From IMG/VR virus record IMGVR_UViG_3300035701_000003: a stretch of DNA of 64,000 nucleotides; one strand, written 5' to 3'. The position numbers and the translations under genes are program-made. Each line of letters starts with the position of its first letter. Within the stretch, counting starts at the first letter, position 1. Of this stretch, positions 1-64,000 are shown piece after piece. The stretch is from a virus. The notes beneath the pieces were generated by a model. The model was not told the origin of the DNA, did no database searches, and was given only the letters and a program-made list of their open reading frames with translations.

Positions 1-687
1 GTAACAGGTCCTACTGGATATACTGGTTATACAGGTTATACTGGAGCTAATTCAACAGTAACTGGTCCTACTGGTTATACAGGTTATACTGGTCCTAATA
101 TTACAGGTTATACTGGTTACACTGGTTATACTGGAGCTAATTCAACAGTAACAGGTCCTACTGGTTACACTGGTTACACAGGTCCTAATATAACTGGTTA
201 TACAGGTTACACTGGTCCTACTGGTTATACAGGTTATACTGGTCCTAATATAACTGGTTATACAGGTTATACTGGTTATACTGGAGCTAATTCAACAGTA
301 ACTGGTCCTACTGGTTATACAGGTTATACTGGTCCTAATATAACTGGTTATACAGGTTACACTGGTCCTACTGGTTATACAGGTTATACTGGTCCTAATA
401 TAACTGGTTATACAGGTTATACTGGTTATACTGGAGCAAATTCAACAGTAACAGGTCCTACTGGTTATACAGGTTATACTGGTTATACTGGTTATACTGG
501 AGCTAATTCAACAGTAACAGGTCCTACTGGATATACTGGTTATACTGGTCCTAATATAACTGGTTATACAGGTTATACAGGTCCTACTGGTTACACTGGT
601 TACACAGGTCCTAATATAACTGGTTATACAGGTTATACAGGAGTTACAGGTTATACAGGTTATACAGGTTATACAGGTTATACTGGA
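1..687 (+). repeat. Collagen-coding 9-bp repeat tract 1 (ggt tat act/aca) with GPNIT and GANSTVT interruptions
   Basis: Directly visible tandem GGTTATACT-type units. Confidence 0.95.
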
Positions 688-1704
688 ACTCAATATCCCT
701 GGGAAGGAGCTTGGGCCACCTCAACTTTATATCATGTGAATGATTGTGTAAGTAACGGAGGAAGTGGGTATGTTTGTAAGACACAGCATACCTCTGGTGT
801 CTTTGCTGATGATTTAACAGCTGCTAAATGGGAATTATTAGTATCTATAGGAGCTACTGGATATACTGGATATACGGGCGCTGCAAGTACTGTTACAGGT
901 CCTACTGGTTACACAGGTTATACTGGTCCTAATATAACAGGTTATACTGGTTATACTGGTTATACTGGTTATACTGGTTATACTGGACCAAATATAACAG
1001 GTTATACTGGTTATACTGGTCCTACTGGATATACTGGATATACAGGTCCTAATATAACAGGTTATACTGGTTATACTGGTTCTACTGGTTATACTGGTTA
1101 TACTGGTTATACTGGTCCTAATATAACAGGTTATACTGGTTATACTGGTTATACTGGTTATACTGGTTATACTGGACCAAATATAACAGGTTATACTGGT
1201 TATACTGGTCCTACTGGATATACTGGATATACAGGTCCTAATATAACAGGTTATACTGGTTATACTGGTTCTACTGGTTATACTGGTTATACAGGTTATA
1301 CTGGTCCTAATATAACAGGTTATACTGGTTATACTGGTTATACTGGTTATACTGGTTATACTGGTTATACTGGTTATACCGGGCCTTCACCAGCAAGAAC
1401 AGGAACTACTACTAATTCAGGTACTCCTACTCCTAATTGTGATACTACCGATATTTACACGGTAACTGCTCTGGTAACAGCCGCTACATTTGGTGCTCCT
1501 GCTGGAACCCCCGTTAATGGGCAGAAACTCATGATAAGAATATATGCCGCGGCCGCAAGAGTGTTGGATTGGAATGCTGTTTATGCAGCTAGAGGCGTGG
1601 CTAAACCAACAACTACAGTAGCAGGTAAGTATCAGTATATAGGATTTATTTATAATACAACTACATCTACCTGGGACTGTATAGCATCCATAACAGAGGC
1701 ATAG
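1..1704 (+). CDS. Collagen-like (Gly-Tyr-Thr) fibre protein, 5'-truncated, with an internal CBM5/12-like module and a C-terminal fibre-tip domain
   Basis: Frame 1 is open from base 1 ([11 protein letters not shown]...) to TAG at 1702-1704, so the track ORF at 736 is only its 3' part. Two G-X-T tracts flank [29 protein letters not shown], which resembles chitin-binding type-3 modules. Confidence 0.85.
850..1386 (+). repeat. Collagen-coding repeat tract 2, containing a 189-bp tandem duplication (925-1113 / 1114-1302)
   Basis: GPNIT units start at 925, 985, 1045, 1114, 1174, 1234 and 1303; the two 189-bp copies differ at one synonymous base by eye. Confidence 0.9.
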
Positions 1705-1705
1705 G

Positions 1706-2449
1706 ATGCCTTTTACATCCGTAACAGCTAGAGGTTCAATAAAGGTAAGCGGGATAGATAGTACATCCGTTCTAATAGCCGTTACTGCAAATATTGTGGT
1801 AGGTAAAATACTCATTGCTTGTATAGTAATTGATAACACAGCTACTGCAGATGGAGCTTCTTCTACTGTTACTATTGCAGATGACGCAGTTAATACATGG
1901 GTTAAAATAGGAGAATACACTGATTCAGACGGTGCAGCTTCTGATGGTGCTACTATTGCGATGTTTGCATCAAAAATAACAACACAAATTAATAGTGCTG
2001 CGAACATAACATTTACATTTAGTAATGCTTTAGATAAATATGGTTACTGTTTTGAAGTAACAGTAGGAAACGGTCATACTTTTGGTATTGGGCAGGTAGG
2101 TACTAATTCATCCGCAAGCGGTACTGCCGCCTCAATAGATGTTTCTGTAGCTGGTTTACCTTCTCAAGAATATCTTTTAGTAGGACTTGCTGGTGCGGAA
2201 GGAGAGGATAATGCAAAAGATAAGGATGCAGATTATACAGAATTATTAGATGACATTACATCAACTGTCGGTGCTTTAGCTGTAAATTTATCTATACACG
2301 TTCAAACTAGAGTAGCAACATTAACTGCTGATACCTGCACATCATCCGCCTGGACTTATACGAATTTAATAGCTATGCTTGCAGCTTTATATGAGACGGA
2401 TGTGGTACCGTATCAGATGTTAGAAATGTTTGAATCAACGAGAACATAA
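1706..2449 (+). CDS. Putative virion structural protein (beta-rich)
   Basis: 247 aa, rich in Ala/Thr/Val/Gly, starts 1 nt after the fibre gene stop; no family recognised. Confidence 0.5.
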   Translation: MPFTSVTARGSIKVSGIDSTSVLIAVTANIVVGKILIACIVIDNTATADGASSTVTIADDAVNTWVKIGEYTDSDGAASDGATIAMFASKITTQINSAANITFTFSNALDKYGYCFEVTVGNGHTFGIGQVGTNSSASGTAASIDVSVAGLPSQEYLLVGLAGAEGEDNAKDKDADYTELLDDITSTVGALAVNLSIHVQTRVATLTADTCTSSAWTYTNLIAMLAALYETDVVPYQMLEMFESTRT

Positions 2450-3124
2450 ATGTCAGCTATTATATCACCTTTTCCTTCTTTTCAGATTGTAACGCCACCC
2501 GAATCGGGAGGAGTTTTTGTGACTGGTGCCGAAAATGGTAATACTGCTGATTTTAGTGGTATATACCAAACTAATGGCACCTTTACTGCGTCTCAAACTC
2601 AAAAATATTTAGGAAGTTGGTCTTATAAAGCAGTAACTACTAATAATGCTACTCAACAAGCTTTTGCAAGAAAAAATTTACCCGCTGCTAATACTTATTA
2701 TGCACGATGTTATGTATATATTGACTCTACTACTGCGGGACCTAATAGCGGGTATGAAACTCTTCTAAATTTAAGAAGTGGTACCCAGGTTGGTTCTGCA
2801 TTATATCTTAATTATAACGGCTCTGGTGTTCCGTATAGATGGTGTTTTACGGTTCTTATTCCAGATTATTATTCAACTACTAATTTCAGTATGAATGCTT
2901 GGCATTGTATAGAAATATTAGTAACTATCGGCGGCGGCGCAAACTCTATTCATAAATGTTGGATAGATGCAACTTTAGTATTTGATTATAGTAATGGAAC
3001 TCAAACTGAACAATTAGAAAGAGTGTTAGTAGGGCCTCAAGGGGACGCAGGTGATAATTCCACAGTTTTAATTTATTTCGATAATGCAAAAATAGATACT
3101 AGTTACATTGGACTATATCCTTAA
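2450..3124 (+). CDS. Concanavalin/lectin-like beta-sandwich virion protein
   Basis: Aromatic-rich strands (TYYARCYVYID, WHCIEILV, KCWIDATLVFD, IYFDNAKID) typical of LamG or polysaccharide-lyase-like folds. Confidence 0.5.
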   Translation: MSAIISPFPSFQIVTPPESGGVFVTGAENGNTADFSGIYQTNGTFTASQTQKYLGSWSYKAVTTNNATQQAFARKNLPAANTYYARCYVYIDSTTAGPNSGYETLLNLRSGTQVGSALYLNYNGSGVPYRWCFTVLIPDYYSTTNFSMNAWHCIEILVTIGGGANSIHKCWIDATLVFDYSNGTQTEQLERVLVGPQGDAGDNSTVLIYFDNAKIDTSYIGLYP

Positions 3125-3140
3125 TGAATATAGGAGATAT

Positions 3141-3182
3141 ATGGAAACAACTATAGTGACGTGTTCCTTATATATCTACTAA
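3141..3182 (+). other. 13-codon micro-ORF (METTIVTCSLYIY) with a strong Shine-Dalgarno
   Basis: TAGGAG at 3131-3136, ATG at 3141, TAA at 3180-3182; 22 nt upstream of the giant glycosyltransferase. Confidence 0.3.
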
Positions 3183-3204
3183 ACTAAAAAAAAAGGAAAG
3201 AATA

Positions 3205-6200
3205 ATGTTGTTTTCTGTATGTACTATAATGAAGAACGAGGCCGGAACCCTTCCTAAACTGGCTTTATCCTTAAAGGATTTTTTAGTTAATGGCGGAGTA
3301 TGGGTTTGTACAGATACAGGTTCTACGGACGATTCCGCGAATGTAGCACGTTCTTTAGGGGCGATTGTTTACGAAGAGGGGGAAAAGTTTATAAAAGTTA
3401 TTACTAAAGTAAAAGCCGATAAAATAAATAAAAGATTTCTTGTCCCCGGGGAACCTATTATAGTAAGGGAAGGAGATAGATTATTTGATTTTGCTTCCGC
3501 AAGGAACTACTGCGCTGATAAAGCTCCTACTAACATGGTTATAGCGGTTGATGGAGACGAATTCTTTACAAAATTGGATTTTAATAAAATAAATGAATTT
3601 ATAGATTCTGGTATAGAGATGTTTGAAACTGAATTTATCTTCGCGCGTACTGAATACGGAGAACCTGCCATTCAGTTTGTACAAAATAGATTTTATGATA
3701 AGAGAGTTATGCAGTACTCTGGTATAGTACATGAAATACCCGTTGGAAATACAAATAGAATAAAAAGATTACCTACTCATATTTATATGCTCGAGCATGG
3801 TCAAGAACTTGGTAAAATACACAGATCAAGTTATCTAACAGGGTTAGCCTTAGATTGCTACGAACATAGGGATAAGGATAGACAGAGCCATTATTTCGCA
3901 AGAGAATTATTATATAGCGGAAGATATAAGTCGGCTATTGCTGAATTCAAACGTCATCTTACTCTAGGGGGTTGGGTACTAGAAGCAGCCCAGTCTATGA
4001 TATTTATAGGTGATTGTTATGGAAGACTTAATATGCCCGAAGAACAAATTGAGTGGTATAATAGGTCTATATATTTTAATTCCGACAGAAGAGAAGCTTT
4101 TATTAGAATGGCGGAATTCTATAGACATAATCAAAACATTAAAGCTTGTGCTGCTTATGCGGCCGCAGCTCTTGTAATTCCCTATACGGATTACTATGCT
4201 AATAACATGGATCATTATAGACAATATCCTCACGAGTTGCTTTATTGGGCCTGTGGGTGGATAGGTAATATTAAAGAAGCGCAGGATCATATAATAGAAT
4301 GTTTAAAATATCAACCTGATAATCTCGTATATCTAAGAGATACTCAATATTATTTTGAATATCCTGCTCAGAGTATAGAAGGATGGATATCCTTCCTTGA
4401 ATGTCAATGGCTTTATAATACAGCTAAAAAAATGAATTCCATATTAGAAATAGGATCTTGGGAAGGTAAGAGTTCCCATGCTTTACTTTCTGGTTGTAAA
4501 GGTAAAGTAACCTGTGTTGATCACTTTCAAGGCTCGTCCGATCCCTCGGATTTATCCTATATTATAGCTAAGAAAAAAGATATTTATACGAGTTTTATAA
4601 AAAATGTAGGGCACTTTAAGAATCTCGAAGTTATAAGAGCATCTAGCGAAGAAGCTTCCGAAATTTTGAAGGGTAGAAAATTTGATATGATATTTATTGA
4701 TGGAACCCATACTTATGACGAGGTAAAAAAAGATATTAATTTATGGCAAAATAGAACTAATATTTTATTAACGGGGCATGATTATGGATTTAAAAATCTT
4801 GGTGTGAAACCTGCTGTTGATGAACTATTAGGTATTCCAGATGAAATAGTTGGTAGTATATGGGCTGTAAATGTAAGTAAAAGAACCTCTAACACATCTC
4901 CTTCTCCAGTTACTCAAAATATACCTAAAAAAATATTTACTATATGGTTAAATAAGGAAAAAGAGTTACCTCCCCTTATTCAAAAATGCATAAATTCTCA
5001 AAAACTAGAAGGTTACGAACACAAATTAATTACTCTTGATAACTGTTTTAAAGATTCTAATTATATACAAAGTTTTCTTAGTTTATCCGATGATCAAAAG
5101 ATATGGACAAAGGCAACCGATTATTTACGCATATACTATTTATATACAGAAGGGGGTATTTATTTAGACGCTGATGTTGAAGTATTACAAGCAAAGACTT
5201 TCGACCATTTACTAAACGCCCGCATGTTTGTAGCAAGAGAAACTAACGGGTACTTAGGGTCTGCCGTAATAGGCGCTGAGAAAGGATATCCTTTCCTTAA
5301 ACAGTGGTTGGATGCTATGACTACTGAATTTAAAGGAGATGATAATAAATATTTTGAACCTTCTATGGAATTACTTACAGTTGGTTATCATGAAAGGAAT
5401 TGGTATAAAGAAGGTTTTGTTATTCTTTCATACGATTACTTTTTTCCTTACGATCATTTAAATAATACTGTTAATATAACTGATAATACTATCGCCTATC
5501 ATTATTTTGCGAAAGGTTGGAAAGAAGATGATTCTCCCACCGTTTCTATTATAATTCCTACTTTGGGTAGAGAACAAGGGTTGCAAAATTGTTTAAATTC
5601 TATTAAATATTTAAATTATCCTCAAGACAAAATAGAAACTATAGTTATTGAAGATAAACCGCGGTTAGGTGTTCCTTTACGAATAAAAGAGGGTTATGAA
5701 AAATCTATGGGAGAGTATATTTGTTATGCTGCCAATGATATGGAGTTCACTCCTAATAGTTTAAGATTAGCTATAAAAGATTCTATAAAATATAATAAAC
5801 GATTAGTAGCTTTTGATACTGGTGTAAGGAACGAGCAGGATTATATTTGCGAGCATTTTGTAATAAAGAGAAGTTTAGTTGAACAGTTGGGTGGTATATT
5901 CGATACCCGATTTAAGCACTATTGTTGTGATACTTTACTTTGGGAAAAAGCCTTTAAACTTAACGAAACAATGATTTCAAAAGGGTTTGTAAATCATTAT
6001 CATTATTCGAGAATAGGCTCTGGAATGCCCATTGATAATATCAATGAACTTGCTATAGTGTCTGTAGACGAAGATAGAACATTGTTAACGGAATTACGCA
6101 GTGAAAAAACTGATATAATAAAATTTAAAAGAGAGCGAAAGATTAATAGATTAGCGTTACCTATAACGAGAGGCTGTAATAGAAGATGTCCCGAATGTAC

Positions 6201-6816
6201 TGCTGTTGAAAGAGAAGGATTTCTAGCTAACCCTATATCTATTGTAGAATTAAAAGAAGTAGGTAATTTAATAGGATCTATTGAAAAGATCGAAGTTACA
6301 GGAGGAGAACCTAGTTTTCATCCAAAGTTTAAAGAAATATCGGAGAATTTACACAAATGGTTTCAATGTAAAGATATTATGCTTTTAACAAATGGTTGGG
6401 CTTTTAGTAAAGATGACAATCTTCCAATTTTATTAAATTATGATAGAGTTTATATAACCCATTATAATGATAACTTTGCGAAGTTATATGAAGAGAAATC
6501 TAATACTCATCTTGTAAAAAAATTAGAAAGTTACTTAAAAAATTATCCTAAGATACAATTCTGGCCCCAAGATATGGATAGTCATAATCCCATTAAGGAA
6601 CCTGTTCCTTGGGCAAGCGGTTGCTTATATGATTATGATAAGAGCGACATGATTAGTTATCACGAGGGACAATTGTATGGGTGTTGTACCGCGTGGCAGT
6701 TAGACTATAGAGGTAAAGGGATTCCTCTTACTAAGGAGTGGCGAGACCATCTTAGCGAAATAGAACTTCCCTGTAATAAATGTTTTCTTGGAATAGAAGT
6801 AAAGAAACTTATTTAA
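3205..6816 (+). CDS. Multi-domain enzyme: GT2-TPR + class I SAM methyltransferase + GT32 (DXD) + GT2 + radical SAM
   Basis: N-terminal SVCTIMKNE...DTGSTD...VDGDE (GT2); TPR-like helices; ILEIGSWEGKSS...IFIDGTHTY (Methyltransf_24-like); IPKKIFTIW...EGGIYLDADV (GT32); VSIIIPTLGR (GT2); GCNRRCPEC, TGGEP, LTNG (radical SAM). Confidence 0.85.
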   Translation: MLFSVCTIMKNEAGTLPKLALSLKDFLVNGGVWVCTDTGSTDDSANVARSLGAIVYEEGEKFIKVITKVKADKINKRFLVPGEPIIVREGDRLFDFASARNYCADKAPTNMVIAVDGDEFFTKLDFNKINEFIDSGIEMFETEFIFARTEYGEPAIQFVQNRFYDKRVMQYSGIVHEIPVGNTNRIKRLPTHIYMLEHGQELGKIHRSSYLTGLALDCYEHRDKDRQSHYFARELLYSGRYKSAIAEFKRHLTLGGWVLEAAQSMIFIGDCYGRLNMPEEQIEWYNRSIYFNSDRREAFIRMAEFYRHNQNIKACAAYAAAALVIPYTDYYANNMDHYRQYPHELLYWACGWIGNIKEAQDHIIECLKYQPDNLVYLRDTQYYFEYPAQSIEGWISFLECQWLYNTAKKMNSILEIGSWEGKSSHALLSGCKGKVTCVDHFQGSSDPSDLSYIIAKKKDIYTSFIKNVGHFKNLEVIRASSEEASEILKGRKFDMIFIDGTHTYDEVKKDINLWQNRTNILLTGHDYGFKNLGVKPAVDELLGIPDEIVGSIWAVNVSKRTSNTSPSPVTQNIPKKIFTIWLNKEKELPPLIQKCINSQKLEGYEHKLITLDNCFKDSNYIQSFLSLSDDQKIWTKATDYLRIYYLYTEGGIYLDADVEVLQAKTFDHLLNARMFVARETNGYLGSAVIGAEKGYPFLKQWLDAMTTEFKGDDNKYFEPSMELLTVGYHERNWYKEGFVILSYDYFFPYDHLNNTVNITDNTIAYHYFAKGWKEDDSPTVSIIIPTLGREQGLQNCLNSIKYLNYPQDKIETIVIEDKPRLGVPLRIKEGYEKSMGEYICYAANDMEFTPNSLRLAIKDSIKYNKRLVAFDTGVRNEQDYICEHFVIKRSLVEQLGGIFDTRFKHYCCDTLLWEKAFKLNETMISKGFVNHYHYSRIGSGMPIDNINELAIVSVDEDRTLLTELRSEKTDIIKFKRERKINRLALPITRGCNRRCPECTAVEREGFLANPISIVELKEVGNLIGSIEKIEVTGGEPSFHPKFKEISENLHKWFQCKDIMLLTNGWAFSKDDNLPILLNYDRVYITHYNDNFAKLYEEKSNTHLVKKLESYLKNYPKIQFWPQDMDSHNPIKEPVPWASGCLYDYDKSDMISYHEGQLYGCCTAWQLDYRGKGIPLTKEWRDHLSEIELPCNKCFLGIEVKKLI

Positions 6817-6822
6817 TATATT

Positions 6823-7503
6823 ATGCCTTCTGGAAGATCAACAGCCGCTCGCGAAATAGCGGAACAAATGGATACCAAATATGGTATTACCCAACCTAGC
6901 TTTCTTACTCCATTGATAGTTCAGATATTTATGGTTTTGACCAAACCTATAAGGGAGGCTTTATATGCTTATTTACAGGTTCAAAAAGCAGCTTTAAATA
7001 CAGCGAAAGCAAAACTTGTAAGAAATGCTTTAAAAGCCGATGGTTTAGCAGAACAATTATCCGTTCTTCAAACTACTACGGCCGCTGCTTTCCAACCAAT
7101 TACTCAATTTTTACAATATTTACCTCTGGATACTATTATTCATGAAATACCTTTTGCTGAAGAATTTGTGCATAAGGATGCTCCTAAGGTTGATATTTTT
7201 AACACACTGGCAGATATATCGCCAGACTTCGCTGAATTTTTGAAATCTTTAGCTGATGCTCTCCCTGTAAAAATTCCTTTAAGCGCTATATCTTCTATGT
7301 TCGGAGAAAATTTTGAATTTTTTGAAGGTATAGAAAATTTTCAAGATTTAAGAGAAAAAGTAGAAGAATTAGAGTTTCGCTTAGCGAGAACTGTTGCTGT
7401 ATCTTCTTACGCGCAAGCTGGTTCTTCTTATATAGATATTCAACTTAGAAATATTGATGTGTATATGGATGTTTTAGTTACTTTAAATACTGGAGCTTTA
7501 TAA
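6823..7503 (+). CDS. Hypothetical helical protein in the baseplate module
   Basis: 226-aa ORF abutting the gp25-like gene; no motif recognised. Confidence 0.45.
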   Translation: MPSGRSTAAREIAEQMDTKYGITQPSFLTPLIVQIFMVLTKPIREALYAYLQVQKAALNTAKAKLVRNALKADGLAEQLSVLQTTTAAAFQPITQFLQYLPLDTIIHEIPFAEEFVHKDAPKVDIFNTLADISPDFAEFLKSLADALPVKIPLSAISSMFGENFEFFEGIENFQDLREKVEELEFRLARTVAVSSYAQAGSSYIDIQLRNIDVYMDVLVTLNTGAL

Positions 7504-7989
7504 GTGGATATAGCAGGTCGTACAACTTGCGATCATATAGTAGGTAACTCTCCAGTAGGTTATACTTTATTAAACTGCCCTCGATGCGAGGGTAAAGGTA
7601 CCTATGGAGGATTCACTCTTACTAAAGAAGGTGACGTACCTACTGTATCTGGAGTAGACTATTTAAGACAAACTCTTGAAAAAGTATTTATTGAAAAGAA
7701 AAGACCTTCTGGTTATGGTTTTGATTATGATGTATTAATTGGTTTAGGAAGTAATGCTTCTTTAATGAATGTTCAACGCGAAGTACAGAGAACTGTTTTA
7801 TATTTAAAAAACCAGCAGCAAGCTAATAAAAAAACAGGAGTAATATACTCTCCTAATGAAGAAATATATGATGTAAAAGATATTAGGGTTGCTTTTAATA
7901 CTGCAGAACCCAGAAGAATAGATATTACCTTGACAGTAATAGCGTTATCTGGTAGAAGTATTGATTTAAGTTCTTCTTTGGAGAGGTAG
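7504..7989 (+). CDS. Baseplate wedge gp25-like protein with N-terminal CxxC
   Basis: GTG start; CPRCEGKG, YLRQTLEKVF, and RRIDITLTV; directly precedes baseplate J. Confidence 0.6.
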   Translation: MDIAGRTTCDHIVGNSPVGYTLLNCPRCEGKGTYGGFTLTKEGDVPTVSGVDYLRQTLEKVFIEKKRPSGYGFDYDVLIGLGSNASLMNVQREVQRTVLYLKNQQQANKKTGVIYSPNEEIYDVKDIRVAFNTAEPRRIDITLTVIALSGRSIDLSSSLER

Positions 7990-7994
7990 AAAAA

Positions 7995-9410
7995 ATGAGT
8001 AAAAGTTATAGTACTATCGTTCAGAGTATGCGGGATTATATAAAAGCCATTTATCCCTCAGCACAAACCCATGAGGGTAGCGTTTTAGATGATATAGTAA
8101 TTGCTGTACCTTCTCGTGAATTATCCCAATTATATGAAAAAGTAGATCTTGTATCGGAAGCTCAGTCTATAGAAACAGCCACTCAAGATGGTTTAGAGAA
8201 ATTAGGAAGTAATGTAAACAAATTCCAGAAATCAGCAATTCCTGCTACTGGTATAGTTACCTTTTTTAGTAGTACTGCTCCTACTTTTGATATTACTATT
8301 CCCGCTAATACTGTAGTATCTACAAGAGGAAGCGCTGGAGTTATTCCTAAGAAGTTTAGAACTCTTAGAAAAGTAGTTATGTATAAAGTTCTAGCCGGTT
8401 CTTATTTAAATTCCTCTAATGGTAAATATGAAATTTCAGCTGCTATTGAAGCTCTTACGCCAGGGCAAAATGGAGTAGTTGGAGCTAGAGCTGTAGATGC
8501 TATACAAGGTAGTATTACTGGAATAGAAGGAGTTTATAACGCTTCCGCTACTTCCGGAGGGGAAGATTTTGAAAGCGAGCAAGATTTTGCTCAAAGAATT
8601 GCAGCTGCTTTTACTGGTAATATTTTAGGTACCGAAGATGGTTATCTTTCCGAAGCTTTAGCAATTGATGAAATAACTTCTGCTACCGTAGTAGGTCATG
8701 GTAATACAGGTAGAGATATCATGAATGCTGTTGATATTTACTATAAAGGTTCTAGAATGAGTACTTATACTGATATATTTACTGTACCTCAAGGGGTGCT
8801 TATTAGTGAAGTAGTCTTAACTAAACAACCTGTAGTAGTTGATACCGTAACTACTTTAATTTATGGTAATACTGGTTCTATAATAGGAGTATCTCCCGCT
8901 TGGAGTTTGGTAAAAGATACGGGAGTTTATAAAGGTTCTATTTATGGATTAGATAAAATCGAATTTTCTGGGGAATTAGTTGCTAGTTTAGGTACCGTAT
9001 ATGTTACTTATTCTTATAATTCTTTATCCGAGGTTTTGCAAAATATGTTTACTAAAACTAATAAGGACCTTTTAGACATATCTATTTTAGTAAAAGAAGC
9101 GAGTGCTATATCTATAGATATTGATTTGGATGTAACCGTTTTAGCTGGTTTCGATACTTTGTTAGTAGCCTCTGCTATTCAAGATGTAGTCGCTTCTTTT
9201 TTGGATGGTTTATCTATTGGACAAGAATTACAAACAGCCGATGTGGCAAGAGAAGTTTTAAATACACCCGGTGTAGATGATGTGTTACTACCTTTTACTT
9301 TATTCAGGGCCTCCGATGGTTCTATATTACCTAACGCTAGTAATAATTTAGTTATACCTTCTGATAGTTATGCTACGGCTGGTACTATTACTATTACTAC
9401 TTCTATATAA
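7995..9410 (+). CDS. Baseplate J-like wedge protein
   Basis: ATGIVTFF...ITIPANTVV, IEALTPGQNGVVGA, YNASATSGGEDFESEQDFAQRI, LSIGQEL...TPGVDDV. Confidence 0.85.
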   Translation: MSKSYSTIVQSMRDYIKAIYPSAQTHEGSVLDDIVIAVPSRELSQLYEKVDLVSEAQSIETATQDGLEKLGSNVNKFQKSAIPATGIVTFFSSTAPTFDITIPANTVVSTRGSAGVIPKKFRTLRKVVMYKVLAGSYLNSSNGKYEISAAIEALTPGQNGVVGARAVDAIQGSITGIEGVYNASATSGGEDFESEQDFAQRIAAAFTGNILGTEDGYLSEALAIDEITSATVVGHGNTGRDIMNAVDIYYKGSRMSTYTDIFTVPQGVLISEVVLTKQPVVVDTVTTLIYGNTGSIIGVSPAWSLVKDTGVYKGSIYGLDKIEFSGELVASLGTVYVTYSYNSLSEVLQNMFTKTNKDLLDISILVKEASAISIDIDLDVTVLAGFDTLLVASAIQDVVASFLDGLSIGQELQTADVAREVLNTPGVDDVLLPFTLFRASDGSILPNASNNLVIPSDSYATAGTITITTSI

Positions 9411-9421
9411 GGATTGTAACT

Positions 9422-11428
9422 TTGGCTATATTTTTAAGATGGAGAGATACACAGGACGGGACTTTCGATAGATTCCTAGTATCGATGTTCTCGTCTTTAT
9501 CTTCCCGGTATTATCCTACTAATATAATAGGTTCTGGGCTATACGATACTCTCTCTATGTATGCTAATGAATTCGAAGACTCTTATACTGAGATTCAGCA
9601 AACTTTTAATGATTTATCTATAGATACTGTACGAACTACTCCCGTTACTGATAGAAGTTCTGCCAAAATATATGATAACTTTGGAGCGTTATTTGATTCC
9701 TCTAAAAGGTATGATCAATATTATGATAGATTTTCTACTGGTTCTGTTGTTCAAAGTTACCGACAACAGTTAAGATTTCTAGCCCAAGCTTTTCTATCTG
9801 GTATTAGTGTAGAAGGATTTAAGAGGTTGGGGCAATCTTTTACGGGTACGTCTCCTTTAATAGAAGAACATATTAAAGCTAACCCGAGATGGATTTTAAC
9901 AGTTTATACAGGTTCTGTTTTAGAAGTAGGTCAAGGTTTCCTTATTTCTGATATTTATATTCCACGTATAGGAAATGTTATTCCTATAGTACCCCAAACT
10001 ACTGTATCCGGACCGTTTGAAACAACCCCGCCTTGGTCAGTAGGTGATAACTTTTCTTTATCTTTTTCACATTTAGGAAGTAACACTAAACTTTCCGGAG
10101 AACATTTATTCTACTCTACCGTACTTATTACTTACTTTAATCAGATCAATAGTGTTAGTTCCCAATCTATTCTGGGATTACATAATCAAATAGAATATCA
10201 ATCACTGAGAATTACCAGAGCAGACCAACAAATTAGAACCTCCTACAGCGATGTTTTTACTTATTATAGGCCATATGAAGCTTACACATATCCTTCTCAT
10301 GGGCTACCTCCTGTTTTACCATCTGGTTTTTCCCTTAATGCTTCTGGGTTTATATATAACAATACTAGATTACATCCCACAGGATCTGTAGTTTATACTC
10401 CAGTGTTAGATTTAGGTTCTAATTATGCTAATTACTCTTGGTATTACGATTGGTTAATTAATACTAGGGAATATGGAGATTATGATATAGAAGTACGACA
10501 ATACTCTACCAGTAGTATACCAGATGTTGCTTATTATGTTCCTATTGTTGATTCTGATCAAGCGCTTCCTCTTTTACTTCCAGACGATTTAACTAAAGAT
10601 GCTGTACATTGGATGAACGTAAGATCTGGTTCTATTTATGATATAAGAGGTAGATGCTATTTACCCGCAGTATCTATACCAGCGCATGAAGTTCGTTTAA
10701 CTAGAGATCCTCGCAGATACTGCTATCTTTACGATGGTTTAGCAACTTTTAGAAAAAATGAAGATAGTAGTCTTGATGTTAGTACTTCTATGTATGCTGA
10801 GATATGGCTTTTGGGATTAAGTAAAACTATAAGTTCCGTTACTAATACTTTTACGATTCGAAGAGATAAACCCCCTAACAATCTTTTCCAAATATTTTTA
10901 GATTCTTCTCGTAAAACTATAGGGTTACAATTAGTGAAAGATGGTTTTTCCGAGACAGTATCAGCGTCTATAGCTTCTCATTTGGATTTAGAAACTAAAA
11001 TGCCCCATTTATTCGCCTTATCCTTTGCTAGTGGTTCTGTATACTTTTATACCGATGGCCAATTAATTGGTTCTGGAAACTTTTCGAATTTTTTAGGTTT
11101 CCCCGATTTATCCCCCGCTACTCAAAGTATTATTATGAATGCTAACGGTATGGGTATTGACGAGATTTTAATATCACAAGGCTTTTTATCAGAAGAACAA
11201 GCTTATATAGATTTTATAAATACTAGACCCCGATATACTTATACAGGTATTCCTTCTGGAAGTGTTCAAAGATATCAACAAGCAAAATTTACTTTTTACG
11301 GTTATAATATAAGGGATGTGGAACTACATCAGTTCTCTGTGGTAGGAACTCAAGAGGAGCGAATATTCAAATATTTAAATCCTTATTTTAATTATCCTTA
11401 TATTTTACCAGTTTTTAAAAAATTATAA
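9422..11428 (+). CDS. Baseplate wedge subunit with a probable C-terminal LamG-like domain
   Basis: TTG start directly after baseplate J; YRQQLRFLAQAFLSG helix; C-terminal HLFALSF...YFYTDGQLIG...GIDEILIS. Confidence 0.55.
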   Translation: MAIFLRWRDTQDGTFDRFLVSMFSSLSSRYYPTNIIGSGLYDTLSMYANEFEDSYTEIQQTFNDLSIDTVRTTPVTDRSSAKIYDNFGALFDSSKRYDQYYDRFSTGSVVQSYRQQLRFLAQAFLSGISVEGFKRLGQSFTGTSPLIEEHIKANPRWILTVYTGSVLEVGQGFLISDIYIPRIGNVIPIVPQTTVSGPFETTPPWSVGDNFSLSFSHLGSNTKLSGEHLFYSTVLITYFNQINSVSSQSILGLHNQIEYQSLRITRADQQIRTSYSDVFTYYRPYEAYTYPSHGLPPVLPSGFSLNASGFIYNNTRLHPTGSVVYTPVLDLGSNYANYSWYYDWLINTREYGDYDIEVRQYSTSSIPDVAYYVPIVDSDQALPLLLPDDLTKDAVHWMNVRSGSIYDIRGRCYLPAVSIPAHEVRLTRDPRRYCYLYDGLATFRKNEDSSLDVSTSMYAEIWLLGLSKTISSVTNTFTIRRDKPPNNLFQIFLDSSRKTIGLQLVKDGFSETVSASIASHLDLETKMPHLFALSFASGSVYFYTDGQLIGSGNFSNFLGFPDLSPATQSIIMNANGMGIDEILISQGFLSEEQAYIDFINTRPRYTYTGIPSGSVQRYQQAKFTFYGYNIRDVELHQFSVVGTQEERIFKYLNPYFNYPYILPVFKKL

Positions 11429-11441
11429 TTAGAGGGTACCC

Positions 11442-13466
11442 ATGGAACGAAGTAATTTCTTTACCGACCAAGATGTTCTACAAGAAGATCTTAATAACCT
11501 AGAAACTACTAAGATACAACAATTAAAGTATCGTTCCCAATATATTTTAGGTAGATCTGGGAATATATATCACCAAAGCGACTCCACTGCTTCCGCCTCT
11601 GTAATAAGAGGTGGTATTTATTGGAACGTTGCTTCTTTTGGGGGGGAGTTGTCAATTGATAGTAGTTTCTTAGTGCAATATATATCTCCTACTTCTCTTC
11701 GAGTACTTACTGGGGCTGCTTTATCCCCTGGTGGGGAGTTTATGTTAAATCCTTCCAATATTACTATGAATAAAGGAAGTAGCGGTTCTAACTATAATTG
11801 GATGACCACAGTTGCAGTACCAGCTCCCTGGTATGTGAAATTATATTATAATGAGGCGTCTGGTTCTATAAAAGCTGACGATTTAGGAGTATCTTATCCT
11901 ACTAGATACACAGACGATTTTATAGTAGCTGTAAATCTTACACCACCTTCCGCCGATGAGATATTATTAGCTTCTTTTGTGGGCAGTTCTATTGGAGATA
12001 TTACCACGGGAAGTCTTAAAGATGAAAGATCTTATGTAAGAATAATAACATCAGCTAATGCTGTTTTATTAGATCCCTCTACCGTACCTGTAGCTGCTTT
12101 TAACACTGTTCAAGATCACGTGGAGGCAGTTGGTTCAGGTACTCCAACTCAAACTAATCCTCATGGACTCACAGGTAACGATATTGGGTTAACTGATACT
12201 ACCGGCCCTCATAGAAAAGAGGCGCATATTCCAGGAATTATAGATATTACGGGAGAATACCCCGATACGGCACCTTTTAAGAATTCCTATTTAGGGGTTC
12301 CGTACGATATGGGAGCTGTAGCTGGAATTGCCTGGACCGCTCCTCATGCTAGCGCTTCTATAATGGTAAAAGGTGCTATTTATCATCCTACCCTTGATAC
12401 AGTTGTTTTTACAACACATCCTGATATAGTGGCAGGTGGTTACCCCAACACCTATTATTTCTACTACGAAGGTAGCGGGAGTGCCGTACGTGCTACTATA
12501 GATGCTATACCTCCTTATGAGAATAATTATAGAACAGGTGATAAATTTATTTTATGTAGGGCTTATGTTTTTGAAGGTGGTTCTTCTTACAGTAACTTTT
12601 TAGATCTTCGTAAATTTTATAGTATAAGTCAAGTTAATATAAGAGCGGAGGGGGGCCCCGAGACGGCTGCTTGGTTATCTTTAGATGAGTTGTCTACTCT
12701 TTGGGATAATTTGTGTAGAATAAGATATCAACTTGGAAAAGCTCTTAATGGTTCTGATTGGGCGGGGGATAACCCCTTAACCAGTGGCGTTGGCAGTAAC
12801 GCTACTGCTTATCACGAGCATAGGAGTATACAAGCAGGCCAATTTATTATTAATGAGGGGTTGGGTCTTGCTAATCCACATCTTGGTATAAGACGTAATA
12901 CTGGTCAACTTGATGGTTTAATGTATCATGTTTCTGCCGGTAGAGCTTATATACTTAAAGGATATACAGGAGGGTCTGTTCCTACTAATTCGCAGGTTGC
13001 TGATTTAGTAGTGGGTAGTCTTTACGTTCAAAGTAATCAACTTACTACCGGCCATGTAGCTGCTATGCCTACTCTTACCGGCGGTCCTACTTCCAACGCG
13101 GATGCCTATCATACTCATAGTACAGCTAGATATCCTAGTACTGGTTCAGTTGTTGCATATACAAATAATAGAGCTAGAAGAAATGAGGCTAATAGTCCTA
13201 TGTATCTATCTACTTGGGTATTTGATGGGGCTGCTGGTGGGGATGACTTTATTCTATATATCTCTCCCACTTCGGGTTCTTTAGCTAGTAATGCGACGCA
13301 GCGCGTATATGTAGAGGCTACCGGACTTTATAATTCTATGTTTGGAGTGGTACCGCCTTACTGGTTTTATAAGATATTCTATGCTGGTACTGTAGGCACG
13401 CTAAAAGTTTATGAGTATCCTGCTAATGGCATCGATGCGGAAGGAAGTACAGCAATACCCGATTGA
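11442..13466 (+). CDS. Baseplate-attached tail fibre or spike-like protein
   Basis: MERSNFFTDQDV...EDLNNL start typical of post-wedge proteins; DHVEA...TNPHGLT and HxH motifs (YHEH, YHTH). Confidence 0.5.
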   Translation: MERSNFFTDQDVLQEDLNNLETTKIQQLKYRSQYILGRSGNIYHQSDSTASASVIRGGIYWNVASFGGELSIDSSFLVQYISPTSLRVLTGAALSPGGEFMLNPSNITMNKGSSGSNYNWMTTVAVPAPWYVKLYYNEASGSIKADDLGVSYPTRYTDDFIVAVNLTPPSADEILLASFVGSSIGDITTGSLKDERSYVRIITSANAVLLDPSTVPVAAFNTVQDHVEAVGSGTPTQTNPHGLTGNDIGLTDTTGPHRKEAHIPGIIDITGEYPDTAPFKNSYLGVPYDMGAVAGIAWTAPHASASIMVKGAIYHPTLDTVVFTTHPDIVAGGYPNTYYFYYEGSGSAVRATIDAIPPYENNYRTGDKFILCRAYVFEGGSSYSNFLDLRKFYSISQVNIRAEGGPETAAWLSLDELSTLWDNLCRIRYQLGKALNGSDWAGDNPLTSGVGSNATAYHEHRSIQAGQFIINEGLGLANPHLGIRRNTGQLDGLMYHVSAGRAYILKGYTGGSVPTNSQVADLVVGSLYVQSNQLTTGHVAAMPTLTGGPTSNADAYHTHSTARYPSTGSVVAYTNNRARRNEANSPMYLSTWVFDGAAGGDDFILYISPTSGSLASNATQRVYVEATGLYNSMFGVVPPYWFYKIFYAGTVGTLKVYEYPANGIDAEGSTAIPD

Positions 13467-13501
13467 TAGATTATATATTTATACGTGTATAATAAGAGTA
13501 T

Positions 13502-13705
13502 ATGGAATTACTCGATCAAATAGCTTTTATTATTGAAAATAGAGGGTGGAAAAACTGTCATCTCATAGACTTTGTAGTTCAATCTGCTCGAAAGAGAAAA
13601 CTACAAGGAACTTATGTTGATGAGGGCATGCTTAAGAAGTTAGAAATACAAATGAAAAAGGCACAAGCGCTTAATAATCCTCCAAAGGGCGTTTTGAAAT
13701 ATTGA
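13502..13705 (+). CDS. Hypothetical protein
   Basis: 67-aa ORF; TATAAT at 13488-13493 upstream. Confidence 0.5.
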   Translation: MELLDQIAFIIENRGWKNCHLIDFVVQSARKRKLQGTYVDEGMLKKLEIQMKKAQALNNPPKGVLKY

Positions 13706-13730
13706 CTTTTATAGAAATTGTGTATATTAT
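13702..13730 (+). promoter_or_regulatory. Sigma70-type promoter upstream of the glycosylation island
   Basis: TTGACT (13702-13707), 17-nt spacer, TATTAT (13725-13730). Confidence 0.6.
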
Positions 13731-13799
13731 ACTTACTTGAGATATATCATCTGCTTACCGAAATTTCTTACATAATTATTTAAATGATTCGAGGTTCGA

Positions 13800-15065
13800 A
13801 TGGGTAAAATTAAAGTTTTAATGATTTCCGACGATATTCGAGATTATACTGGTGTTGGAATTCAATCTAACAAATTACTTACAGGACTTGCTAAGAATAA
13901 AGATTTTGAAGTAATACAAATGGGAGTATCTCCTATTATTTTTGCTTCTAATCCAAATCCTGTAAACGTAGATGGTGTAAAAGTATTTCCTACTAGAAGT
14001 TATGCAGATATGAATTTATTCCGTTATCTGCTAAGTAATGAACGCCCTGACGTAGTTATTCCTTTCTCCGACCCTAGATTTTTTATACCTCTTTTTTCTA
14101 TGGATGACGATATAAGGAAGAAAGCGTGGTTAGTTTTTTATCATCTTTGGGATAATTATCCTTTTCCACGTTTTAATACTCCTTGGTATAAGGCCTGCGA
14201 TGAATTGGTTTTAATATCTAAGTTTGCTTATGATATGTATGCCGAAAATGGATGGAATTGCCATTTTATTCCTCACGGTTATGATGATAAAGAATTCTAT
14301 CGTACTCCCGAAGCTAATTATATAACAACCAAAAATGATATCTTAAAACAGTTAAATAGAGACGATATTGATTTTATAATATTTTGGAATAATAAAAATT
14401 TACATAGAAAGAGGGGAGCTGATATTATAACAACCTTCCATTCTTTTTATAAAGAACATCCAAAATCTGTTTTAATAATGCATACCGAACCTACCTTCCC
14501 TGACGGTTTCGATTTGATTAGTATTAATGATGATTTGACTACTATTAAAGAGATACCAGTAATTTTTAGTATCCATAAGGATAAATCTCTTATGTTAAAT
14601 AACTTATATAATATGTCGGATGTTTCTATTAACTTTTCTTATAATGAGGGTTTCGGGTTAAGCGTTGGGGAATCCTTACTAGCAGAAACTCCTGTTATAG
14701 CGACAGCTACTGGTGGTATGATTGAACAGTTAACTACCAAACAAGGTGTTGCCGGTAAGTTATTAGATCCGCTTATAAAAACCCTCTTTGGAGTACCTGG
14801 AAATTCCTATGTTTACCAAGATTTCGCTTCTAACAATGCCTTATTATTAGCACTGAACGAATCCTACGAAAATCGCCAGTTATGGAGGGATAAAGGAAGA
14901 ATAGGAAGGGAACATATCCAAGAAAATTACCATATTAACGGAACTATTGATAAATGGGCTTCTTTTCTAAAAAATCTAGTTGGGAAAGAACGTACTTACA
15001 AACCTTGGCAATTATTTTCAATACCATCTAGTTTAAAGGAGGTAGACTTCCATGTTAAAGCATAA
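13800..15065 (+). CDS. Glycosyltransferase, GT4 family
   Basis: KIKVLMISDD...TGVG; NNKNLHRKR; YNMSDVSINFSYNEGFGLSVGESLLAETPVIATATGG. Confidence 0.85.
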   Translation: MGKIKVLMISDDIRDYTGVGIQSNKLLTGLAKNKDFEVIQMGVSPIIFASNPNPVNVDGVKVFPTRSYADMNLFRYLLSNERPDVVIPFSDPRFFIPLFSMDDDIRKKAWLVFYHLWDNYPFPRFNTPWYKACDELVLISKFAYDMYAENGWNCHFIPHGYDDKEFYRTPEANYITTKNDILKQLNRDDIDFIIFWNNKNLHRKRGADIITTFHSFYKEHPKSVLIMHTEPTFPDGFDLISINDDLTTIKEIPVIFSIHKDKSLMLNNLYNMSDVSINFSYNEGFGLSVGESLLAETPVIATATGGMIEQLTTKQGVAGKLLDPLIKTLFGVPGNSYVYQDFASNNALLLALNESYENRQLWRDKGRIGREHIQENYHINGTIDKWASFLKNLVGKERTYKPWQLFSIPSSLKEVDFHVKA

Positions 15066-16257
15066 TCTTGTAATTAGAGCACCTTTATATTCCAGAAGTG
15101 GTTACGGGGGACACGCGCGCGATTTACTCAAGGCTCTTTGGGACTCTAATCAATTTAATCTATTTGCTATTCCTACTCAATGGGGGGCTACTTCACTTAC
15201 TAGTAACTTATCCCCAGAGATGCTTGATATATTATCTTTTTGTATACGTAACTCTATAGAGGTAAAAGACTCTATTTTTATGCATATAGGGATTCCCAAT
15301 GAATTTGAAAAATTAGGGAAGTACAATATAGGAGTTACCGCTGGTTTAGAAACTGAAACTATTTCTGAGGAATGGGTAAAAGGATGCAATCTTATGGATT
15401 TAGTAGTCGTACCTTCTACTTTTATGGAAAGAGTCTTTAGAAGTTCTGGAGTAAGAGGAGATATATTAGTTTGTCCTGAAGGAGTAAATACCGATATCTT
15501 TAATAAAGCAGCGCCTCCTTTAGAACTTCCTCAAGTGGCTACTCCTTTTAACTTCCTTAGTGTCGGTCAGTGGATACATTACGATATACATCAGGATAGA
15601 AAGCAAATAGGGTATCTTATAAAACAGTTTGTTGAAATTTTTAGATATACTACTGATGTTGGTTTAATAATAAAAACTTTTACTTTTAATACAGCTACCC
15701 CCGATTCTTATTTTACCTTAAGAAGATTTAAGGATACTATCGGGGACGATTTAGAAGGAGTTCCTCCAATATATTTCTTACATGGTGATATGACTGATAA
15801 TGAATTAGCTGGGTTATATACTAATCCTTTAGTTAAAGGTTTTGTGACCCTTACCAGTGGAGAAGGGTGGGGAAGATCTTTAGCAGAAGCGGCCGCTTGT
15901 GGAGTACCCATAATAGCCCCTGATTGGTCTAGTTACTTAGATTTCTTAAATCCCGAAGTAGCTACTTTATTACCCGTCAAGTTAGTTGAAATTCCTTATA
16001 CAGTAGTAGCTGGTTATAGAGGTATGTTTCCGAGAGGGGCACGTTGGGCACAAGTACATCCGGATACTGTAAGTAAAGCCCTTAAGAAATTTTATCATGA
16101 CCACTCTGATTGTAAACAAAAAGCTCTTGATTATGTACCTTTATTTACAGAAAGATTTTCATTTAAGAATTCTTATATGTCTTTAGTACAAAAGTTAATA
16201 TTAATTAGTCCTGGAGCTATTAATAAACCAAGTAACTTAAGAATAATAAAAACATGA
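15052..16257 (+). CDS. Glycosyltransferase, GT4 family
   Basis: SGYGGHAR; FNFLSVGQW...DRK; TSGEGWGRSLAEAAACGVPIIAPDWSS. Confidence 0.85.
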   Translation: MLKHNLVIRAPLYSRSGYGGHARDLLKALWDSNQFNLFAIPTQWGATSLTSNLSPEMLDILSFCIRNSIEVKDSIFMHIGIPNEFEKLGKYNIGVTAGLETETISEEWVKGCNLMDLVVVPSTFMERVFRSSGVRGDILVCPEGVNTDIFNKAAPPLELPQVATPFNFLSVGQWIHYDIHQDRKQIGYLIKQFVEIFRYTTDVGLIIKTFTFNTATPDSYFTLRRFKDTIGDDLEGVPPIYFLHGDMTDNELAGLYTNPLVKGFVTLTSGEGWGRSLAEAAACGVPIIAPDWSSYLDFLNPEVATLLPVKLVEIPYTVVAGYRGMFPRGARWAQVHPDTVSKALKKFYHDHSDCKQKALDYVPLFTERFSFKNSYMSLVQKLILISPGAINKPSNLRIIKT

Positions 16258-16523
16258 TACCCAATTATAAAACCTTACGCTGCAGCGGGACTATTTTAAA
16301 AGATAATTCTAAGGAAATAGTCAAAAAATGGACCTTTGTTCCTACTGATGATATTACCGTTAAAGAATTATCTTTATTGTTACCTTTTCTTCTTACTTCT
16401 GGAAGACCCGGTTTAATACTTTCTGATTTGGAATATTTTGAAAACACTAACTTACTAAGACACTTTATTATTGAAGACGTTTCTAATATATTACAGGTCA
16501 CTCCTAACATTACTATAAACTAA
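16254..16523 (+). CDS. Hypothetical protein
   Basis: 89-aa ORF with ATGA overlap to the upstream gene. Confidence 0.5.
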   Translation: MIPNYKTLRCSGTILKDNSKEIVKKWTFVPTDDITVKELSLLLPFLLTSGRPGLILSDLEYFENTNLLRHFIIEDVSNILQVTPNITIN

Positions 16524-16536
16524 TTAAATAAATTAT

Positions 16537-18447
16537 ATGCCTCTACATACACTGTCTATTATTGTTCCTTTACATAATCAAAGTATCTTTACCAAAAAAT
16601 TTATAGTCTCTGTTTTAGCGCAAGAAACTTCCTTCTATGAATACGTAGTGGTAGTTTTTATAGATAATAACTCTACCGATGATACTCCTACTTTTCTAAA
16701 GAACGTACCCGATACGAATAATATTGAATTTAATTGCATAACTAATGACGAAAATTTAGGTTTTGCAAAGGCTGTGAATCAAGGGATTAAATTTTCTTTA
16801 GAAAACTATCCCGAATGTGATATATTAGTTACTAATAATGATATAGAGTTTTTATCCGGATGCTGGGATGCTTTAGCTACTACTGCTTACAAAGATCCTA
16901 CTCGCGGTATTGTGGGAGGTAAATTATTATTTTCCGATGGTAGGATACAGCACGGCGGAGCGTGGTTGAATGTTTTAGGCTGGGGTCAGCATAAAGGAGG
17001 AGGAACTCCTTCTGATACTAAAGGGATATGTGATAAAGAAGAAGAACAGGAATATGTTACAGGAGCTTTATTTTTTATTAAAAATGAATTAATACTTAAG
17101 TTAAAAGGTTTTGACGAACAATTTTCGCCAGCTTTCTTCGAGGAAACTGATTTTGTGTACTCAGCCCGTCAATTAGGTTACAAAACCATTTATACCCCCG
17201 ATGCTAGAGCTATTCACTATGAAAACACTACTGGTAAAGCTCTTCATAAAGATCCTATGACATTAAAGATTACTTTAAGTGATGCTAATCAAGTTAAATT
17301 TTACCAGAAATGGCCTGGTCCTCTTACTTTTCCAGAAGATAAAGATAGGGAACATAAAATACTTTTACAGGGTAAAATTTATGGCGACTGGTCTTTCACT
17401 AATACCTTAAAGAAACTTGCCTTGGGTTTGGACAAAGCCGGAGTAGACGTATCTATAGCGCCTGATGAATATCATAACGTTTTGGATATGCCTGATTGGA
17501 AAATAAAAAAGATGATTCTAAAACCTAATGATTATTGGAATAGGGTAGTTTTAAGGCACAGTGAAGGGGATCATATGTATGTTGCAGGACCTGGTAAAAA
17601 AAGAATAGGTTATGTAGCTTTAGAGAATAGTATATTAAATTCCTTGTGGAAAGATCAACTTAACCATTTAGATTTAGTATTATGCGTATCTTCTTTCGTT
17701 CAAAATATATTAAAAGAAGGGGGGGTTACTACCCCTACAGAAATTCTTACTAATTGTGTCGATATTTCTTCTTTTCATCCAGATATAGAACCTTATCCTT
17801 TAGGTTATGATTTAGCCGGTTTTTGTTTTTATTCTATATTTAGTTTTGGGGAAAGAAAAGGACCCGATATTCTTCTAAAGGCTTTCTGCCAGGAATTTTC
17901 AAGAAAGGATGATGTGTGTCTGTTTATACATAGTTTATCTATGTTGCAAAATTTAAGTCAGAAAAAAGTATCCCTAAACGATTGGTTGGATTCTTTTGCA
18001 CCTTCTCAAAATAGAGCTCCTATTTTTGTTACAGGTAACTATATATATGATGCTTTTTTACCCGCTATAATAAATAATTTCGATATATTTGTATTACCTA
18101 CTAGAGCCGAGGGGTTTGGTTTACCTATATTGGAAGCAGGCGCTTGTAAGATTCCTTCTATAGTTACTGGTTATAGTGGAGTATTAGAATTTGCAGACCC
18201 TAGTAACTCCTGGTTGATTGATTATGAATTGAAAGATATTCCTTTACAATACTTGACTTATTTTAAAAACTATATTGGAGGAAAGTGGGCTGAACCTAAT
18301 GTGGAACATTTAAGATCTTTAATGAGGTACTCTTATGAACATAGAGATAAGGTGAAACAAAAAGGTGAGAATGCTTATAAAAAAGCCCAGTTATTTTCTG
18401 TAGAAAATAACGGTAAACGCGCAAAAGAAATAATTTTTGAAAGGTGA
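16537..18447 (+). CDS. GT2 + GT4 bifunctional glycosyltransferase
   Basis: LSIIVPLHN...IDNNSTD...NLGFAKAVNQG...NNDI (GT2); RKGPDILLKAF...PTRAEGFGLPILEAGAC (GT4). Confidence 0.9.
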   Translation: MPLHTLSIIVPLHNQSIFTKKFIVSVLAQETSFYEYVVVVFIDNNSTDDTPTFLKNVPDTNNIEFNCITNDENLGFAKAVNQGIKFSLENYPECDILVTNNDIEFLSGCWDALATTAYKDPTRGIVGGKLLFSDGRIQHGGAWLNVLGWGQHKGGGTPSDTKGICDKEEEQEYVTGALFFIKNELILKLKGFDEQFSPAFFEETDFVYSARQLGYKTIYTPDARAIHYENTTGKALHKDPMTLKITLSDANQVKFYQKWPGPLTFPEDKDREHKILLQGKIYGDWSFTNTLKKLALGLDKAGVDVSIAPDEYHNVLDMPDWKIKKMILKPNDYWNRVVLRHSEGDHMYVAGPGKKRIGYVALENSILNSLWKDQLNHLDLVLCVSSFVQNILKEGGVTTPTEILTNCVDISSFHPDIEPYPLGYDLAGFCFYSIFSFGERKGPDILLKAFCQEFSRKDDVCLFIHSLSMLQNLSQKKVSLNDWLDSFAPSQNRAPIFVTGNYIYDAFLPAIINNFDIFVLPTRAEGFGLPILEAGACKIPSIVTGYSGVLEFADPSNSWLIDYELKDIPLQYLTYFKNYIGGKWAEPNVEHLRSLMRYSYEHRDKVKQKGENAYKKAQLFSVENNGKRAKEIIFER

Positions 18448-19028
18448 CTATTATGAAAGTAACTAAATTATTTGAAATAACCTTTGATGAACCAGATCCT
18501 GATTGGCTTTGTGCCGATAATTTAAATATTGTTTTGAAAGATGCATTAGAACCTCTTACCTTTGAAATAAGAGAACTTACTAATAGAGAACAATATTTGG
18601 AAAAGTTTAATATAGGTTCTGTTTTTGATCTTCGGTCTGAAGAAATTACAGTAGAAGAAATAGGTTTAGATACCGGGATAGAAGAAAAGGAGGAAAAACT
18701 AACAGAAACTCCTATTATTCATAAACCTTTAATAAACGTGGCTGAGAAAAACGCGGTTTTACGCGCTGCTAAAGGTTCTGGGGAATCTATTTCTTCTAAA
18801 ATAAAATCAGTTATAAAAGGGGCTACCGATGTTAAGGATGTTCAAGATCTTTCTTCTGGGGAAGATATTATAGATCCTAAAAAATTAGTCGCTCATATAG
18901 CACCAGGTCCCTCCGGAAAAATTTGTGAAAAGCCTAAACGGCATAAAGAAAAGATACCCGGAGGTGGCGCTATTGAATTTTGTACTACTTGTGGTTTTCA
19001 ATACGTGGATACAGATTTACTGGAGTAA
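18444..19028 (+). CDS. Hypothetical protein with a C-terminal Cys/His cluster
   Basis: Acidic ORF ending C..K..H...FCTTCG; the true start may be ATG 18453. Confidence 0.5.
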   Translation: MTIMKVTKLFEITFDEPDPDWLCADNLNIVLKDALEPLTFEIRELTNREQYLEKFNIGSVFDLRSEEITVEEIGLDTGIEEKEEKLTETPIIHKPLINVAEKNAVLRAAKGSGESISSKIKSVIKGATDVKDVQDLSSGEDIIDPKKLVAHIAPGPSGKICEKPKRHKEKIPGGGAIEFCTTCGFQYVDTDLLE

Positions 19029-19033
19029 GGGAA

Positions 19034-19975
19034 ATGCCTAATTCTATAATAGTACATGCGGTACCCGTTAATAAAGATGTATGTGGAGGCATTAAGGTTC
19101 ATTATCAAATGTCCATGATAGAAAAAGAATTGGGATATTCTTCTTTTATTGTTTATAAGGAAGATGAGGTTCCTTCTATTAAATGGTTTGAACACAGCTG
19201 TAATGAATACTCCTTACAACATTTTAAGAGTTATTTAGAGAAAGAAGAGAAAGAAGTTTTTCTTTTAATAGGATGGGAAGACCCATCTTCTCTATATATT
19301 TTACCCGCCAAGAATAAGGTAGCTTACATTCAAGGACACGTTTTCTTCAGAGAAAATGCCGCCTATAGTAATGCTAAGTTGTGGTATAACAGTGAATTTG
19401 TGATGAGAACTTGTAAATATAAAGGGGAAGTCGTCCGCCCTTATTTAGCTTCTTATTTTTTTAATACCGATAGAGACGCTTGGAGTTATAATAAAGATAA
19501 ATATATTTTACTAGTACAAGAACGAAAAGACGGAAGAAAGGAATGGGAAAAAGTAGCTCGACAACTATCTAAAGAGGTTTTAGAGAAATTAGATGTTATA
19601 ATATGGCCGAATTCTAACGAGAAAGAATTTAGGGATGCCTTGGCGAGAGCCGACATATTTTTTACTCATTCTTTTCCCGAAGGGTTTGGGCTACCACCAT
19701 TAGAGGCCATGGCCTTAGGCGCTCTTGTAGTGGGATATACTGGTGGTGGCGGAGAAGATTTTATGAGAGACCGTGAGAATTGTTTTATAGCAAAAGATGG
19801 CGTTAACTGCGAAGTAGCAGAACATATAACAAATATAGTATTGCATAACTATCTTTTTTTACCAAGTGTAATAGCTAATGCCCATGAAACTTCTTCTTTC
19901 TATAGTAAAGAGGCGACCCTAAATATATTACGAAAAATACTTAAGGAATATGAAAATGGAAGTGAAACAGTTTAA
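19034..19975 (+). CDS. Glycosyltransferase, GT4-like
   Basis: CGGIKVHY; ARADIFFTHSFPEGFGLPPLEAMALGALVVGYTGGGG; start moved to ATG 19034 after AAGGG. Confidence 0.85.
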   Translation: MPNSIIVHAVPVNKDVCGGIKVHYQMSMIEKELGYSSFIVYKEDEVPSIKWFEHSCNEYSLQHFKSYLEKEEKEVFLLIGWEDPSSLYILPAKNKVAYIQGHVFFRENAAYSNAKLWYNSEFVMRTCKYKGEVVRPYLASYFFNTDRDAWSYNKDKYILLVQERKDGRKEWEKVARQLSKEVLEKLDVIIWPNSNEKEFRDALARADIFFTHSFPEGFGLPPLEAMALGALVVGYTGGGGEDFMRDRENCFIAKDGVNCEVAEHITNIVLHNYLFLPSVIANAHETSSFYSKEATLNILRKILKEYENGSETV

Positions 19976-20477
19976 AGACAGCGAAGAAGGTCCTAAAGGT
20001 ATAACAGAACAAACTACAGAAGGCGTAACTGGTTCTACAAGTATACAAGGACATCTGCTAATTATAGATAGTGTTAAAGAAAAGTTTTGTCCAAAATGTG
20101 GTAATTATTACCGTGATGATTTTATGATTATGTGCCCTCATTGTAATATGTCTTTGAACTTTACCGAGAGTTATAAAGTAGAAAGACAATGTTCAAAGTG
20201 TGACTATGTTGTACAAGCCCCCCCTTCCTATTTTATAAAAGATCCTACCCTTTCTATTTGTCCTTATTGTAAAGAAGGTCGCTTGGAAGTAAAAGAAATA
20301 TACAGAGAAGCTCCTAGTTTTTCTATAGATGGGAAATTTAATGGAGCTAAACGCGGAAAAATGATAAGGGAAAAGAACGAGCAATTAAAAAAGAAACACG
20401 CGGGGTACTCTTACGAAACTCCTAAATCAATAAGTGAGAGAACCCTTGAAAAATATAAAAAAAGAAAAGAACAATGA
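19950..20477 (+). CDS. Double zinc-ribbon protein (FmdB-like C-terminal half)
   Basis: CPKC, CPHC, CSKC and CPYC pairs; YKVERQCSKC...CPYCKEGRLE. Confidence 0.6.
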   Translation: MKMEVKQFKDSEEGPKGITEQTTEGVTGSTSIQGHLLIIDSVKEKFCPKCGNYYRDDFMIMCPHCNMSLNFTESYKVERQCSKCDYVVQAPPSYFIKDPTLSICPYCKEGRLEVKEIYREAPSFSIDGKFNGAKRGKMIREKNEQLKKKHAGYSYETPKSISERTLEKYKKRKEQ

Positions 20478-20935
20478 CTTGGGTATTTGGTGATATTTGG
20501 ATTTATTGGAAGTTAGGTAGCGCTATAGTTATCCCGACTAACGCTGGTTGGAAATCTGATGGTACTAATGTTATGGGGGCTGGATTGGCTAAACAGGCAG
20601 CTGCTCAATTTTCAGATTTAACTTTACGTTATGGTAGAAACTGTAAAGAAAAAAGTCCTTATCAATACTATAAGGACTTAAGATTAATTTTAGTTCCTTC
20701 TAAACTTCTTAACGAGGAAAAACCTTATTTAAGTTGGCAGGGGGATTCTGATATTAATGTTGTTAAGGAATCTTTGATTTGGTTAAATACTAACGCTGAT
20801 TCTTTCGAAAGCGATAAGGTATATGTACCTTTATTAGGAGCCGGTAACGGTCATTTGGATGATGATGTAATTAAAAAAATTATGAAAGAACATTTAAAAC
20901 ATCCTAAATTTTTTGGAGTACTGTGGAATGAATAA
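20474..20935 (+). CDS. Macro domain protein (TARG1/DarG-like ADP-ribose hydrolase)
   Basis: GDIW...IVIPTN...VMGAGLAKQ...PSK...W...VYVPLLGAGNGHL. Confidence 0.75.
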   Translation: MTWVFGDIWIYWKLGSAIVIPTNAGWKSDGTNVMGAGLAKQAAAQFSDLTLRYGRNCKEKSPYQYYKDLRLILVPSKLLNEEKPYLSWQGDSDINVVKESLIWLNTNADSFESDKVYVPLLGAGNGHLDDDVIKKIMKEHLKHPKFFGVLWNE

Positions 20936-22553
20936 TTTGCTTGGTATATATTGCTTTATAAGAAACGGACTGAAATTTGATTATCCATTTATTGAGTCTA
21001 TAGAATCAGCCGTTCCTATAGCTAATCAAATTGTTATAAATGAATGCGATTCCGAAGACGATACTTTAAATAAACTTTTAGAACTAAAAGAGAAATATCC
21101 TGAAAAAATTAAAATAATAAGGGATAATTGGGTAACGCATCATTCTCAATTATGCGCGCGGGGTAATCTTTGCATTCCTTATCTTACTACTCAGTGGCAT
21201 TGGCAATTACAGGCCGACGAGGTTTTACATGAAAAAGATTATGATTTAATTCTTAAGACTTTAACTGATACTCCTGATAGTATAGATGCTTATAAACCTT
21301 ATTACTATCATTTTATGGCTAATTATGAAACAGAATTCAATTTTATGTACGTTAAAGCCGCGCGTATAGCCCGCAAGAATACCGGTTGGTGGCTTGTTGG
21401 GGACGCTGCGGAAATAGCAGGAGGAGATCCTAATAGACTTGCTGATTTTCCTGAGGCTATAAAAGTATTTCATTACGGTAAAGTAAAAGATGGTAAAACA
21501 GGTTGGCAGAAAGAATGGGATTTTACTAATTTGTATAAGGATATAGGATTTCCTGATCCTAAAATGAAAGAAATGGAAGTAAAATTTGGTGAGCAATATT
21601 GTGATTATATTTATGTATTTGAAGGAGCCATCGAAAGAGGAGAAGTAAGGCATTATACTGGCACTCATCCTAAAGTGATGGAAGAGAGAATAAAGAACTT
21701 TAAAATGGGAGGCTATGAACAATTTATATCTCGTTTCAAGGAGTCTTTGGATTTGAAAAACTTAAAGGATACCAAATTACAAGATTCTAAAAAAGAACTG
21801 AAAAGAGAGGAAGAACTTACCGAAAACGACAAAAATAGAATTTACGAATGCAGAATAGGGGGAAAAAATATAGATTCTATGGAAAATGTTACTTTACGTA
21901 TGAAACATGATTGGAATAAAAGAGCTCTTAAAGATGCACCCTTCTATATTACAGGTTCCCCTAACATTTCCCCAGAATGGCTTCGACACTCCGGTAAGAT
22001 AGATTTTGATTTACATTTTCTACCGCGTTTTCTTCAACTTTATTCCAAAGAGAAATTTAGACTACCAACTATATTAGAGATAGGTTGTGGCATAGGCAGG
22101 ATGTCTGAATATATAGCAAGTTATTGTGACACGCTAATAGCTGCGGATATTAGTGCAGAGTTTTTAGAAGTGGCAAAACTTCGTCTAGCAGAATCTCTTA
22201 TAAACAATGTTACCTGCTTGGAATTAAATGGGTATTCTCTTGAGGGAATTTCTGATAATTCAATAGATCTCGCATTTGAATATATAGTGTTCCAACATAT
22301 AGGAAGTTTTGAAATTATAGTTTCTTATTTGAAAGAGATTGGTAGAGTACTGAAGAGCGGCGGGTACTTTATAATGCACGCTCGAGCCAATGATTTTGCT
22401 GCGGATAACTCTCTTAATATGGATAACACTTTTCATGGGTGTAACGTTACTTATACTATGATGATAGATACTATTAAGGAAACAGGAAATCTTGAGATAA
22501 TAGAACATAACATCTCTAATAATGATTATTGGGGAATAATAAAAAAGAAATAG
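20928..22553 (+). CDS. GT2 glycosyltransferase fused to a class I SAM methyltransferase
   Basis: IESIESAVPIANQIVINECDSED...LQADE...VFHYG; C-terminal ILEIGCGIGRMSE...AADISAEFL...VLKSGG. Confidence 0.85.
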   Translation: MNNLLGIYCFIRNGLKFDYPFIESIESAVPIANQIVINECDSEDDTLNKLLELKEKYPEKIKIIRDNWVTHHSQLCARGNLCIPYLTTQWHWQLQADEVLHEKDYDLILKTLTDTPDSIDAYKPYYYHFMANYETEFNFMYVKAARIARKNTGWWLVGDAAEIAGGDPNRLADFPEAIKVFHYGKVKDGKTGWQKEWDFTNLYKDIGFPDPKMKEMEVKFGEQYCDYIYVFEGAIERGEVRHYTGTHPKVMEERIKNFKMGGYEQFISRFKESLDLKNLKDTKLQDSKKELKREEELTENDKNRIYECRIGGKNIDSMENVTLRMKHDWNKRALKDAPFYITGSPNISPEWLRHSGKIDFDLHFLPRFLQLYSKEKFRLPTILEIGCGIGRMSEYIASYCDTLIAADISAEFLEVAKLRLAESLINNVTCLELNGYSLEGISDNSIDLAFEYIVFQHIGSFEIIVSYLKEIGRVLKSGGYFIMHARANDFAADNSLNMDNTFHGCNVTYTMMIDTIKETGNLEIIEHNISNNDYWGIIKKK

Positions 22554-22564
22554 GAGAAAAAGAT

Positions 22565-22948
22565 ATGCATCTTAGAAACATAATATTATATGTAGCGGGT
22601 CCTTATAGTAGTGATAGTGTGGATGGTGTTACAGTTAATATAAAAAAAGCTGCTGAGATATCACAACATCTTTGGGATGAAGGCTTTACTGTTATTTGCC
22701 CCCACACTAACACAGCCCACTTTACACACGATAAAACTTCTTATGAGGATTACATAGAAGGGTGTTTGTGTATGGTAGCTAGATGTGATGGGGTGGTTTT
22801 AACGAATACTTGGAGCGAATCCGAGGGAGCTCGTAGAGAGAAAGAAAGAGCAGATCTTCTTAACATTCCTACCTTTAATTTAAATACTATTACTTTTGAT
22901 ACTATCAAAGGATATTTTGATAATAAGTTGAAAATACAAAAGGAATAG
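22565..22948 (+). CDS. DUF4406 / nucleoside 2-deoxyribosyltransferase-like protein
   Basis: LYVAGPYS...ICPHTN...CDGVVL...WSESEGARRE. Confidence 0.7.
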   Translation: MHLRNIILYVAGPYSSDSVDGVTVNIKKAAEISQHLWDEGFTVICPHTNTAHFTHDKTSYEDYIEGCLCMVARCDGVVLTNTWSESEGARREKERADLLNIPTFNLNTITFDTIKGYFDNKLKIQKE

Positions 22949-22950
22949 TA

Positions 22951-23457
22951 ATGGGACCTTTAGATAATAGCAAAGAATCAAATATTGTTACTAGAGTGAT
23001 TCTAGAGATAAATTATTTAGAAAAATTTATGCTCGAGTCTAATTCTATAGAAGGAGAAGATTATTTGAATCCTAGTGATATAATAGTAGCAAAAGAAGTA
23101 ATTGAAAAAGGAATTAAAAATCTAAAACATCTCCAAAAATTACATAGTATTATTACAAAACATTTACAGGTTTCCTGGGGAGGTAAATGGAGGACGGTTA
23201 ACGTTAAAGTTGGTTCTTATAAACCTCCCTTATGGCAGGAAGTCCCTGAGTTGATGTTAATGTATTGGAGTAATTTTGATCATATGGACTCTTGGCAGGC
23301 TCACAATGAATTTGAACATATACACCCTTTCCAAGATTTTAATGGTAGAATGGGTAGACTTATTTGGTTATCCAAAGCAATTAAGGAAGGTTATAACTTT
23401 AGATATCCTTTTTTACAGAAATACTATTATCAAACCCTTAACAATTTTAGGAGATAG
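22951..23457 (+). CDS. Fic-domain protein
   Basis: HNEFEHIHPFQDFNGRMGR, against the canonical HPFxDGNGRxxR. Confidence 0.8.
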   Translation: MGPLDNSKESNIVTRVILEINYLEKFMLESNSIEGEDYLNPSDIIVAKEVIEKGIKNLKHLQKLHSIITKHLQVSWGGKWRTVNVKVGSYKPPLWQEVPELMLMYWSNFDHMDSWQAHNEFEHIHPFQDFNGRMGRLIWLSKAIKEGYNFRYPFLQKYYYQTLNNFRR

Positions 23458-23461
23458 ATTT

Positions 23462-24196
23462 ATGACACTTTCTGTTTGTACTATTTGCCAGGACGAAGAA
23501 GAGCCGATCCGATGGTATCTCGAATCTTGCAAACACACATATTCTATTTTAAAGGAAAATTTGCCCGAAATAGTTTTAGTAGATGGCGGTAGCAAGGATA
23601 ACACTGTAGATATTATTAAGGAATACCAAAAAGAGATTCCTATTAAATTACTAGAAAGACCTTTTGATTGCCCCCGAGATCAAATGAATTTTGGATTGGA
23701 AAACTGTACTGGTGATTTTATATTTACACCTGATGCTGATATGACATGGACTATTAATTTCCCCGATGTATTTTTAACTAATTATTTTAATTCTAGTAGT
23801 TACTGGGATTTTCTTATTCTCTATACTGGTAAAGATGCCTATCATTATTTTTATAAATGGCCTCTTGGACCTAATATAAGAATGTTTCGGAAAGGTATTC
23901 GATGGGCTCAACATCGTGCATATCATGTTCTTTTAGAAGGACAAAAACAAGGTCTTCCCGTTTGTAGAGACGTTATAATTTTTGAAAACAGCTGTAGAAT
24001 AAAAAATGACGCCGCCTTGATGAATAGAGGTGAAAGACGTCAACTACATAACCCAGGAATGGTGGAGGAGGGGGGAGGGCCAGGCCCCTCTAACAGATTT
24101 TATAGCGCGGCGCACGCCCCCGATAGTGAATTACGTCTTATAAGTGAATATAGTAAAGCTATATCTGATAAAATATTACCAAGTACTAACGGATAA
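23462..24196 (+). CDS. Glycosyltransferase, GT2
   Basis: LSVCTICQDEE...LVDGGSKDNT...IFTPDADM; start set at ATG 23462. Confidence 0.85.
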   Translation: MTLSVCTICQDEEEPIRWYLESCKHTYSILKENLPEIVLVDGGSKDNTVDIIKEYQKEIPIKLLERPFDCPRDQMNFGLENCTGDFIFTPDADMTWTINFPDVFLTNYFNSSSYWDFLILYTGKDAYHYFYKWPLGPNIRMFRKGIRWAQHRAYHVLLEGQKQGLPVCRDVIIFENSCRIKNDAALMNRGERRQLHNPGMVEEGGGPGPSNRFYSAAHAPDSELRLISEYSKAISDKILPSTNG

Positions 24197-24200
24197 AGCT

Positions 24201-25487
24201 TTGAAGTACAGATCTGTTCTTTTAACTTCTATGAGAAGCCCTTATTTAGATGATGATCGTGCTTATCCTCCTCTGGGACTTCTTTATTTGAAATCATATT
24301 TGAATCAGTATAATATACAAGTAACTCTTGATGATGATTTTGATTTTTCTGATATTACAAAATATGAAAAGTATGATTTATTTGGGGTATCTGTTATGAC
24401 TCCTCAAAGGGAAAAGTCTCTTGAGTTTTTAGATTTTTGTAAGGCTACTTATGAAGGGGATGTTGTAATAGGAGGACCTCACGCTCTTCATTATAAAGAA
24501 GATGTTGTAAGAGAGAATTGGGATTATATAGTGTGTGGTGATGGTTTTAGGTCCTTACTACAAATAATAGAAGGAGTTAGTGATAAAAGAGTGTATTACG
24601 ATATTTTAACTAAAGAGCAGTGGCGGAATCTCCCTAGACCCGACCGCTCTAGCGACCAAGCTATTGAGGTGCTTTCTAATTATACTTATATGTTGGGGGG
24701 TGTAAAATCTACTACTATGCTTACTGCTATTGGTTGCCCCGAAAGATGTACCTTCTGTGAGGACGCCCAAACTGCGGTACGTTGGAGTAGTTTAGAGAAT
24801 ATTAAAGGAGAATTAGACGATATTGTAAATTTAGGTTACGGCGGTGTTTATATTTTTGACGACCTCTTTGCCATAGCTCTTAAAATGGTTAGACCTATTT
24901 GTTATGAAATACAGAGAAGAGGTTTAATTTATAGATGTAATGGACAAGCACGTTATTTTAATGAAGAATTTGCGAAACTGCTATCTAGTACAGGCTGTCA
25001 CGAAATAGCGTTTGGAGTCGAGTCTGGTTCGCAAGTAATATTAAATAATATTAATAAGAGGACTACCGTAGAGCAGAATTATAAATTTGTAGAACTTTGT
25101 AAAAAATATCATATTAAATGTAAAGCATTTTTAATGATTGGGTTGCCAGGAGAAACTTACGAAACTATTGCATTAACAGAGAAGTTTATTAAAGAGGCTG
25201 AACTCGATGACTTTCAATTATCAATTTACTATCCTTATAAGGGAACTTTTATAAGAGATACTATTGATGCCCGAGGTAAAGGAGCCGGTATATTTTTTGA
25301 AGGAGAAGGACTTGGGGCGTATGGTACCGGGGGAGGAAATACAGAATCTGTAGTTAGCACCGATGAACTTACTTCCGAACAATTATTACAAGAGAGAGAT
25401 AGACTTGTAAATACATACCGGCCAACTAGTCATAAACAGAAATGGTCGTTTTTCGACGAACATATCTATAGAAGAGGAAGTATATGA
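24201..25487 (+). CDS. Cobalamin-binding (class B) radical SAM enzyme, probable C-methyltransferase
   Basis: YPPLGLLYL, VIGGPHA, GDG (B12 domain); GCPERCTFC, FDDLF, FGVESGSQ, FLMIGLPGET. The start is uncertain (TTG 24201 after GGA, or GTG 24144). Confidence 0.85.
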   Translation: MKYRSVLLTSMRSPYLDDDRAYPPLGLLYLKSYLNQYNIQVTLDDDFDFSDITKYEKYDLFGVSVMTPQREKSLEFLDFCKATYEGDVVIGGPHALHYKEDVVRENWDYIVCGDGFRSLLQIIEGVSDKRVYYDILTKEQWRNLPRPDRSSDQAIEVLSNYTYMLGGVKSTTMLTAIGCPERCTFCEDAQTAVRWSSLENIKGELDDIVNLGYGGVYIFDDLFAIALKMVRPICYEIQRRGLIYRCNGQARYFNEEFAKLLSSTGCHEIAFGVESGSQVILNNINKRTTVEQNYKFVELCKKYHIKCKAFLMIGLPGETYETIALTEKFIKEAELDDFQLSIYYPYKGTFIRDTIDARGKGAGIFFEGEGLGAYGTGGGNTESVVSTDELTSEQLLQERDRLVNTYRPTSHKQKWSFFDEHIYRRGSI

Positions 25488-26170
25488 TACGAATATCTAT
25501 ACTACACCCTTCTTTTAATAGAGTTCAAATGTCCTATGATTGTTTTTGTGATTGGGTTAATGATGCTAAAAATCCTTCTGAAATAGAATATTTAATAGGG
25601 TTAGATAATAACGAACCTGAAAAACTTTTATATGAAAATAAATTTCAAGAAGCTAATAAAAAAGTAGGAAACTTTTTAATAGATATGGGAAATTCTACTA
25701 GCGCCATTCAAGCCGTGAATAGACTAGCTACTAAAATTTCCGATACAAGTGAGCTACTTATCGAAGTATGTGATGATATTGGTAGTTTCTCCGGATGGGA
25801 TACCGCTTTATTCGAAACGCTAAAAGGTATAGATAATTTTAAGGATCCTAAGATGATTGGCACGCATGATGGTTTGCGAGATTACGGGGTAGTGTTTACA
25901 CAACCTATAATGAACAGAGCTTGTTATAACAAACTCGGGTATATAATTTATATAGAATATACTTCTATGTTTGCTGATAACGACTTTACGGAAATTGCTA
26001 GAAGAACCGGTTGGTTAATAAACGCTCCTCATATTTTATTCCGACATAAACATTATTCTATCGGGTTTAATAAAATGGATGCTACTTATTCTAAAAGAAA
26101 CAATACTGAAGAGTGGGATTATAATCGTCAAGTTTATTTAAAAAGAGAAAAAGAAAATTTCGGGTTATGA
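25484..26170 (+). CDS. Glycosyltransferase, GT2-like
   Basis: ISILHPS...EYLIGLDN...VCDD...YTSMFADNDF...FRHKH. Confidence 0.75.
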   Translation: MIRISILHPSFNRVQMSYDCFCDWVNDAKNPSEIEYLIGLDNNEPEKLLYENKFQEANKKVGNFLIDMGNSTSAIQAVNRLATKISDTSELLIEVCDDIGSFSGWDTALFETLKGIDNFKDPKMIGTHDGLRDYGVVFTQPIMNRACYNKLGYIIYIEYTSMFADNDFTEIARRTGWLINAPHILFRHKHYSIGFNKMDATYSKRNNTEEWDYNRQVYLKREKENFGL

Positions 26171-27210
26171 ATATACTAATTACAGGAATTACTGGATTTG
26201 TAGGTTCCCACATGGCGGATTATCTCCTACTTAACACTGACGCTGATATATACGCGATGAGACGCTGGCGAAGCGACGACCGCAATATAAAACATTTATA
26301 TGGAAATTCTCGAGTTACCTTTATAGAATCCGATTTAATGGATAGAGGCAGTATAGCTTCCATTATTTCAGAAGCCGAACCTGATTATGTATTTCATTTC
26401 GCTGCCCAAAGTTACCCCATGAGTAGTTTTATTACTCCTATCTATACCCTAAACATTAACGTGGTAGGCACAACTAACTTATTAGAAGAGTTAAGAATAG
26501 CTAGGGATAGAGGTATATGCGATCCTATCATAATATCTGTAAGTAGTTCCGAAGTATACGGTAATCCGAGACTAGATGAAATTCCTATAAAGGAGACTAA
26601 TCCTATAAGAGCCGCTAACCCTTATTCTATAAGTAAGGTAGCTCATGATCTTCTTTCTCAGATGTATCATCAAGCTTATGGTTTAAAAATTATTATAACT
26701 AGAATGTTTTCGCATGAGGGAGCTAGGCGCGGTAGAATGTTTGCTATTTCTAATTTTGCTTATCAAATAGTACAGCATGAAAAGGAATTCCGCAGTAAAT
26801 ATACTACTATGAATAATAAAAAAGTAACTTTAGTTCACTGGCCCCCCCCTGTCCATAGTTTAAAAATAAAAGTAGGTAATCTTAATTCCGTTAGAACATA
26901 TTCTCATATTGACGATGCTGTAAGGGCCTATTGGATTTGTGCTATCGATGGAGAAGTAGGTAACGTGTATAATATAGGAGGGGATTACACATGTACTGTA
27001 GGCGATGTATTGGATAACTTGTTACATAAGAGTGTACTTCCTTTTGAATCTTTCTTTACCGAAATAGACCCTGGAAGAATAAGACTAACTGATATTACTT
27101 TACAGATACCAGATTGCGCTAAATTTAAACATTTAACGGGTTGGAAACCTAAAAAATCATTAGATGATATTACTACTGATTTGTTAAATTACTGGAGGGA
27201 AATGTTATGA
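26167..27210 (+). CDS. gmd: GDP-mannose 4,6-dehydratase-like SDR
   Basis: LITGITGFVGSH, FHFAAQS, SSSEVYG, NPYSISK, FSHEGARRG, GNLNSVR. Confidence 0.75.
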   Translation: MNILITGITGFVGSHMADYLLLNTDADIYAMRRWRSDDRNIKHLYGNSRVTFIESDLMDRGSIASIISEAEPDYVFHFAAQSYPMSSFITPIYTLNINVVGTTNLLEELRIARDRGICDPIIISVSSSEVYGNPRLDEIPIKETNPIRAANPYSISKVAHDLLSQMYHQAYGLKIIITRMFSHEGARRGRMFAISNFAYQIVQHEKEFRSKYTTMNNKKVTLVHWPPPVHSLKIKVGNLNSVRTYSHIDDAVRAYWICAIDGEVGNVYNIGGDYTCTVGDVLDNLLHKSVLPFESFFTEIDPGRIRLTDITLQIPDCAKFKHLTGWKPKKSLDDITTDLLNYWREML

Positions 27211-28229
27211 GTTTTTACAAAAATAAAAAAGTTTTAGTTACCGGGGGTACAGGATTAATTGGTATACCTCTCGTTATAAAACTTGTGCGGGCCGGGGCTA
27301 ATGTATACGTAACTAGCGCTGATTCTTTTGAAAGATTTCATGTGATGAAAGAATTTATTACTGAGTTTGAATACGTTCAAAATTTCGTATCAGCTAACTT
27401 AGAAAACTACGATTCTTGCTACTCCACCGCTGCTGGTATAGATTATGTATTTCAGTTAGCTGGTTCTAAAGGAGCGGCTAGTATTGGAAAAACAAAAGCT
27501 GCTACTTTTCTTACTTCTCATCTTTTTATCAATCTTAATATGTTAAAAGCCGCGAGAGAGTGTGGCGTGAAAAAATATTTATTAACTAGTACTACTGGCA
27601 TTTACCCTCCAGGGAGCCCCTATATAGAATATACTTCATGGGAAGCTCCAGCAGGAGAAAGCGATAAGTATTCTTCTTGGGCAAAGAGGATATCCGAATT
27701 AGCAGCAGAAGCCTTCATGATAGAGCATGATTGGCCGGGTATAGTTATAGTTCGTCCCGGTAGCATTTATGGTCCTTGGGATAACTTCGATAAAGATACT
27801 TCCATGGTAGTTGGTTCTTTAATAGGTAAATTTGTTAGGAACGAAGAATCCCCTGTAAAAGTTTATGGGGATGGTAGTTCTATAAGAGATTTTACTTATA
27901 CCAACGATATTGCAGATGGAATGCTTCTAGCTTTGGAGAAGTCAGGGAATTGTGAAGTATTTAATTTAAGTAGTGGTAAAGAATATCATGTAAAGGAGCT
28001 GGTTGAATTAATTTATAAATATACTTCCGAAGATAGTAAATCCAGAGAATATATATGGACTGGACCTACTTCATTTAAGATGGATAAGAGAGTTTTAGAT
28101 ATTACAAAAGCACAGACCTTGTTAGGGTATAAACCCTCCGTAGGGTTGGAGGAAGGTATAAAAAAGACCGTTCGGTGGTACAGGCAAAATAAAGATATAG
28201 CAAATATTCGTTATAATGCATTTAAATAA
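27207..28229 (+). CDS. NAD-dependent sugar epimerase/reductase (Fcl/GME-like)
   Basis: VLVTGGTGLIG, YSSWAK, RPGSIYGPWDNF, GDGSSIRDF. Confidence 0.8.
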   Translation: MSFYKNKKVLVTGGTGLIGIPLVIKLVRAGANVYVTSADSFERFHVMKEFITEFEYVQNFVSANLENYDSCYSTAAGIDYVFQLAGSKGAASIGKTKAATFLTSHLFINLNMLKAARECGVKKYLLTSTTGIYPPGSPYIEYTSWEAPAGESDKYSSWAKRISELAAEAFMIEHDWPGIVIVRPGSIYGPWDNFDKDTSMVVGSLIGKFVRNEESPVKVYGDGSSIRDFTYTNDIADGMLLALEKSGNCEVFNLSSGKEYHVKELVELIYKYTSEDSKSREYIWTGPTSFKMDKRVLDITKAQTLLGYKPSVGLEEGIKKTVRWYRQNKDIANIRYNAFK

Positions 28230-28241
28230 GGAGAAATAGAA

Positions 28242-29198
28242 ATGAACTTTTTTGAGGGAAAGCGCGTAGTAGTTACAGGAGCCGCTGGTCTTATAGGACA
28301 TGAAACTATTAGACAACTGCTCGATTTAGGAGCTATTGTTTTAGCTGTTATTTTTCAAAAAAGGGTACTGAAAGTTCCGCCTCACAAGAATTTAAATACT
28401 TTTTTTGGGGATCTTCGAGACTACCCTACTTGTCTGGGGGCACTGTATGGAGCGGATATAGTTATTGATGCTGCTGCTGTCACGGGAGGAGCGAAAAAGC
28501 AAAAACTTAATCAACTTACCTTTGCTCGAGATAATACAGTAATACATGTAAATGTTATTACAGCCGCTGTTGAACAAGGCGTTTCTCGCTTTGGTTTTAT
28601 AGGAAGTTCTACTATGTATCCTGTGAGAGAAGTGGTTGTGGAGAGTGAGGGATTTGACGAAGATCCTTGGGAAGGTTATATGGGGGTTGGTTGGACTAAA
28701 CGTTATCTTGAAAAATTATGTATGTTATTTAATAATACTACTGATACTAAATTTGCTATTGCACGTACTACAGCTGTTTATGGCCCTCATGATGATTTTA
28801 ATTTAGAAACATGCCATGTAATTCCAGCTTTGGTTAATAAAATAGCCCATAGACAAGACCCTTTGGAGATATGGGGCGCTGGTGATGAAATACGTAACTT
28901 TATTTATGTAGAAGATTTCGTCAATGGTCTTTTAGAAATGATTAAGTATAAAACAGACGCGGATCCTGTTAACATAGCTAGTGTAGAAAAGTCTACTGTT
29001 AAAGATATAATAAAATATGGTATAGAATATATGGAGTATAAACCTGAACTTAATTTTGACTTATCTAAACCTACAATGCTTCCTAAAAGAATAGTAGATG
29101 TATATAAAGTGTATAAACTTTTGCAGTGGGAAGCAAAAACACCTTTGAAAGAAGGTATAGAAAAAACAATAAAATGGTATCAGGAGAATTATTTATGA
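28242..29198 (+). CDS. GDP-fucose synthase / ColC-like epimerase-reductase
   Basis: VVTGAAGLIG, YGPHDDFNLETCHVIPAL, IWGAGDEIRNFIYVED. The catalytic YxxxK appears as VGWTK, which is atypical. Confidence 0.75.
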   Translation: MNFFEGKRVVVTGAAGLIGHETIRQLLDLGAIVLAVIFQKRVLKVPPHKNLNTFFGDLRDYPTCLGALYGADIVIDAAAVTGGAKKQKLNQLTFARDNTVIHVNVITAAVEQGVSRFGFIGSSTMYPVREVVVESEGFDEDPWEGYMGVGWTKRYLEKLCMLFNNTTDTKFAIARTTAVYGPHDDFNLETCHVIPALVNKIAHRQDPLEIWGAGDEIRNFIYVEDFVNGLLEMIKYKTDADPVNIASVEKSTVKDIIKYGIEYMEYKPELNFDLSKPTMLPKRIVDVYKVYKLLQWEAKTPLKEGIEKTIKWYQENYL

Positions 29199-30145
29199 AG
29201 AAGAAAACCCTAAATGATTTTCAAACTTGGAAATTAAAAAGAGAACAACCTGTTGCTTGGATTACTGCTTATGATTTACCCCTTGCCCAAACCGCAGAGA
29301 AAGCCGAAATAGATATGATATTAGTGGGCGATAGCGGGGGTATGGTTCAATTAGGTTACGATAGTACCCATCCAGTTACTATGGATGAAATGATTATGAT
29401 GTCAAGAGCTGTGAGAAGGGGAGCTCCCAATACTTTTGTTATTGGGGATATGCCACAAGGATCTTACGAAGTGAGTGAAGAAGAAGCTGTAAGAAATGCT
29501 TTAAGATTTATAAAGGAGGCTGGTTGTGACGCTGTTAAATGCGAAGGTGGGGAAAGAGTATCTGATAAAGTACAGGCAATGGTTAACGCAGGTATTGTAG
29601 TTTTTGGTCATTTAGGGTTGACTCCTCAAAGTTCTGAAACTTTTGGAGGGTATAGAGTCCAAGGAAAAACAATTAAAAGTTTCGAAAGTATATTACAGGA
29701 TGCAGAAGCACTAGCCCAAGTAGGTATTTCAGCTTTACTGTTAGAAGCTATGCCCGCTACTCCTTCTCAGCAAATTGCTACGCTATTAAAAATACCAGTG
29801 TATGGAATAGGGGCGGGTCCTTTAGTAGACGGCCAATTAGTAATAGTTCACGACCTTTTAGGCTTTTATCAATCCTTCAGACCTTGGTTTGCTAAATGCT
29901 ATATACCAGATGTTATTCAAGACTTTATATATCATCTATCAGCATTAACTAATATAAAAGAAGCGGGGCGTAAAGAGAGAACCGATGGTTTCCTAGTATT
30001 AGCTCAAATGGCTATTGAACAATATATTTTAGAAGTTAAAACTAGAAAATTTCCTAGTGAAGAATATTGTTACCCTATTAAAGAAGAAGAATTAAATGAA
30101 TTAAAACAATCACAATATTGGAAAGAGACTTATGAAAGTAGCTGA
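29195..30145 (+). CDS. panB: Ketopantoate hydroxymethyltransferase homologue
   Basis: ITAYD, ILVGDS, IGDMP, VKCEG, GHLGLTPQS, LLEA, GIGAG...DGQ; the start at 29195 overlaps the upstream stop (ATGA). Confidence 0.9.
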   Translation: MKKKTLNDFQTWKLKREQPVAWITAYDLPLAQTAEKAEIDMILVGDSGGMVQLGYDSTHPVTMDEMIMMSRAVRRGAPNTFVIGDMPQGSYEVSEEEAVRNALRFIKEAGCDAVKCEGGERVSDKVQAMVNAGIVVFGHLGLTPQSSETFGGYRVQGKTIKSFESILQDAEALAQVGISALLLEAMPATPSQQIATLLKIPVYGIGAGPLVDGQLVIVHDLLGFYQSFRPWFAKCYIPDVIQDFIYHLSALTNIKEAGRKERTDGFLVLAQMAIEQYILEVKTRKFPSEEYCYPIKEEELNELKQSQYWKETYESS

Positions 30146-31976
30146 TTTTGTAATAAAATATCTTGAAGATTTAGGTATAAAAGAAGTATTTTTAGTATAT
30201 GGTTCTGCGAACGGGGATTTGGTGGATGCTTTTACTAGGATGAAAAAAATTAAATATGTATCTGTTATGCACGAACAGGCTGGTGGTTTCATGGCGGAAG
30301 GTTATGCTAGGGTCTCAAGAAATTTTGGGGTAGCTATAGCTACCAGCGGGCCAGGTGGTATGAATTTAATTACTCCCGCTGGAAATTGTTACTACGATTC
30401 TATACCTTGTCTTTTTATTACAGGACAAATAAGCACTCAATATTTAAGACCTTCCGATGAAGTGAGGCAAGTTGGATTTCAAGAATCAGATATGGTTGGA
30501 ATGATGAAGCCAGTAACTAAGTATTCTGTTATGGTTACCGAACCGAGATATATTAAATATGAACTTCAAAAAGCTTTACATTTAATGAGAGACGGAAGAC
30601 CTGGTCCAGTTCATTTAGACTTACCTCTTGATGTTCAAAAAGCGGAAATTGGCGAGTATAAATTAGTACCTTACCATATTCCTGAATTACATTCCGAAGG
30701 GCCTAAAGAATATATTGATAAGTTATATGAGTTGGCTAGTGATTTGGAACATGCTAAGAGACCAGTTTTATTAATAGGAGGAGGTTTTAGAAAAGACTCA
30801 AAACCTTTATTAGATTTGGGAAGATTATTAAAAATACCCTTAATCCCCACTTGGAATGCTTTGGACGTAGTAACTAATGATTATGAATATTACGGAGGAA
30901 ATGTTGGTACTTATGGAGGTAAGGGTAGAAATTTTGCTATACAAAATTGTGATTTACTAGTAGCGTTTGGTAGTAGAATTTCTGGAAGGATTACTGGAGG
31001 TAACCCTGCTTCCTTTGTAAGAGGGGCTAAGAAATGGACTATTGATATTGATTCTAATTTAACACAACCCCGGTTACAGCAGTTACCCTTTGATTACTAT
31101 ATAAATAACGACGCTTTTAGCAGCGCTTCTGATTTATTATCTATATTTAAGTCTGGTGGTAAACTTGTTGTTATTCCCGATTACTCCGAGTGGTGGAATA
31201 AGGTTAAAGAATGGAGAGATAAATATGATCCTGTAAAAGAAGAATACTATAAAAAAGATTATCCTATTAATCCTTACGTATTTGCAAGACTATTATCCAA
31301 AATACTTCCAAGTAACTCTATTATAGTTACTGATTGTGGAGGAAATGTGGTAGTGATGAATCAGGCTTTTGAAGTAAAACAAGGACAGAGATTTTTTAGT
31401 AATAATGGTAATTCTCCTATGGGTTTCTCTTTTTCGGGGGCTATAGGAGCCTGGTTTGCCTCTGATAAGAAACAACCCGTTATTTGTGTTATAGGAGATG
31501 GGGGTATGAATATGAATATTCAAGAATTACAGACTATAAAAACATATGGTGTAAATATAAAAGTCTTTATAATGAACAACCATATATATGGGATTACTAA
31601 AGCCTTTCAAGAAACAAATTTTCAAGGAAGAGCTGAAGCCTGCGGTCCTAAAGGTTACAACCCACCCGACTTTATTAAAATAGCCGAAGCTTATGGTATA
31701 AACTCTGTACGTATAAATAGTTCTAAGGAAATGGTTTCAAGAATACAGTTAGAAGTATTGGAAAAACCTCATACTGTTATTTGTGATATTGATTGCCATG
31801 AGTGGCATACTTACGAGCCCCGCGTAATCGGTTGGAACACGCCCATCGAAGACATGTATCCTTATTTAAAAAGAGAAGAATTTCTATCTAATATGATTAT
31901 TCCTCCCTTTGAAGGGTATGACTATAAAAATCCAAAGATGCCTGATATTATTCAGACTAATCAGGAGCAACCATGA
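30132..31976 (+). CDS. Thiamine-diphosphate enzyme, acetolactate synthase/YerE-like
   Basis: HEQAGGFMAEGY, TSGPGGMN, GQIST...RQVGFQE, GRPGPVHLDLP, GDGGMNMNIQELQT...NN. Confidence 0.85.
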   Translation: MKVADFVIKYLEDLGIKEVFLVYGSANGDLVDAFTRMKKIKYVSVMHEQAGGFMAEGYARVSRNFGVAIATSGPGGMNLITPAGNCYYDSIPCLFITGQISTQYLRPSDEVRQVGFQESDMVGMMKPVTKYSVMVTEPRYIKYELQKALHLMRDGRPGPVHLDLPLDVQKAEIGEYKLVPYHIPELHSEGPKEYIDKLYELASDLEHAKRPVLLIGGGFRKDSKPLLDLGRLLKIPLIPTWNALDVVTNDYEYYGGNVGTYGGKGRNFAIQNCDLLVAFGSRISGRITGGNPASFVRGAKKWTIDIDSNLTQPRLQQLPFDYYINNDAFSSASDLLSIFKSGGKLVVIPDYSEWWNKVKEWRDKYDPVKEEYYKKDYPINPYVFARLLSKILPSNSIIVTDCGGNVVVMNQAFEVKQGQRFFSNNGNSPMGFSFSGAIGAWFASDKKQPVICVIGDGGMNMNIQELQTIKTYGVNIKVFIMNNHIYGITKAFQETNFQGRAEACGPKGYNPPDFIKIAEAYGINSVRINSSKEMVSRIQLEVLEKPHTVICDIDCHEWHTYEPRVIGWNTPIEDMYPYLKREEFLSNMIIPPFEGYDYKNPKMPDIIQTNQEQP

Positions 31977-33145
31977 AATATAAACTAGCTCAAAATACTA
32001 TTCCTAAAGAGGATATAGATAAACTTATAGAGTGGTTAAAAACTTATCCTCCTCTTACTATGGCTGCGGGTACCTTAACTAAACAATTTGAAGAAGAATG
32101 GAGTAAAACTATAGGTGTTAGATACTCTGTTTTTTGTAATTCGGGTTCCTCTGCTAATCTACTTGCTTATAGTGCTATTATTAATACTTCGTCGCCATCT
32201 TTTTATAAAAAGCATGTTGTTTTGTGCTCTGCCGGCTGGTCTACTACTTTATCCCCTCTTTTGGAAAGGCAAATTCCATGCGTGTTATGTGATGCTGATA
32301 GAGATACTTTTGGGATTGATATGAAATCTCTAAAGTATCTTTTGGATACTATGGATATTTCTTTAGTAGTATTAGTTCATACTCTGGGAGTCCCGAATAG
32401 GATGAATGAGATTTTAGGACTTAAGGAACTATATGGATTTCTTTTAATGGAGGATAGCTGCCCAGCAGTGGGTTCTAAGTATAATGACCAATATACGGGA
32501 ACTTTTGGGGATATTAGTACTTTTTCTTTTTACTACGGGCATCAACTTTCTACTATAGAAGGGGGTATGGTTTGTACTAACGACGAATCTTTATATCACG
32601 CTCTTTTAACCTTAAGAAGTCATGGTTGGGGAAAGAATTTACCTTTAAATATAAGGCACGAAGCTGAATTACAAAATAGAATAGATGAACACCATTCTGA
32701 TTTTACTTTTTATTCTGATGGTTACAATCTCCGCCCTACAGAAATAAACGCTTTTTTAGGTTTAGAACAGATAAAGAGGTTGCCATATATTACGAATGTT
32801 CGTAACTTTAATTTTCAGCATTATAGAAATCTATTAAAGAATAAATTTATAGTTCAAAATCCTCCTATGCACTCTACTGTTTCTTGTATAACTTTTCCTT
32901 TTATAACTAATGGCGCCGCGGAGGCTAGAAAAGTTTTTGAAGTATTAAAGAAAGAGGAAATAGAGACACGTCCTATTTCTGGTGGGAGTTTAGGATTACA
33001 ACCTTTTTGGTTTGCTTATAATGGTGATTATAGTAGTTTTTCTTTTGCGGACAAATTACATAAATTTGGCTTTGTATTACCGTGTCACCCCGAAATGAGA
33101 CTAGAGGATATAGATTATATTTGCGATTTGTTGTTGAATATATAA
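31973..33145 (+). CDS. PMP-dependent NDP-4-keto-6-deoxysugar 3-dehydratase (ColD-like, DegT fold)
   Basis: NSGSSANLL; SFYYGHQLSTIEGG has His where aminotransferases have Lys; LRSHGW; no Cys-rich Fe-S motif as in E1/DdhC. Confidence 0.75.
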   Translation: MKYKLAQNTIPKEDIDKLIEWLKTYPPLTMAAGTLTKQFEEEWSKTIGVRYSVFCNSGSSANLLAYSAIINTSSPSFYKKHVVLCSAGWSTTLSPLLERQIPCVLCDADRDTFGIDMKSLKYLLDTMDISLVVLVHTLGVPNRMNEILGLKELYGFLLMEDSCPAVGSKYNDQYTGTFGDISTFSFYYGHQLSTIEGGMVCTNDESLYHALLTLRSHGWGKNLPLNIRHEAELQNRIDEHHSDFTFYSDGYNLRPTEINAFLGLEQIKRLPYITNVRNFNFQHYRNLLKNKFIVQNPPMHSTVSCITFPFITNGAAEARKVFEVLKKEEIETRPISGGSLGLQPFWFAYNGDYSSFSFADKLHKFGFVLPCHPEMRLEDIDYICDLLLNI

Positions 33146-33157
33146 AAGGTATTAAGT

Positions 33158-33655
33158 ATGTTACAAGAAGCTATGGTGTCTAGTAAGACTGTGGAACACA
33201 TAACCCCCCAATTTTTCTTTAATCGTTTAGACAAAGAATTTCATTTTACCTTAGACCCCAGCGCTACTCATATTAATCATAAATGTGAAAAGTATTTTAC
33301 TATAAAAGAAAATGGTTTATTACAGGATTGGAGTAAAGATATTGTATTTATGAACCCCCCCTACGGAGGACATACTGGAGATTGGATTAAAAAAGCTTAT
33401 GAAGAAAGCCTTAAAGGAGCCGTAGTAGTGTGTTTAATAGCTGTAGGGACTAATAGGAGTTATTGGCACGATTATATTTTTCCATATGCTTCTCAAATAA
33501 GATGGTTAAGAGGTACTTTGAAATTTAGTGATATGAAGTCTACCGCTCCTTTTGCTTGTGTCGTAGTAGTTTTTAATAAGAGACTTTCTATCAATTATCA
33601 TTTTCAACATGTTTGGAATGTTTCTTCTAAGGATAAAAAAAGAAAGAGGAAATAG
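33158..33655 (+). CDS. dam: Phage-type DNA N6-adenine methyltransferase
   Basis: FTLDP...YFT..ENGLLQDW...FMNPPY...WIKKAY...SYWHDYI. Confidence 0.85.
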   Translation: MLQEAMVSSKTVEHITPQFFFNRLDKEFHFTLDPSATHINHKCEKYFTIKENGLLQDWSKDIVFMNPPYGGHTGDWIKKAYEESLKGAVVVCLIAVGTNRSYWHDYIFPYASQIRWLRGTLKFSDMKSTAPFACVVVVFNKRLSINYHFQHVWNVSSKDKKRKRK

Positions 33656-33762
33656 AGACACGTCCTATTTCTGGTGGGAGTTTAGGATTACAACCTTTTT
33701 GGTCTGCTTATAATGGTGATTATAGTAGTTTTTCTGAGGCTAAAAAAGTTTTTGAAGTATTA
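33639..33762 (+). repeat. Circularly permuted copy of 32921-33043 (internal part of the ColD-like gene)
   Basis: 33639-33735 matches 32947-33043 (97 nt, 1 mismatch); 33736-33762 matches 32921-32947 (27 nt, 1 mismatch). Confidence 0.9.
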
Positions 33763-33765
33763 GAT

Positions 33766-34194
33766 ATGAGACAATATAATTATACATTTGCAGAATTATT
33801 AGATAGAATAGGAATAGTCCAAATGAAAGCTATCTTTATTCAAGAATATAAAGATAGTTATGATGAAGAAATAAAAGCTATTAAACATGATTTAGATCTT
33901 TTAATAAAAGAAAAGAATATAACTATAACCAGTACTTTATTACATGCTATAGAAGTACTTATGTTAAGTAATAGATATATTTGGGAAAATGAAACTAAGG
34001 TTAGGAGTTTAGGAAATAATTTTCAACAAGAGAATTTGTTAAGATTAACCCATTCTATTAACGGTGTTAGAAATAACGCTAAAAATATTATAAGTAAAGA
34101 AATAGGGGAGAGAGTTGATTTAAAGATAGACTGTCTCGCCTCGGATCTTATTAAAGAGTTTGGTAACTGGAATATTAACTATGAAATACAGTAG
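33766..34194 (+). CDS. Helical hypothetical protein resembling DUF6165-type proteins of glycosylation loci
   Basis: TFAELLDRIGIV...NRYIWENE...NGVRNNAKNIIS pattern; the family call is from memory only. Confidence 0.4.
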   Translation: MRQYNYTFAELLDRIGIVQMKAIFIQEYKDSYDEEIKAIKHDLDLLIKEKNITITSTLLHAIEVLMLSNRYIWENETKVRSLGNNFQQENLLRLTHSINGVRNNAKNIISKEIGERVDLKIDCLASDLIKEFGNWNINYEIQ

Positions 34195-34864
34195 TGCTTT
34201 TGTGTATTACGCTAAGAGATTGGCAGAAGAACGTTATCAGCCTTTAACTTTAGAGAAGGAGAGAGAATTACTGCATCAATATTCTGCAGGGCACGAAGAA
34301 GCTTTTAATAAGATAGTAAACGCTTATTTAAGATTCGTTATTTTTCTTTTAAGAGAATTCAAAATACCAGATGATGTTGATATTATGGATATAATACAAG
34401 AAGGTAATTTAGGTCTTATGCACGGTTTAACCAAATTTAATCCAGAATTATACGATTGTAGGGTTTCTACTTATTGCGCCCACTGGATACGTTTTTTTCT
34501 GAATAAATCTTTATTTAGTTATTCAAAAGCACGTAACTTTTTTACTCCAATTCTTGAAGAGGAATACTTACAAGGATACGTAATAGAGAAAGATTCCTAT
34601 AAAGATAAAGCGAATACCGATATTGTGGAATATGCTCTTTCCAAGTTGAATAAAAGAGAACGCTTAGTTGTTAGTTTGTATTTCGGGCTTCGTCCCCCTT
34701 ATATGTCTAAAACCCTTCTAGAAATAGCCTCTATGTTACATATTAACTTCGAACGAGTAAGACAACTTAAGGACTTAGCTTTAGAAAAAATGAAACCCTA
34801 TGTAGATAACCCTCCTATTATAAATCAAATAAGAAAGGAATGTTACAATTACTATGAAGAATAA
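34181..34864 (+). CDS. Sigma-70-family RNA polymerase sigma factor
   Basis: Region 1.2 LTLEKERELL; region 2 DIIQEGNLGL...KFNP...STYCAHWIR; region 4 TLLEIA...ERVRQL. Confidence 0.9.
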   Translation: MKYSSAFVYYAKRLAEERYQPLTLEKERELLHQYSAGHEEAFNKIVNAYLRFVIFLLREFKIPDDVDIMDIIQEGNLGLMHGLTKFNPELYDCRVSTYCAHWIRFFLNKSLFSYSKARNFFTPILEEEYLQGYVIEKDSYKDKANTDIVEYALSKLNKRERLVVSLYFGLRPPYMSKTLLEIASMLHINFERVRQLKDLALEKMKPYVDNPPIINQIRKECYNYYEE

Positions 34865-37283
34865 AACTATTGGGTATCTCAGCGATACCGCCGTTCGAAT
34901 AGCAACCGACCGTTATTTTACAGAAGAAGAAAAACGATTATTACCCGATATAGCGTTCGTGCATGCTTGTGATAGAATAGCTAAGGCTGTTTCCCTTGCT
35001 GAAAAGGAAGAATTGCAAAATCAATGGCGACAAGAATTTTATAAAGTAATAGTTAATAAAAAACTTGTACCAGCTGGTAGATTTTGGGCAAATGCTGGGC
35101 AAACTAACCAACAATTTCCAAACTGTTTTGTGTTTCCGATTAAAGATACTAAAGTAAATCATAAGGATGGCATATTCGATACACTCGCTACAGCCGTAGT
35201 TACAGCAAGTGGTGGCGGGGGCACCGGTTTCGATTTTTCTAGACTGCGTAGTAGAGGTATAAAAACTACTAAGAGTAGGGGGGTGGCTTCCGGACCTATT
35301 TCTTTTATTAAATCATATGACGCTGTAATGGAGAACATACAGCAGGGGGGCAGCAGACGCGCTGCTAATATGGGGGTTTTGAGGGTTGATCACCCTGACA
35401 TACTTGAATTTATATTTTTGAAGGATCGTAGTCAGAAGTATAGACGTTTTAATGTATCAGTTGCTATGACCGATAAATTTATGAAACAGTTAGGAGAAAG
35501 TCCTGATGATCCATGGGTAGTAATAGATCCTCATACAAAACAGCAATATTATATTTTTATGCCTCTCGACGCCGAACTTATTGATAATAGCCGCCTCGAA
35601 GAAGCTTATCCAGTTCATGATTATTTAAAGACTAATTATTTAAGGAGAGAATTACACGATTCTATAAAATCACCTATAGAAGGCGTTTATATAACTCCGC
35701 GAGATATCTGGTATGCTATTATATTAAATGCGTGGGAATGCGGCGATCCAGGTTTATTTTTTATTGATACTGCCAACAGAGCAAATCCTTTAATAGATCA
35801 TTATCAAGATTATAATTCTGAATATTACATACATGCTACAAATCCTTGTGGTGAAATTCCAATGGAAGATAATTCTATTTGTATGTTATCTGCTATTAAT
35901 CTTGCAACCTTTGTAATAGATAAGGGAGAAGAATCTATTATCGACTTTAAAGAACTTAAAAGAGTTACTTCTATAGGAGTTAGATTTCTTGATGATGCTT
36001 TAGATGTATCTGATTATCCTACGGATGATAATAAAAAGAAAGCGCTGTATACTCGAAGAATAGGATTAGGTTTAATGGGCTGGGCCGATTTGCTTATAAA
36101 AATGAAAATAATATATGGCAGCCTAGAAAGTATAGAATTAGCTAGAACTATTATGAAAACTATTAATACTACCGCTCTAGAAACAAGTATCTCTTTAGGA
36201 GCTGAGAAGGGAAACTTTCCACTTTTTACTGTTAGTAAGTATAACGTAGATCGTACGCAACTTACTAAAGATAATACTTTCCCTTTAGTAAAAACTTTAA
36301 GAAATTCTTACCGAACTACAATCGCCCCAACTGGAACTTCCTCTTTACTAGTTGGGGTTAACGAGAGTTTAGAACCTGTGTGGCAATTTGTGCATCTACG
36401 CAAGGATGAGACGGGTGAACATACAATCGAGCATTATTTATATACGGAATATGTTGATAACGCCATAGGGGTTATAGGAAGAATGGAAAAACCCCTACCT
36501 CCTTATTTTATAACTACTATGGAAATACCTTATAATCAGCATATAAAAATGCAAGCCGCCTTTCAGGATTATATTGATAATGCTATAAGTAAAACTATAA
36601 ATCTTCCCAAAGAAGCTACTAGAGAAGATGTGGAAGGTGCTTATAAGTTAGCTTATTCTATGGGATGCAAAGGTATTACTTGTTATAGAGATGGTAGTAA
36701 AGAGATACAAGTATTGAACGTAATTACTTCTTCCTTAGCAGAACCAACTTTACTACATTCCGTTACCCGAGAAGAGGGAATACTTTCTGGGTTGACTTGG
36801 AAAGTTAAAACGGGGGAAGGTACTTGTTATATAACGATTAACAAGAATGGTTCTCAACACCCCGTAGAAGTATTTATAAGAGTGGGTAAAGCTGGGTCTA
36901 ATATAAATGCTTATTCTGAAGCGTTGGGGCGTATAGTATCTCTTGCTTTACAGCACAAAGTAGACCCTAATATAATTACTAAACAATTAATTGGTATTTC
37001 TGGGGATAAAGTAATATTTCATAGTATAGGAAGCCATCATAAAGTGTTAAGCGTTCCAGACGCTGTTGGTAAAGTATTAGAAGATTTTCAATCTAAGGTA
37101 AACCTATTGAGTTATACTTTTAATGAAGGAGAAGCTCTTAAAGAAGAAGATAGAACACCAGAAGAAGATTCCGCTATCGATCTCAAGGGTACAGATATTG
37201 TGTTATGTAACGAGTGCCTTCAGCCGATAAAAGAAGTGAGGGGTTGTCGAACTTGCGGTTGTGGTAGTACTTGCGACGAATAA
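34854..37283 (+). CDS. nrdJ: Class II (adenosylcobalamin) ribonucleotide reductase with a TSCPD domain
   Basis: PNCFV, GGGTGFDFSRLR, QGGSRRAANM, TNPCGEIP...CMLSAINL, TIAPTGT, SKTINLP, KGITCYRDGS. Confidence 0.95.
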   Translation: MKNKTIGYLSDTAVRIATDRYFTEEEKRLLPDIAFVHACDRIAKAVSLAEKEELQNQWRQEFYKVIVNKKLVPAGRFWANAGQTNQQFPNCFVFPIKDTKVNHKDGIFDTLATAVVTASGGGGTGFDFSRLRSRGIKTTKSRGVASGPISFIKSYDAVMENIQQGGSRRAANMGVLRVDHPDILEFIFLKDRSQKYRRFNVSVAMTDKFMKQLGESPDDPWVVIDPHTKQQYYIFMPLDAELIDNSRLEEAYPVHDYLKTNYLRRELHDSIKSPIEGVYITPRDIWYAIILNAWECGDPGLFFIDTANRANPLIDHYQDYNSEYYIHATNPCGEIPMEDNSICMLSAINLATFVIDKGEESIIDFKELKRVTSIGVRFLDDALDVSDYPTDDNKKKALYTRRIGLGLMGWADLLIKMKIIYGSLESIELARTIMKTINTTALETSISLGAEKGNFPLFTVSKYNVDRTQLTKDNTFPLVKTLRNSYRTTIAPTGTSSLLVGVNESLEPVWQFVHLRKDETGEHTIEHYLYTEYVDNAIGVIGRMEKPLPPYFITTMEIPYNQHIKMQAAFQDYIDNAISKTINLPKEATREDVEGAYKLAYSMGCKGITCYRDGSKEIQVLNVITSSLAEPTLLHSVTREEGILSGLTWKVKTGEGTCYITINKNGSQHPVEVFIRVGKAGSNINAYSEALGRIVSLALQHKVDPNIITKQLIGISGDKVIFHSIGSHHKVLSVPDAVGKVLEDFQSKVNLLSYTFNEGEALKEEDRTPEEDSAIDLKGTDIVLCNECLQPIKEVRGCRTCGCGSTCDE

Positions 37284-37315
37284 TTTTTTTTTATACTTAA
37301 AGAAGAGATATTAAT

Positions 37316-38011
37316 ATGGTGCAATCAGTTATTTCTAACTTGCGTATCCCTATTGTAGTTCCTAAACGTAATAAGGGGAGCTATGAAGTTTTAAGCGATT
37401 GTAATATAAAAGCTACTTTGAATAGTGGTTTTAAAGACCCCGTAGACTTTATTCAGTATATAGTACCTTATATAAAGAACTCTTGTTTTGTGGATACCCC
37501 TTTGAAATTAGGTACTACTATTTACACAAGTGAAAATTTAGAGACCTTACAATTTTCTATGAATTTTTTATATCACTTAGACAGGTCTACTTCTTCCTTT
37601 AAGATATCCTTTTATGAAATGTTATGTTTTTATTCTGTAGAAATCTCCAAAGACCAAACTATATTAGAAATGGGTATAAAACTTCCCATTAGAGTAAAAG
37701 ATATAATCTCTTTACCAGGTTACTTGTATTTTTCTGTGTTGCAACCTAGTTACCATATTTATTTCGAAGATATTTTAGATTTTGTACAAAAACATGCTAG
37801 TATAAGATTTTATCCTCCTATTATTGCGGAAGACAAAGAAAGTTTAAAAGATTTAATTGATTTTGGAAAAAAGATTCCGGATTACTTAAATGCCTTTTCT
37901 AACGCTAAAAACTTTGATAGATTAGGAAAATCCTTAAAACTTCGCATAGACTACTCCGACGTGTATGATACGTATAATGCATCTTATGAAACTGTAGTAA
38001 AGGAAAATTGA
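37316..38011 (+). CDS. Degenerate FolE2 (GTP cyclohydrolase IB, T-fold) paralogue
   Basis: Colinear by eye with the FolE2 at 44929 (ISNLRIPIVV vs VTNVYFPIKV; YHLDR vs YYLDR; YFEDILDFVQKHAS vs WLEDLIGVIEKQAS) but lacks SLCPC, HNQR and ESIH. Confidence 0.6.
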   Translation: MVQSVISNLRIPIVVPKRNKGSYEVLSDCNIKATLNSGFKDPVDFIQYIVPYIKNSCFVDTPLKLGTTIYTSENLETLQFSMNFLYHLDRSTSSFKISFYEMLCFYSVEISKDQTILEMGIKLPIRVKDIISLPGYLYFSVLQPSYHIYFEDILDFVQKHASIRFYPPIIAEDKESLKDLIDFGKKIPDYLNAFSNAKNFDRLGKSLKLRIDYSDVYDTYNASYETVVKEN

Positions 38012-38772
38012 ATATGGAAGACACCTCTAAAATAATAATGGTTAATGAAAGTTACGTGTGTATTCAAGCTGAAGGTAAATATATGGGGGTTCCTCATATT
38101 CTTATAAGGATGAGCGGCTGTGCCTTGAGATGTATGTTTAAAGATTCTATCTGCGATACTTTTTATAGTTCTTTTGTTCCTGAAAAGGGTAAGTATACTT
38201 TACAGAACATTAAAAAAATTTATGAAGATAATCCTGATATACATTATACTATGATTACGGGGGGAGGGCCTACCTTTAACCCTCCGCTTTTATGTACTTT
38301 AGTTGATTTAGCTAAAAGCTATTCTCATTTTGTTACTATAGAGACTGAAGGTTCTACTTTTGTTGCTACTAAAGCTGACTTTATTTCTCTTTCTCCTAAA
38401 TTAAGTAACTCTAGACCTCGAGTAGGTTCTTATAAAACTTTTGATAAGGACGTTATAATTAGTCCCGTTCAAGTACGGCGACACGAAACCTTACGTAAAA
38501 ATTATAGTGCTATGCTTAGAATGATTACTATGCATCCGGATTATCAACTTAAACCTGTAATAAGTAATATTACAAAGGATATGAAGGAGGTAAAAGAATT
38601 GCAAGAGAAATTAGATGTTCCTAATAGTAAAGTTTGGTTAATGCCCGAGGGAATAACTAATGATCAATTACAAATATTGAGACCAGATCTTATAAATTAT
38701 TGTGTTAAGCGTGGTTATAATTATTCAGACCGTTTACAGATAGTAGCCTTTGGGAATAGGAGAGGAGTGTAA
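38008..38772 (+). CDS. queE: 7-carboxy-7-deazaguanine synthase (radical SAM)
   Basis: CIQAEG...LIRMSGCALRC...CDT, ITGGGP, IETEG, SLSPKL, WLMPEG...RLQIV; an alternative ATG start lies at 38014. Confidence 0.9.
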   Translation: MNMEDTSKIIMVNESYVCIQAEGKYMGVPHILIRMSGCALRCMFKDSICDTFYSSFVPEKGKYTLQNIKKIYEDNPDIHYTMITGGGPTFNPPLLCTLVDLAKSYSHFVTIETEGSTFVATKADFISLSPKLSNSRPRVGSYKTFDKDVIISPVQVRRHETLRKNYSAMLRMITMHPDYQLKPVISNITKDMKEVKELQEKLDVPNSKVWLMPEGITNDQLQILRPDLINYCVKRGYNYSDRLQIVAFGNRRGV

Positions 38773-39597
38773 GTGAGTCAACGACTTCTCTTTGGAGATT
38801 TTTTAAAGATTAGTGATACACTTCCTAATGATTCTGTTCATTTATTTATAATAGATCCTCCTTATCTTATAGATTATAAGGATTGGGATAAACAGAACGA
38901 GACCTTTTTAATAGACTGGGTAAATATTTGTATTAATAAAATCTCTCCTAATGGCACTATGTGGATTTTCATGGCGAAGGATAATCTTTTTACCCACGAC
39001 ACCTGTAAACCGGGTTTAGTGAATCTTCTGCAACTTTATGGCACCGTTCATTTAGAAAATTGGGTTACTTGGAGCCGGCAAAAAGGAAGAGGTTCTTCTA
39101 AACATCTCAAATCTCAAAGGGAAGAACTTATACATTTTACAAAACATCCTACAGATTATACTTGGAATAATTTAAAAGTAATAAGGGAAGTAATAGTACC
39201 TTATGTGAAAGATGGTAGGGCTAGAGGTTGGTTTCTTAATGAAAAAGGTCAGAGAGTAAGATGGACGGGACTTGGTAACTCTTGGGTATTTTCTCAACCT
39301 CAATGGAATGGAAGATTAGATAAACAAAGACATACTGCCCAAAAACCTTTTTTACTATACGAAAGATTATTGTTACTTAGTTCCAATCCGGGCAACTCAG
39401 TAGTAGACCCTTTCGCTGGGTCTTTTACCTTAGCTCATGTGTGTAAATATCATCATAGAGATTACGTAGGGTTTGAAAATAACGGAAAAATATTTTATGA
39501 AAATAGTGCGTACTTTTATGACCATTATAAGGATGTTATAAAAGCTTACGAAGAAGAAAAGAGAAGTTTTATAAATAGCACGCCCCAGGAGGTTTAA
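38773..39597 (+). CDS. DNA methyltransferase, N6-A/N4-C beta class
   Basis: IIDPPY near the N-terminus, HTAQKP, VVDPFAGS near the C-terminus. Confidence 0.9.
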   Translation: MSQRLLFGDFLKISDTLPNDSVHLFIIDPPYLIDYKDWDKQNETFLIDWVNICINKISPNGTMWIFMAKDNLFTHDTCKPGLVNLLQLYGTVHLENWVTWSRQKGRGSSKHLKSQREELIHFTKHPTDYTWNNLKVIREVIVPYVKDGRARGWFLNEKGQRVRWTGLGNSWVFSQPQWNGRLDKQRHTAQKPFLLYERLLLLSSNPGNSVVDPFAGSFTLAHVCKYHHRDYVGFENNGKIFYENSAYFYDHYKDVIKAYEEEKRSFINSTPQEV

Positions 39598-39912
39598 ATG
39601 ATTGATAATCCTATGAGAGATAAAGAAGGATTTTATAATGAAATCAAGGAAACCACAAATTCTTATTTAGATGATCGCGAGTTAAGCCACCCTCCAGATT
39701 TTTTATATAATTGGATATTGGGAAATGTGTTAGAGAACTACGCTGTATTTCCTAAACATATATCTGTTGATAATTCTCAAGCTTATCGGTTTTTTGATAT
39801 AATATTACAATGGGCCCGCGTAGACCCCAGTACTAAGGAAATGGATATACCCGTAGAATCTATTTTACAGCATTTAGCTTCTGAAGGGTGGATAATAATT
39901 CCCCCTAAATGA
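39598..39912 (+). CDS. Hypothetical protein
   Basis: 104-aa ORF, tightly packed with its neighbours. Confidence 0.55.
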   Translation: MIDNPMRDKEGFYNEIKETTNSYLDDRELSHPPDFLYNWILGNVLENYAVFPKHISVDNSQAYRFFDIILQWARVDPSTKEMDIPVESILQHLASEGWIIIPPK

Positions 39913-39913
39913 T

Positions 39914-41359
39914 ATGAATACAATTGAAATACAATTTTCTCCTATTAAATGTAAAATTTTAACACCACTTTCTATAGATATGAGTAACTTATTGCATGCT
40001 GAGTTATCTTACCAAATGGAAGGATTCTTTTTTTCTCCTAAATATCAAAGTCATGTGTGGGATGGTTATACTAGACTATATAATAAAAAAAGTCAATCTT
40101 TTAAGACTGGTTTACTATACCGGGTAACTGACCTTTTGACTAAGGAAGGTTATGATGTACATGTTAAAGATTTACACGAAACTACTTCTTTTAACCAACG
40201 GAATTTTAGTTATGAATTAAGGCGATATCAATTAGAAGCTGTAAATGATTTATTAAAGTTTAGATTTGGCGTATTACAGTCCCCTCCAAGAAGTGGCAAA
40301 ACCATGATAATACTAGCTACTATAGATAGCGATAGACAATTACCAGCTATTATATTAAGCCGTAGTTTAGATTTAGCTTACCAAACTCGAGATAAGGCTT
40401 CTGAAGCTTTACAAGATCTTAAAATAGGTATAGTAGGCGACGGCAAGTGTGAAATAGGAGACGTTACTATTGTTACGGTACAGAGTGCTTATTCCGCATA
40501 TGGTCAAAAGTATAAATTAGAGAAAGGGGAGAAAAAAGAGAAACCTTTAGACGAGGATAAAGAAAGTGTAAAGGAATTGTTGTATAATACTAAGACAGTA
40601 TTTTATGACGAAGCTCATGAAAGTGATGGAAGAACTAGTAGAGTAATATTGGATAAGTGTTCTAATGTTACTATGAGGATTGGAGTATCAGCTACTCCTT
40701 TCGAAGGAGAAGAGCAAGACTTGAGAGTAGAAGAAGCTGTAGGACCTGTAATACATAAGATATCTTATTCAGAACTGATAAAAGAAGGTTACTTATTAGC
40801 TCCTCTTATTTACATGTATAAACTACCTAAAATAGTAGTTGAAGGTAACTATCAATCTATTTACAAACAAGCCGTTACTAATAATGAATTCTTAACTAGC
40901 CTCATTAAGAAGATAGTAGATAAATTAGTTTCTCAAAACTACTCTGTAGTAGTACAAACAGAATTTCGAGAGCATTCTAAGCGGCTGGCTCAAATTTTAG
41001 AATGTCCTTGTTTAATAGGTAATGAACCAGCTGAAAAAAGAAAAGATGTTTTAGACAAAATTCGAAATAGAGAGTACTTATGCGTAGTATCTACTTTAAT
41101 AGAACAGGGTATTGATTTACCTTCTCTTAATTTTACTATTAACCTTGCTGGTGGTAAAAAGAAAATACCTACTATTCAAAGGATGCGTTCTCTGACTCCT
41201 TATGAAGGTAAAAAAGTTTGTGGGGTAGTAGACTTTATTCATCAATGTAAATATCTCAAGAAACATAGTAACTTGAGAAAGACTTTTTATCAATCTGAAT
41301 CTGAGTTTACTTTACTTGAAAAAGATGTTAGTAAGAAATCCTTGGAGGAAATAACGTGA
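39914..41359 (+). CDS. Superfamily 2 helicase (UvsW/XPB-like)
   Basis: LRRYQ, SPPRSGKT, DEAH, SATP, GIDLP, QRMR. Confidence 0.9.
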   Translation: MNTIEIQFSPIKCKILTPLSIDMSNLLHAELSYQMEGFFFSPKYQSHVWDGYTRLYNKKSQSFKTGLLYRVTDLLTKEGYDVHVKDLHETTSFNQRNFSYELRRYQLEAVNDLLKFRFGVLQSPPRSGKTMIILATIDSDRQLPAIILSRSLDLAYQTRDKASEALQDLKIGIVGDGKCEIGDVTIVTVQSAYSAYGQKYKLEKGEKKEKPLDEDKESVKELLYNTKTVFYDEAHESDGRTSRVILDKCSNVTMRIGVSATPFEGEEQDLRVEEAVGPVIHKISYSELIKEGYLLAPLIYMYKLPKIVVEGNYQSIYKQAVTNNEFLTSLIKKIVDKLVSQNYSVVVQTEFREHSKRLAQILECPCLIGNEPAEKRKDVLDKIRNREYLCVVSTLIEQGIDLPSLNFTINLAGGKKKIPTIQRMRSLTPYEGKKVCGVVDFIHQCKYLKKHSNLRKTFYQSESEFTLLEKDVSKKSLEEIT

Positions 41360-41679
41360 CAAGAACCGAAAGAAAAAGAAAAAGAAAAATCCAAGTAAAT
41401 CAACTTTCTAGTAATTATTTAGGAGAATTTGCTGATTATTTAGAAAAGAATGTTATGGGTAATGACGCTGATGGTACTACTATGTTTATAAGATGTTTAG
41501 CAGATATAATGGATAGGATTAAATTACATATTAAACAACACCCTACGGAAGCCGAAGTATACAGAGAAGCAGGGCATTATTTTATAGAATCAGCTATAGA
41601 TACTTTGAATGAATCTGTTCCTGATTTTCTTATAGATGCAGAGAACTTAAAAATAAAACTGGGCTACTATATTCAATAA
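41356..41679 (+). CDS. Hypothetical protein
   Basis: 107-aa ORF with GTGA overlap and a basic N-terminus. Confidence 0.55.
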   Translation: MTRTERKRKRKIQVNQLSSNYLGEFADYLEKNVMGNDADGTTMFIRCLADIMDRIKLHIKQHPTEAEVYREAGHYFIESAIDTLNESVPDFLIDAENLKIKLGYYIQ

Positions 41680-41686
41680 AGATATT

Positions 41687-42094
41687 ATGCCTACTATTAG
41701 AGTTTCGCCTTTAGTTGATATACATAAGGACATACCCTTATGGAATAGTCGTGATTTACTTATCTATTATTCTAATAAGCTAAAGGAATTTTCTGGAGAG
41801 CACTTAGAAATACCTCCAGTTGCTTGGCGCGGTTTTATGGGTAGAATTAAAGGTTTTAAAGATAAACTACATTTATCCAGCCAAGATTATAAGAATTTTA
41901 TGGATGATGTATTCCGCAAATTATATATAGATAAACATTACGTACCGGCCTTCGGCGCTATTGTCAGCGAACGTGTTTATAATTTATTGAAAAAGGATTC
42001 TTTAAAACAGTATAGTAATGAGGATTTTATTGCTTTAAGAGATAAGTTATTTCAAGATAAATTATTATTCAAACAAGTTGGAGGTACCTTATAA
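41687..42094 (+). CDS. Hypothetical protein, possibly replisome-associated
   Basis: 135 aa, two genes upstream of the DnaC-like loader; the function is inferred from position only. Confidence 0.4.
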   Translation: MPTIRVSPLVDIHKDIPLWNSRDLLIYYSNKLKEFSGEHLEIPPVAWRGFMGRIKGFKDKLHLSSQDYKNFMDDVFRKLYIDKHYVPAFGAIVSERVYNLLKKDSLKQYSNEDFIALRDKLFQDKLLFKQVGGTL

Positions 42095-42321
42095 TGTATT
42101 TTTTAATTTATAGACTAGGCACTGTTTTACATAAAAGAATTTTCCCCGATTATACTTCTTGGAATACTATTCTCGATTCTTTCAAAGGTATTGTAGTTGA
42201 GTTATTTAAGAACGATAGATTAAGTGAAAGAGACTTTAACAATTTATTTAGCGTGACGAGAAGAGATTTTATGGTTTGTGTTAAAAATGGCACTACTTTT
42301 AATGTAATGGATGGCTATTGA
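42094..42321 (+). CDS. Hypothetical protein
   Basis: 75 aa, TAATG overlap. Confidence 0.5.
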   Translation: MYFLIYRLGTVLHKRIFPDYTSWNTILDSFKGIVVELFKNDRLSERDFNNLFSVTRRDFMVCVKNGTTFNVMDGY

Positions 42322-43079
42322 TGGGTAATTTGTTTTATATAACTTCAGATCAAGTAGCTGAGATAAAACAAAATACTATAGGAGTGACCTGCGAAGGCAC
42401 TTGTCAAGGTACTGGATTTCTATTAAAAGGTTTTAATCTCGAAGATTGTACCTGTTCTAAAGATTTTCTAAGAGTAGTATCTTACGTGGGGTCTGGTATT
42501 CCTAAAAAGTATTGGGATTTCGACCTAAGACATTTAATTCCCGAATTTCTTACTAATAATAAAATATCACTTTCCATTATAGATAAGTTTAGAACAGATA
42601 TACAAAAAGCTACAGACCAAGGTATAGGATTATACATACAAGGCGCATCCGGCGTAGCAAAAACCTCTTTAGCTTTTTATATTATGAAAACAGCGCTTGA
42701 TAAAGACATACCTTGTTACGCAATTAGAATGTCTCAATTAACTAAGTTACTATTTGAAAGTTTAACTAACGAGGATAAGAAACAACAATTGGATTTTATA
42801 AAGAATACTACGAAACTATTGTTAATAGACGAGATTGAAAAAGATTATAATGTTGGGGATACGGGTAAGTTTGCTGGAACCCAGGTGAACGAATTTTTTA
42901 GTTATATATATGATAGTCAAAAGTCTCTTATAATTACTTCTAACCTTCCCAAGGCCGAACTACGGCACGTACACGCTTTTAATATTATAGATAGATTGCA
43001 GGAATTGATTGATGTAATTTTAGTAGGAGAAAGCTTTAGAAATTATGATACTAATTTGCAAAAACTTATGAATAGTTGA
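42318..43079 (+). CDS. DnaC/IstB-like helicase loader ATPase
   Basis: Cys cluster CEGTC...CTC, Walker A GASGVAKT, LLLIDEI, IITSN...IDRL. Confidence 0.85.
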   Translation: MMGNLFYITSDQVAEIKQNTIGVTCEGTCQGTGFLLKGFNLEDCTCSKDFLRVVSYVGSGIPKKYWDFDLRHLIPEFLTNNKISLSIIDKFRTDIQKATDQGIGLYIQGASGVAKTSLAFYIMKTALDKDIPCYAIRMSQLTKLLFESLTNEDKKQQLDFIKNTTKLLLIDEIEKDYNVGDTGKFAGTQVNEFFSYIYDSQKSLIITSNLPKAELRHVHAFNIIDRLQELIDVILVGESFRNYDTNLQKLMNS

Positions 43080-44401
43080 TTATGCCTTCTTTAAGATTTA
43101 ATGATTTTGATACTGAACGTTACTTTTTAGCTTGTTGCTTAAAAGGGCCCGAGCATTGGAAGAATATACCAGAAGCTTGGTTACACGAAGATATTAGTAA
43201 AAGAACTTATAAGTCTTATAAGAGTTTCTTATCTCCTCCTTACGCTACTTATCCTACAGTGGAGTTAATTATAGAAAAAAGTAGTGATGTTGATGTAAAA
43301 CTTTTTACGCAAGAAATTAGTCAAATAAAAATAGATGAGAAACTAATTAATTCTAAAGTATATGACCTCTATGAAATGTACGCCGCGCGTAAAGTATTTG
43401 ATATAGTAGAAAGAGTACCTAATGAAATGGAGAAAGGAAAAATTGAAGAGGTAATAAGAAGTAAAGTTTTTGAATTTTCTCAATTAGTTAATCCTTTCGA
43501 AGCCGGTTCTAGAGAAAGAGGTTTTATATATGAAAGCGCTGCAGCTCGATGGGAACGTTACCGTATGATAGAAAAGAATCCCCAATTACTGGGAGGTATT
43601 CCTTATCATATTAGTGACTTGGATAAGTATACATCAGGAGGACTTAGAAAATCCCATGTAGTATCCTTCTTTGCAGAGACTGGCGGCTTTAAGACTAAGG
43701 TTATGCTGAATTTAGCCTATAATTTTTCCTTTTTAGACGAAAAAGAAGTTATGGTTATAACTTTAGAAGTACCTAAAGACGACTACGAATCACTAATAGA
43801 TAGTAGGCATTCTTTACTTTCTTTTAACGAAATACGTTCTGGTGCTTTAGGAGGTAATAAAGAACACTATAGACAACAACTTATAAATATTAAACAAACT
43901 AATCCACGTCTTTATATAGTTGATATTCCTGGGGAAGCTACTACCGCTGATATTATTGCAGAATTAGAATTATATTATACTATAAGAGGTAACTACCCCA
44001 GCGTTATTATTTTAGATTATCTTAATGAAATAGAACCTGTTTCCTCTTGGAATAATACTAGTGAGAAGTTTAAGAACGCCGGGGTTGAAATAAGAAGAAT
44101 AGCTAGAACCTATAAGGTAGGTTTTGTTACTAGTATGATGGAAAATAGAGAAGGTAAAAAAATAAAAGATAAAACTAAGATAGGATTAGAACATGTTTCT
44201 GAAAGTCATTATTTTGCTAACGTGTGCCATTTATTTATTCATTTATATCAAGATGCGGAAGGAGTAGATGCTGCTACTAATCAGTTACACTGGCATATAA
44301 AGAAAAACAGATACGGACCTAAACATGTTAGTTTTACTACTTTTGTTAATCCAGATTTAAATTATGTAGGCGACAGACATATAATTGTTCCTCCAAACTA
44401 A
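43076..44401 (+). CDS. DnaB-like replicative helicase
   Basis: LDKYTSGG, AETGGFKT, ITLEV, ILDYL, KKNRYG. Confidence 0.9.
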   Translation: MIMPSLRFNDFDTERYFLACCLKGPEHWKNIPEAWLHEDISKRTYKSYKSFLSPPYATYPTVELIIEKSSDVDVKLFTQEISQIKIDEKLINSKVYDLYEMYAARKVFDIVERVPNEMEKGKIEEVIRSKVFEFSQLVNPFEAGSRERGFIYESAAARWERYRMIEKNPQLLGGIPYHISDLDKYTSGGLRKSHVVSFFAETGGFKTKVMLNLAYNFSFLDEKEVMVITLEVPKDDYESLIDSRHSLLSFNEIRSGALGGNKEHYRQQLINIKQTNPRLYIVDIPGEATTADIIAELELYYTIRGNYPSVIILDYLNEIEPVSSWNNTSEKFKNAGVEIRRIARTYKVGFVTSMMENREGKKIKDKTKIGLEHVSESHYFANVCHLFIHLYQDAEGVDAATNQLHWHIKKNRYGPKHVSFTTFVNPDLNYVGDRHIIVPPN

Positions 44402-44932
44402 ATGATAGATGATTTTACCGAAATATTAGATCATTACGATATTCCTTATAAGGAAAAATTATTATCTCCCGAGATTGATGTTTTATGTCCTTTTCATGAT
44501 GATGTTCATTTTGGTAACGCTAAATACAATAAGAATCGCGATACCTTCCATTGTTTTAGTTGTAATGCTAGCGGTAATAAATATCAATTTGTAAGTAAAC
44601 TAGAAGGTTGTACTTTAAAGGAAGCAGAAGCTTTACTTGAAAGTAATTTTAAGAAAGAAAGAGAAACTTATAATATTTCTACCTTAAAAGATAACTTAAA
44701 AAGGAAAACTAATAAATGGTTAACTAGGCCCTTTGCTTCAGCTGCTTTACTTTCGTGCAACGATAAGATGTTGCAAGTTATGTGTGAAAAAAGACCTCCG
44801 TATTCTTTTCTAAAGAAGTGGTTTCCCATTATGTGTTATTTAAGAGGGCCTTCTTCCGAAGAATTACTTGAAAAAGAAATAGTAAATATTTACGGAGAAT
44901 TTTATAAACAGTTAAATCAGGAGACGACATGA
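44402..44932 (+). CDS. Stand-alone CHC2 zinc-finger (DnaG zinc-binding domain) protein
   Basis: LCPFHDD...FHCFSCNASGN..QFV...EG, followed by an unrelated tail; no Toprim domain. Confidence 0.85.
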   Translation: MIDDFTEILDHYDIPYKEKLLSPEIDVLCPFHDDVHFGNAKYNKNRDTFHCFSCNASGNKYQFVSKLEGCTLKEAEALLESNFKKERETYNISTLKDNLKRKTNKWLTRPFASAALLSCNDKMLQVMCEKRPPYSFLKKWFPIMCYLRGPSSEELLEKEIVNIYGEFYKQLNQETT

Positions 44933-45822
44933 GTGAATTACCGGATATGCAAAATCAGCAAGATGGGCGAAATATTTCTATTGATAGAGTAGGGGTTACT
45001 AATGTATATTTTCCTATTAAAGTAAGATTAAAAGGGGAAGACGAAGATAAGCAACCTTCCTACCTTCCTGTTTCCGCACATACTAAACTCTTTGTAGGGT
45101 TGCCTAAAGAATATAAAGGGGCTAACTTATCTCGTTTTTACGAGAGCTTGATGGAATTTAATCAACATGTTATATCTGCAAGAACTATGCCTAAACTATT
45201 AGACTTATTAAGGACTAAGTTAAAAAGTAATGATGCCTATGCTAGATTTGAATTTGATTACTACTTGGATAGAAAAGCCCCCGTGTCTAAGAAAGAAGCC
45301 CCTCAGCGATATAGATGCGCGTTTACTGGTATTAAAAGAAATGGTGATTATAGTTTTATAATAGAAGTAAACGTAGTAGCTGCAAGTCTTTGTCCTTGTA
45401 GTAGGGAAATGAGTTTATTAACTAATTTAACGCACGGGAAAGAAATAACCTATAGTAAAGACTATCAGTGTCCTGATGTGGCTAAAAAGGTTGGCATGGG
45501 GGCTCATAATCAACGTTCTCACATTAGAGTCGAGTTAATTTCCGAAGAGGGTGATATTATATGGTTAGAAGATCTTATTGGGGTTATAGAAAAACAAGCT
45601 TCTGCTCCCGTGTATCCTATATTAAAAAGAGCCGATGAAAAATTTGTTACTGAACAAGCTTACAATAATGCTAAATTTTCTGAAGACATTACGAGAGATG
45701 TACAGATTGCCATCGAATCTTTACCTCATGTAAAAGCATGGGCTTTGAGGGTTTACAACGAGGAGTCAATTCATCCCTATGATGTGGCTTGTTATCAATG
45801 TTCTCCCAGTTGGAAATATTAA
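44929..45822 (+). CDS. folE2: GTP cyclohydrolase IB
   Basis: LPDMQ, IDRVGV, SLCPCS, AHNQRS, ILKRADEK, ESIH. Confidence 0.92.
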   Translation: MSELPDMQNQQDGRNISIDRVGVTNVYFPIKVRLKGEDEDKQPSYLPVSAHTKLFVGLPKEYKGANLSRFYESLMEFNQHVISARTMPKLLDLLRTKLKSNDAYARFEFDYYLDRKAPVSKKEAPQRYRCAFTGIKRNGDYSFIIEVNVVAASLCPCSREMSLLTNLTHGKEITYSKDYQCPDVAKKVGMGAHNQRSHIRVELISEEGDIIWLEDLIGVIEKQASAPVYPILKRADEKFVTEQAYNNAKFSEDITRDVQIAIESLPHVKAWALRVYNEESIHPYDVACYQCSPSWKY

Positions 45823-46373
45823 TGAATAAAACTTTCTATACAAGCGATCATCATTTTTTTCATGAAAACATAATTAATTTATGTAATCGTCCTTTTAAAG
45901 ACCTATCAGAAATGAATCAGTTTATGATAGACAGTTGGAATTCCGTGGTCGCTCCTATTGATAATGTAATTTATGGAGGAGATTTAGTCTTGGGTAGTTC
46001 TCGGCATTATAAAGAGAAAGTAAAAGATCTATTATTACAATTAAACGGAGTTAAATTCTTAGTTAGAGGTAATCATGATCGTTCTCGAAAAGTTATGCTT
46101 AAATTAGGTTTTATCGATGTATACCCCTTTACTTACCTTACAGATTCTAGTGTTAATATATTTATAGTACATAACTTAATGCGTAATTTCGACCAATATC
46201 AGTCTTATATAGAAGTAGCTGACGTTGTATTATACGGGCATGCTCATAACAAAGTTTATGACGACTCTAGAATTAAAGACAATAAAAAATTTATAAATAT
46301 CAGTGTTGAAAATTTAGATTACTTACCTTATACCATATTACAATTAATAGGAAAATCCAATGCCAAAATTTGA
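45822..46373 (+). CDS. Calcineurin-like metallophosphoesterase
   Basis: TSDHHFFH, GGD, RGNHD, VH, YGHAH, INISVE. Confidence 0.9.
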   Translation: MNKTFYTSDHHFFHENIINLCNRPFKDLSEMNQFMIDSWNSVVAPIDNVIYGGDLVLGSSRHYKEKVKDLLLQLNGVKFLVRGNHDRSRKVMLKLGFIDVYPFTYLTDSSVNIFIVHNLMRNFDQYQSYIEVADVVLYGHAHNKVYDDSRIKDNKKFINISVENLDYLPYTILQLIGKSNAKI

Positions 46374-46755
46374 ATCTAAAGTTGTATTACAGTATGATTG
46401 CAATGGAGTTTTTAAAAGAAAATTCTATAGTATCTATAGAGCCTCTCAAAAATTAAATATCGATGGTGGTCATATTTGTAGAGCTATAAAAACTAACAGT
46501 ACTGCTGGTGGTTTTTATTGGAAATACGCTACCGGGGAAATTCATGATATAGTTATTAAGATAAAGCCAAGAAGAGGAAAAAAAGTAGATGTATTTTTAA
46601 AAGGTAACCATATTTGTACTAGTTGTAATCTTATAGAAGCTTCTGAGTTAACAGAAATTTCCGTTAGTACTATTAGACTGCATTTAGATGGTCTTCCTAT
46701 AAAAGGATACGATTTTACTTTTAAACTCACGTGTAATAAAGAAAAAAAGGAGTAA
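46360..46755 (+). CDS. Tandem NUMOD1-like helix-turn-helix protein without a nuclease domain
   Basis: VLQYDCNGVFKRKFYSIYRASQKL...ICRAIK...TAGGFYWKY, plus a second degenerate copy. Confidence 0.75.
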   Translation: MPKFESKVVLQYDCNGVFKRKFYSIYRASQKLNIDGGHICRAIKTNSTAGGFYWKYATGEIHDIVIKIKPRRGKKVDVFLKGNHICTSCNLIEASELTEISVSTIRLHLDGLPIKGYDFTFKLTCNKEKKE

Positions 46756-46759
46756 CTTT

Positions 46760-47605
46760 ATGGAAGATATTAAATTAAAATTTGCAGCTATTTCCTTTTC
46801 CGGAGGAATGGATTCCTCTACTCTATTGCTACGTTTATTATACGAAGGTTATGTTGTAATAGCTTTAAGTTTTGATTATGGTCAAAAACATTCTTTGGAA
46901 CTTACTAAAGCTAAGGAACTTATTGAGTACCTTTACTATGGTGGTTATCATGTAGTTCACCGTGTAATTACATTAACTGGTCTTAGTGCTTTATTAGATT
47001 CTACTTTAGTACGTGGAGGAGCTGATATTCCCGAGGGTTACTATAAAGAAGAGAATATGAGAGTAACCGTAGTGCCTAATAGAAATAAAATCTTTTCTTC
47101 TATCGTACAAGCTGTTGCCTTAAGCACCGCTAACAGATATAAAACCGTTAGTGTAGTAGCTTTAGGTATACATCAAGGAGACCATGATATTTATCCCGAT
47201 TGCCGACAAGAGTTTAGGGATGCTGATTTACAAGCCTTTAGATTAGGTAACTGGGATAGCGATAAAGTAACTATGTATACACCTTATTTAGATTTAACTA
47301 AATTTGAAATCTTGCAAAATGGGGTATTACTTTGTGAGAAACTGCAGTTGAATTTTGACGAAGTTTATAAAAGAACCAATACTTCGTATAAACCTATTTT
47401 TATAGGTAATGATATTTACCCCGGTCATCCTGAGTTTGGGGGTAATTGGTATCCCGATTATAAGTCTGCTTCAAGTATAGAGAGGGTTGAAGCTTTTATA
47501 AAATTAGGACGCCCCGACCCTTTGCAATATGCCGATGAGAGCGGGCTAGTATCATGGCGTGCTGTGACAAATTACTTTACGAATCTTATAAATAAGGTTA
47601 AATAA
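46760..47605 (+). CDS. queC: 7-cyano-7-deazaguanine (preQ0) synthase
   Basis: SFSGGMDSST, FDYGQKH, VPNRN, YPDCR. The C-terminal Zn Cys motif is replaced by DYKSASSIER. Confidence 0.92.
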   Translation: MEDIKLKFAAISFSGGMDSSTLLLRLLYEGYVVIALSFDYGQKHSLELTKAKELIEYLYYGGYHVVHRVITLTGLSALLDSTLVRGGADIPEGYYKEENMRVTVVPNRNKIFSSIVQAVALSTANRYKTVSVVALGIHQGDHDIYPDCRQEFRDADLQAFRLGNWDSDKVTMYTPYLDLTKFEILQNGVLLCEKLQLNFDEVYKRTNTSYKPIFIGNDIYPGHPEFGGNWYPDYKSASSIERVEAFIKLGRPDPLQYADESGLVSWRAVTNYFTNLINKVK

Positions 47606-47724
47606 CGTAATAATAATGTACTTTCTTAAAAAGTATTGAAAATGACTAAATTTCTTATGATTTTTGGTTTGGATCTTTCGAAGCACCTCTATATATTTAA
47701 GTAGGAAATAGAAGGAGTTTTTAA

Positions 47725-48120
47725 ATGTATGCTTTAATAATAATTTTTATAATAATAGTAATAATCGAATCTTCTCATACTCGAAAGACCATGCAAGATT
47801 CTATTAATCGTTTACAAGATAACGATACTACTTCTAAAAAGGTTCCTGCCGGTTTTCAAATTACTTCCCGAGAAACCAGTTCCTTTGGTTATAAACAACT
47901 CCTAACTAGTCTTCACGTGCCTCCGGATGTTTATGTTTTATCGCCATTGGTTCCCACCTTAAGTTCTTTAGGTATTATGTTTATTATTTGTGGAAACTGC
48001 AAGAAATCCTTTTATAGTAAAGATGGTAAGGAATGCCCTCATTGTATGCAAGATAATCCAAAGAATATTTATAAATACACTAATTCACTAACCACCAATC
48101 AACAAAGGAGTAATAAATAA
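47725..48120 (+). CDS. Membrane-anchored zinc-ribbon protein
   Basis: N-terminal hydrophobic run ALIIIFIIIVII; CGNC...CPHC. Confidence 0.55.
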   Translation: MYALIIIFIIIVIIESSHTRKTMQDSINRLQDNDTTSKKVPAGFQITSRETSSFGYKQLLTSLHVPPDVYVLSPLVPTLSSLGIMFIICGNCKKSFYSKDGKECPHCMQDNPKNIYKYTNSLTTNQQRSNK

Positions 48121-48851
48121 TGAATGCTGGAACCAAACAACAACTCCGTTTAACTATAAGAACTTTGGCAGAGACCGCCTGCCGGAAGATGACTATATCT
48201 GAACAGGAGGAATTTTTTAAGTATCAAGAGCAACGAATAGCTTCTGGGGAAGCTATTCCCAAACGCTATAAAGTACCCGTTAGGAAATATTATAAGGGTG
48301 TCAAGAAAGGGAAGGCTAAGGAAGTTTATGAAATTGATGGAAAAACTTTCGAGCAACTTTGGAATAAACTTTTGAATTACGCTTTGATATCTAGTGTAAA
48401 TAGTCACTCTAATGGTTTTACTGATATTAATGTTCAGGAAGATGTATTAGATATAAGATATCATTGTTTTAGAATTTTGAGATTTTTCGGGCCAAAGCCA
48501 ATGGGAGTAACTTTCGATAAATTCTTTCCATTACTAGTTCACAGTTTATTAATTAATAGTGCTAATAGAAGATATAAGACGCTAAGAACGCAGATTAACT
48601 TTAAAGCAGTCAGTTTATTCGAATCGATACCAGGTAACGGCTTTGATGATGATGAATCTTATCTAATAGATACTTTAGCTGATGAATCCTTACCAAAGCA
48701 ACGCGATTTAGAATTACTGTTAGATACCCCGGAACCGTTAAAAGAAGGAGTAGAAAACCTTTTGGGAGGTACTTCTCTTACAGAGGTATGTAAAAAACTA
48801 AAAGTAAAAACTTCGCGTTTTCGCGAACAAATGGAACCCGTTTTAAGATAA
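48120..48851 (+). CDS. Divergent sigma-factor-like protein
   Basis: Region-2-like QEDV...FRILRFFG...GVTFDKFF..LVHSLLIN; SL...DD..YLIDTLAD; C-terminal HTH SLTEVCKKLKV. Confidence 0.5.
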   Translation: MNAGTKQQLRLTIRTLAETACRKMTISEQEEFFKYQEQRIASGEAIPKRYKVPVRKYYKGVKKGKAKEVYEIDGKTFEQLWNKLLNYALISSVNSHSNGFTDINVQEDVLDIRYHCFRILRFFGPKPMGVTFDKFFPLLVHSLLINSANRRYKTLRTQINFKAVSLFESIPGNGFDDDESYLIDTLADESLPKQRDLELLLDTPEPLKEGVENLLGGTSLTEVCKKLKVKTSRFREQMEPVLR

Positions 48852-48895
48852 TTCGTGTTTTATAAATAAAGATAAATAAAGAAGGAATAATAAAA

Positions 48896-49429
48896 ATGCT
48901 TACTAAACAAGAAAAAGAAGAAAGATTACGAAAGTCAGAGGGTAAACCTCATATACAGGCGCAGAACGCCGAAGTAGGTAAAACTTATTTAACAGTCGGT
49001 ATGTTGTACAAAGTTAAAGTTTTGCAGATTGGTGAAATGGGGGTCTATGTGGATAGTGAAACCTCCGATACAAAAATTACTATATCGTCTAGCACTGAAT
49101 TAATTGAATATGACGACTCTTTATACATTTCCCCAAAAGGTTTAAACACAAATACAAATAATAATAAAGAAAGGAAGAATAAAAATATGGGCGAAAAATC
49201 AGAAGTAACTCTAGCAAGTATTATCGATCCTGGGTTGATGGCGGGTAAAACTCCAGAACAAATAGCAGATGAGATTATTGAAAAAATCCCAAGTAGGTTA
49301 GCCGATAGGAAGGGCTTGATACAAAGGATACGTGGTCCGAGGAAACATTATTTGATTAAGAAGTTGCAAAAAGAAGGTAAAGAAGTTCCAGTCCATCTTC
49401 TTTCCTGTAAAAAAAGCGAGAAAGAATAA
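48896..49429 (+). CDS. Hypothetical protein
   Basis: 177-aa ORF after GAAGGA and followed by a terminator. Confidence 0.6.
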   Translation: MLTKQEKEERLRKSEGKPHIQAQNAEVGKTYLTVGMLYKVKVLQIGEMGVYVDSETSDTKITISSSTELIEYDDSLYISPKGLNTNTNNNKERKNKNMGEKSEVTLASIIDPGLMAGKTPEQIADEIIEKIPSRLADRKGLIQRIRGPRKHYLIKKLQKEGKEVPVHLLSCKKSEKE

Positions 49430-49458
49430 ATAAACACTCCTGTATCTGTGTTCCGGTC

Positions 49459-49495
49459 AAAAACCCAAGTTATCTACAGCTTGGGTTTTTTATTT
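49459..49495 (+). terminator. Rho-independent terminator
   Basis: AAAAACCCAAG / CTTGGGTTTTT form an 11-bp stem with a 10-nt loop and a T-run. Confidence 0.8.
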
Positions 49496-49530
49496 CTTAC
49501 GTGTTTATTATTATAAAAAGGAATTAAATA

Positions 49531-50301
49531 ATGACGAATAAGATTGCGTTATCGGTGGAACTACCCATAGACCTTTTACGACTATCAGATTTACTCGATC
49601 AAGATTTTGTAATAGCGAGTTATTGTTTAGAGTATCCTTATTATCATGCTTTTTATAAAGAGCGTAGGCAAGAAAAAGAAGTGTTTACTTATCTTGACAA
49701 TGGTGCTTTTGAATTAGGTAAAAGTATTGATAGTAAAGAATATGGGAAGTTAATAGATGATATTCGCCCGCATGTTGTAGTATTACCAGATGTTGTGAAT
49801 AACGCTAGGGATACTGTACATGAATCTCGTAAATTCTTGAAATCTTTTACAAAAGACGTTCCTTGTTATATGGGGGTATTACAAGGTACCAGTCTTTCAG
49901 ATTATCTATATTGTTTATACTTCTACTTAAAGATGGCCGAACATTATCCTATAAGAGTGATAGGAATACCTTATCATTTATTCTATCGACCGACTCTTTT
50001 ACGTAAATATGGAATAAATGACATATGTAAAGAACATGAAATACAAATACATATACTAGGCTTACCTAATCCTTTTGAAATAGTACCTCTTCATAATTTT
50101 TCACAAGTTACATCTGTCGATACTTCTCTTCCTATTTCAGCAGCTTGGCAAGGGATGGATCTAGCCGCCTATAGCTGGGTCGAGGGATTTAGAGTAGCAG
50201 TAGACGCTGTGGTAGATGGACCTTCTCAAGATTTATCCGAACATAACATAGGATTTCTTAAACATCTCTGCCATAATATCTTACAGGAGCATTTGATATG
50301 A
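49531..50301 (+). CDS. TGT/DpdA-like base-exchange transglycosylase
   Basis: YLDNGAFE (cf. DSGGF), LPDV, GVLQG, IHILG, SVDTS; co-occurs with folE2, queE and queC. Confidence 0.7.
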   Translation: MTNKIALSVELPIDLLRLSDLLDQDFVIASYCLEYPYYHAFYKERRQEKEVFTYLDNGAFELGKSIDSKEYGKLIDDIRPHVVVLPDVVNNARDTVHESRKFLKSFTKDVPCYMGVLQGTSLSDYLYCLYFYLKMAEHYPIRVIGIPYHLFYRPTLLRKYGINDICKEHEIQIHILGLPNPFEIVPLHNFSQVTSVDTSLPISAAWQGMDLAAYSWVEGFRVAVDAVVDGPSQDLSEHNIGFLKHLCHNILQEHLI

Positions 50302-53300
50302 TTTTTGAAATGAAATACTATCCTTCATGTCATCCTGAAAATTGTAAAGAATGCCCTTTAGGGAAACAGGAGGGTATAAAAGTAGTACGCTCTATTTTAC
50401 CTTCTCACGCTAAAGTACTCTTTATAGGGGAAGGTCCTGGGGAAGTAGAGAATGAAAAAGGTATTCCTTTTGTAGGAAAAGCTGGCGAACTACTATCTCA
50501 AATTATGATAGAAGTGGGTATTAACAGGGATGACGTGGCTATTGCTAATACGGTGACTTGTAGACCTCCCGATAACAGAACTCCTACTACTAAAGAGATT
50601 AAAATCTGTTCTCAATTTTTACATTTAGAAATAGCCTCCTTAAAACCTTCTTTAATTGTTCCCTTGGGAGCAGTTGCTTTAAAAGTGATATATCCTTCCT
50701 TAGGTACTATAACTAAAGTAAGAGGAAAATTTGTAGACCATCCTGAATTGGGTTGTAAAATATTACCAGCTTTTCATCCATTTTATATTCTTAGGAATCC
50801 AACCGAAAGACATTTTCTAGTGGATGACTTAAAGAAAGTATCTGATTTTATGCATGGAAAAATTAGTATACCTGAGAAACAACCTACTTATTATCATACT
50901 ATAACTACTAGAAAACAATTAGATTGGGCTGTCGAACAATTACATAAAAATACTATATGGGCTTGTGATACTGAGACTACTTCTGTAAATCAATTAGAAG
51001 CGGAAGTGTTTATAATTACTTTCTCCTGGAAATCTCATAGCGCTATACTGATGGATTCTAGATTATTTAAAAACGATTTGGAATACTTTTGGGCTAAAGT
51101 AAAAGAAGTTATGGAGAATAATAGCTGCAAGATATTTCATAATGGGGGATATGATATTCAATGTTTTATAAACCATGGAATACAAGTTCAAAAATATCAC
51201 GCTGATACTATACTTATGTATTATATGCTCACTCAAACTATATTACCAGGTTTGGATAAGCTAACTTGGGATTTCTCCGATTTGGGGGGTTATGATTTAT
51301 TACTAGAAAGATATAAAAAAGAAAATACTATAAACTCTTATAAAGATATTCCGGTTGAAATAATACATCCTTACGCGTGTTCTGACGCTGATGTTACTCT
51401 CCGTTCTTATCTCGCTATGTTACCTCAGATTGAGAAACAACACCTTTCTTTTGTATTATTTGATATTATGATTCCGACTCAAAAAATATTACTTAGAGCC
51501 GAATATAACGGAGTATCTATCGATAAGAATTACTTGGATAAAACTATAGAAAAGTATACTAAGAAGATGCAAGACCAATTAACCGTAGTTAAGAATGTTC
51601 CTCAAGTAAGACAATTTGTAGAGGATAAACGAACTCAAGAAAAAGCTATATTAAAATCTAAATGGGAGAAATCTAAAACTTTAACTAAGAAGTATCCTGG
51701 TTTCGAAGATTATTTACAGGCACGCTTACTTAAGTCTCCGGATTCTTTAACTACCGAATTTAATATGAATTCCCCTAAACAGTTAAAAGAATTGCTTATA
51801 GATAAAATGGGATTAAAAATTATTAAGACTACAGCTACGGGACAGCCTTCAGTAGATGGGGAGGTATTAGAAGAGTATGCTAAACATAATTCGTTTTGTA
51901 ATGCTTTGCAGGAGTATCGAACTTTAAGTCATCTAAAGAGTACTTTTTTAGTTGGTATTCTAAATAGATTAACTTCTCAAAATAAGGTTCATACAGACTA
52001 CTTTTTATGCACCACCGACACTGGTAGAATCAGTTCTAGAGATCCCAACTTGGCTAATATTCCACGTACTGGTACTGCAGATGATATAAAAGATATTTTC
52101 TGTTCCGATCCTGGTGATTGGTTAATGGAAGCTGACTTAGCACAGGCGGAGTTCCGTTGTATAGAAGGTTCTCAAAAAGTATTAATGGAAGATTTTACTA
52201 CTAAGCCTATTAAAGAAATAAAAAAAGGAGATAGGGTATTAGCTATAGATGAATCTCCATTAAAAGGTTCCCCAAGGAGAAAATTTAAGGTAGCAGAAGT
52301 TTTAAAAACTCATTATCAAGGTAAAAAAGAATGCGTTAGAATTTCTTCTGAGGAGAATAGAATTATATGTACAAAGGATCATAAATTTTTGAAAAACTCT
52401 TCTAGAAACGAAAACTATGGGATAAACAGATGGGAAAGTCTTGAGACGAATGATTTATGTTATAATTTACCTATTTCTTATATAAAAAATAAAAAAGAGT
52501 ATCTTGAAGGCATGTTGTTTGGATTGTATCTAACAGATGGCCACTTAAAAAATGATACTGACTATCCTGTTTTAAGTATTTGTCAATCTGATAAGGAGAT
52601 AATTGATTGGGTTTTTACTTTTTTGAAGGATTACGGCTTTTCATGCAAGAGATTTTTTGATAAGCATGCTTATTATATTAGTTTAAGCAACAAGAAAGAA
52701 GTTACTAGGTTTCTAAAAATTTTCAGTAAAGAAAGATCTTTAGACTCCCAAAGAGGAATAGTGGCCGGAATGATATTAGGAGATGGTTGGATTGGAGGAG
52801 ATGGTTGGATTAGAGGCAATGATAAAACCTTTAAACAAACTGGTATTGGTATAGGTTTAAGTATTGTTCATCCCGAGGTTATGGAAATTTTATATAATTG
52901 TCTTAATTCTTTAAAAAATTGTTATTCTTTTACTTATAGAGTATATAATTTTCCTTATAAATCTGATAAAGAAAATAAACCCTTTTATCATTTTTATTTT
53001 TCTGCGATTTGTATGTTTTTATTTCCTCAGTTGATTCCGGGGAGAAAACAAAAAAGATTCTATGAAGTTTTACTTCGTTTTACCAGTTTACAGAATATTA
53101 ATAAAGTTAAAGTAAGGATAGAAAAATTACCTAAAGTTTATCCTACTTATGATTTAACTACTACTACCGGGACTTTTATTTGTGAAAACTTTTTAGTACA
53201 TAATTGTTGGATGGAATATTCTAGAGATCAGCAAGCCTTGGAGGATTTAAATAACGGATTAGACATTCATAAACTTATAGCTGCAGTAGCTTATCATGAT

Positions 53301-54002
53301 ATAAAGTTACCGAGAGATGCAATAAACAAGGAAACTTTTTTGGAATTAACTAAGGATGTAACTAAAGCCGAAAGACAAGATACTAAAACTATAGTGTTTG
53401 GAGTTATGTATGGAAGAGGTGCCCCCAGCGTAGCCGCCCAATTAGGAATAAGTACTTCTAAAGCCCGAAAGATTATAGATGTTTTCTTTAGTAGATACCC
53501 ACAAGCTTCTTTTTGGATTAAAACAACTATAGCTACTACCCGAAGAGACGGATATACTGTAAATTTATTTGGAAGAAGAAGAAGATTACCTGATATATTA
53601 TCCCCAATTCAGGGGGTGAGAGCTGCCGCTGAAAGACAAGCTATAAATGCACCCATCCAATCAGGGGCTTCGGATTTAACTTTCTTAGCTGGAGGCAGGA
53701 TATTCCGACACATATGGCAAAATAGAATGAAAACTCGGTTAGTATTAACCGTTTACGATTCTTTAGTATTTAATATTCCCGATAATGAATTAAAAACAAT
53801 AGTAGATTTAGTTAGTGTAGAGATGATTAAAAAACCTTTAGATTCGATAATGGTTCCCATTGGATGTGAAATAAAGGTAGGAACTCACTGGGGTACTCTT
53901 ATGGAGATAAATCCTAAGGAAGACTGGAATATCGTGTATAATAAACTTATAGAACATAAAAAATTAAAAGATGTTAAATTTACACAAAATAAAAGAGGTT
54001 AA
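50298..54002 (+). CDS. polA: Family A DNA polymerase with an N-terminal family-4 uracil-DNA glycosylase, a 3'-5' exonuclease and an intein
   Basis: CKECPL, GEGPG, CRPPDNR, HPFYILR (UDG4); CDTET, FHNGGYD, DADVT (exonuclease); TGRISSRDPN, DLAQAEFR, TKTIVFGVMYG, NAPIQS, TVYDS (PolA). Confidence 0.95.
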   Translation: MIFEMKYYPSCHPENCKECPLGKQEGIKVVRSILPSHAKVLFIGEGPGEVENEKGIPFVGKAGELLSQIMIEVGINRDDVAIANTVTCRPPDNRTPTTKEIKICSQFLHLEIASLKPSLIVPLGAVALKVIYPSLGTITKVRGKFVDHPELGCKILPAFHPFYILRNPTERHFLVDDLKKVSDFMHGKISIPEKQPTYYHTITTRKQLDWAVEQLHKNTIWACDTETTSVNQLEAEVFIITFSWKSHSAILMDSRLFKNDLEYFWAKVKEVMENNSCKIFHNGGYDIQCFINHGIQVQKYHADTILMYYMLTQTILPGLDKLTWDFSDLGGYDLLLERYKKENTINSYKDIPVEIIHPYACSDADVTLRSYLAMLPQIEKQHLSFVLFDIMIPTQKILLRAEYNGVSIDKNYLDKTIEKYTKKMQDQLTVVKNVPQVRQFVEDKRTQEKAILKSKWEKSKTLTKKYPGFEDYLQARLLKSPDSLTTEFNMNSPKQLKELLIDKMGLKIIKTTATGQPSVDGEVLEEYAKHNSFCNALQEYRTLSHLKSTFLVGILNRLTSQNKVHTDYFLCTTDTGRISSRDPNLANIPRTGTADDIKDIFCSDPGDWLMEADLAQAEFRCIEGSQKVLMEDFTTKPIKEIKKGDRVLAIDESPLKGSPRRKFKVAEVLKTHYQGKKECVRISSEENRIICTKDHKFLKNSSRNENYGINRWESLETNDLCYNLPISYIKNKKEYLEGMLFGLYLTDGHLKNDTDYPVLSICQSDKEIIDWVFTFLKDYGFSCKRFFDKHAYYISLSNKKEVTRFLKIFSKERSLDSQRGIVAGMILGDGWIGGDGWIRGNDKTFKQTGIGIGLSIVHPEVMEILYNCLNSLKNCYSFTYRVYNFPYKSDKENKPFYHFYFSAICMFLFPQLIPGRKQKRFYEVLLRFTSLQNINKVKVRIEKLPKVYPTYDLTTTTGTFICENFLVHNCWMEYSRDQQALEDLNNGLDIHKLIAAVAYHDIKLPRDAINKETFLELTKDVTKAERQDTKTIVFGVMYGRGAPSVAAQLGISTSKARKIIDVFFSRYPQASFWIKTTIATTRRDGYTVNLFGRRRRLPDILSPIQGVRAAAERQAINAPIQSGASDLTFLAGGRIFRHIWQNRMKTRLVLTVYDSLVFNIPDNELKTIVDLVSVEMIKKPLDSIMVPIGCEIKVGTHWGTLMEINPKEDWNIVYNKLIEHKKLKDVKFTQNKRG
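52158..53204 (+). mobile_element. Intein (349 aa) with a LAGLIDADG homing endonuclease in polA
   Basis: EFR|CIEGSQKV...CTKDHKF...YDLTTTTGTFICENFLVHN|C; LAGLIDADG-like motifs FGLYLTDGH and AGMILGDGWI. Confidence 0.92.
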
Positions 54003-54003
54003 G

Positions 54004-54288
54004 ATGCCTGCAACCTATGTGATTACAGCCGACGAAAAAGATCCCTCTAACTTTACTTACTGTAATAGGATTGTCAGCTTAACTTTATCGGAAGAGGAAT
54101 ACAAAAAATTAAAAGAAATTGTAGTGCCCATACTTACCAAGCCTACCCTATCTTCTACTCCTGTATTTCCTGGGGTATCAGATAAAGAAATTATAGACAC
54201 TGTCCGCAGTTTAGAGGGTGAATACGCTTGTAAATTTACAAAAGAACTCATAGCAGGAACTATACGAGATTATTTTATAGAATACTGA
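54004..54288 (+). CDS. Hypothetical protein
   Basis: ATG at 54004 follows GAGG, immediately after polA. Confidence 0.55.
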   Translation: MPATYVITADEKDPSNFTYCNRIVSLTLSEEEYKKLKEIVVPILTKPTLSSTPVFPGVSDKEIIDTVRSLEGEYACKFTKELIAGTIRDYFIEY

Positions 54289-54295
54289 GAAAATA

Positions 54296-54742
54296 ATGGG
54301 TATGAATTATTATATAGGAGGAACTAATACTCATATTGGTAAACGTTCCGCCGCCGGTTTTTATTGTTGGGAATGTAATATGACATTGCATAAAGGTGGA
54401 TTTCATGGAGTACATCTGGGATGTGTGGCACAAGGACATTCTCCAATGTGCGATTGTAACTGGTATAAAAAATGCCCTAAGTGCGGTAGACGTCCTTCAA
54501 AGGAAGATTTTCCAAACAATTCCGTAGGTAGAGAATTAGGTTTTAATACTTTACCTTTTAAACGTAAGAAAGGCGTTAGATCTTGCGCTTCTTTTACATG
54601 GGCTATTGTGAAAGAAAGACTTCCTATAAAAAGAAAGATAGTGGACGAAGTAGGGCGTAAGTATAGCAAGGAAGAATTTTTACAAATACTAGAAGAATGT
54701 CCTATACAATTTTATCATTTAATAGGAGAGGAATTTAGTTAA
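54296..54742 (+). CDS. Cys-rich hypothetical protein
   Basis: CWEC, CDC, CPKC. Confidence 0.55.
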   Translation: MGMNYYIGGTNTHIGKRSAAGFYCWECNMTLHKGGFHGVHLGCVAQGHSPMCDCNWYKKCPKCGRRPSKEDFPNNSVGRELGFNTLPFKRKKGVRSCASFTWAIVKERLPIKRKIVDEVGRKYSKEEFLQILEECPIQFYHLIGEEFS

Positions 54743-54979
54743 ATGTTAAAAAATGTTTGCGATGAATGCGGTAATAAATTAGCTACCCTTATTTATTTTG
54801 GAAATAACCCTATACCTAGTTTTAATAAACTTTCGGGGTTAGCTGGTAATCAAGGATTTTGTCTTTGCGATGATTGTAGATTAAAAGACGTAGCCGAATG
54901 GAAAAATATTATTATTTATAAGCATTATTGGAATAATGTAAGAATAATAATAAAGGAGTATAGTAATGGCATACAATGA
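54743..54979 (+). CDS. Small zinc-finger protein
   Basis: CDEC...CDDC. Confidence 0.5.
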   Translation: MLKNVCDECGNKLATLIYFGNNPIPSFNKLSGLAGNQGFCLCDDCRLKDVAEWKNIIIYKHYWNNVRIIIKEYSNGIQ

Positions 54980-55988
54980 GGGTGTTAAACGATTTTGGTC
55001 TTCTTTTTCTAAAGAAGAAAGAAGCCAAATAATGAAAGATAGGATGGCCCATTTAAAAGGTAAAAAAAGAGATTCTACTATAGGCGTAAAAGTATCTAAA
55101 TCAAAGACTGGTAAGCCTTTAACAAAAGCCCAAAAAGAAGGAGCTGAGAGAGCTGGTGAGAAATTAAGAGGAAGGAAAAGATTAGAAGAAATAAAAAGTA
55201 AAATTTCTAGTAGCATGATCCAAAAATGGGAACAAGGAATTCTTAAGTTATCAAAAAGAAAGGGTATTGGTGAATATTACGATTCTCTTTTACAAGGTAA
55301 AATATGGCTGAGAAGTTCCTCTGAAGTTAGGTTTGCTAGTTTTTTGGACTTATTGTCTATGGGGGGTAACTACTTTATATGGTTATATGAAGCAAAAAGA
55401 TATACTATAAGGGATGATAAAGGAGTTGTTACTTGCACGTACTGTCCAGATTTTTGGGTTATACCCTTATCCACAAAAGATATTAAACGTCAATTTGGAA
55501 CTGTTTCGTTAAATGAAAAACAAGTAGAAGAACTTTTAGAAGTTAGCAAGACTAAATATATAGTTGATGTGAAAGGATGGTTTAATAAATCTCATAGAAC
55601 TTACGAAAAAATACAAAAATTTAAACAACAATATCCTAATGAGATTTTCGATATAGTTCTAGATAGAAGGAAAGAATTAATAGAGGATAAATATGTAAAT
55701 GAAATTTTAAAACAATCTTTAGAAAGAATCGGCGTTAGCAGTAAAAAATATGGAGATTCTTATATTTTAGCGGATATGCCTAAGGAAATACAGGAGGAAA
55801 TTTACGACGTATTCGGGTGGTTTTTAATGAGTACTTCTAGATTATTAAGAGCGTTTAAAGATAAAGTTATTAGTATAGATAATATATTTTGGGAACAATT
55901 TTTAAATTATCAAAGTTCTAAGCATTTAACTTTCTTGAAAGATAGAGTAGAAGAAGAGTTAAAAAAGAGGGCTTCTACTGACTTATAA
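54966..55988 (+). CDS. Free-standing NUMOD3-type + PD-(D/E)XK putative homing endonuclease
   Basis: Basic repeats (SKSKTGKPLT, EEIKSKISSSM); RSSSEVRFA...YE...YCPDFW...VDVKGW. Confidence 0.65.
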   Translation: MAYNEGVKRFWSSFSKEERSQIMKDRMAHLKGKKRDSTIGVKVSKSKTGKPLTKAQKEGAERAGEKLRGRKRLEEIKSKISSSMIQKWEQGILKLSKRKGIGEYYDSLLQGKIWLRSSSEVRFASFLDLLSMGGNYFIWLYEAKRYTIRDDKGVVTCTYCPDFWVIPLSTKDIKRQFGTVSLNEKQVEELLEVSKTKYIVDVKGWFNKSHRTYEKIQKFKQQYPNEIFDIVLDRRKELIEDKYVNEILKQSLERIGVSSKKYGDSYILADMPKEIQEEIYDVFGWFLMSTSRLLRAFKDKVISIDNIFWEQFLNYQSSKHLTFLKDRVEEELKKRASTDL

Positions 55989-56109
55989 AAACAACTTTAA
56001 TAGTTGCTGAAAATACGTCTTATTTCAAGCATAAATGGTCTATAAACAACTTTTATAGCAAACATGATATAAAGTATAGTTTTAACGAAAAACAATGAGA
56101 TTTTAATAA

Positions 56110-57039
56110 ATGCCCACTTTAACTGTTACAGTCCCAAAAAGTACCCTTTTGATAGTAGATTCTGAGAGTTTAGTTCACAGGGCCTACCATGCCTTTACGG
56201 ATTCCCAAGACCCCCTTAGAACTACATCTGGTTTATTGAGCGGCGCTTTCTATGGTTTTTTTAATATGCTTCAAACTCAAATAGAACTATATGCCCCCGA
56301 AACTATTCTTTTTAGTTGGGGCGATAAAAGGTCTAATTTATTGAGAAGGAAGATTTACCCTGAATACAAAGGTAATAGACCAGAGGAATCTAAAATAGGA
56401 CTACAAGAGCAAATTTTTGATATAAAGCTATCTTTAGGTTCTATGGGTTTCTTACAATATTGGAGCCCTGGGTATGAAGCCGACGATGTGATTGCGGAAT
56501 TAGCCAAAAAGTACTCTTCTCAATTTCAATCATTTGGTAGTAAGTCAAAGATAGTTATTCTTTCCGCCGATAAAGATATGTTACAATTAGTAGACGCAAG
56601 AATAACAGTAGCTACTTTTTCTAATAATAATTTTACAGAATACGATACTGATAAAGTATTAAATAAATTTGGAGTGACTCCTGATTATTTATCGGATTAT
56701 TTTTCTTTAATAGGTGATAATAGTGATAATGTACCTGGGGTAGAAGGTATAGGCCCCAAAATAGCTTATAAACTTTTGAACGATAATGGGAAGATACAAG
56801 TTTGGTTTAATAATATACCTAACATAAACGCTACCGATAGCGTTAAACAAAAACTTATTAATAACAGAGAGACTTTAGTGTTAAGTAAGAAGTTAATTTC
56901 CTTGAAGTTACATAGTACTCCTTTGCAAAAATTAGATTTTAATACTATCGCCTCTCCCGATTTTATATTTGATAAGTATGAAATGAAGAAACTTAGACCT
57001 CATAATTTTTTATTTACTGAAAAGGGAGAATTAATATGA
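56110..57039 (+). CDS. 5'-3' exonuclease / flap endonuclease (PolI N-terminal-like)
   Basis: LIVDSESLVHRAYHA, YKGNR, YEADDVI, SADKDMLQL, GDNSDNVPGVEGIGPK. Confidence 0.92.
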   Translation: MPTLTVTVPKSTLLIVDSESLVHRAYHAFTDSQDPLRTTSGLLSGAFYGFFNMLQTQIELYAPETILFSWGDKRSNLLRRKIYPEYKGNRPEESKIGLQEQIFDIKLSLGSMGFLQYWSPGYEADDVIAELAKKYSSQFQSFGSKSKIVILSADKDMLQLVDARITVATFSNNNFTEYDTDKVLNKFGVTPDYLSDYFSLIGDNSDNVPGVEGIGPKIAYKLLNDNGKIQVWFNNIPNINATDSVKQKLINNRETLVLSKKLISLKLHSTPLQKLDFNTIASPDFIFDKYEMKKLRPHNFLFTEKGELI

Positions 57040-57332
57040 AAAAGATAACTTGGCAAGGACAAATCTTTGATTCAATTATAGCCTTTGATTGTAGAGTTGT
57101 AAAACTTAATAATTATTTTATTGTTATACCTATTAGTGTTAAAGAATATAGGGATAAGAATCCAACACAGGCCAAAGTTATTATTAAAGAAAAAGCAAAA
57201 GTAACCGAATTTATTATCTATGATGACTATGGTAAACCTTATTATATGGTTATTCCTAATACAATGAAAGAAGAGATTGAATTCGCCAAACAATCTGCAA
57301 TAAAAGAAAATTTAATTAAGGGAGAAATTTGA
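57036..57332 (+). CDS. Hypothetical protein
   Basis: 98 aa, ATGA overlap. Confidence 0.5.
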   Translation: MKKITWQGQIFDSIIAFDCRVVKLNNYFIVIPISVKEYRDKNPTQAKVIIKEKAKVTEFIIYDDYGKPYYMVIPNTMKEEIEFAKQSAIKENLIKGEI

Positions 57333-57590
57333 ATGTTAATAACTAAAAAAGATATGGAAAGGATAAAAGCCGAATCTGATAAATCTAAAAAACAATTTAA
57401 GAACCGAGCTTTAATGGTTATCGAAACTTTAGTTGGCGGCGATATTAATTATGGCAACATAGAAACTATGAAAATAGATATTTATGAAACAGCTCACGTT
57501 GCTTTAGGGGATTGTAAGAACGAACATTTAGACTGGCGAGACAAAGTAGAAAAACATTTTAAGGCTTTTGAAAAAGCAGGTTTAATTTAA
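57333..57590 (+). CDS. Hypothetical protein
   Basis: 85 aa, abuts the upstream stop. Confidence 0.5.
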   Translation: MLITKKDMERIKAESDKSKKQFKNRALMVIETLVGGDINYGNIETMKIDIYETAHVALGDCKNEHLDWRDKVEKHFKAFEKAGLI

Positions 57591-57622
57591 TAATTAGGAG
57601 TTTAAATTAAAATTTTATCAAT

Positions 57623-57829
57623 ATGGCACGTACTACAAAAAAGAATAGATATATGGGGTTTAGTTTAGGTAAACCTTACTATAGATATGCATCTTCTTTA
57701 AAGGAGGCTAAGAACCTCTTAAGGAAAGCTGCCTTAGAGGAAGTAGGTAAATATAACTTTAACGAGGTAGCTATCGAAGATCCCCCTGGTTCTAATAAGT
57801 ATAAAAAAATAGCTACTACTATTTTATAG
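57623..57829 (+). CDS. Hypothetical protein
   Basis: 68-aa basic ORF. Confidence 0.5.
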   Translation: MARTTKKNRYMGFSLGKPYYRYASSLKEAKNLLRKAALEEVGKYNFNEVAIEDPPGSNKYKKIATTIL

Positions 57830-57831
57830 TT

Positions 57832-58638
57832 ATGCCTTTAGATACTACTCAGATATTAACTAATTATCAATCTTATACTTCCTTTTTATTGAAGATACAA
57901 AAACTCTTCACTCATTATCTTTATAAAAATAGCGAAGCTTTACAATATGTTTATTCGCGACAGATAAACGACGACTACATTCAATACTATAAGATTGGCT
58001 TCGATCCTGGTATTGAAAAGATAAAAGAATTCGTTATTATGAATAAATTACCTTTTGAACTTTTATATGATACTAGGGTACTAATTACTAAAGAAGATAA
58101 AGAATACGATGTACTTTCCGAAAGGATAGTATTTCCTTTAGAAGATGTTTTAGGTAACATAACCGGTTTTAGTGGTAGAATATGGACTAAAGAACAAGAA
58201 ACTCTTTATGCTTCTAAATATACTCCTAAGTATATAAATACTTCCTCTAGTGATATTTTTTCTAAATCGTTAATATTGTATAACTTAAGAAACGCTATTC
58301 CTTTTATACAGAAACAAAATTGTTGTATATTAGTTGAAGGTATGATGGATGTGATATCTCTTTTTATGAGAGACGTTAGAAACGTAGTGGCGCCTTGCGG
58401 GACTTCTCTTACTCAAGAACATGCTTATTTACTAAAGTATTTTACAGATGAAGTAATAATACTTTATGACGGTGATGAACCTGGTAAGAAGTCTGCTTCT
58501 AAGGTTTTTGAATTATTAACTAAAACTAAAATTTCCGCTTATATAGTTTCCCTACCCTCTGGCGATCCCGATTCCTTTATAAAACAATTCGATAAGGACT
58601 ATCTCTTAAGATACATTTCCGATAACCGTACCGCTTGA
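57832..58638 (+). CDS. dnaG: DnaG primase catalytic core lacking the zinc-binding domain
   Basis: RIVFP, GFSGR, KYINTS...IFSKS..LYN, LVEGMMDV, APCGTSLT, YDGDEPG, DPD. Confidence 0.9.
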   Translation: MPLDTTQILTNYQSYTSFLLKIQKLFTHYLYKNSEALQYVYSRQINDDYIQYYKIGFDPGIEKIKEFVIMNKLPFELLYDTRVLITKEDKEYDVLSERIVFPLEDVLGNITGFSGRIWTKEQETLYASKYTPKYINTSSSDIFSKSLILYNLRNAIPFIQKQNCCILVEGMMDVISLFMRDVRNVVAPCGTSLTQEHAYLLKYFTDEVIILYDGDEPGKKSASKVFELLTKTKISAYIVSLPSGDPDSFIKQFDKDYLLRYISDNRTA

Positions 58639-58662
58639 AACTTTAGACTTAATCTCTATAAT
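58635..58662 (+). promoter_or_regulatory. Sigma70-type promoter upstream of the tail sheath gene
   Basis: TTGAAA (58635-58640), 16-nt spacer, TATAAT (58657-58662). Confidence 0.55.
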
Positions 58663-58739
58663 TATTGTTGTAAAGTAAAAAATTTGACGCGAAGAAGTTG
58701 TTTTTTGTGATTAGAAAAATTTAATTTTGGAGGAATATT

Positions 58740-60197
58740 ATGTCCGCTATTTATACCCCGCCAGGAGTGGATGTTGAAGTACTAGATAACCCCAGACTTA
58801 TCAATTTAGGCGAAGCCGCGAGAATTACAGCTATAGTAGGAATGGGACCTACCACAAGAATTGTAGCCGATGAGGCCCTTGTTAGAGGTACTGGTTCTAT
58901 TGATTACTTAAGTAACTATCCCGGTACTAATTTTAGCGTATCTCAGATAGCTGAGTATCCTGGTTTATATTCAGGACTTGTTAATTATATACTTCGTTCC
59001 TCTGGAGGAGGTTTATATAGTTTAGCTACCGCATCTATTAACGCTACTGGTTATATTACGTGGCCTGGAGGTACTGTTACTGATATACCTTCCGCAGGTA
59101 CTACTTATTACGTATCTTATACTTTTAATGTTCCTGATTCCCAATATACACCTTCCTTGTTTAACGATAAGCAGATGATTAAAGCTAAATTTGGTGCCGA
59201 AAGCGTATCAACAGGTATCCTTTCTATAGCTGGTTCTATTAACTTGGAGAACGGACCACCCGCAGTAATGTTATGTCAATCTCAGGGTTCTTCTTATAAT
59301 GAACAATCCTATAAGGATGCTATCGATAAGTTAAAAAAATATGATTTCGTCGAGCAGGTTGTAGTAGTATTTCCATCAGGTTCTGTAACTAGAGCACAGC
59401 AAGAAACTATTTTAACTTATGCTTTTAATCATGTATTAAGTATGGGGCAGAGCCGAAAAGAAAGAGGCCTTGTATCAGGTTCTCCTTCTTCACTTTACGC
59501 GTCTGGAGGTTTTGATATTATTGGCACTCCTGCAACTTCAGGTACCTATACATATAGGTCCACTGCAATCAAACAGAAGAATAGTATTTACGCGGTCCCT
59601 TCTGTTTGCTACAGAGTAGATGAAAGCGGAAATACCATGTTGTTAGATGGTAATTTTGCAGCTGCTGCTATTGCTGGAAAACAATGCTCTCAGCGTTTAA
59701 GAAGTACTCCTATTACTGGAATGGCTATTACAGGTGTTACGATGGATGATGAGAAATGGAACGATTCTGAAATGAATTTCCTCGCATCCAGTGGTTGTTT
59801 AGTATTACAAAGTAAATCTGGAATAATTAAAATAAGAGATGCTATTACAACAGATCCAGCAAATGCGGATACTCAAGAAATGAGTGTTATATCTCAGGAA
59901 AGATTAGTTAAAAGATCTTTAAGAAATGGTTTAGAGAATACCTACAAAGGTAAGGGTAAAGTTATATTACCGACAACTCCTAATGATGTTATAGCAACTA
60001 CTGAAGCTATATTAAGAACTTTAGTTAAAGAAGGAGAGATATACGGTTACGGAACTATTGATGATCCTGTTACAGGCGAGACTAAAATATCTGCTAAACA
60101 AAACTCAACGGAACCGAGAGCAATCGATGTGACATGCAGTGTGAAATACTTATACCCTTTAAAATGGATTCGCGTGACTGTCAGTACGTACGTCTAG
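58740..60197 (+). CDS. Contractile tail sheath protein
   Basis: YTPPGVDVE start; YKDAIDKL; TPITGM; IRDAITT; EPRAIDVTCSVKYLYPLKWI. Confidence 0.9.
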   Translation: MSAIYTPPGVDVEVLDNPRLINLGEAARITAIVGMGPTTRIVADEALVRGTGSIDYLSNYPGTNFSVSQIAEYPGLYSGLVNYILRSSGGGLYSLATASINATGYITWPGGTVTDIPSAGTTYYVSYTFNVPDSQYTPSLFNDKQMIKAKFGAESVSTGILSIAGSINLENGPPAVMLCQSQGSSYNEQSYKDAIDKLKKYDFVEQVVVVFPSGSVTRAQQETILTYAFNHVLSMGQSRKERGLVSGSPSSLYASGGFDIIGTPATSGTYTYRSTAIKQKNSIYAVPSVCYRVDESGNTMLLDGNFAAAAIAGKQCSQRLRSTPITGMAITGVTMDDEKWNDSEMNFLASSGCLVLQSKSGIIKIRDAITTDPANADTQEMSVISQERLVKRSLRNGLENTYKGKGKVILPTTPNDVIATTEAILRTLVKEGEIYGYGTIDDPVTGETKISAKQNSTEPRAIDVTCSVKYLYPLKWIRVTVSTYV

Positions 60198-60266
60198 GCG
60201 TAAAAATTATGGAATCTTTGATATTGAAAATAAATCAATTTATATCTTCCGTTACCGTTAGCATCT

Positions 60267-60446
60267 ATGTATAATTGCTCAGCAATGGTAATATTTGCTT
60301 TATTGTTGATGTTTCTTTTAATAGTACACACAGCTATACTTTTTGTATTGACATCATTTTATAAAGCTTATATTAATAAAAAAGAAGAAAAGACATTACG
60401 TTTAACTAAGACGATAATTGTTCAAAAACTAAAAAAAGGAAAATAA
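60267..60446 (+). CDS. Small single-pass membrane protein (59 aa, below the track cutoff)
   Basis: MYNCSAMVIFALLLMFLLIVHTAILFVLTSF followed by a Lys-rich tail; the stop is 1 nt before the next ATG. Confidence 0.45.
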   Translation: MYNCSAMVIFALLLMFLLIVHTAILFVLTSFYKAYINKKEEKTLRLTKTIIVQKLKKGK

Positions 60447-60447
60447 C

Positions 60448-60765
60448 ATGTTCGAATTACAAGCAGATCAGTTTGGCCTTATAAATTATGCATTTACAGA
60501 TGATGACGGCGTAACTCCAGCGGATGTTACTTCTATCGATGTTACTTCTTCTAACCCGGAATTTTTAGAAGTAGTAGCAGAACCCAAGACCGAAGTAGGT
60601 ATATATCCCTACAGACTGAATCATAAAGGAATTGGGGTTGGTACCTTGGATATGTTCGCAGAAGCTTGGGTTGATAAACCACCGTTTACCGATCAAGAAG
60701 CTTTTTCGACTATTCCAAATATAGCTGAAGGTTTCTCTAAGAGCATTGTGATAAACGAATTATAA
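60448..60765 (+). CDS. Ig-like beta-sandwich protein
   Basis: VTSSNPEFLEV...GIGVGTL resembles bacterial Ig-like (Big) repeats. Confidence 0.45.
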   Translation: MFELQADQFGLINYAFTDDDGVTPADVTSIDVTSSNPEFLEVVAEPKTEVGIYPYRLNHKGIGVGTLDMFAEAWVDKPPFTDQEAFSTIPNIAEGFSKSIVINEL

Positions 60766-60812
60766 ACTTAAGTAACAGAAGTACTTAAATATTTTTAGAA
60801 GGAGTATTTTAA

Positions 60813-61265
60813 ATGACTAGAATCCCGAATACCACTACGGTTGCTTCCTACGCATATACTGTTAAAGCAAACGGTGATGTTATTGGTACTCTTCAAGGTT
60901 TCAATCCTACCGCAAATAGGACTCTTGAAAGAATAAGAGAAATCATGAACACTTTAGAAGATATTGTAGAAATAATACCTGGTAGAACTGAGTTTAGTAT
61001 TACTTTAGATAGGTTAGAAACTTATAATAAAAGTATGATGGAAGCTCTTGGTTTTTCTACTTTCGAGGATATCTCTAAAGTAACTGATCCTATTCAGATA
61101 GTAGAGGAAGTAAGAGGACCTGTATCTTCAGGACCTTCTACTAGAATTATTACTTATGAACGTTGCTGGATACAATCATGGGGCAAAACTATTAGGGAAG
61201 GTACTATTACCGTAACCGAAAACGTAACTCTTTGGCCCGAAAGAATCATAACTTCTAGACAATAA
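60813..61265 (+). CDS. Tail tube protein
   Basis: 150 aa after the sheath; IGTLQGF...IREI...EIIPG...ITLDR...ITYERCWIQSW. Confidence 0.8.
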   Translation: MTRIPNTTTVASYAYTVKANGDVIGTLQGFNPTANRTLERIREIMNTLEDIVEIIPGRTEFSITLDRLETYNKSMMEALGFSTFEDISKVTDPIQIVEEVRGPVSSGPSTRIITYERCWIQSWGKTIREGTITVTENVTLWPERIITSRQ

Positions 61266-61293
61266 TTACTTATAAACAAAAACAAGGTGTAAA

Positions 61294-61494
61294 ATGGACG
61301 ATCTCAAAAATAAAATTACCAATATTATAGCAATTTTAGTTGCTCTTGGTACCGTAATAGCAACCGCTCTTGACCGTGTGCCGGAAGGAGCGAAGTGGTA
61401 TATATGGGTAGGTGCCGTTGTAATAGCTGTTATAGCTTGGTTTGTTGGTAAAAATCCAGATGGTACTGCAAAAAAGAAACCCGTTATACAGTAA
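61294..61494 (+). CDS. Holin-like two-TM protein
   Basis: Two hydrophobic segments and a basic C-terminus (AKKKP). Confidence 0.5.
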   Translation: MDDLKNKITNIIAILVALGTVIATALDRVPEGAKWYIWVGAVVIAVIAWFVGKNPDGTAKKKPVIQ

Positions 61495-61534
61495 TGGGTT
61501 TAACCGCTAATTAAGTATTTTTTTTTAATACCAT

Positions 61535-61583
61535 GGAGAAGTCACTCTGAGTATTTTAATACTCATTTGACTTCTCCTTTTTT
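61535..61583 (+). terminator. Long two-stem hairpin with a T-tract
   Basis: GGAGAAGTCA / TGACTTCTCC outer stem plus TGAGTAT / ATACTCA inner stem, followed by TTTTTT. Confidence 0.75.
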
Positions 61584-61604
61584 ATTCAAACATACGAGGG
61601 CCTT

Positions 61605-62309
61605 ATGAGACTACAAGAAGTAATTCCTATTAACCCCGTCGCGAGTTCCTTAGAGGAATTAGGAGCTTTAGGGGGTACTGGTCTTTATAAAATAAAACCT
61701 TTTAAGGACTGGAAAGGAGCGCCCGTTTGGAAAGAGAAAATCTTTACTTTTCGGCTTTGTAACGCTGGAGAAATTTTGGATATAGCATCTACAGTTAAAA
61801 GTACTTCTGAGAATGAAAGAATCATAGATACTAAAATTGAAGTTCTATCTCGCGCTTTACATTTGGTAAATGAGAGTCCTTTAATATCCCAAGAGGAACT
61901 TACTAAGTATAACGAAAACAATAAAACCGAATTTTCCTCCCAAAGGGAATGGATTGCGGTATACTTAAAGAACTTAGAAAATGTAGTACTTAATAGATTA
62001 TATGCAATCTATGAGGCGTTGGAGTATAAACAAATTCGACAATTACAGGGAGTAGTTCAAAGCGGTATTAACGGGGTTAATTATCCTAAAGCCTTAATCC
62101 CTGAAGGTTCCCTATATTTACAATATTCGTTACCCGAAATACTTACTTCCGATGAAATAGCAAACAATCCCGATTACTTAGAATCATTTGATATAGAGGA
62201 AAAAAAAGAGAAAGAAGTAGCCTCTGTTCCTGAAGTCGAAGTAGAAAAACCTAATACTGGAGATTCTTTTGAGGAACGCAAACAACGAAGGGAAGAAGAA
62301 GGCTCTTAA
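61605..62309 (+). CDS. Putative tail assembly chaperone
   Basis: Lies between the tube and tape measure genes; FTFRLCNAGE...IEVLSRAL...VLNRLYAIY; acidic tail. Confidence 0.55.
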   Translation: MRLQEVIPINPVASSLEELGALGGTGLYKIKPFKDWKGAPVWKEKIFTFRLCNAGEILDIASTVKSTSENERIIDTKIEVLSRALHLVNESPLISQEELTKYNENNKTEFSSQREWIAVYLKNLENVVLNRLYAIYEALEYKQIRQLQGVVQSGINGVNYPKALIPEGSLYLQYSLPEILTSDEIANNPDYLESFDIEEKKEKEVASVPEVEVEKPNTGDSFEERKQRREEEGS

Positions 62310-62982
62310 AGTACAGTTTAGTTATGATGATATAACTAATCTTCTTTTTAACAACCAGTTTCCTAAATATGAAACTTATCCTTTCAAGAAATGGAAACAT
62401 TCCCTTTTAAGAAATATTCCCGTTGCTTTTGAAATAAGACATTCTGATAGGAGTAATATTGCTCCTAAGAACTTGCTTTCCGCTAAAATATACTTAAACC
62501 ATAACCTTTTAAAAACACCTTCTTTACTTTCGTTACCCCCTGTAGTTTTTTACTATTTAGTGGATGCTTACGCAGAAGTTCATACAATTTGGCAGGAATA
62601 TTTTTATGAGAATATTTCTGAATATTGTAAAAATCCTTTTTCTATTGTTAAATGGAATGAAGTAAAATATAATGGAATTCCTGGAAAAAGAACCGTTGAG
62701 AAGGCTATATGGGTTACTACTTGTGCTACTAAGGATAGAGAATTTTGGATGGATTTTGCTATCTCTATGAGAGAAAGTTTGTTAGGCTGGCTAAACCCTA
62801 AAATGTATGAAGTTTACCAGCAAAAGAAAGAAAAAACCAGGTATAATGTAAAGTATGATGAATTTCGATTGGCTATGGCAGAAGGAAGAATAAAAGATTT
62901 AGATGGCAAGTTACCAGATGATATATTAGAACCGGTAGATGAAAACAGCTTTTCAAATGAAGATTACGATATAGTGAAATAA
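62269..62982 (+). CDS. Putative second tail chaperone ORF (+1 frame overlap)
   Basis: Overlaps the upstream ORF by 41 nt; TTG start with GGAGA upstream; precedes the tape measure gene. Confidence 0.45.
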   Translation: MRNANNEGKKKALKVQFSYDDITNLLFNNQFPKYETYPFKKWKHSLLRNIPVAFEIRHSDRSNIAPKNLLSAKIYLNHNLLKTPSLLSLPPVVFYYLVDAYAEVHTIWQEYFYENISEYCKNPFSIVKWNEVKYNGIPGKRTVEKAIWVTTCATKDREFWMDFAISMRESLLGWLNPKMYEVYQQKKEKTRYNVKYDEFRLAMAEGRIKDLDGKLPDDILEPVDENSFSNEDYDIVK

Positions 62983-62983
62983 G

Positions 62984-64000
62984 ATGGCTAAAGAAACCCC
63001 AGAACAAAATGTGAATTTTCAAGTTACAGGAGCTGAAAAGTTAGTAGGGGTTACTGCTGCTCTACAAGATTTCTCCAGCGTGCTTCAACAATTATTATCC
63101 AATCCTTTAGGGGGCGGCTATGTAGCTAGAAGAGCTCATGATATGCTGATGGATAATTTTGTAAAACCTATGAAGGAGTTTAAAAACCTAACTAAAGAAC
63201 AACAATTTGAATTAGATAAATTAGTAGCAAGATCTAGAAATTTAACTACTATAGCTGGTGTTATTACCAGTTTAGCCTTAGGAATGACCGAATTAGTAAG
63301 ATCTACTAGAGTAGCTTCCGCTGAGTTGGGACGATTTTTTAGTTTAGATAATTTACCAGGTGGCGCAAAGACTTTATACAGAGGACAATTAAATTTACAA
63401 AAAGAGACTTTATTAAAATCTTTAGAATATAATGAAGCTTTTGCTAAAGACTATGAAGATATATATAAGGAATTAGCTCGTAAAATAAAGGCGGATATGC
63501 CTAATGCTGATGATCTTAAAATAAAAGATCTTATTGAACAATTAGCTATCCTGCAAAAAGGCACCGGTGTTTCTATACAACCGTTTGTACAGTTAAGAGA
63601 TTCTTTAGAATCTTTTGGTATTGAAATAGAGGATGTTACGTATTTATATAAGTTACTGATATCTGAAACGGTTGCAAAGGGGGGTAAATTTCAAGAATTT
63701 AGTCCTCAAGAAATTATTGAGTTGTTTATAGGAGCTGTACTAAATAGAAGAGGAGGAACATTACCGCAAGAAACTATACGCCAAACTCTTACTTTAGCTG
63801 AAACTTATGGTCCTATTGCAGGACCTCGTCAAATAGAACAACTTCAAACTATAATCCCCGGCTTTCAAAACGAATTAGAAAACAATATGAAAGCTCAGAC
63901 GCTTTTTGGTATTACCCCCTCTATGATGAGGGGTACTGAAGGAGCTGTTAATATAGTGAATTCTCTGATTAAGTTTATGCATAAGCAAACAGGAGGGAAA
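62984..64000 (+). CDS. Probable tape measure protein, 3'-truncated (absent from the ORF track)
   Basis: ATG at 62984 (MAKETPEQNVNFQVTG...) is open to the window end; helical composition; follows the tube and chaperone genes. Confidence 0.7.
   Translation, partial: MAKETPEQNVNFQVTGAEKLVGVTAALQDFSSVLQQLLSNPLGGGYVARRAHDMLMDNFVKPMKEFKNLTKEQQFELDKLVARSRNLTTIAGVITSLALGMTELVRSTRVASAELGRFFSLDNLPGGAKTLYRGQLNLQKETLLKSLEYNEAFAKDYEDIYKELARKIKADMPNADDLKIKDLIEQLAILQKGTGVSIQPFVQLRDSLESFGIEIEDVTYLYKLLISETVAKGGKFQEFSPQEIIELFIGAVLNRRGGTLPQETIRQTLTLAETYGPIAGPRQIEQLQTIIPGFQNELENNMKAQTLFGITPSMMRGTEGAVNIVNSLIKFMHKQTGGK

Follow-up and report, generated by a model that had tools for sequence, protein, structure and literature searches.

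The Clostridioides difficile glycosyltransferase SgtA transfers beta-O-GlcNAc onto Thr (and Ser) of BclA3 collagen-repeat peptides in vitro in a reaction that needs Mn2+ (PMC7157674). Other enzymes that combine a GT-A domain with a helical or TPR domain, namely SunS and ThuS (PDB 7msn, 7msk) and Listeria GmaR (PDB 7x9r, 22ao), also act on peptides or proteins, the acceptors being the sublancin and thurandacin precursors and flagellin, respectively, with SunS and ThuS forming a Cys-S linkage. Among viruses, the A064R protein of chlorovirus PBCV-1, which contains two GT domains and a methyltransferase, assembles and methylates, in the cytoplasm, the terminal part of a glycan carried by a virion protein, and the virion fibrils of mimivirus are coated with unusual sugars by virus-encoded genes (PMC9614988). 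Mycobacteriophage glycosyltransferases encoded near structural genes are described as O-glycosylating virion proteins (Freeman et al. 2023, as cited in PMC12619734).

We analysed positions 1 to 34,194 of a 64,000-nucleotide stretch of DNA of an uncultured giant phage (IMG/VR record IMGVR_UViG_3300035701_000003; the whole stretch is referred to as the window), in which a sequence-only reading had proposed a self-contained system for virion glycosylation composed of an acceptor fibre, transferases and a sugar factory. The relevant genes share one strand and fit into 34 kb, with baseplate and fibre genes in their midst (Table 1). On balance, the stretch probably comprises two glycosylation modules that can be separated: module A (1-6816), a mobile cassette of a fibre and a soluble multi-enzyme, and module B (13800-33145), an older, lineage-conserved island of soluble enzymes. 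The baseplate and fibre proteins between them serve as context and as candidate acceptors for module B, and two of them, of 668 and 674 aa, contain 18-19% Ser+Thr. Promoter and terminator scans performed no better than on shuffled sequence.

Table 1. Features of the two putative glycosylation modules and the intervening genes.
Feature	Position (nt)	Strand	Basis or remark
Collagen-like fibre, putative acceptor of module A	1-1704	+	567-aa ORF, 5'-open at window edge
Two genes between fibre and enzyme (247 and 224 aa)	1706-3124	+	Cassette members in this lineage
GT-A (GT2) + TPR, proposed initiating domain, SgtA-like architecture	3205-4374	+	Residues 1-390
Methyltransf_24 (~400-555), GT32-type (~570-770), second GT2 (~780-960)	4390-6108	+	Pfam
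Radical SAM tail	6109-6816	+	Residues 969-1203; CxxxCxxC and C-terminal Cys cluster
Baseplate and fibre genes	6823-13466	+	Baseplate_J at 7995-9410; conserved in all relatives
GT4	13800-15065	+	Pfam
GT4	15052-16257	+	Pfam
Small inserts among module B transferases	16254-16523 and 18444-19028	+ (region)	
GT2+GT4 fusion	16537-18447	+	Pfam
GT4	18980-19975	+	Pfam
546-aa protein, C-terminal Methyltransf_11	20913-22553	+	N-terminal 360 aa GT-A/GT2-like
DUF4406 insert	22529-22948	+ (region)	Absent from relatives
Fic insert	22951-23457	+ (region)	Absent from relatives
GT2	23276-24196	+	Pfam
B12-binding radical SAM	24144-25487	+	
228-aa GT-A-like protein	25484-26170	+	ESM-Atlas features or structure only
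Sugar-nucleotide genes	26167-33145	+	4,6-dehydratase, two Fcl-like SDRs, PanB, TPP enzyme, PLP enzyme

The Thr-rich collagen fibre gene recognised by the sequence-only reading was confirmed by a match to Pfam Collagen (E 3e-30); of its 98 G-X-Y triplets, all but one (97) end in Thr and 81 have Tyr in the middle, and proline was nearly absent from the repeats. Two G-Y-T collagen stretches lie on either side of a CBM5/12 module (nt 673-870; CBM_5_12 E 6.7e-6, 26.5 bits, above its cut-off) and are followed by a C-terminal globular domain of ~100 aa. The ORF also matched PHROG tail-fibre families (E 1e-57), although these matches lean on the repeats. Neither of the next two genes had a Pfam or PHROG match; a homologue of the second (2450-3124) stands before the enzyme in the relative L317, and both are missing from two complete relatives, G001 and G002. 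The GT2-TPR multi-enzyme said to lie three genes past the fibre among structural genes was likewise found there, as a 1203-aa protein of five domains (3205-6816) that directly precedes the baseplate genes, a location that, together with the PHROG tail-fibre matches, fits a virion target.

The AF2 model of the GT2-TPR domain (pLDDT 93.5) displayed a GT-A beta-sheet core and helical repeats at residues 210-383. The GT-A assignment was borne out by a Pfam GT2 match and by the motifs D37-T-G-S-x-D42 and D116-x-D118, which were invariant in 40 phage and bacterial sequences, as were several TPR residues, and the TPR assignment by TPR matches in PDB sequence and fold searches; the polypeptide had no membrane segment and is predicted to be soluble. 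The best PDB folds were the peptide glycosyltransferases SunS and ThuS, and a profile match to GmaR was obtained at E 7e-14, yet identity to these three proteins was 12-14% and their acceptors are different. Like SgtA, the window domain is a soluble GT-A followed by TPR, of ~360-390 aa, whose gene lies near a Gly-x-Thr collagen-like gene; the proposed kinship is read from architecture, length and gene context and from homology to the many ~360-aa TPR-GT2 proteins of Clostridia (25-29% identity to the window domain). In contrast to SgtA, it forms the head of a longer polypeptide that continues with a methyltransferase, two further GT domains (one of them GT32-type, Gly_transf_sug/Caps_synth) and a radical SAM tail, and its putative acceptor is a phage fibre with Gly-Tyr-Thr instead of Gly-Pro-Thr. 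A064R is similarly virus-encoded, soluble and multi-domain, but its domains are not related to those of the window enzyme, and its substrates are the N-linked glycans that a eukaryotic virus carries on its capsid protein (PMC9614988). A second GT2 was present alongside GT2-TPR in ~77 loci and a methyltransferase with GT32 in ~21, whereas the radical SAM tail was matched neither at the other GT2-TPR loci nor in L317 and is specific to this phage.

The co-occurrence of collagen and GT2-TPR genes held up across viral contigs. A Thr-rich collagen-like ORF was located within 10 kb of GT2-TPR in 66 of 80 loci, compared with 2 of 32 control loci (Fisher p = 2.5e-14); among structural-module controls the figure was 1 of 20. 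The paired genes were on the same strand in 63 cases, with a median distance of 1.9 kb and a median Thr share at Y of 0.77, and the pairing was kept in 23 of 26 clusters formed at 60% identity. Bacterial homologues with 24-30% identity stood beside G-x-T collagens in 51 of 80 loci, and the mobile pairing recurs in many phages and in spore-forming bacteria. In an unrelated SU10-like podovirus (L001), the collagen and the enzyme are encoded back to back between capsid and adaptor genes, and 20 relatives of that virus have neither; in the isolated Actinomycetia phage DSL-LC01, a GT2-TPR homologue is preceded at a distance of 3 kb by two collagen genes. These sequence comparisons support the fibre and the GT2-TPR enzyme as a predicted functional pair. 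The association was incomplete in both directions: 14 of the 80 GT2-TPR loci had no collagen within the flank, L135 and L137, which hold the homologues nearest to the window enzyme, being two of these, and among 119 loci picked by GYT repeats a GT2-TPR family member lay within ~5 kb in 14, so that many such collagens have no linked enzyme. Such counts would fit a pairing that is a by-product of both gene types gathering in hypervariable fibre regions, with the enzyme's target not being collagen, an explanation that we hold to be extremely unlikely because structural-module controls so seldom had a collagen, the pairing persists at 24-30% identity in bacterial chromosomes, the invariant residues of the TPR half in phages and bacteria fit one shared acceptor type, and SgtA modifies collagen-repeat peptides in vitro (PMC7157674).

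For this functional pair, we infer that the TPR part would hold the collagen-like chain in the cytoplasm as the GT-A part adds the first sugar to Thr at Y, the GT2-TPR domain thus working like C. difficile SgtA; the second GT2 and the GT32 domain could then lengthen the glycan, and the methyltransferase may cap a sugar. Because the repeats are nearly proline-free, the sugars on Thr may in addition lend stability to the triple helix, and this would account for the joint movement of fibre and enzyme genes. Cytoplasmic N-glycosylation at N-x-S/T was rejected as an alternative chemistry: Pfam and NCBIfam scans of the ORFs of at least 80 aa in 1-34194 returned no GT41 match of the HMW1C N-glycosyltransferase type, and the corresponding interruptions in the collagen of the podovirus L001 are mostly A-S-T-V-T, without Asn. 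No description of collagen and GT2-TPR pairing in phages was found in open-access papers and preprints. If a dedicated SgtA-like enzyme routinely sugar-coats phage fibres, then in many uncultured phages receptor binding, stability and immune recognition would hinge on a modification to which sequence-based host-range prediction is blind, and Thr-glycosylated, proline-poor collagens would be a common viral building material.

The island methyltransferases, B12 radical SAM enzyme and sugar-nucleotide enzymes were all recovered by Pfam. The count of eight GT genes with about 11 domains was upheld in part: Pfam backs six genes and nine domains, and the higher figure is reached when two look-alike GT-A/GT2 domains, in the 228-aa protein and in the first 360 aa of the 546-aa one, are added on the basis of ESM-Atlas language-model features or structure. 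The 4,6-dehydratase matched Pfam GDP_Man_Dehyd (E 5e-65) and was under every NCBIfam cut-off, scoring slightly higher as a dTDP-glucose 4,6-dehydratase than as Gmd; PanB was above its NCBIfam cut-off, the TPP enzyme was acetolactate-synthase-like (ALS/YerE-like) and the PLP enzyme was RfbH/DegT-type (RfbH/ColD-like). No nucleotidyltransferase was found, and the system would therefore rely on host sugar nucleotides and not be strictly self-contained. A simple hydropathy scan yielded no credible membrane segment in the island proteins, its sole hit being the N-terminal nucleotide-binding motif of an SDR, and all of them look soluble.

The island was found without the cassette in complete genomes of relatives. 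G001 (171,836 bp, terminal repeats) and G002 (181,733 bp) carry the island genes at 27-66% identity, the transferases of 13800-19975 at 37-48% in the same order and the sugar-nucleotide genes at 37-66%; the island order is the same in G002, and the sugar-nucleotide genes are locally rearranged in G001. Searched in full, these two genomes had no match to 1-6816, no collagen ORF and no GT2-TPR profile match; G003-G005 were searched with the GT2-TPR profile only. The GT2+GT4 fusion gene was present in the contigs of seven relatives (G001-G006 and G009), in one of which, G006, the island is not adjacent to fibre genes. Homologues of the island GT, rSAM, PanB, TPP and DegT genes were absent from ~100 other GT2-TPR loci. 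Judged by gene content, the island and the fibre cassette are not one co-inherited system and assort independently across relatives, an outcome set beforehand as contradicting the single system of the sequence-only reading; the part of that reading that is supported is the collagen fibre/GT2-TPR pair. The cassette seems to have been inserted recently, when the lineage already held the island.

The apparent recency of this insertion, the ~100 cassette loci that do without island genes, and the complete relatives, in which another acceptor must exist since they keep the island with neither fibre nor GT2-TPR, make it unlikely that the two modules form one integrated system, the island supplying unusual sugar nucleotides and extension GTs for a glycan built on the collagen fibre after GT2-TPR priming. 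Such integration would agree with the closeness of the modules, which flank the baseplate and fibre genes and are encoded by the same strand, and the cassette enzyme, with only three GT domains and no sugar-nucleotide enzymes, could use island products; moreover, the 63%-identical relative L317 also has the cassette, on a contig that ends before the island's position.

With regard to module B as a separate unit, we infer that its seven GT genes, methyltransferase domain, B12 radical SAM enzyme and sugar pathway opening with a 4,6-dehydratase would make a deoxy, probably branched, sugar and assemble a complex methylated oligosaccharide straight on an acceptor in the cytoplasm. Because relatives keep the island in the absence of the collagen fibre, this acceptor would not be, or not only be, the fibre, and our best guess is another virion protein, tail fibre or capsid. 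The closest analogue is the mimivirus fibril glycosylation clusters, which also unite a viral sugar-nucleotide pathway with transferases, but mimivirus is a eukaryotic giant virus, its polysaccharides are of 25-100 kDa and the cluster is not homologous as such (PMC9614988). The mycobacteriophage system, as presented in PMC12619734, has few enzymes and no sugar-nucleotide island, unlike this phage, and the acceptors given there are capsid and tail-tube subunits, modified on their C-terminal extensions, rather than collagen repeats.

Two other targets were weighed against a virion acceptor. Published readings of phage GTs in tail-fibre regions favour O-antigen modification (PMC7029224; PMC10202952), and the island might correspondingly act in the infected cell to remodel envelope glycans of the host (LPS core, capsule or S-layer glycan) instead of decorating the virion, which would serve superinfection exclusion or stop progeny from sticking to lysed cells. 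An Und-P-dependent surface polysaccharide or O-antigen pathway was rejected for module B, as the ORFs of at least 80 aa in 1-34194 gave no Pfam family of a membrane initiating transferase, flippase, polymerase or ligase and no credible hydrophobic segment; Pfam and NCBIfam scans of these ORFs detected no polyprenyl-phosphate glycosyltransferase, flippase, polymerase, ligase or oligosaccharyltransferase. GT4 enzymes on lipid-linked acceptors can be peripheral, without membrane helices, but a 20-kb pathway conserved at 27-66% identity in a lytic-looking lineage is heavy for a transient effect, and we consider host remodelling quite improbable. Glycosylation of phage DNA as an anti-restriction hypermodification was judged very improbable. 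Phage GTs can make multi-sugar DNA glycans (Pyle et al. 2024, as cited in PMC12619734), and 7-deazaguanine genes and DNA methyltransferases lie nearby in the window phage; however, the three complete island-bearing relatives G001-G003 had no thymidylate-synthase-family (hydroxymethylase) gene (PF00303) in searches whose positive controls worked, and the queE and DpdA-like genes of the window were absent from G001 and G002, so that the island requires neither of the known routes to a base that can be glycosylated. A set of eight GT domains with C- and O-methylation also goes far beyond known DNA glycans.

Returning to a virion acceptor, we tentatively suggest, as a possible but doubtful joint reading, that module B serves virion glycosylation throughout a lineage of large uncultured phages of ~170-195 kb, placing a methylated branched-deoxy-sugar oligosaccharide on tail fibres or capsid, and that in this phage it also feeds the newly acquired collagen cassette, where the radical SAM tail would add a modification not yet described to the glycan or the Tyr/Thr-rich repeats. 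If true, it would be the first bacteriophage counterpart of giant-virus glycan factories. Separate inheritance shifts the question to what this conserved pathway, with its eight GT domains and unusual sugar, is aimed at; that target can be sought in the collagen-less relatives without the fibre as a confounder. The Dam gene at 33158 was rejected as a part of the glycan chemistry and encodes a DNA methyltransferase.

The window is strand-uniform and belongs to an uncultured large phage, and its features are collected in the table. The 567 visible residues of the collagen-like fibre protein include 98 triplets; Thr was at Y in 97 of these and Tyr at X in 81, and GPNIT and GANSTVT interrupt the Gly-Tyr-Thr runs. 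Given its CBM5/12, polysaccharide binding by the fibre is a possibility; a segment 54% identical to the CBM5/12 region was found in L209, a contig retrieved by searching. N-glycosylation at the N-x-T sequons of the collagen interruptions was considered and found to be unsupported: neither a GT41 nor an oligosaccharyltransferase was detected, the Asn was not conserved in the collagen of a podovirus contig (L001), and such sequons are expected anyway wherever Asn precedes x-Thr within a Thr-rich repeat. The ORFs of unknown function yielded nothing usable from Pfam at relaxed thresholds.

Features of the fibre cassette, the neighbouring baseplate genes and the glycan island
Feature	Position (nt)	Size	Content or remarks
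Collagen-like fibre gene	1-1704	567 residues visible	5' part outside the window; two Gly-Tyr-Thr triplet runs
Carbohydrate-binding module 5/12 (PF02839)	673-870		between the two collagen stretches; Pfam E 6.7e-6, just above cut-off
Globular domain		~100 aa	C-terminal end of fibre protein
Two genes of unknown function	1706-3124		between fibre and multi-enzyme
Multi-enzyme	3205-6816	1203 aa	GT2+TPR, class I methyltransferase, GT32-type domain, second GT2, short radical SAM domain
Radical SAM tail	6109-6816		CxxxCxxC and a cluster of Cys at the C-terminus; weak resemblance to MoaA and peptide maturases
Baseplate_J	7995-9410		among baseplate genes downstream of multi-enzyme, with two fibre-sized proteins
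Island	13800-33145		four GT4 or GT2 genes (one a GT2+GT4 fusion); 546-aa protein with methyltransferase at C-terminal end; GT2; B12-binding radical SAM enzyme; 228-aa protein; 4,6-dehydratase (Pfam GDP-mannose type); two GDP-fucose-synthase-like reductase/epimerases; PanB; acetolactate-synthase-like TPP enzyme; RfbH/ColD-like PLP enzyme
Insertions in island	16254-16523, 18444-19028, 19950-20477, 22529-23457		small ORFs, Zn-ribbon protein, DUF4406 (nucleoside deoxyribosyltransferase-like), Fic/DOC

Scanning with the 1203-aa protein identified L001, a 31.6-kb contig of an unrelated SU10-like podovirus in which a 527-aa GYT collagen gene stops 20 nt upstream of a 971-aa enzyme homologue, the pair lying between the capsid and adaptor genes. 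The association was examined in both directions. In the forward test, 119 viral loci were chosen solely by the GYT-repeat DNA pattern, and a GT2-TPR domain was present in 7 of them by tblastn (41-49% identity) and in 14 by profile. In the reverse test, at least 140 viral loci were found with an alignment (A1) of the 390-aa GT2-TPR domain; among the best 80, which were examined, 66 had a collagen-like ORF no more than 10 kb away, on the same strand in 63 of the 66, at a median distance of 1.9 kb and with a median Thr share at Y of 0.77. Thirty-two loci served as controls: 20 structural loci of L001's relatives, with a collagen-like ORF in 1 and GT2-TPR in none, and 12 loci having the methyltransferase domain alone in common, with a collagen-like ORF in 1 (66/80 versus 2/32, Fisher's p = 2.5e-14). 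The pairing was kept in 23 of 26 clusters at 60% identity and thus was not due to duplicates. Glycosylation of the fibre by the cassette, that is, the fibre gene and the multi-enzyme gene, is well supported by these comparisons and would be the probable function of the pair. In the isolated Actinomycetia phage DSL-LC01, a GT homologue with 27% identity lies 3 kb downstream of two genes annotated as collagen, all in one string with an annotated tryptophan halogenase gene between the collagen genes and the homologue (L316, OQ999401, 535-7077). No collagen was found near the homologue of Pseudomonas phage PaBG, and around the closest homologues of the window's GT2-TPR domain (L135 and L137, 54-56% identity) the flanking 4-10 kb had neither a collagen-like nor a Ser/Thr-rich ORF; the acceptor at these two loci is of a different type or is encoded at another site. 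Giant-virus MAG contigs (L016, L020, L025, L039, L077, L078 and L083) were likewise hit by the GYT-repeat DNA pattern, with no GT2-TPR family member within their short flanks.

In bacterial genomes, a G-x-T collagen-like ORF was present in 51 of 80 loci whose GT2-TPR homologues are mostly 24-30% identical, typically stopping exactly at the enzyme gene start, and the pairing is old. These loci (L235-L314) came from Bacilli and Clostridia MAGs and, well past the spore-formers, from the gamma proteobacterium HdN1, Prosthecobacter and a Nanopelagicales MAG. The AlphaFold model of the window's GT2-TPR domain was confident (pLDDT 93.5); its top solved-structure matches were the peptide S-glycosyltransferases SunS and ThuS, and the Listeria flagellin O-GlcNAc transferase GmaR was matched by both sequence profile and fold. 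The highest-ranking predicted viral structure was that of a Pithovirus protein (TMq 0.88). Next came multi-domain proteins from uncultured tailed phages and from further giant viruses; the giant-virus matches besides Pithovirus were to Harvfovirus, Indivirus, Solivirus, cedratvirus and Marseillevirus. Across 40 phage and bacterial members, the nucleotide and DxD motifs were invariant, as were R226, Y230, R233, E234, E260, R296 and Y331 in the TPR half, positions that would fit a single common acceptor type. C. difficile SgtA (358 aa) consists of a GT-A domain and then four TPRs, is encoded next to bclA3 and places beta-O-GlcNAc on Thr of collagen-repeat peptides in vitro (PMC7157674). This GT-A-then-TPR layout is common to SgtA and the window's domain, and we infer that the latter is a member of SgtA's family. 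One bacterial homologue belongs to a family of thousands of ~360-aa TPR-containing GT2 proteins in Clostridia; SgtA was not named among the homologues of a Sedimentibacter family member, where matches bore generic names only.

The sequence-only reading had joined cassette and island into one self-contained virion glycosylation system. The approximately 100 cassette-bearing loci contained no homologue of the island transferases, radical SAM enzyme, PanB, TPP enzyme or PLP enzyme. Relatives of the window phage were located via baseplate J using narrow alignments, an 18-sequence alignment being too diverse for searching; single-protein baseplate-J scans of viral and metagenome contigs found no relatives, and megablast of 25 kb against cultured phages gave no match. 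Two complete genomes, G001 (171,836 bp, with terminal repeats) and G002 (181,733 bp), were compared in full. In both, the island genes are conserved (27-66% identity) and lie downstream of the fibre genes, with the sigma factor after them; G002 has them in the window's order, and G001 has the sugar-nucleotide genes locally rearranged. Neither matched the collagen gene, 1706-3124 or the 1203-aa enzyme, and a collagen-like ORF was absent anywhere in the two genomes. The island's GT2+GT4 fusion is present in all five relatives whose records gave no match to the A1 profile, and in two more. Island and cassette therefore assort independently, an outcome that the sequence-only reading had itself listed as refuting it. 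The island goes back to the ancestor of the lineage; the cassette is best read as an add-on common so far to the window and L317 only, an enzyme homologue having been seen in the latter. The sequence-only observation is confirmed and its interpretation supported in part: comparative evidence supports fibre glycosylation by the cassette well, and the proposed system is not supported as a single evolutionary unit.

A 334-nt gap separates the baseplate and fibre genes from the tightly packed island. The earlier count of 8 GT genes with about 11 GT domains was reached once two GT-A-like look-alikes were included, Pfam alone giving 6 genes and 9 domains; the GT-A resemblance of the 228-aa protein and of residues 1-360 of the 546-aa protein was seen by ESM-Atlas features or structure only. 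The syntenic islands of G001 and G002 lack the Zn-ribbon, DUF4406, Fic and small ORFs, which look like later insertions. Scans for promoters and terminators performed no better than chance. Judged from family names, the sugar chemistry would comprise 4,6-dehydration, RfbH/ColD-type 3-dehydration, a YerE-like TPP branch and PanB-type hydroxymethylation. A simple hydropathy scan gave no credible membrane segment in the island proteins, and Pfam/NCBIfam scans of ORFs of at least 80 aa within 1-34194 gave no hit to a polyprenyl-phosphate transferase, flippase, polymerase, ligase or oligosaccharyltransferase; the glycan would therefore be assembled straight onto an acceptor in the cytoplasm. It is unlikely that the island performs classical DNA glycosylation: the window carries 7-deazaguanine genes, but these are absent from G001 and G002, and a thymidylate-synthase-family gene is absent from three complete relatives in searches whose positive controls worked. 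Alternatively, the island may remodel the host envelope through peripheral enzymes. A virion protein is a possible target, a tentative guess favoured by analogy with chloroviruses and mimiviruses (PMC9614988) and with mycobacteriophages, as cited in PMC12619734.

Of the other multi-enzyme domains, the second GT2 was present alongside GT2-TPR in ~77 loci, and the combination of methyltransferase and GT32 in ~21. Among ~100 homologous loci, only the window phage had the radical SAM tail; in L317, a relative with 63% identity, the homologue (1179 aa) is without it. What sets the present case apart is the five-domain enzyme with this tail, the CBM5/12 within the fibre, and the finding that a conserved glycan island of 20 kb is passed on separately from the fibre cassette. 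In the window, only 6 nt (6816-6823) separate the enzyme gene from the baseplate gene after it; in L317, six additional genes (4912-8813) are found at this point, one of which has a GpV apex motif (spike tip). The block at 58740-64000 of the window is placed directly upstream of the baseplate genes in G001 (96-101 kb) and G002 (84-88 kb), and because of this different placement the gene order of the window phage is permuted or rearranged relative to both.

Follow-up and report, generated by a model that had tools for sequence, protein, structure and literature searches.

In annotations, the glycosyltransferase (GT) islands carried by aquatic phages are routinely assigned to the host cell wall or to DNA modification. 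To our knowledge, glycosylation of phage virions has so far been demonstrated for a few mycobacteriophages only. Among viruses of eukaryotes, the A064R protein of chlorovirus PBCV-1 carries two GT domains and a methyltransferase in one polypeptide and builds part of a virion-protein glycan in the cytoplasm (reviewed in PMC9614988). In the mycobacteriophages, according to the account of Freeman et al. 2023 given in PMC12619734, phage GT2 genes adjoin structural genes and their products glycosylate the C-termini of the capsid and tail tube proteins; these GTs are small and separate enzymes, and neither collagen nor TPR, methyltransferase or radical SAM components belong to that system. In bacteria, SgtA of Clostridioides difficile, a 358-aa protein composed of a GT-A domain followed by a TPR domain, adds the initiating sugar, beta-O-GlcNAc, to the Thr residues of GPT repeats, and its gene adjoins that of BclA3, a Gly-X-Thr collagen-like surface protein (PMC7157674). 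A GT-A domain with a helical repeat is also found in GmaR, the O-GlcNAc transferase of Listeria flagellin, and in SunS and ThuS, the S-glycosyltransferases of glycocins (PDB 22ao, 7x9r, 7msn, 7msk). These are cytoplasmic, single-enzyme proteins whose acceptors are flagellin or small peptides.

We analysed a 64,000-nt stretch of DNA from a large, uncultured phage (IMG/VR record IMGVR_UViG_3300035701_000003), hereafter called the window. Positions 3205..6816 of its + strand form a single ORF of 1203 aa (P0001) without internal stop, and a Shine-Dalgarno-like AGGA is present ~8 nt 5' of its ATG. The protein is composed of six modules, namely GT-A, TPR, Methyltransf_24, GT32, GT2 and a compact radical SAM domain. 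No transmembrane segment was detected in it, and it is predicted to be soluble. The initial annotation had described one uninterrupted ORF joining a GT2-TPR, a SAM methyltransferase, a GT32, a GT2 and a radical SAM domain, and Pfam, PHROG and PDB searches as well as structural models bore out this composition.

The first module (3205..3819, +; aa 1-205) is a GT2-like GT-A domain with invariant DTGSxD (D37, D42), DxDE (D116, D118, E119) and HE (176-177) motifs. The second is a TPR superhelix (3832..4359, +; aa ~210-385) with the family signature DR(N/Q)SHY(F/L)(A/G)RE. Pfam matches in this head are weak (GT2-like at aa 89-135; TPR at aa 232-293, below the cut-off); the GT-A/TPR assignment is backed by PHROG 13126 (2e-44), by PDB matches and by a model with a pLDDT of 92.9, in which helical repeats directly follow the GT-A fold. 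In profile searches of the PDB, consensus TPR proteins matched the head with E values down to 1.5e-41, and its best catalytic relatives were GmaR (E 3e-15) and SunS (E 8e-8) with a profile made from 36 homologues. The model resembles SunS/ThuS across both domains (Foldseek E 4e-14), and its GT-A fold also matches SunS, TarS and SpsA. Structural alignments with GmaR, SunS and ThuS, the nearest solved relatives of the head, gave identities of 13-15%. By analogy with FlmG and SgtA, the TPR may be the acceptor-binding part, or it may serve in oligomerization instead. We rejected DNA glycosylation in view of the likeness of the head to protein GTs, the presence of the TPR and the linkage to collagen genes described below.

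The third module (4381..4872, +; aa ~393-556) is a class I SAM methyltransferase. Methyltransf_24 (PF13578) matched aa 414-518 with 57.2 bits for a curated Pfam cut-off of 26.3, and the SAM-binding motif I, E-x-G-x-x-x-G (E415..G421), and acidic residues are kept in 14 homologues; the conserved positions include D439, D499, H502, H525 and D526. We judged its PHROG label, ‘DNA methyltransferase’, to be a misnomer because the module sits between GT modules. The fourth module (4918..5529, +; aa ~572-775) is of the GT32 type (Caps_synth / Gly_transf_sug), with matches to PF04488 and PF05704 at aa 570-705 (35.0 and 40.2 bits; cut-offs of 23 and 24.5). Its DxD motif, D655-A-D657, is conserved among the homologues that possess this module. 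The second GT2 (5530..6090, +; aa ~776-962) matches Glycos_transf_2 (PF00535) from aa 781 (45 bits; cut-off of 23.3) and harbours conserved residues at P778..R789 and N844-D845. This Asp-containing pair replaces the canonical DxD, and activity of the module is predicted. Sequence searches of the PDB returned no match for the methyltransferase and GT32 modules and marginal matches only for the second GT2.

The last module (6130..6813, +; aa ~976-1203) is a compact radical SAM domain, probably of the twitch type (PF04055 at aa 986-1086, 38.7 bits for a cut-off of 29.5). The CxxxCxxC motif and C-terminal Cys cluster noted initially are both present, the former at aa 991-998 (nt 6175-6198), the latter as Cys 1140, 1160, 1161, 1190 and 1193. 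C991, C995 and C998, together with the GGEP motif at 1033, are invariant across 25 family members, and so are four of the C-terminal Cys residues in the radical SAM family, as CC (1160-1161) and CxxC (1190-1193). The model (pLDDT 90.5) is a partial TIM barrel, and its nearest folds are SpeY (7wzx; Z 16.6, 213 residues aligned) and BtrN (4m7t; Z 14.9, 202 residues aligned). Like the phage domain, both combine a compact partial TIM barrel with a Cys-bearing, twitch-like C-terminal part. In dehydrogenases of this class, the twitch part binds one auxiliary [4Fe-4S] cluster, and the invariant C-terminal Cys residues of the phage domain may do likewise. They oxidize a secondary alcohol of a sugar-like substrate and are free enzymes of aminoglycoside pathways, whereas the phage domain, 12-15% identical to them, either forms the C-terminus of a putative protein glycosyltransferase or accompanies one as a separate protein. 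In nine of 14 metagenome loci, the radical SAM family is fused to, or overlaps, a GT-A/TPR gene. The radical SAM fusion is a new element of this system.

The GT-A/TPR head family comprises 241 proteins from 213 IMG/VR contigs, mostly of phages, unannotated and with shuffled tails. No characterized protein with the architecture of P0001 had been known to the initial annotation, and this view stands in part. Its first four enzymes belong to a common, shuffled phage family, while the radical SAM addition, and with it the set of all five enzymes, is found within the GT-A/TPR family in this phage only.

The ORF lies between fibre genes and the baseplate, as initially proposed. The collagen-like tail fibre (1..1704, +), whose 5' end lies beyond the window, consists of (Gly-Tyr-Thr)n repeats, interrupted by GPNIT and GANSTVT, and of a globular domain at the C-terminus; it matches Pfam Collagen (3e-30) and is labelled a tail fibre by PHROG. 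It is the proposed substrate, and its gene ends 1.5 kb 5' of the enzyme ORF on the same strand. Two small ORFs (247 and 224 aa; 1706..3124, +) separate them; their function is unassigned, the first has one hydrophobic segment, and no homologues of either were found. A baseplate J / wedge subunit (7995..9410, +) provides structural context on the other side. Further glycan genes at 13800..25487 (+) code for three GT4, one GT2+GT4 fusion, a Methyltransf_11 fusion, a GT2 and a B12-binding radical SAM protein, and their products may lengthen the same glycan. Scans for promoters and terminators gave no more matches than expected by chance.

We searched the surroundings of the family members for collagen-like ORFs of at least 20 triplets on the same strand and within 10 kb. 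Such ORFs were present in 58 of 80 IMG/VR loci and in none of 26 control loci (Fisher p 1.5e-11), and after de-replication in 46/65, 33/46 and 21/28 clusters. The gap between enzyme and collagen genes has a median of 1.2 kb; it is no longer than 300 bp in 19 loci and no longer than 3 kb in 54. In the linked collagens, 73% of the Y positions are Thr, and 66% of the X positions are Tyr or Pro. Apart from collagen, no neighbour family recurs in more than 20 of the 80 loci. The other structural genes of the window have no homologues in those 80 loci, and therefore the collagen linkage is not inherited synteny. In the reverse test, which started from 119 loci selected with a Gly-Tyr-Thr DNA pattern, the enzyme was present in the short flanks of 13. 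Gly-Tyr-Thr collagens are therefore much commoner than enzyme adjacency, and this test, limited by short flanks, neither supports nor refutes the linkage.

Homologues of the head also occur as stand-alone proteins of 358-405 aa in genomes of Clostridia (HMM E values down to 3e-51; pairwise, 26% identity with E 1e-24). Their genes directly adjoin Gly-Pro-Thr collagen genes in loci L235 and L237-L239 and in ten of 20 short loci, an arrangement that matches sgtA-bclA3 of C. difficile. Homology of the phage head to SgtA is thus suggested by way of these clostridial look-alikes, which fit the published size, domains and gene position of SgtA, the latter being compared by description only. The stand-alone enzyme of the spore former differs from the phage protein, in which the head is the front of a 1203-aa fusion with a methyltransferase, two GTs and a radical SAM domain. 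In addition, the phage heads have an insertion of ~30 residues (aa 61-91), and the phage repeats are mostly Gly-Tyr-Thr, in contrast with the Gly-Pro-Thr of the BclA3 kind. Also compared by description only, A064R is similar as a virus-encoded fusion of GT and methyltransferase domains for a virion glycan. It differs by its eukaryotic virus origin, by its N-linked capsid glycan chemistry and by having neither TPR nor radical SAM domains.

Based on these comparisons, the fusion protein is probably a soluble, cytoplasmic O-glycosylation line of tethered enzymes that serves the collagen-like tail fibre of the phage itself. The following scheme, from the choice of acceptor and sugars to the succession of steps and the radical SAM chemistry, is inferred. 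The GT-A/TPR head, of the SgtA / GmaR / SunS kind, would dock onto the (Gly-Tyr/Pro-Thr)n repeats and, with a nucleotide sugar as donor, attach the first sugar to the hydroxyl of the Y-position Thr. GT32 and the second GT2 would each attach another sugar, possibly assisted by the products of the GT4/GT2 genes 7-20 kb downstream, and Methyltransf_24 would methylate a sugar hydroxyl as a cap or decoration. The twitch radical SAM domain might alter a sugar, either after its attachment or as the nucleotide-sugar donor; the closest precedent by structure is a reaction that turns a secondary alcohol into a ketone by oxidation. A single substrate-binding head would thereby keep the tethered modules beside a fibre with hundreds of identical Thr sites. 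The core proposal of the initial annotation, that a TPR-guided GT primes, the other GTs extend and the methyltransferase and radical SAM domains tailor a glycan on a dedicated virion substrate, thus gains comparative support, and the gene comparisons point to the Gly-X-Thr collagen-like fibre as this substrate. The roles of the GT32, second GT2, methyltransferase and radical SAM modules are deduced from family membership only.

Soluble, multi-domain GT and methyltransferase proteins such as WbdA/WbdD and WbbB make lipid-linked O-antigens in ABC-transporter-dependent pathways. With this precedent, P0001 might, in the infected cell, build or alter a lipid-carried polysaccharide of the host surface, either O-antigen or capsule. 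This could serve, e.g., to block superinfection, as the literature supposes for GT islands of aquatic myophages, and the large sugar-nucleotide and GT island of the window, with at least nine GT domains and a GDP-sugar pathway, would suit a polysaccharide. In pelagimyophages and cyanomyoviruses, cassettes of GT and radical SAM genes within the host-recognition cluster have likewise been read as O-chain or cell-wall modification genes, but the papers offer no experiment for that reading (PMC7029224; PMC12801897). We consider a lipid-linked host glycan unlikely, since the nearest solved relatives of the head act on proteins or peptides and the linkage of the family to Gly-X-Thr collagen genes extends across unrelated phages and Clostridia. 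Furthermore, the window ORFs scanned, i.e. those outside 26-34 kb, gave no match to a priming polyprenyl-phosphate GT, a flippase (Wzx), a polymerase (Wzy) or an ABC exporter, although these could come from the host, and the + strand of the window has no gene for a polytopic membrane protein. The glycosylated protein might also be another than the fibre, either a virion protein (capsid, tail tube, sheath) or a host protein. Phage GT2 enzymes glycosylate the mycobacteriophage capsid and tail tube in the account cited above, 22 of the 80 family loci have no collagen gene inside 10 kb, and the fibre also contains Asn-X-Thr sequons for which the O-glycosylation model has no use. Nevertheless, with collagen as the sole conserved neighbour family and with clostridial stand-alone homologues paired with collagen genes, a different target appears quite unlikely.

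The radical SAM domain, and possibly the methyltransferase as well, might act on the fibre polypeptide itself, by epimerization, cross-linking or Tyr/Thr oxidation, so that peptide and glycan maturation would be combined. The radical SAM model does match peptide-modifying SPASM/twitch enzymes (SuiB, Z 13.9; ChlB, 13.4; anSME, 13.2; EpeE, 12.6), NCBIfam gave weak matches to HxsC, AlbA and YydG, and minimal pairs of radical SAM and GT-A/TPR genes exist with no other GT (L263, L267, L268). However, the top two full-length matches are SpeY and BtrN, dehydrogenases of small-molecule carbohydrates that have the same compact size and score 1-3 Z units above the peptide enzymes, no RRE-like peptide-recognition domain was found in the 1203-aa protein, and the radical SAM domain follows the GT2 module in most fusions. 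Action on the peptide is therefore rather improbable. That the long ORF might result from chimeric assembly, or be a fusion in decay whose domains are dead, had been considered from the start and is very hard to reconcile with the data. The same 1203-aa protein was recorded from three contigs, each of its domain junctions is found again in independent homologues (that between GT2 and radical SAM also in P0003, P0107, L260, L261 and L265), and G+C is uniform along the ORF. Catalytic motifs are kept in every enzyme module, which suggests that the domains are functional.

Gene linkage and homology connect a large, unannotated enzyme family, present on hundreds of phage contigs, with Thr-rich collagen-like fibres. 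The connection offers a concrete and testable alternative to the host cell-wall or DNA reading, namely that aquatic phages sugar-coat their own fibres. If true, the sugar coat would have consequences for the stability of fibres, for host recognition and for the interpretation of ‘auxiliary metabolic genes’, and the modular fusions would represent a natural toolkit for cytoplasmic protein O-glycosylation. More tentatively, P0001 could be the first assembly line in which one polypeptide combines priming, extension, methylation and radical SAM tailoring of a virion-protein O-glycan, with its uncharacterized radical SAM family being a new kind of enzyme for protein-linked sugars or their donors. 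As part of the same speculative proposal, glycosylated collagen-like fibres might be widespread and overlooked in aquatic phages, and GT islands read as host-LPS genes might be virion-glycan genes.

Against cultured phages, megablast of the ORF found nothing, and tblastn gave partial matches only, at 24-41% identity. A pelagimyophage or T4-like origin of the window was rejected: its PolA is 28% identical to that of SPO1-like phages, and its baseplate J protein is 29% identical to that of Bacillus phage G.

The enzyme is encoded by a single, stop-free ORF (window 3205-6816, + strand; 1203 aa), the ATG of which lies a short distance downstream of an AGGA motif and the G+C content of which is even along its whole length (0.31-0.37). 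Four modules exceed the curated Pfam cut-offs: Methyltransf_24 (aa 414-518), GT32-type Caps_synth/Gly_transf_sug (aa 570-705), Glycos_transf_2 (from aa 781) and Radical_SAM (aa 986-1086). The first 390 residues give weak Pfam matches to GT2-like and TPR families, and aa 92-388 correspond to PHROG 13126 (2e-44). A collagen-like tail fibre gene is found upstream (1-1704, truncated by the window edge) and a baseplate J gene downstream (7995-9410). The ORF, domains and position given in the initial annotation thus proved correct in every particular. The protein has no hydrophobic segment, its Kyte-Doolittle 19-residue mean peaking at 1.0.

Dead domains and artefactual junctions had both been envisaged. 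Alignment of the protein with 15 homologues (A1) showed that DTGSxD, DxDE and HE are invariant in the GT-A/TPR head, that motif I and the acidic/His residues of the methyltransferase are conserved, that the GT32 module keeps its DxD in the form LDADVE and that the second GT2 keeps the P...GR...ND set. With the radical SAM family aligned separately (A2), catalytic motifs are conserved in both alignments. An assembly artefact is very unlikely judging from the sequences, since three contigs carry the identical protein and each domain junction recurs independently; the GT2-radical SAM junction, for instance, is seen in two homologous proteins (P0003 and P0107) and in loci L260, L261 and L265. PHROG 2675 calls the methyltransferase module (4381-4872) a 'DNA methyltransferase', a label that is probably wrong, as the module sits between glycosyltransferase modules.

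A large protein database yielded 241 relatives of 661 to 2106 aa, and relatives are present on 213 IMG/VR contigs. Module HMMs built here and run on 93 loci plus the window revealed a constant head (GT2N-TPR) with shuffled tails: GT2N-TPR-GT2b (37), GT2N-TPR-MT24-GT2b (12), the head alone (10), GT2N-TPR-MT24-GT32-GT2b (8) and several rarer orders. Precomputed Pfam lists add Methyltransf_11/23, GT9 or additional TPR modules in some relatives. No family member is characterized, and the set of five enzymes occurs only in the window's protein among the family surveyed. With so many relatives sharing its head, the architecture is by sequence no singleton but belongs to a large family that is combinatorial and unannotated. 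One GT-A/TPR homologue (L233:8001-9077, E 6.6e-146), on a 936-kb contig of the MAG 'bacterium isolate 7_bin.55' (G003), reads through eight in-frame TGA codons, which suggests that the family is carried by a TGA-recoded small genome of ~0.9 Mb or by a phage that infects such an organism.

Searching the PDB with a profile of 36 head sequences (A3) identified as catalytic relatives GmaR, which transfers O-GlcNAc to Listeria flagellin (E 3e-15), and SunS, which S-glycosylates a peptide (E 8e-8). In its AlphaFold model (pLDDT 92.9), the head shows a GT-A fold followed by about eight helical hairpins. SunS/ThuS match both parts (Foldseek E 4e-14), followed by TarS, GmaR and the TPRs of OGT/SPY. Thus, the nearest solved relatives work within the cytoplasm, on proteins or peptides.

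In a species-genome scan, close copies were found solely on phage-like contigs of assorted MAGs, and distant copies in Clostridia, where 48 of 399 genomes harbour the family at E <= 1e-10. Some three dozen of these matches, with E values as low as 3e-51, are frames of 360-400 aa that stand alone. At L235 and L237-L239, a collagen gene with Gly-Pro-Thr repeats directly adjoins such a gene, and the same adjacency was found in 10 of 20 loci with flanks of just 1.5 kb. The phage head is 26% identical to one clostridial protein over 363 residues (E 1e-24), with every motif retained. In vitro, SgtA of C. difficile (358 aa; GT-A 1-260, TPR 262-358), encoded beside bclA3, attaches beta-O-GlcNAc to Thr residues within GPT repeats (PMC7157674). 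The clostridial proteins share its size, GT-A/TPR arrangement and collagen neighbour, and by this match to the published description the head and its clostridial relatives probably represent the SgtA family.

Of 80 related phage loci, 58 contain a collagen-like ORF (same strand, at least 20 triplets, at most 10 kb from the enzyme gene), as against 0 of 26 control loci fetched via the methyltransferase or radical SAM modules alone (Fisher p 1.5e-11). The proportion is stable when the enzymes are grouped by sequence identity at thresholds of 90, 70 and 60%. The gap between the two genes has a median of 1.2 kb (directly adjacent in 19 cases, <= 3 kb in 54). Tyr and Pro together account for 66% of X positions in the linked collagens, and Thr makes up 73% of Y positions overall and 56-92% per collagen-positive locus, except L030 (45%). 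Collagen aside, no neighbour family reaches beyond 20 of the 80 loci, and none of the loci contains a homologue of the baseplate or flanking genes of the window; the enzyme-collagen pair, as gene neighbourhoods indicate, therefore travels together across unrelated phages. In the window, the fibre's Gly-Tyr-Thr triplets are interrupted by GPNIT and GANSTVT, both containing an Asn-X-Thr sequon that an O-glycosylation model does not explain. In L008 (2436-8152), two collagen-like ORFs with Ser in place of Thr at Y (96% of Y positions over the 133 triplets of the larger, 2436-6209) adjoin a gene carrying the MT24 module only. The Gly-Tyr-Thr x4 DNA pattern also matches eleven contigs labelled as giant-virus MAGs; this collagen repeat is thus common to phages and giant viruses.

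With moderate confidence, we propose from these sequence comparisons that the fibre is the substrate. The head would dock on its Gly-X-Thr repeats and prime Thr, the GT32 and GT2 modules would extend the glycan, and the methyltransferase and radical SAM modules would respectively decorate and tailor the sugar, all in the cytoplasm ahead of assembly. Counting against a fibre substrate, a nearby collagen gene is missing from 22 of the 80 loci, and the reverse test was weak, with the enzyme in 13 of 119 loci picked by the Gly-Tyr-Thr pattern, which have short flanks. The main alternative, modification of a host surface polysaccharide, is conceivable because soluble multi-domain GT/MT proteins make O-antigens too. 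We consider it improbable, as it leaves unexplained both the collagen linkage and the kinship to protein glycosyltransferases. It is the literature default for the GT islands of aquatic phages, but an assumption in the studies concerned (PMC7029224, PMC12801897).

The radical SAM module comes from a small family, mostly viral, whose proteins are 220-245 aa long; CxxxCxxC, GGEP, TN and four Cys near the C terminus (CC...CxxC) are invariant among the 25 members aligned. In 9 of 14 metagenome loci, the family is fused (L260, L261, L265) or immediately adjacent (L262-L264, L266-L268) to a GT-A/TPR gene, with overlapping genes in some, and in other phages the family occurs near stand-alone MT24 and GT32 genes. 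By these associations, the family is a regular accessory of the GT-A/TPR system. The model of the module (pLDDT 90.5) most resembles two dehydrogenases of the twitch radical SAM type, SpeY (Z 16.6, rmsd 2.9 over 213 residues) and BtrN (Z 14.9), followed by peptide-modifying SPASM/twitch enzymes and viperin (Z 12-14). The nearest structural precedent for its reaction is oxidation of a sugar hydroxyl; the target may instead be a nucleotide-sugar donor or a peptide.

Glycosylation of Gly-X-Thr collagen by a GT-A/TPR enzyme and phage-encoded virion glycosylation are already known in principle. Our literature search found no paper connecting this family, or SgtA, with phages. New are the occurrence in phages, the fusion as a modular line, the size of the family and the attachment of a radical SAM.

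Four small ORFs around the enzyme gene (1706-3124, 6823-7989), the first with one N-terminal hydrophobic segment, match nothing in Pfam or PHROG and lack homologues across ~230 related loci. No polytopic membrane protein is encoded on the + strand of the window, and no flippase, polymerase, ABC exporter or polyprenyl-phosphate transferase was detected among its scanned ORFs. A dense glycan island (13800-25487) harbours GT4 genes (13800-15065, 15052-16257, 18980-19975), a GT2+GT4 fusion (16537-18447), a second methyltransferase fusion (Methyltransf_11, 20913-22553) and genes for a Fic domain protein (22951-23457), a GT2 (23276-24196) and a B12-binding radical SAM protein (24144-25487). PolA (50298-54002) shares 28% identity with its counterpart in SPO1-like Bacillus phages, and for baseplate J the identity to Bacillus phage G and to haloarchaeal tailed viruses is 29%; by these identities, the phage is remote from cultured ones.

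Follow-up and report, generated by a model that had tools for sequence, protein, structure and literature searches.

A phage gene cassette combining PanB with YerE-like and ColD-like enzymes: a candidate pathway to C4 acyl-branched GDP-sugars

The window analysed here is a 64,000-nucleotide stretch of virus DNA (IMG/VR record IMGVR_UViG_3300035701_000003), in which the segment from 26167 to 33145 is filled end to end by six tightly packed open reading frames on the plus strand (Table 1). Four of the five junctions are overlaps, i.e. 4 nt each for SDR1/SDR2, SDR3/PanB and ThDP/DegT and 14 nt for PanB/ThDP, and SDR2 and SDR3 are separated by a 12-nt gap, in line with the original prediction of tightly packed, mostly overlapping genes. 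The SDR3/PanB overlap is counted from the ATG at 29195, the likely true start of PanB; with the GTG at 29126, the protein would gain 23 residues found in no homologue. By sequence comparison, the first of the six products resembles GDP-sugar 4,6-dehydratases of the SDR family and is followed by two further SDRs, Fcl/GME-like but atypical; the other three are PanB, which is intact, a ThDP enzyme of the YerE-like kind and a PLP enzyme similar to ColD.

Table 1. Positions of the cassette genes, the three genes upstream of them and the remaining glycan island in the window, with the supporting matches.
Feature	Coordinates	Strand	Match
Remaining glycan island	13800..23457	+	Pfam matches
GT2 glycosyltransferase	23276..24196	+	PF00535, 59 bits
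B12-binding radical SAM enzyme, class B, methyltransferase-like	24144..25487	+	PF04055 + PF02310
Small glycosyltransferase-like protein	25484..26170	+	phrog_14945 'glycosyltransferase', E 5e-16
SDR1	26167..27210	+	PF16363 (GDP_Man_Dehyd/Epimerase), 220 bits
SDR2	27207..28229	+	PF01370 (Epimerase), 126 bits
SDR3	28242..29198	+	Epimerase (Pfam)
PanB	29195..30145 (annotated ORF start 29126)	+	PF02548 (Pantoate_transf), 303 bits
YerE-like ThDP carboligase	30132..31976	+	PF02776, PF00205, PF02775 (TPP_enzyme N/M/C)
ColD-like PMP-dependent 3-dehydratase	31973..33145	+	PF01041 (DegT_DnrJ_EryC1), 202 bits

The cassette does not stand alone. The GT2 gene upstream is the first of a block that stays linked to the sugar genes among close relatives, and its homologues occupy the same position in three related loci (L011, L017 and L045; 54-56% identity). 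The B12-radical SAM enzyme, probably a C-methylase acting on the sugar or its side chain, has homologues with 61% identity in L011 and L045, and in most close relatives its gene lies no more than 3.5 kb from the ThDP gene. The small glycosyltransferase-like protein, for which a Pfam search gave no match, is kept in all three loci. Since the whole block (GT2, B12-radical SAM enzyme, glycosyltransferase, three SDRs, PanB, ThDP enzyme and His-type DegT protein) recurs in L011, L045 and L017, with 46-66% protein identity to the window, the grouping is more than chance. The remaining glycan island encodes two GT4 glycosyltransferases, a GT2-GT4 fusion and a further GT4, besides a Zn-ribbon protein, a DUF4406 protein, a Fic-domain protein and a protein of 546 aa that includes a class I methyltransferase domain; the GT4a/GT4b pair is found again in 13 viral loci, next to ThDP/PanB modules. 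Because baseplate and collagen-like fibre genes adjoin the island, the glycan acceptor is probably a virion protein.

The assignment of the first SDR as Gmd proved imprecise. SDR1 reaches 118.9 bits on the gmd model TIGR01472, less than the equivalog cut-off of 415, and about 90-103 bits against true Gmd entries, compared to 218 bits against its best solved match, the GDP-D-glycero-D-manno-heptose 4,6-dehydratase 7us5, and 166 bits against the next one, the reductase Rmd (2pk3). The motifs SSSEVYG and YSISK are common to SDR1 and 7us5. Judged by its best solved matches, SDR1 is an NDP-sugar 4,6-dehydratase that belongs to the clade of GDP-heptose dehydratase and Rmd. It would yield a GDP-4-keto-6-deoxy sugar, and its clade leaves room for a heptose as well as a hexose. 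In four complete relatives, neither nucleotidyltransferase nor heptose genes were found. SDR2, an extended SDR with a Tyr/Lys spacing of Y-x4-K (YSSWAK), matches 4zrm best among solved structures (114 bits), in an alignment that spans a one-residue insertion and still brings Tyr and Lys into register, and is paired with the SDR3 type in four other loci (L011, L017, L006 and L022); it is a candidate side-chain ketoreductase or epimerase. SDR3 is Fcl/GME-like, with GDP-fucose synthase and GDP-mannose epimerase as best matches and 142.6 bits on the Fcl model NF047922 (cut-off 500). It has no Tyr four residues ahead of the Lys, i.e. no canonical YxxxK, and instead carries a Y-x6-K motif (YMGVGWTK) that is conserved in five homologues. 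When aligned to 1bws, it has Thr in place of the epimerase Cys (Fcl Cys109) and keeps His179, making it a candidate epimerase and/or reductase. The original prediction had left epimerisation and reduction to these two SDRs, an assignment weakened by their spacings and by the Thr of SDR3. Due to the non-canonical spacing in both, there is no clear catalyst for the expected YerF-type reduction.

PanB scores above the cut-offs of both TIGR00222 (266.4 bits, cut-off 207.55) and NF001452 (299.5 bits, cut-off 272), and reaches 190 bits against the Mycobacterium tuberculosis enzyme 1oy0. It is a long form, extended by 27 inserted residues and a C-terminal tail. In the alignment, residues D45, S46, D84, K112, E114, H136 and E181 of E. 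coli PanB are all invariant; we take these to be the catalytic base and the residues that bind Mg and substrate (1m3u). Judged by its sequence, the protein is thus a member of the 3-methyl-2-oxobutanoate hydroxymethyltransferase family with intact catalytic residues. The positions beside these residues differ, with GDSGGM and DMPQGSY in place of E. coli GDSLGM and DLPFMAY, so that Leu47, Phe87 and Met88 become Gly, Gln and Gly, and for this reason the substrate may not be 2-oxoisovalerate. PanB probably acts on a small 2-oxoacid and supplies a 4-hydroxy-2-oxoacid donor. A place in the pantothenate pathway finds no counterpart in the gene content: panC, panD, panE, ilvC, ilvD, ilvE and ilvM were not found within the window, nor were panC, panE and ilvD in four complete relatives.

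The translation of the ThDP gene contains HEQ with the catalytic Glu and the cofactor motif GDGGMNMN...NNH. The RQVGFQE motif that had been pointed out is present as well, yet FQE is common to AHAS-type enzymes and does not discriminate YerE from AHAS. The best solved matches of the enzyme are 5ahk (295 bits), which we take to be PpYerE, and 8rph (265 bits), compared to at most 219 bits against AHAS entries. It stays below every AHAS equivalog cut-off in NCBIfam, e.g. with 363 bits on TIGR00118 (cut-off 538.35). As 8rph is the YerE-like JanthE (PMC12188165), the two highest scores both belong to solved YerE-like enzymes, which upholds the earlier reading and supports a YerE-like carboligase rather than an AHAS. 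The carboligase probably also binds FAD, and we propose that it decarboxylates a 2-oxoacid and adds the acyl unit to C4 of a keto-sugar.

The DegT protein, with 390 aa as long as ColD, indeed contains the GHQLSTIEGG motif, whose His aligns (HMMER) with His188 of ColD (2gms) at the site of the Schiff-base Lys; the same position is changed in the variant entries 3b8x (Asn) and 2r0t (Lys). It scores 203 bits against ColD and 121 bits against E1 (3bcx), and its best NCBIfam match, RfbH, reaches 197.5 bits, far below the cut-off of 423. Score and His together support the predicted ColD-like function, i.e. a PMP-dependent NDP-4-keto-6-deoxyhexose 3-dehydratase. Where a DegT gene was found in the neighbourhood of a ThDP relative, it carried this His in all 36 viral cases and in 59 of 61 cellular ones (95/97 together), and thus an enzyme making the sugar acceptor almost always lies by the ThDP enzyme.

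Relatives of the ThDP enzyme were collected from 43 IMG/VR loci, and the neighbours within 3.5 kb were surveyed for 123 ThDP loci. PanB adjoins the ThDP gene, on either side, in 26 of the 43 viral loci. It also lies beside the ThDP gene in bacterial capsule loci, one of which (L127) encodes Wza/Wzz, an NTP-transferase, a 4,6-dehydratase, an E1-type His DegT protein, PanB, the ThDP enzyme and an SDR; the 285-aa reductase-like SDR 3' of this ThDP gene has no homologue here (BLAST). When 60 ThDP enzymes are placed on a tree, no fewer than five changes are needed to explain the PanB label. PanB is 65-68% identical across loci in which the partner ThDP enzymes share only 29-35%, and the long PanB occurs at 67% identity even in loci without a ThDP enzyme and without keto-sugar genes. 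As it works with divergent ThDP enzymes or none, PanB probably acts on a common small-molecule substrate and not on a context-specific NDP-sugar. Within 3.5 kb of the ThDP gene, PanB is found in 31 loci and a class I/II aminotransferase in 46, never both, and the two types are sister taxa on the ThDP tree (L088/L095, L017/L020). This suggests that the aminotransferase often replaces an absent PanB in a donor-supply slot, an exclusivity that is largely lineage-linked (phages vs Nitrospira) and hence does not represent independent events. With a query set of only two HpcH-type sequences, no HpcH/HpaI-like (aldolase) match was found near the 123 ThDP loci. In two loci (L135 and L137) the PanB-ThDP pair is accompanied by Lys-type aminotransferases, an AMP-ligase, an ACP and LuxE/LuxC, and no 3-dehydratase was found at the locus, so a PanB-linked ThDP enzyme need not act on a sugar. 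The gene combination, first thought unusual for a virus, is so among deposited phage genomes; with 43 IMG/VR loci holding a ThDP relative, it is common in uncultured phages.

In our preferred reading, to which we assign a probability of roughly 55%, the cassette and the GT2, B12-radical SAM and glycosyltransferase genes upstream of it would form a phage pathway to a C4 acyl-branched 3,6-dideoxy GDP-sugar with a PanB-made donor. While enzyme families, catalytic residues and gene linkage are direct findings, we infer which substrates are used, in what order the steps follow one another, what SDR2 and SDR3 do and where the sugar is finally attached. SDR1 would oxidise and dehydrate host-made GDP-mannose or GDP-D-glycero-D-manno-heptose to a GDP-4-keto-6-deoxy sugar, from which the ColD-like PMP enzyme would strip the 3-hydroxyl to give a GDP-3,6-dideoxy-4-keto sugar. 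In parallel, PanB would use 5,10-methylene-THF to hydroxymethylate a host 2-oxoacid to a 4-hydroxy-2-oxoacid, i.e. ketopantoate from the canonical substrate or 4-hydroxy-2-oxobutanoate from pyruvate. The YerE-like enzyme would decarboxylate this product and join the acyl carbanion to the C4 ketone, resulting in a tertiary alcohol bearing a hydroxylated acyl branch. SDR2 and SDR3 may then act on the carbonyl of the branch as reductases and/or on the ring as epimerases, with the radical SAM enzyme as a possible C-methylase of the product, and the glycosyltransferases of the island would use the finished sugar. Ketopantoate, in which the carbanion would adjoin a quaternary carbon, is bulkier than the donors reported for YerE-like enzymes in the literature cited here.

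The closest characterised relatives of four cassette enzymes all act on GDP-sugars, and the higher score against ColD than E1, together with GDP-sugar enzymes as best matches of SDR1 and SDR3, argues for a GDP-linked pathway. The originally predicted GDP-linked, yersiniose-like sugar is therefore retained in its GDP link, its 3,6-dideoxy scaffold and its C4 branch, but not in the acetyl branch made from pyruvate, which had left PanB without a role. The comparative data, PanB-ThDP linkage included, point to PanB as the source of the donor 2-oxoacid, which would probably make for a longer, hydroxylated branch.

The likeness to known systems is only partial. In the erwiniose, caryophyllose and gastriose clusters, an aldolase beside the YerE-like enzyme makes a gamma-hydroxy-2-oxoacid donor (PMC9306805, PMC12247030). 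The clusters of this 'unifying scheme', i.e. ErwI/ErwJ-ErwE-ErwF of Pectobacterium atrosepticum for erwiniose, MMAR_2331/2332 for caryophyllose and MygI/MyGE/MygF for gastriose (PMC9306805), share with the phage genes for an NDP-3,6-dideoxy-4-keto sugar, a YerE-like ThDP enzyme, NAD(P)H-type SDRs and an accessory C-C-forming enzyme encoded next to the ThDP gene. They differ in that this neighbour is a pyruvate aldolase instead of a methylene-THF-dependent PanB, and in that their sugar genes are of the CDP/E1-E3 type and not of the GDP/ColD type; moreover, the phage carrier has no clear YerF-type reductase. By analogy, the best reading is that PanB fills the aldolase role of such acyl-branched sugar clusters. 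Yersiniose A synthesis in Yersinia pseudotuberculosis (DdhA/B, E1/E3, YerE, YerF) likewise combines 4,6-dehydration, PMP-dependent 3-deoxygenation by a His-type DegT protein and ThDP-dependent C4 branching, but is CDP-linked, depends on E1, an Fe-S enzyme, and its reductase E3 as well as on a pyruvate donor, and has no PanB. The GDP-L-colitose pathway (Gmd, ColD, ColC) shares the GDP link, the His-type ColD dehydratase, an adjoining Fcl-like SDR and, where phages have it, a place close to tail genes. Unlike it, the phage has a ThDP carboligase and PanB inserted, a dehydratase of the heptose-dehydratase/Rmd clade, and an Fcl-like SDR3 in which neither the canonical YxxxK nor the epimerase Cys remains. 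PanB itself resembles the pantothenate enzymes (E. coli b0134, M. tuberculosis 1oy0) in fold, above-cut-off scores and catalytic and metal residues, and differs from them in its insert and tail, in lacking panC/panD/panE partners and in always occurring in glycan loci.

Alternatively, the ThDP enzyme could use pyruvate or 2-oxobutyrate to form an acetyl or propionyl C4 branch, with PanB later hydroxymethylating beside the side-chain ketone or serving another step. We consider this unlikely, even though the top match of the ThDP enzyme is 5ahk, presumably PpYerE, the PanB pocket is changed beside the catalytic residues, and PanB chemistry (enolisation beside a ketone and C1 transfer) could in principle suit an acyl branch. 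YpYerE and PpYerE do use pyruvate (PMC12247030), but ErwE refuses it, and in the clusters with an aldolase, the accessory enzyme that forms a C-C bond acts ahead of the ThDP step (PMC9306805). In addition, the PanB residues that hold the Mg-chelated 2-oxo-carboxylate in E. coli are all invariant, and PanB stays well conserved next to very different ThDP enzymes or none. An equally improbable explanation is that two products are made, a colitose-type GDP-sugar by SDR1, ColD and SDR3, and a small molecule by PanB and the ThDP enzyme, e.g. a decarboxylated or condensed ketopantoate derivative, attached as a substituent and not as a C-C branch. Such a trio does exist by itself: cultured cyanophage S-CAM7 has exactly Gmd, Fcl, a His-type DegT protein and GT11, encoded ahead of a tail fibre gene, and neither a ThDP enzyme nor PanB at the locus, and L135 and L137 show PanB-ThDP pairs with acyl-activating enzymes and no 3-dehydratase. 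However, the S-CAM7 Fcl keeps YAIAK, unlike SDR3, the ThDP relatives are linked to His-type dehydratases in 95 of 97 cases, and no acyltransferase, ATP-grasp, AMP-ligase or ACP is among the annotated island genes. That the pair are auxiliary metabolic genes, an acetolactate synthase and PanB boosting host branched-chain amino-acid and pantothenate/CoA synthesis, is highly improbable despite their Pfam and NCBIfam names and the source annotation of homologues as 'acetolactate synthase' and '3-methyl-2-oxobutanoate hydroxymethyltransferase', given AHAS scores below cut-off, the lack of a regulatory subunit and of ilvC, ilvD, panC, panD and panE in the window or complete relatives, and the overlap of both genes with sugar-nucleotide genes inside a glycosyltransferase island.

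With the pan/ilv partners absent, the panB and acetolactate synthase-like genes of this phage are thus better regarded as glycan genes than as vitamin or amino-acid genes. A wider version of the preferred reading, which we offer only tentatively, is that PanB and the class I/II aminotransferase are interchangeable donor modules, the phage donor being ketopantoate or another hydroxymethylated 2-oxoacid. The product would then be a new class of virion sugar, in which a GDP-derived hexose or heptose of the 3,6-dideoxy type bears at C4 a C3-C5 side chain that is hydroxylated and possibly gem-dimethyl.

If the proposed pathway is true, PanB one-carbon transfer in place of an aldol reaction would represent a new route to side-chain donors, and the logic of acyl-branched sugars would gain a GDP/ColD-type scaffold and viral producers. 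The origin of the side chain would be testable with four or five soluble enzymes, and the ThDP enzyme and PanB would be new catalysts for tertiary alcohols. Viral 'panB' and 'ilvB' counted as metabolic genes in viromes would be glycan genes, and widespread uncultured phages, abundant in aquatic habitats, would carry an undescribed sugar on their surface.

The window encodes a baseplate wedge, a tail sheath, a ribonucleotide reductase, helicases and a family A polymerase and is part of a large tailed phage. Its G+C content is ~33%, its proteins were found on contigs of up to ~177 kb and no tRNA genes were found in it. A collagen-like protein and a 1203-aa multi-glycosyltransferase/methyltransferase/radical SAM protein are also encoded. 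Across 13800-33145 all genes lie on the + strand, and those with family matches are nearly all glycan-related. The final six genes of this run constitute the cassette (26167-33145), which consists of three short-chain dehydrogenase/reductase-type genes (SDR1 to SDR3), PanB, a ThDP enzyme and a ColD-like DegT-fold protein. The original prediction of a tightly packed six-gene cassette, whose DegT-fold enzyme carries His at the Schiff-base Lys site, was confirmed, the genes being joined by 4-14 nt overlaps and a single 12-nt gap. Promoter and terminator counts in the island were no higher than in shuffled sequence, and no internal terminator looked convincing. Two genes amid the glycosyltransferases encode a DUF4406 protein and a Fic/DOC-domain protein.

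Features of the glycan island, the cassette and the adjoining region
Feature	Position	Strand	Remarks
GT4, GT4, GT2-GT4, GT4, methyltransferase, GT2, B12-radical SAM enzyme, small GT (in order, upstream of cassette)	13800-26170	+	family matches
DUF4406 protein	22529-22948	+	
Fic/DOC-domain protein	22951-23457	+	
SDR1	26167-27210	+	extended SDR; S-x-E and YxxxK motifs
SDR2	27207-28229	+	Tyr and Lys four residues apart
SDR3	28242-29198	+	Fcl/GME-like; Tyr and Lys six residues apart
PanB	start most likely ATG 29195	+	passes both curated PanB cut-offs
Direct repeat, copy 1	32947-33043		97 nt; 3' part of ColD-like gene
dam	33158-33655		
Direct repeat, copy 2	33639-33735		97 nt; end of dam
Sigma-70-like protein	34160-34864		234 aa; regions 2 and 4

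Downstream of the cassette, dam is bracketed by the two repeat copies, which are 99% identical. In L011, one of the two closest complete relatives, a sigma-factor-like gene directly follows the DegT gene, without dam and without the 142-aa ORF. Because the repeat brackets dam and L011 lacks it at the same junction, dam appears to have been inserted, part of the target being duplicated in the process. Homologues of the sigma-70-like protein of the window follow the DegT gene both in L011 and in the other closest complete relative, L017.

With respect to the sugar scaffold, the pathway originally proposed, Gmd followed by a ColD-like dehydratase and a YerE-like enzyme, is supported by comparison for its last two members, while SDR1 is not a canonical Gmd (118.9 against the gmd equivalog cut-off of 415). 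Compared to solved structures, SDR1 scores 218 bits with 7us5, a GDP-D-glycero-D-manno-heptose 4,6-dehydratase with which it has SSSEVYG and YSISK in common, 166 bits with Rmd and only ~90-103 bits with true Gmd entries. We read SDR1, from these similarities, as a putative 4,6-dehydratase of a GDP-sugar, either hexose or heptose. The DegT protein matches ColD with 203 bits and E1 with 121 bits. A CDP/E1-type pathway was considered, given that the best NCBIfam match of this protein is RfbH, but was set aside as less likely, as that match falls far short of its cut-off and the PDB search gives ColD a much higher score.

SDR3 has a Thr in place of Cys109 of E. coli GDP-fucose synthase and retains His179; SDR3-type proteins carry Thr or Ser at the former position. 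The SDR2/SDR3 tandem is conserved, being also present in L011, L017 and two further loci (L006, L022), and travels with ColD-like dehydratases. The SDR2-type motif reads (Y/F)xxW(A/S)KR and the SDR3-type motif YxGVG(W/N)xKR, the canonical YxxxK being absent from both. Neither an NTP-transferase nor an SIS or GmhA-like gene was found in the four complete relatives, and among these PfkB occurs only in the two more distant ones (G003, G004). The starting GDP-sugar is thus assumed to be made by the host.

The ThDP enzyme possesses all three domains, the catalytic Glu and the GDG...NN motif, and its closest solved structures are 5ahk and 8rph. In the alignment with 5ahk both proteins show a Phe within the FQE stretch near the C-terminus, at the position where AHAS uses a conserved Trp to recognise its second keto acid. 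We take 5ahk to be PpYerE, consistent with what a review states on solved YerE-like structures. According to that review these are PpYerE and JanthE (PMC12247030). 8rph is JanthE, a YerE-like enzyme (PMC12188165). The JanthE engineering paper provides no transferable rule for donor specificity (PMC12188165).

Scans with the ThDP enzyme yielded 43 loci in IMG/VR and 80 loci in species genomes. In the viral loci, His occupies the Lys site in all DegT-fold genes that lie no more than 10 kb from the ThDP gene (36/36, window counted), the proteins being ColD-like, E1-like (PAHH, about 438 aa) or of a third type; in the cellular loci this applies to 59 of 61. The best case for the ThDP family acting, like YerE, on 3,6-dideoxy-4-keto sugars is this near-invariant linkage to His-type sugar 3-dehydratase genes. 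Four related viral contigs (L040-L043) show the ThDP gene as two ORFs of about 335 and 250 aa followed by PanB, which could reflect a conserved split, a frameshift or recoding.

PanB adjoins the ThDP gene, either upstream or downstream, in 26 of the 43 viral loci as well as in five 'genome' contigs resembling binned phage DNA. Mapped onto a tree with 60 ThDP enzymes (FastTree, with support values that are only local), the presence of PanB requires five or more changes. The close ThDP clade without PanB usually has a class I/II aminotransferase within 3.5 kb instead (46 loci, the majority being Nitrospira clusters on the chromosome); the two never share a locus, and PanB-type and aminotransferase-type loci can be sister taxa on the tree. 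Since both enzymes can deliver a 2-oxoacid, we read them as alternative donor suppliers; the pattern largely tracks lineage, and the aminotransferase could alternatively aminate the branch ketone. One such chromosomal locus, from Candidatus Nitrospira defluvii (FP929003.1 2266498-2288330), encodes a ThDP enzyme 57% identical to that of the window. Its order is PilZ/YcgR-like protein, ColD-like His-type DegT, SDR, GHMP kinase, NTP-transferase, class I/II aminotransferase, B12-radical SAM enzyme, ThDP enzyme, B12-radical SAM enzyme and an 1800-aa multi-GT/methyltransferase/TPR protein. This layout is repeated in dozens of Nitrospira genomes and looks like an undescribed branched-sugar glycosylation island.

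The window PanB keeps the E. coli positions D45, S46, D84, K112, E114, H136 and E181, departs from the E. coli enzyme beside them (GDSGGM, DMPQGSY) and is lengthened by a 27-residue insert and a tail. With pyruvate it would yield 4-hydroxy-2-oxobutanoate, for which a homoserine transaminase could be a further source. Ketopantoate, i.e. 4-hydroxy-3,3-dimethyl-2-oxobutanoate, belongs to the same compound class as gamma-hydroxy-2-oxoacid donors. In the erwiniose, caryophyllose and gastriose clusters, an aldolase beside the YerE-like enzyme makes such a gamma-hydroxy-2-oxoacid, which serves as donor for the ThDP enzyme, and the side chain is then reduced by a reductase; ErwE takes 4-hydroxy-2-oxobutanoate, -pentanoate and -hexanoate and refuses pyruvate (Steitz et al., PMC9306805). 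As the products expected of PanB fall into this donor class, the window cassette matches the scheme of that study, PanB taking the place of the aldolase and the scaffold being of the GDP/ColD type. We give the full mechanism, in which PanB feeds the C4 branching of a GDP-3,6-dideoxy-4-keto sugar, slightly better than even odds (about 0.55). A literature search on PanB or ketopantoate in connection with ThDP, branched sugars or phage auxiliary genes returned nothing relevant, the YerE-like cluster survey of Krug et al. 2024 being outside its coverage.

Long PanB proteins 65-68% identical to that of the window occur in several glycan-locus contexts, and, judged from these loci, the long PanB counts by itself as an enzyme of glycan loci. 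A bacterial capsule locus (L127) combines PanB with a full CDP-type set, i.e. NTP-transferase, 4,6-dehydratase, E1-type His DegT, ThDP enzyme and SDR. In two further loci (L135, L137) an AMP-ligase, an ACP and LuxE/LuxC come after the PanB-ThDP pair, and a Lys-type aminotransferase is present; the pair appears to supply a route of acyl activation there and not sugar C4 branching. The pair of L137 lies inside a NeuB/CMP-transferase (nonulosonic acid) locus. Three Bacteroidota-like polysaccharide loci from gut or other metagenome contigs (L124, L125, L134) combine a PanB of about 67% identity with two HpcH/HpaI lyases, a MaoC hydratase and a hexapeptide acyltransferase, no ThDP enzyme being present in these loci. 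PanB probably builds an unusual acyl substituent there. Nearby are ATP-grasp or Old-Yellow-Enzyme-like proteins and a DegT gene, and one of the contigs is named Odoribacter splanchnicus. The ThDP partners of the long PanBs are merely 29-35% identical to the window enzyme; that PanB is highly conserved while these partners vary would fit action on a common small molecule and not on a context-specific sugar.

Ordinary AHAS/PanB metabolic genes, the reading that the enzyme names would invite, were rejected on the basis of the family cut-offs, the best solved relatives and the missing partners: panC, panD, panE, ilvC, ilvD, ilvE and ilvM are absent from the 64-kb window, and panC, panE and ilvD from the four complete related phage genomes. 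A phosphonate (AEP) route via PEP mutase, phosphonopyruvate decarboxylase and aminotransferase, prompted by a weak PEP_mutase match of PanB (21 bits), was likewise dismissed in view of the PanB score of 303 bits, the full three-domain AHAS-like ThDP enzyme and the His-type dehydratase.

A blastn search of the cassette against 50,697 phage records gave no match. Deposited phage genomes contain no close homologue of the ThDP enzyme, only ~30% identical ilvB-like genes in host-looking records, and match PanB only at 35-45%. Among the deposited 'phage' records, only that of Microcystis phage MaAM05 (MW495066.1 263312-271443) has a moderately similar gene annotated as panB; that gene lies beside panC and sufBCD in an ordinary cellular-looking context, whereas the window PanB lies in a glycan context. 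The cultured cyanomyophage Synechococcus phage S-CAM7 (KU686213.1 164047-167901) encodes Gmd, an Fcl-like protein, a His-type DegT (labelled CDP-sugar 3-dehydrase or aminotransferase) and GT11, with a tail fibre gene following a few genes downstream. This set is a colitose-type pathway, unnamed in the annotation of the record. Its Fcl keeps the canonical YAIAK, unlike SDR3, and to its simpler Gmd-Fcl-ColD-like trio the window adds the ThDP enzyme and PanB.

Genes for 3,6-dideoxy sugars are therefore already annotated in phages, and what is new in the window is their ThDP/PanB extension. Because the collagen-like and baseplate genes neighbour the island, a virion protein is a plausible acceptor of the resulting glycosylation.
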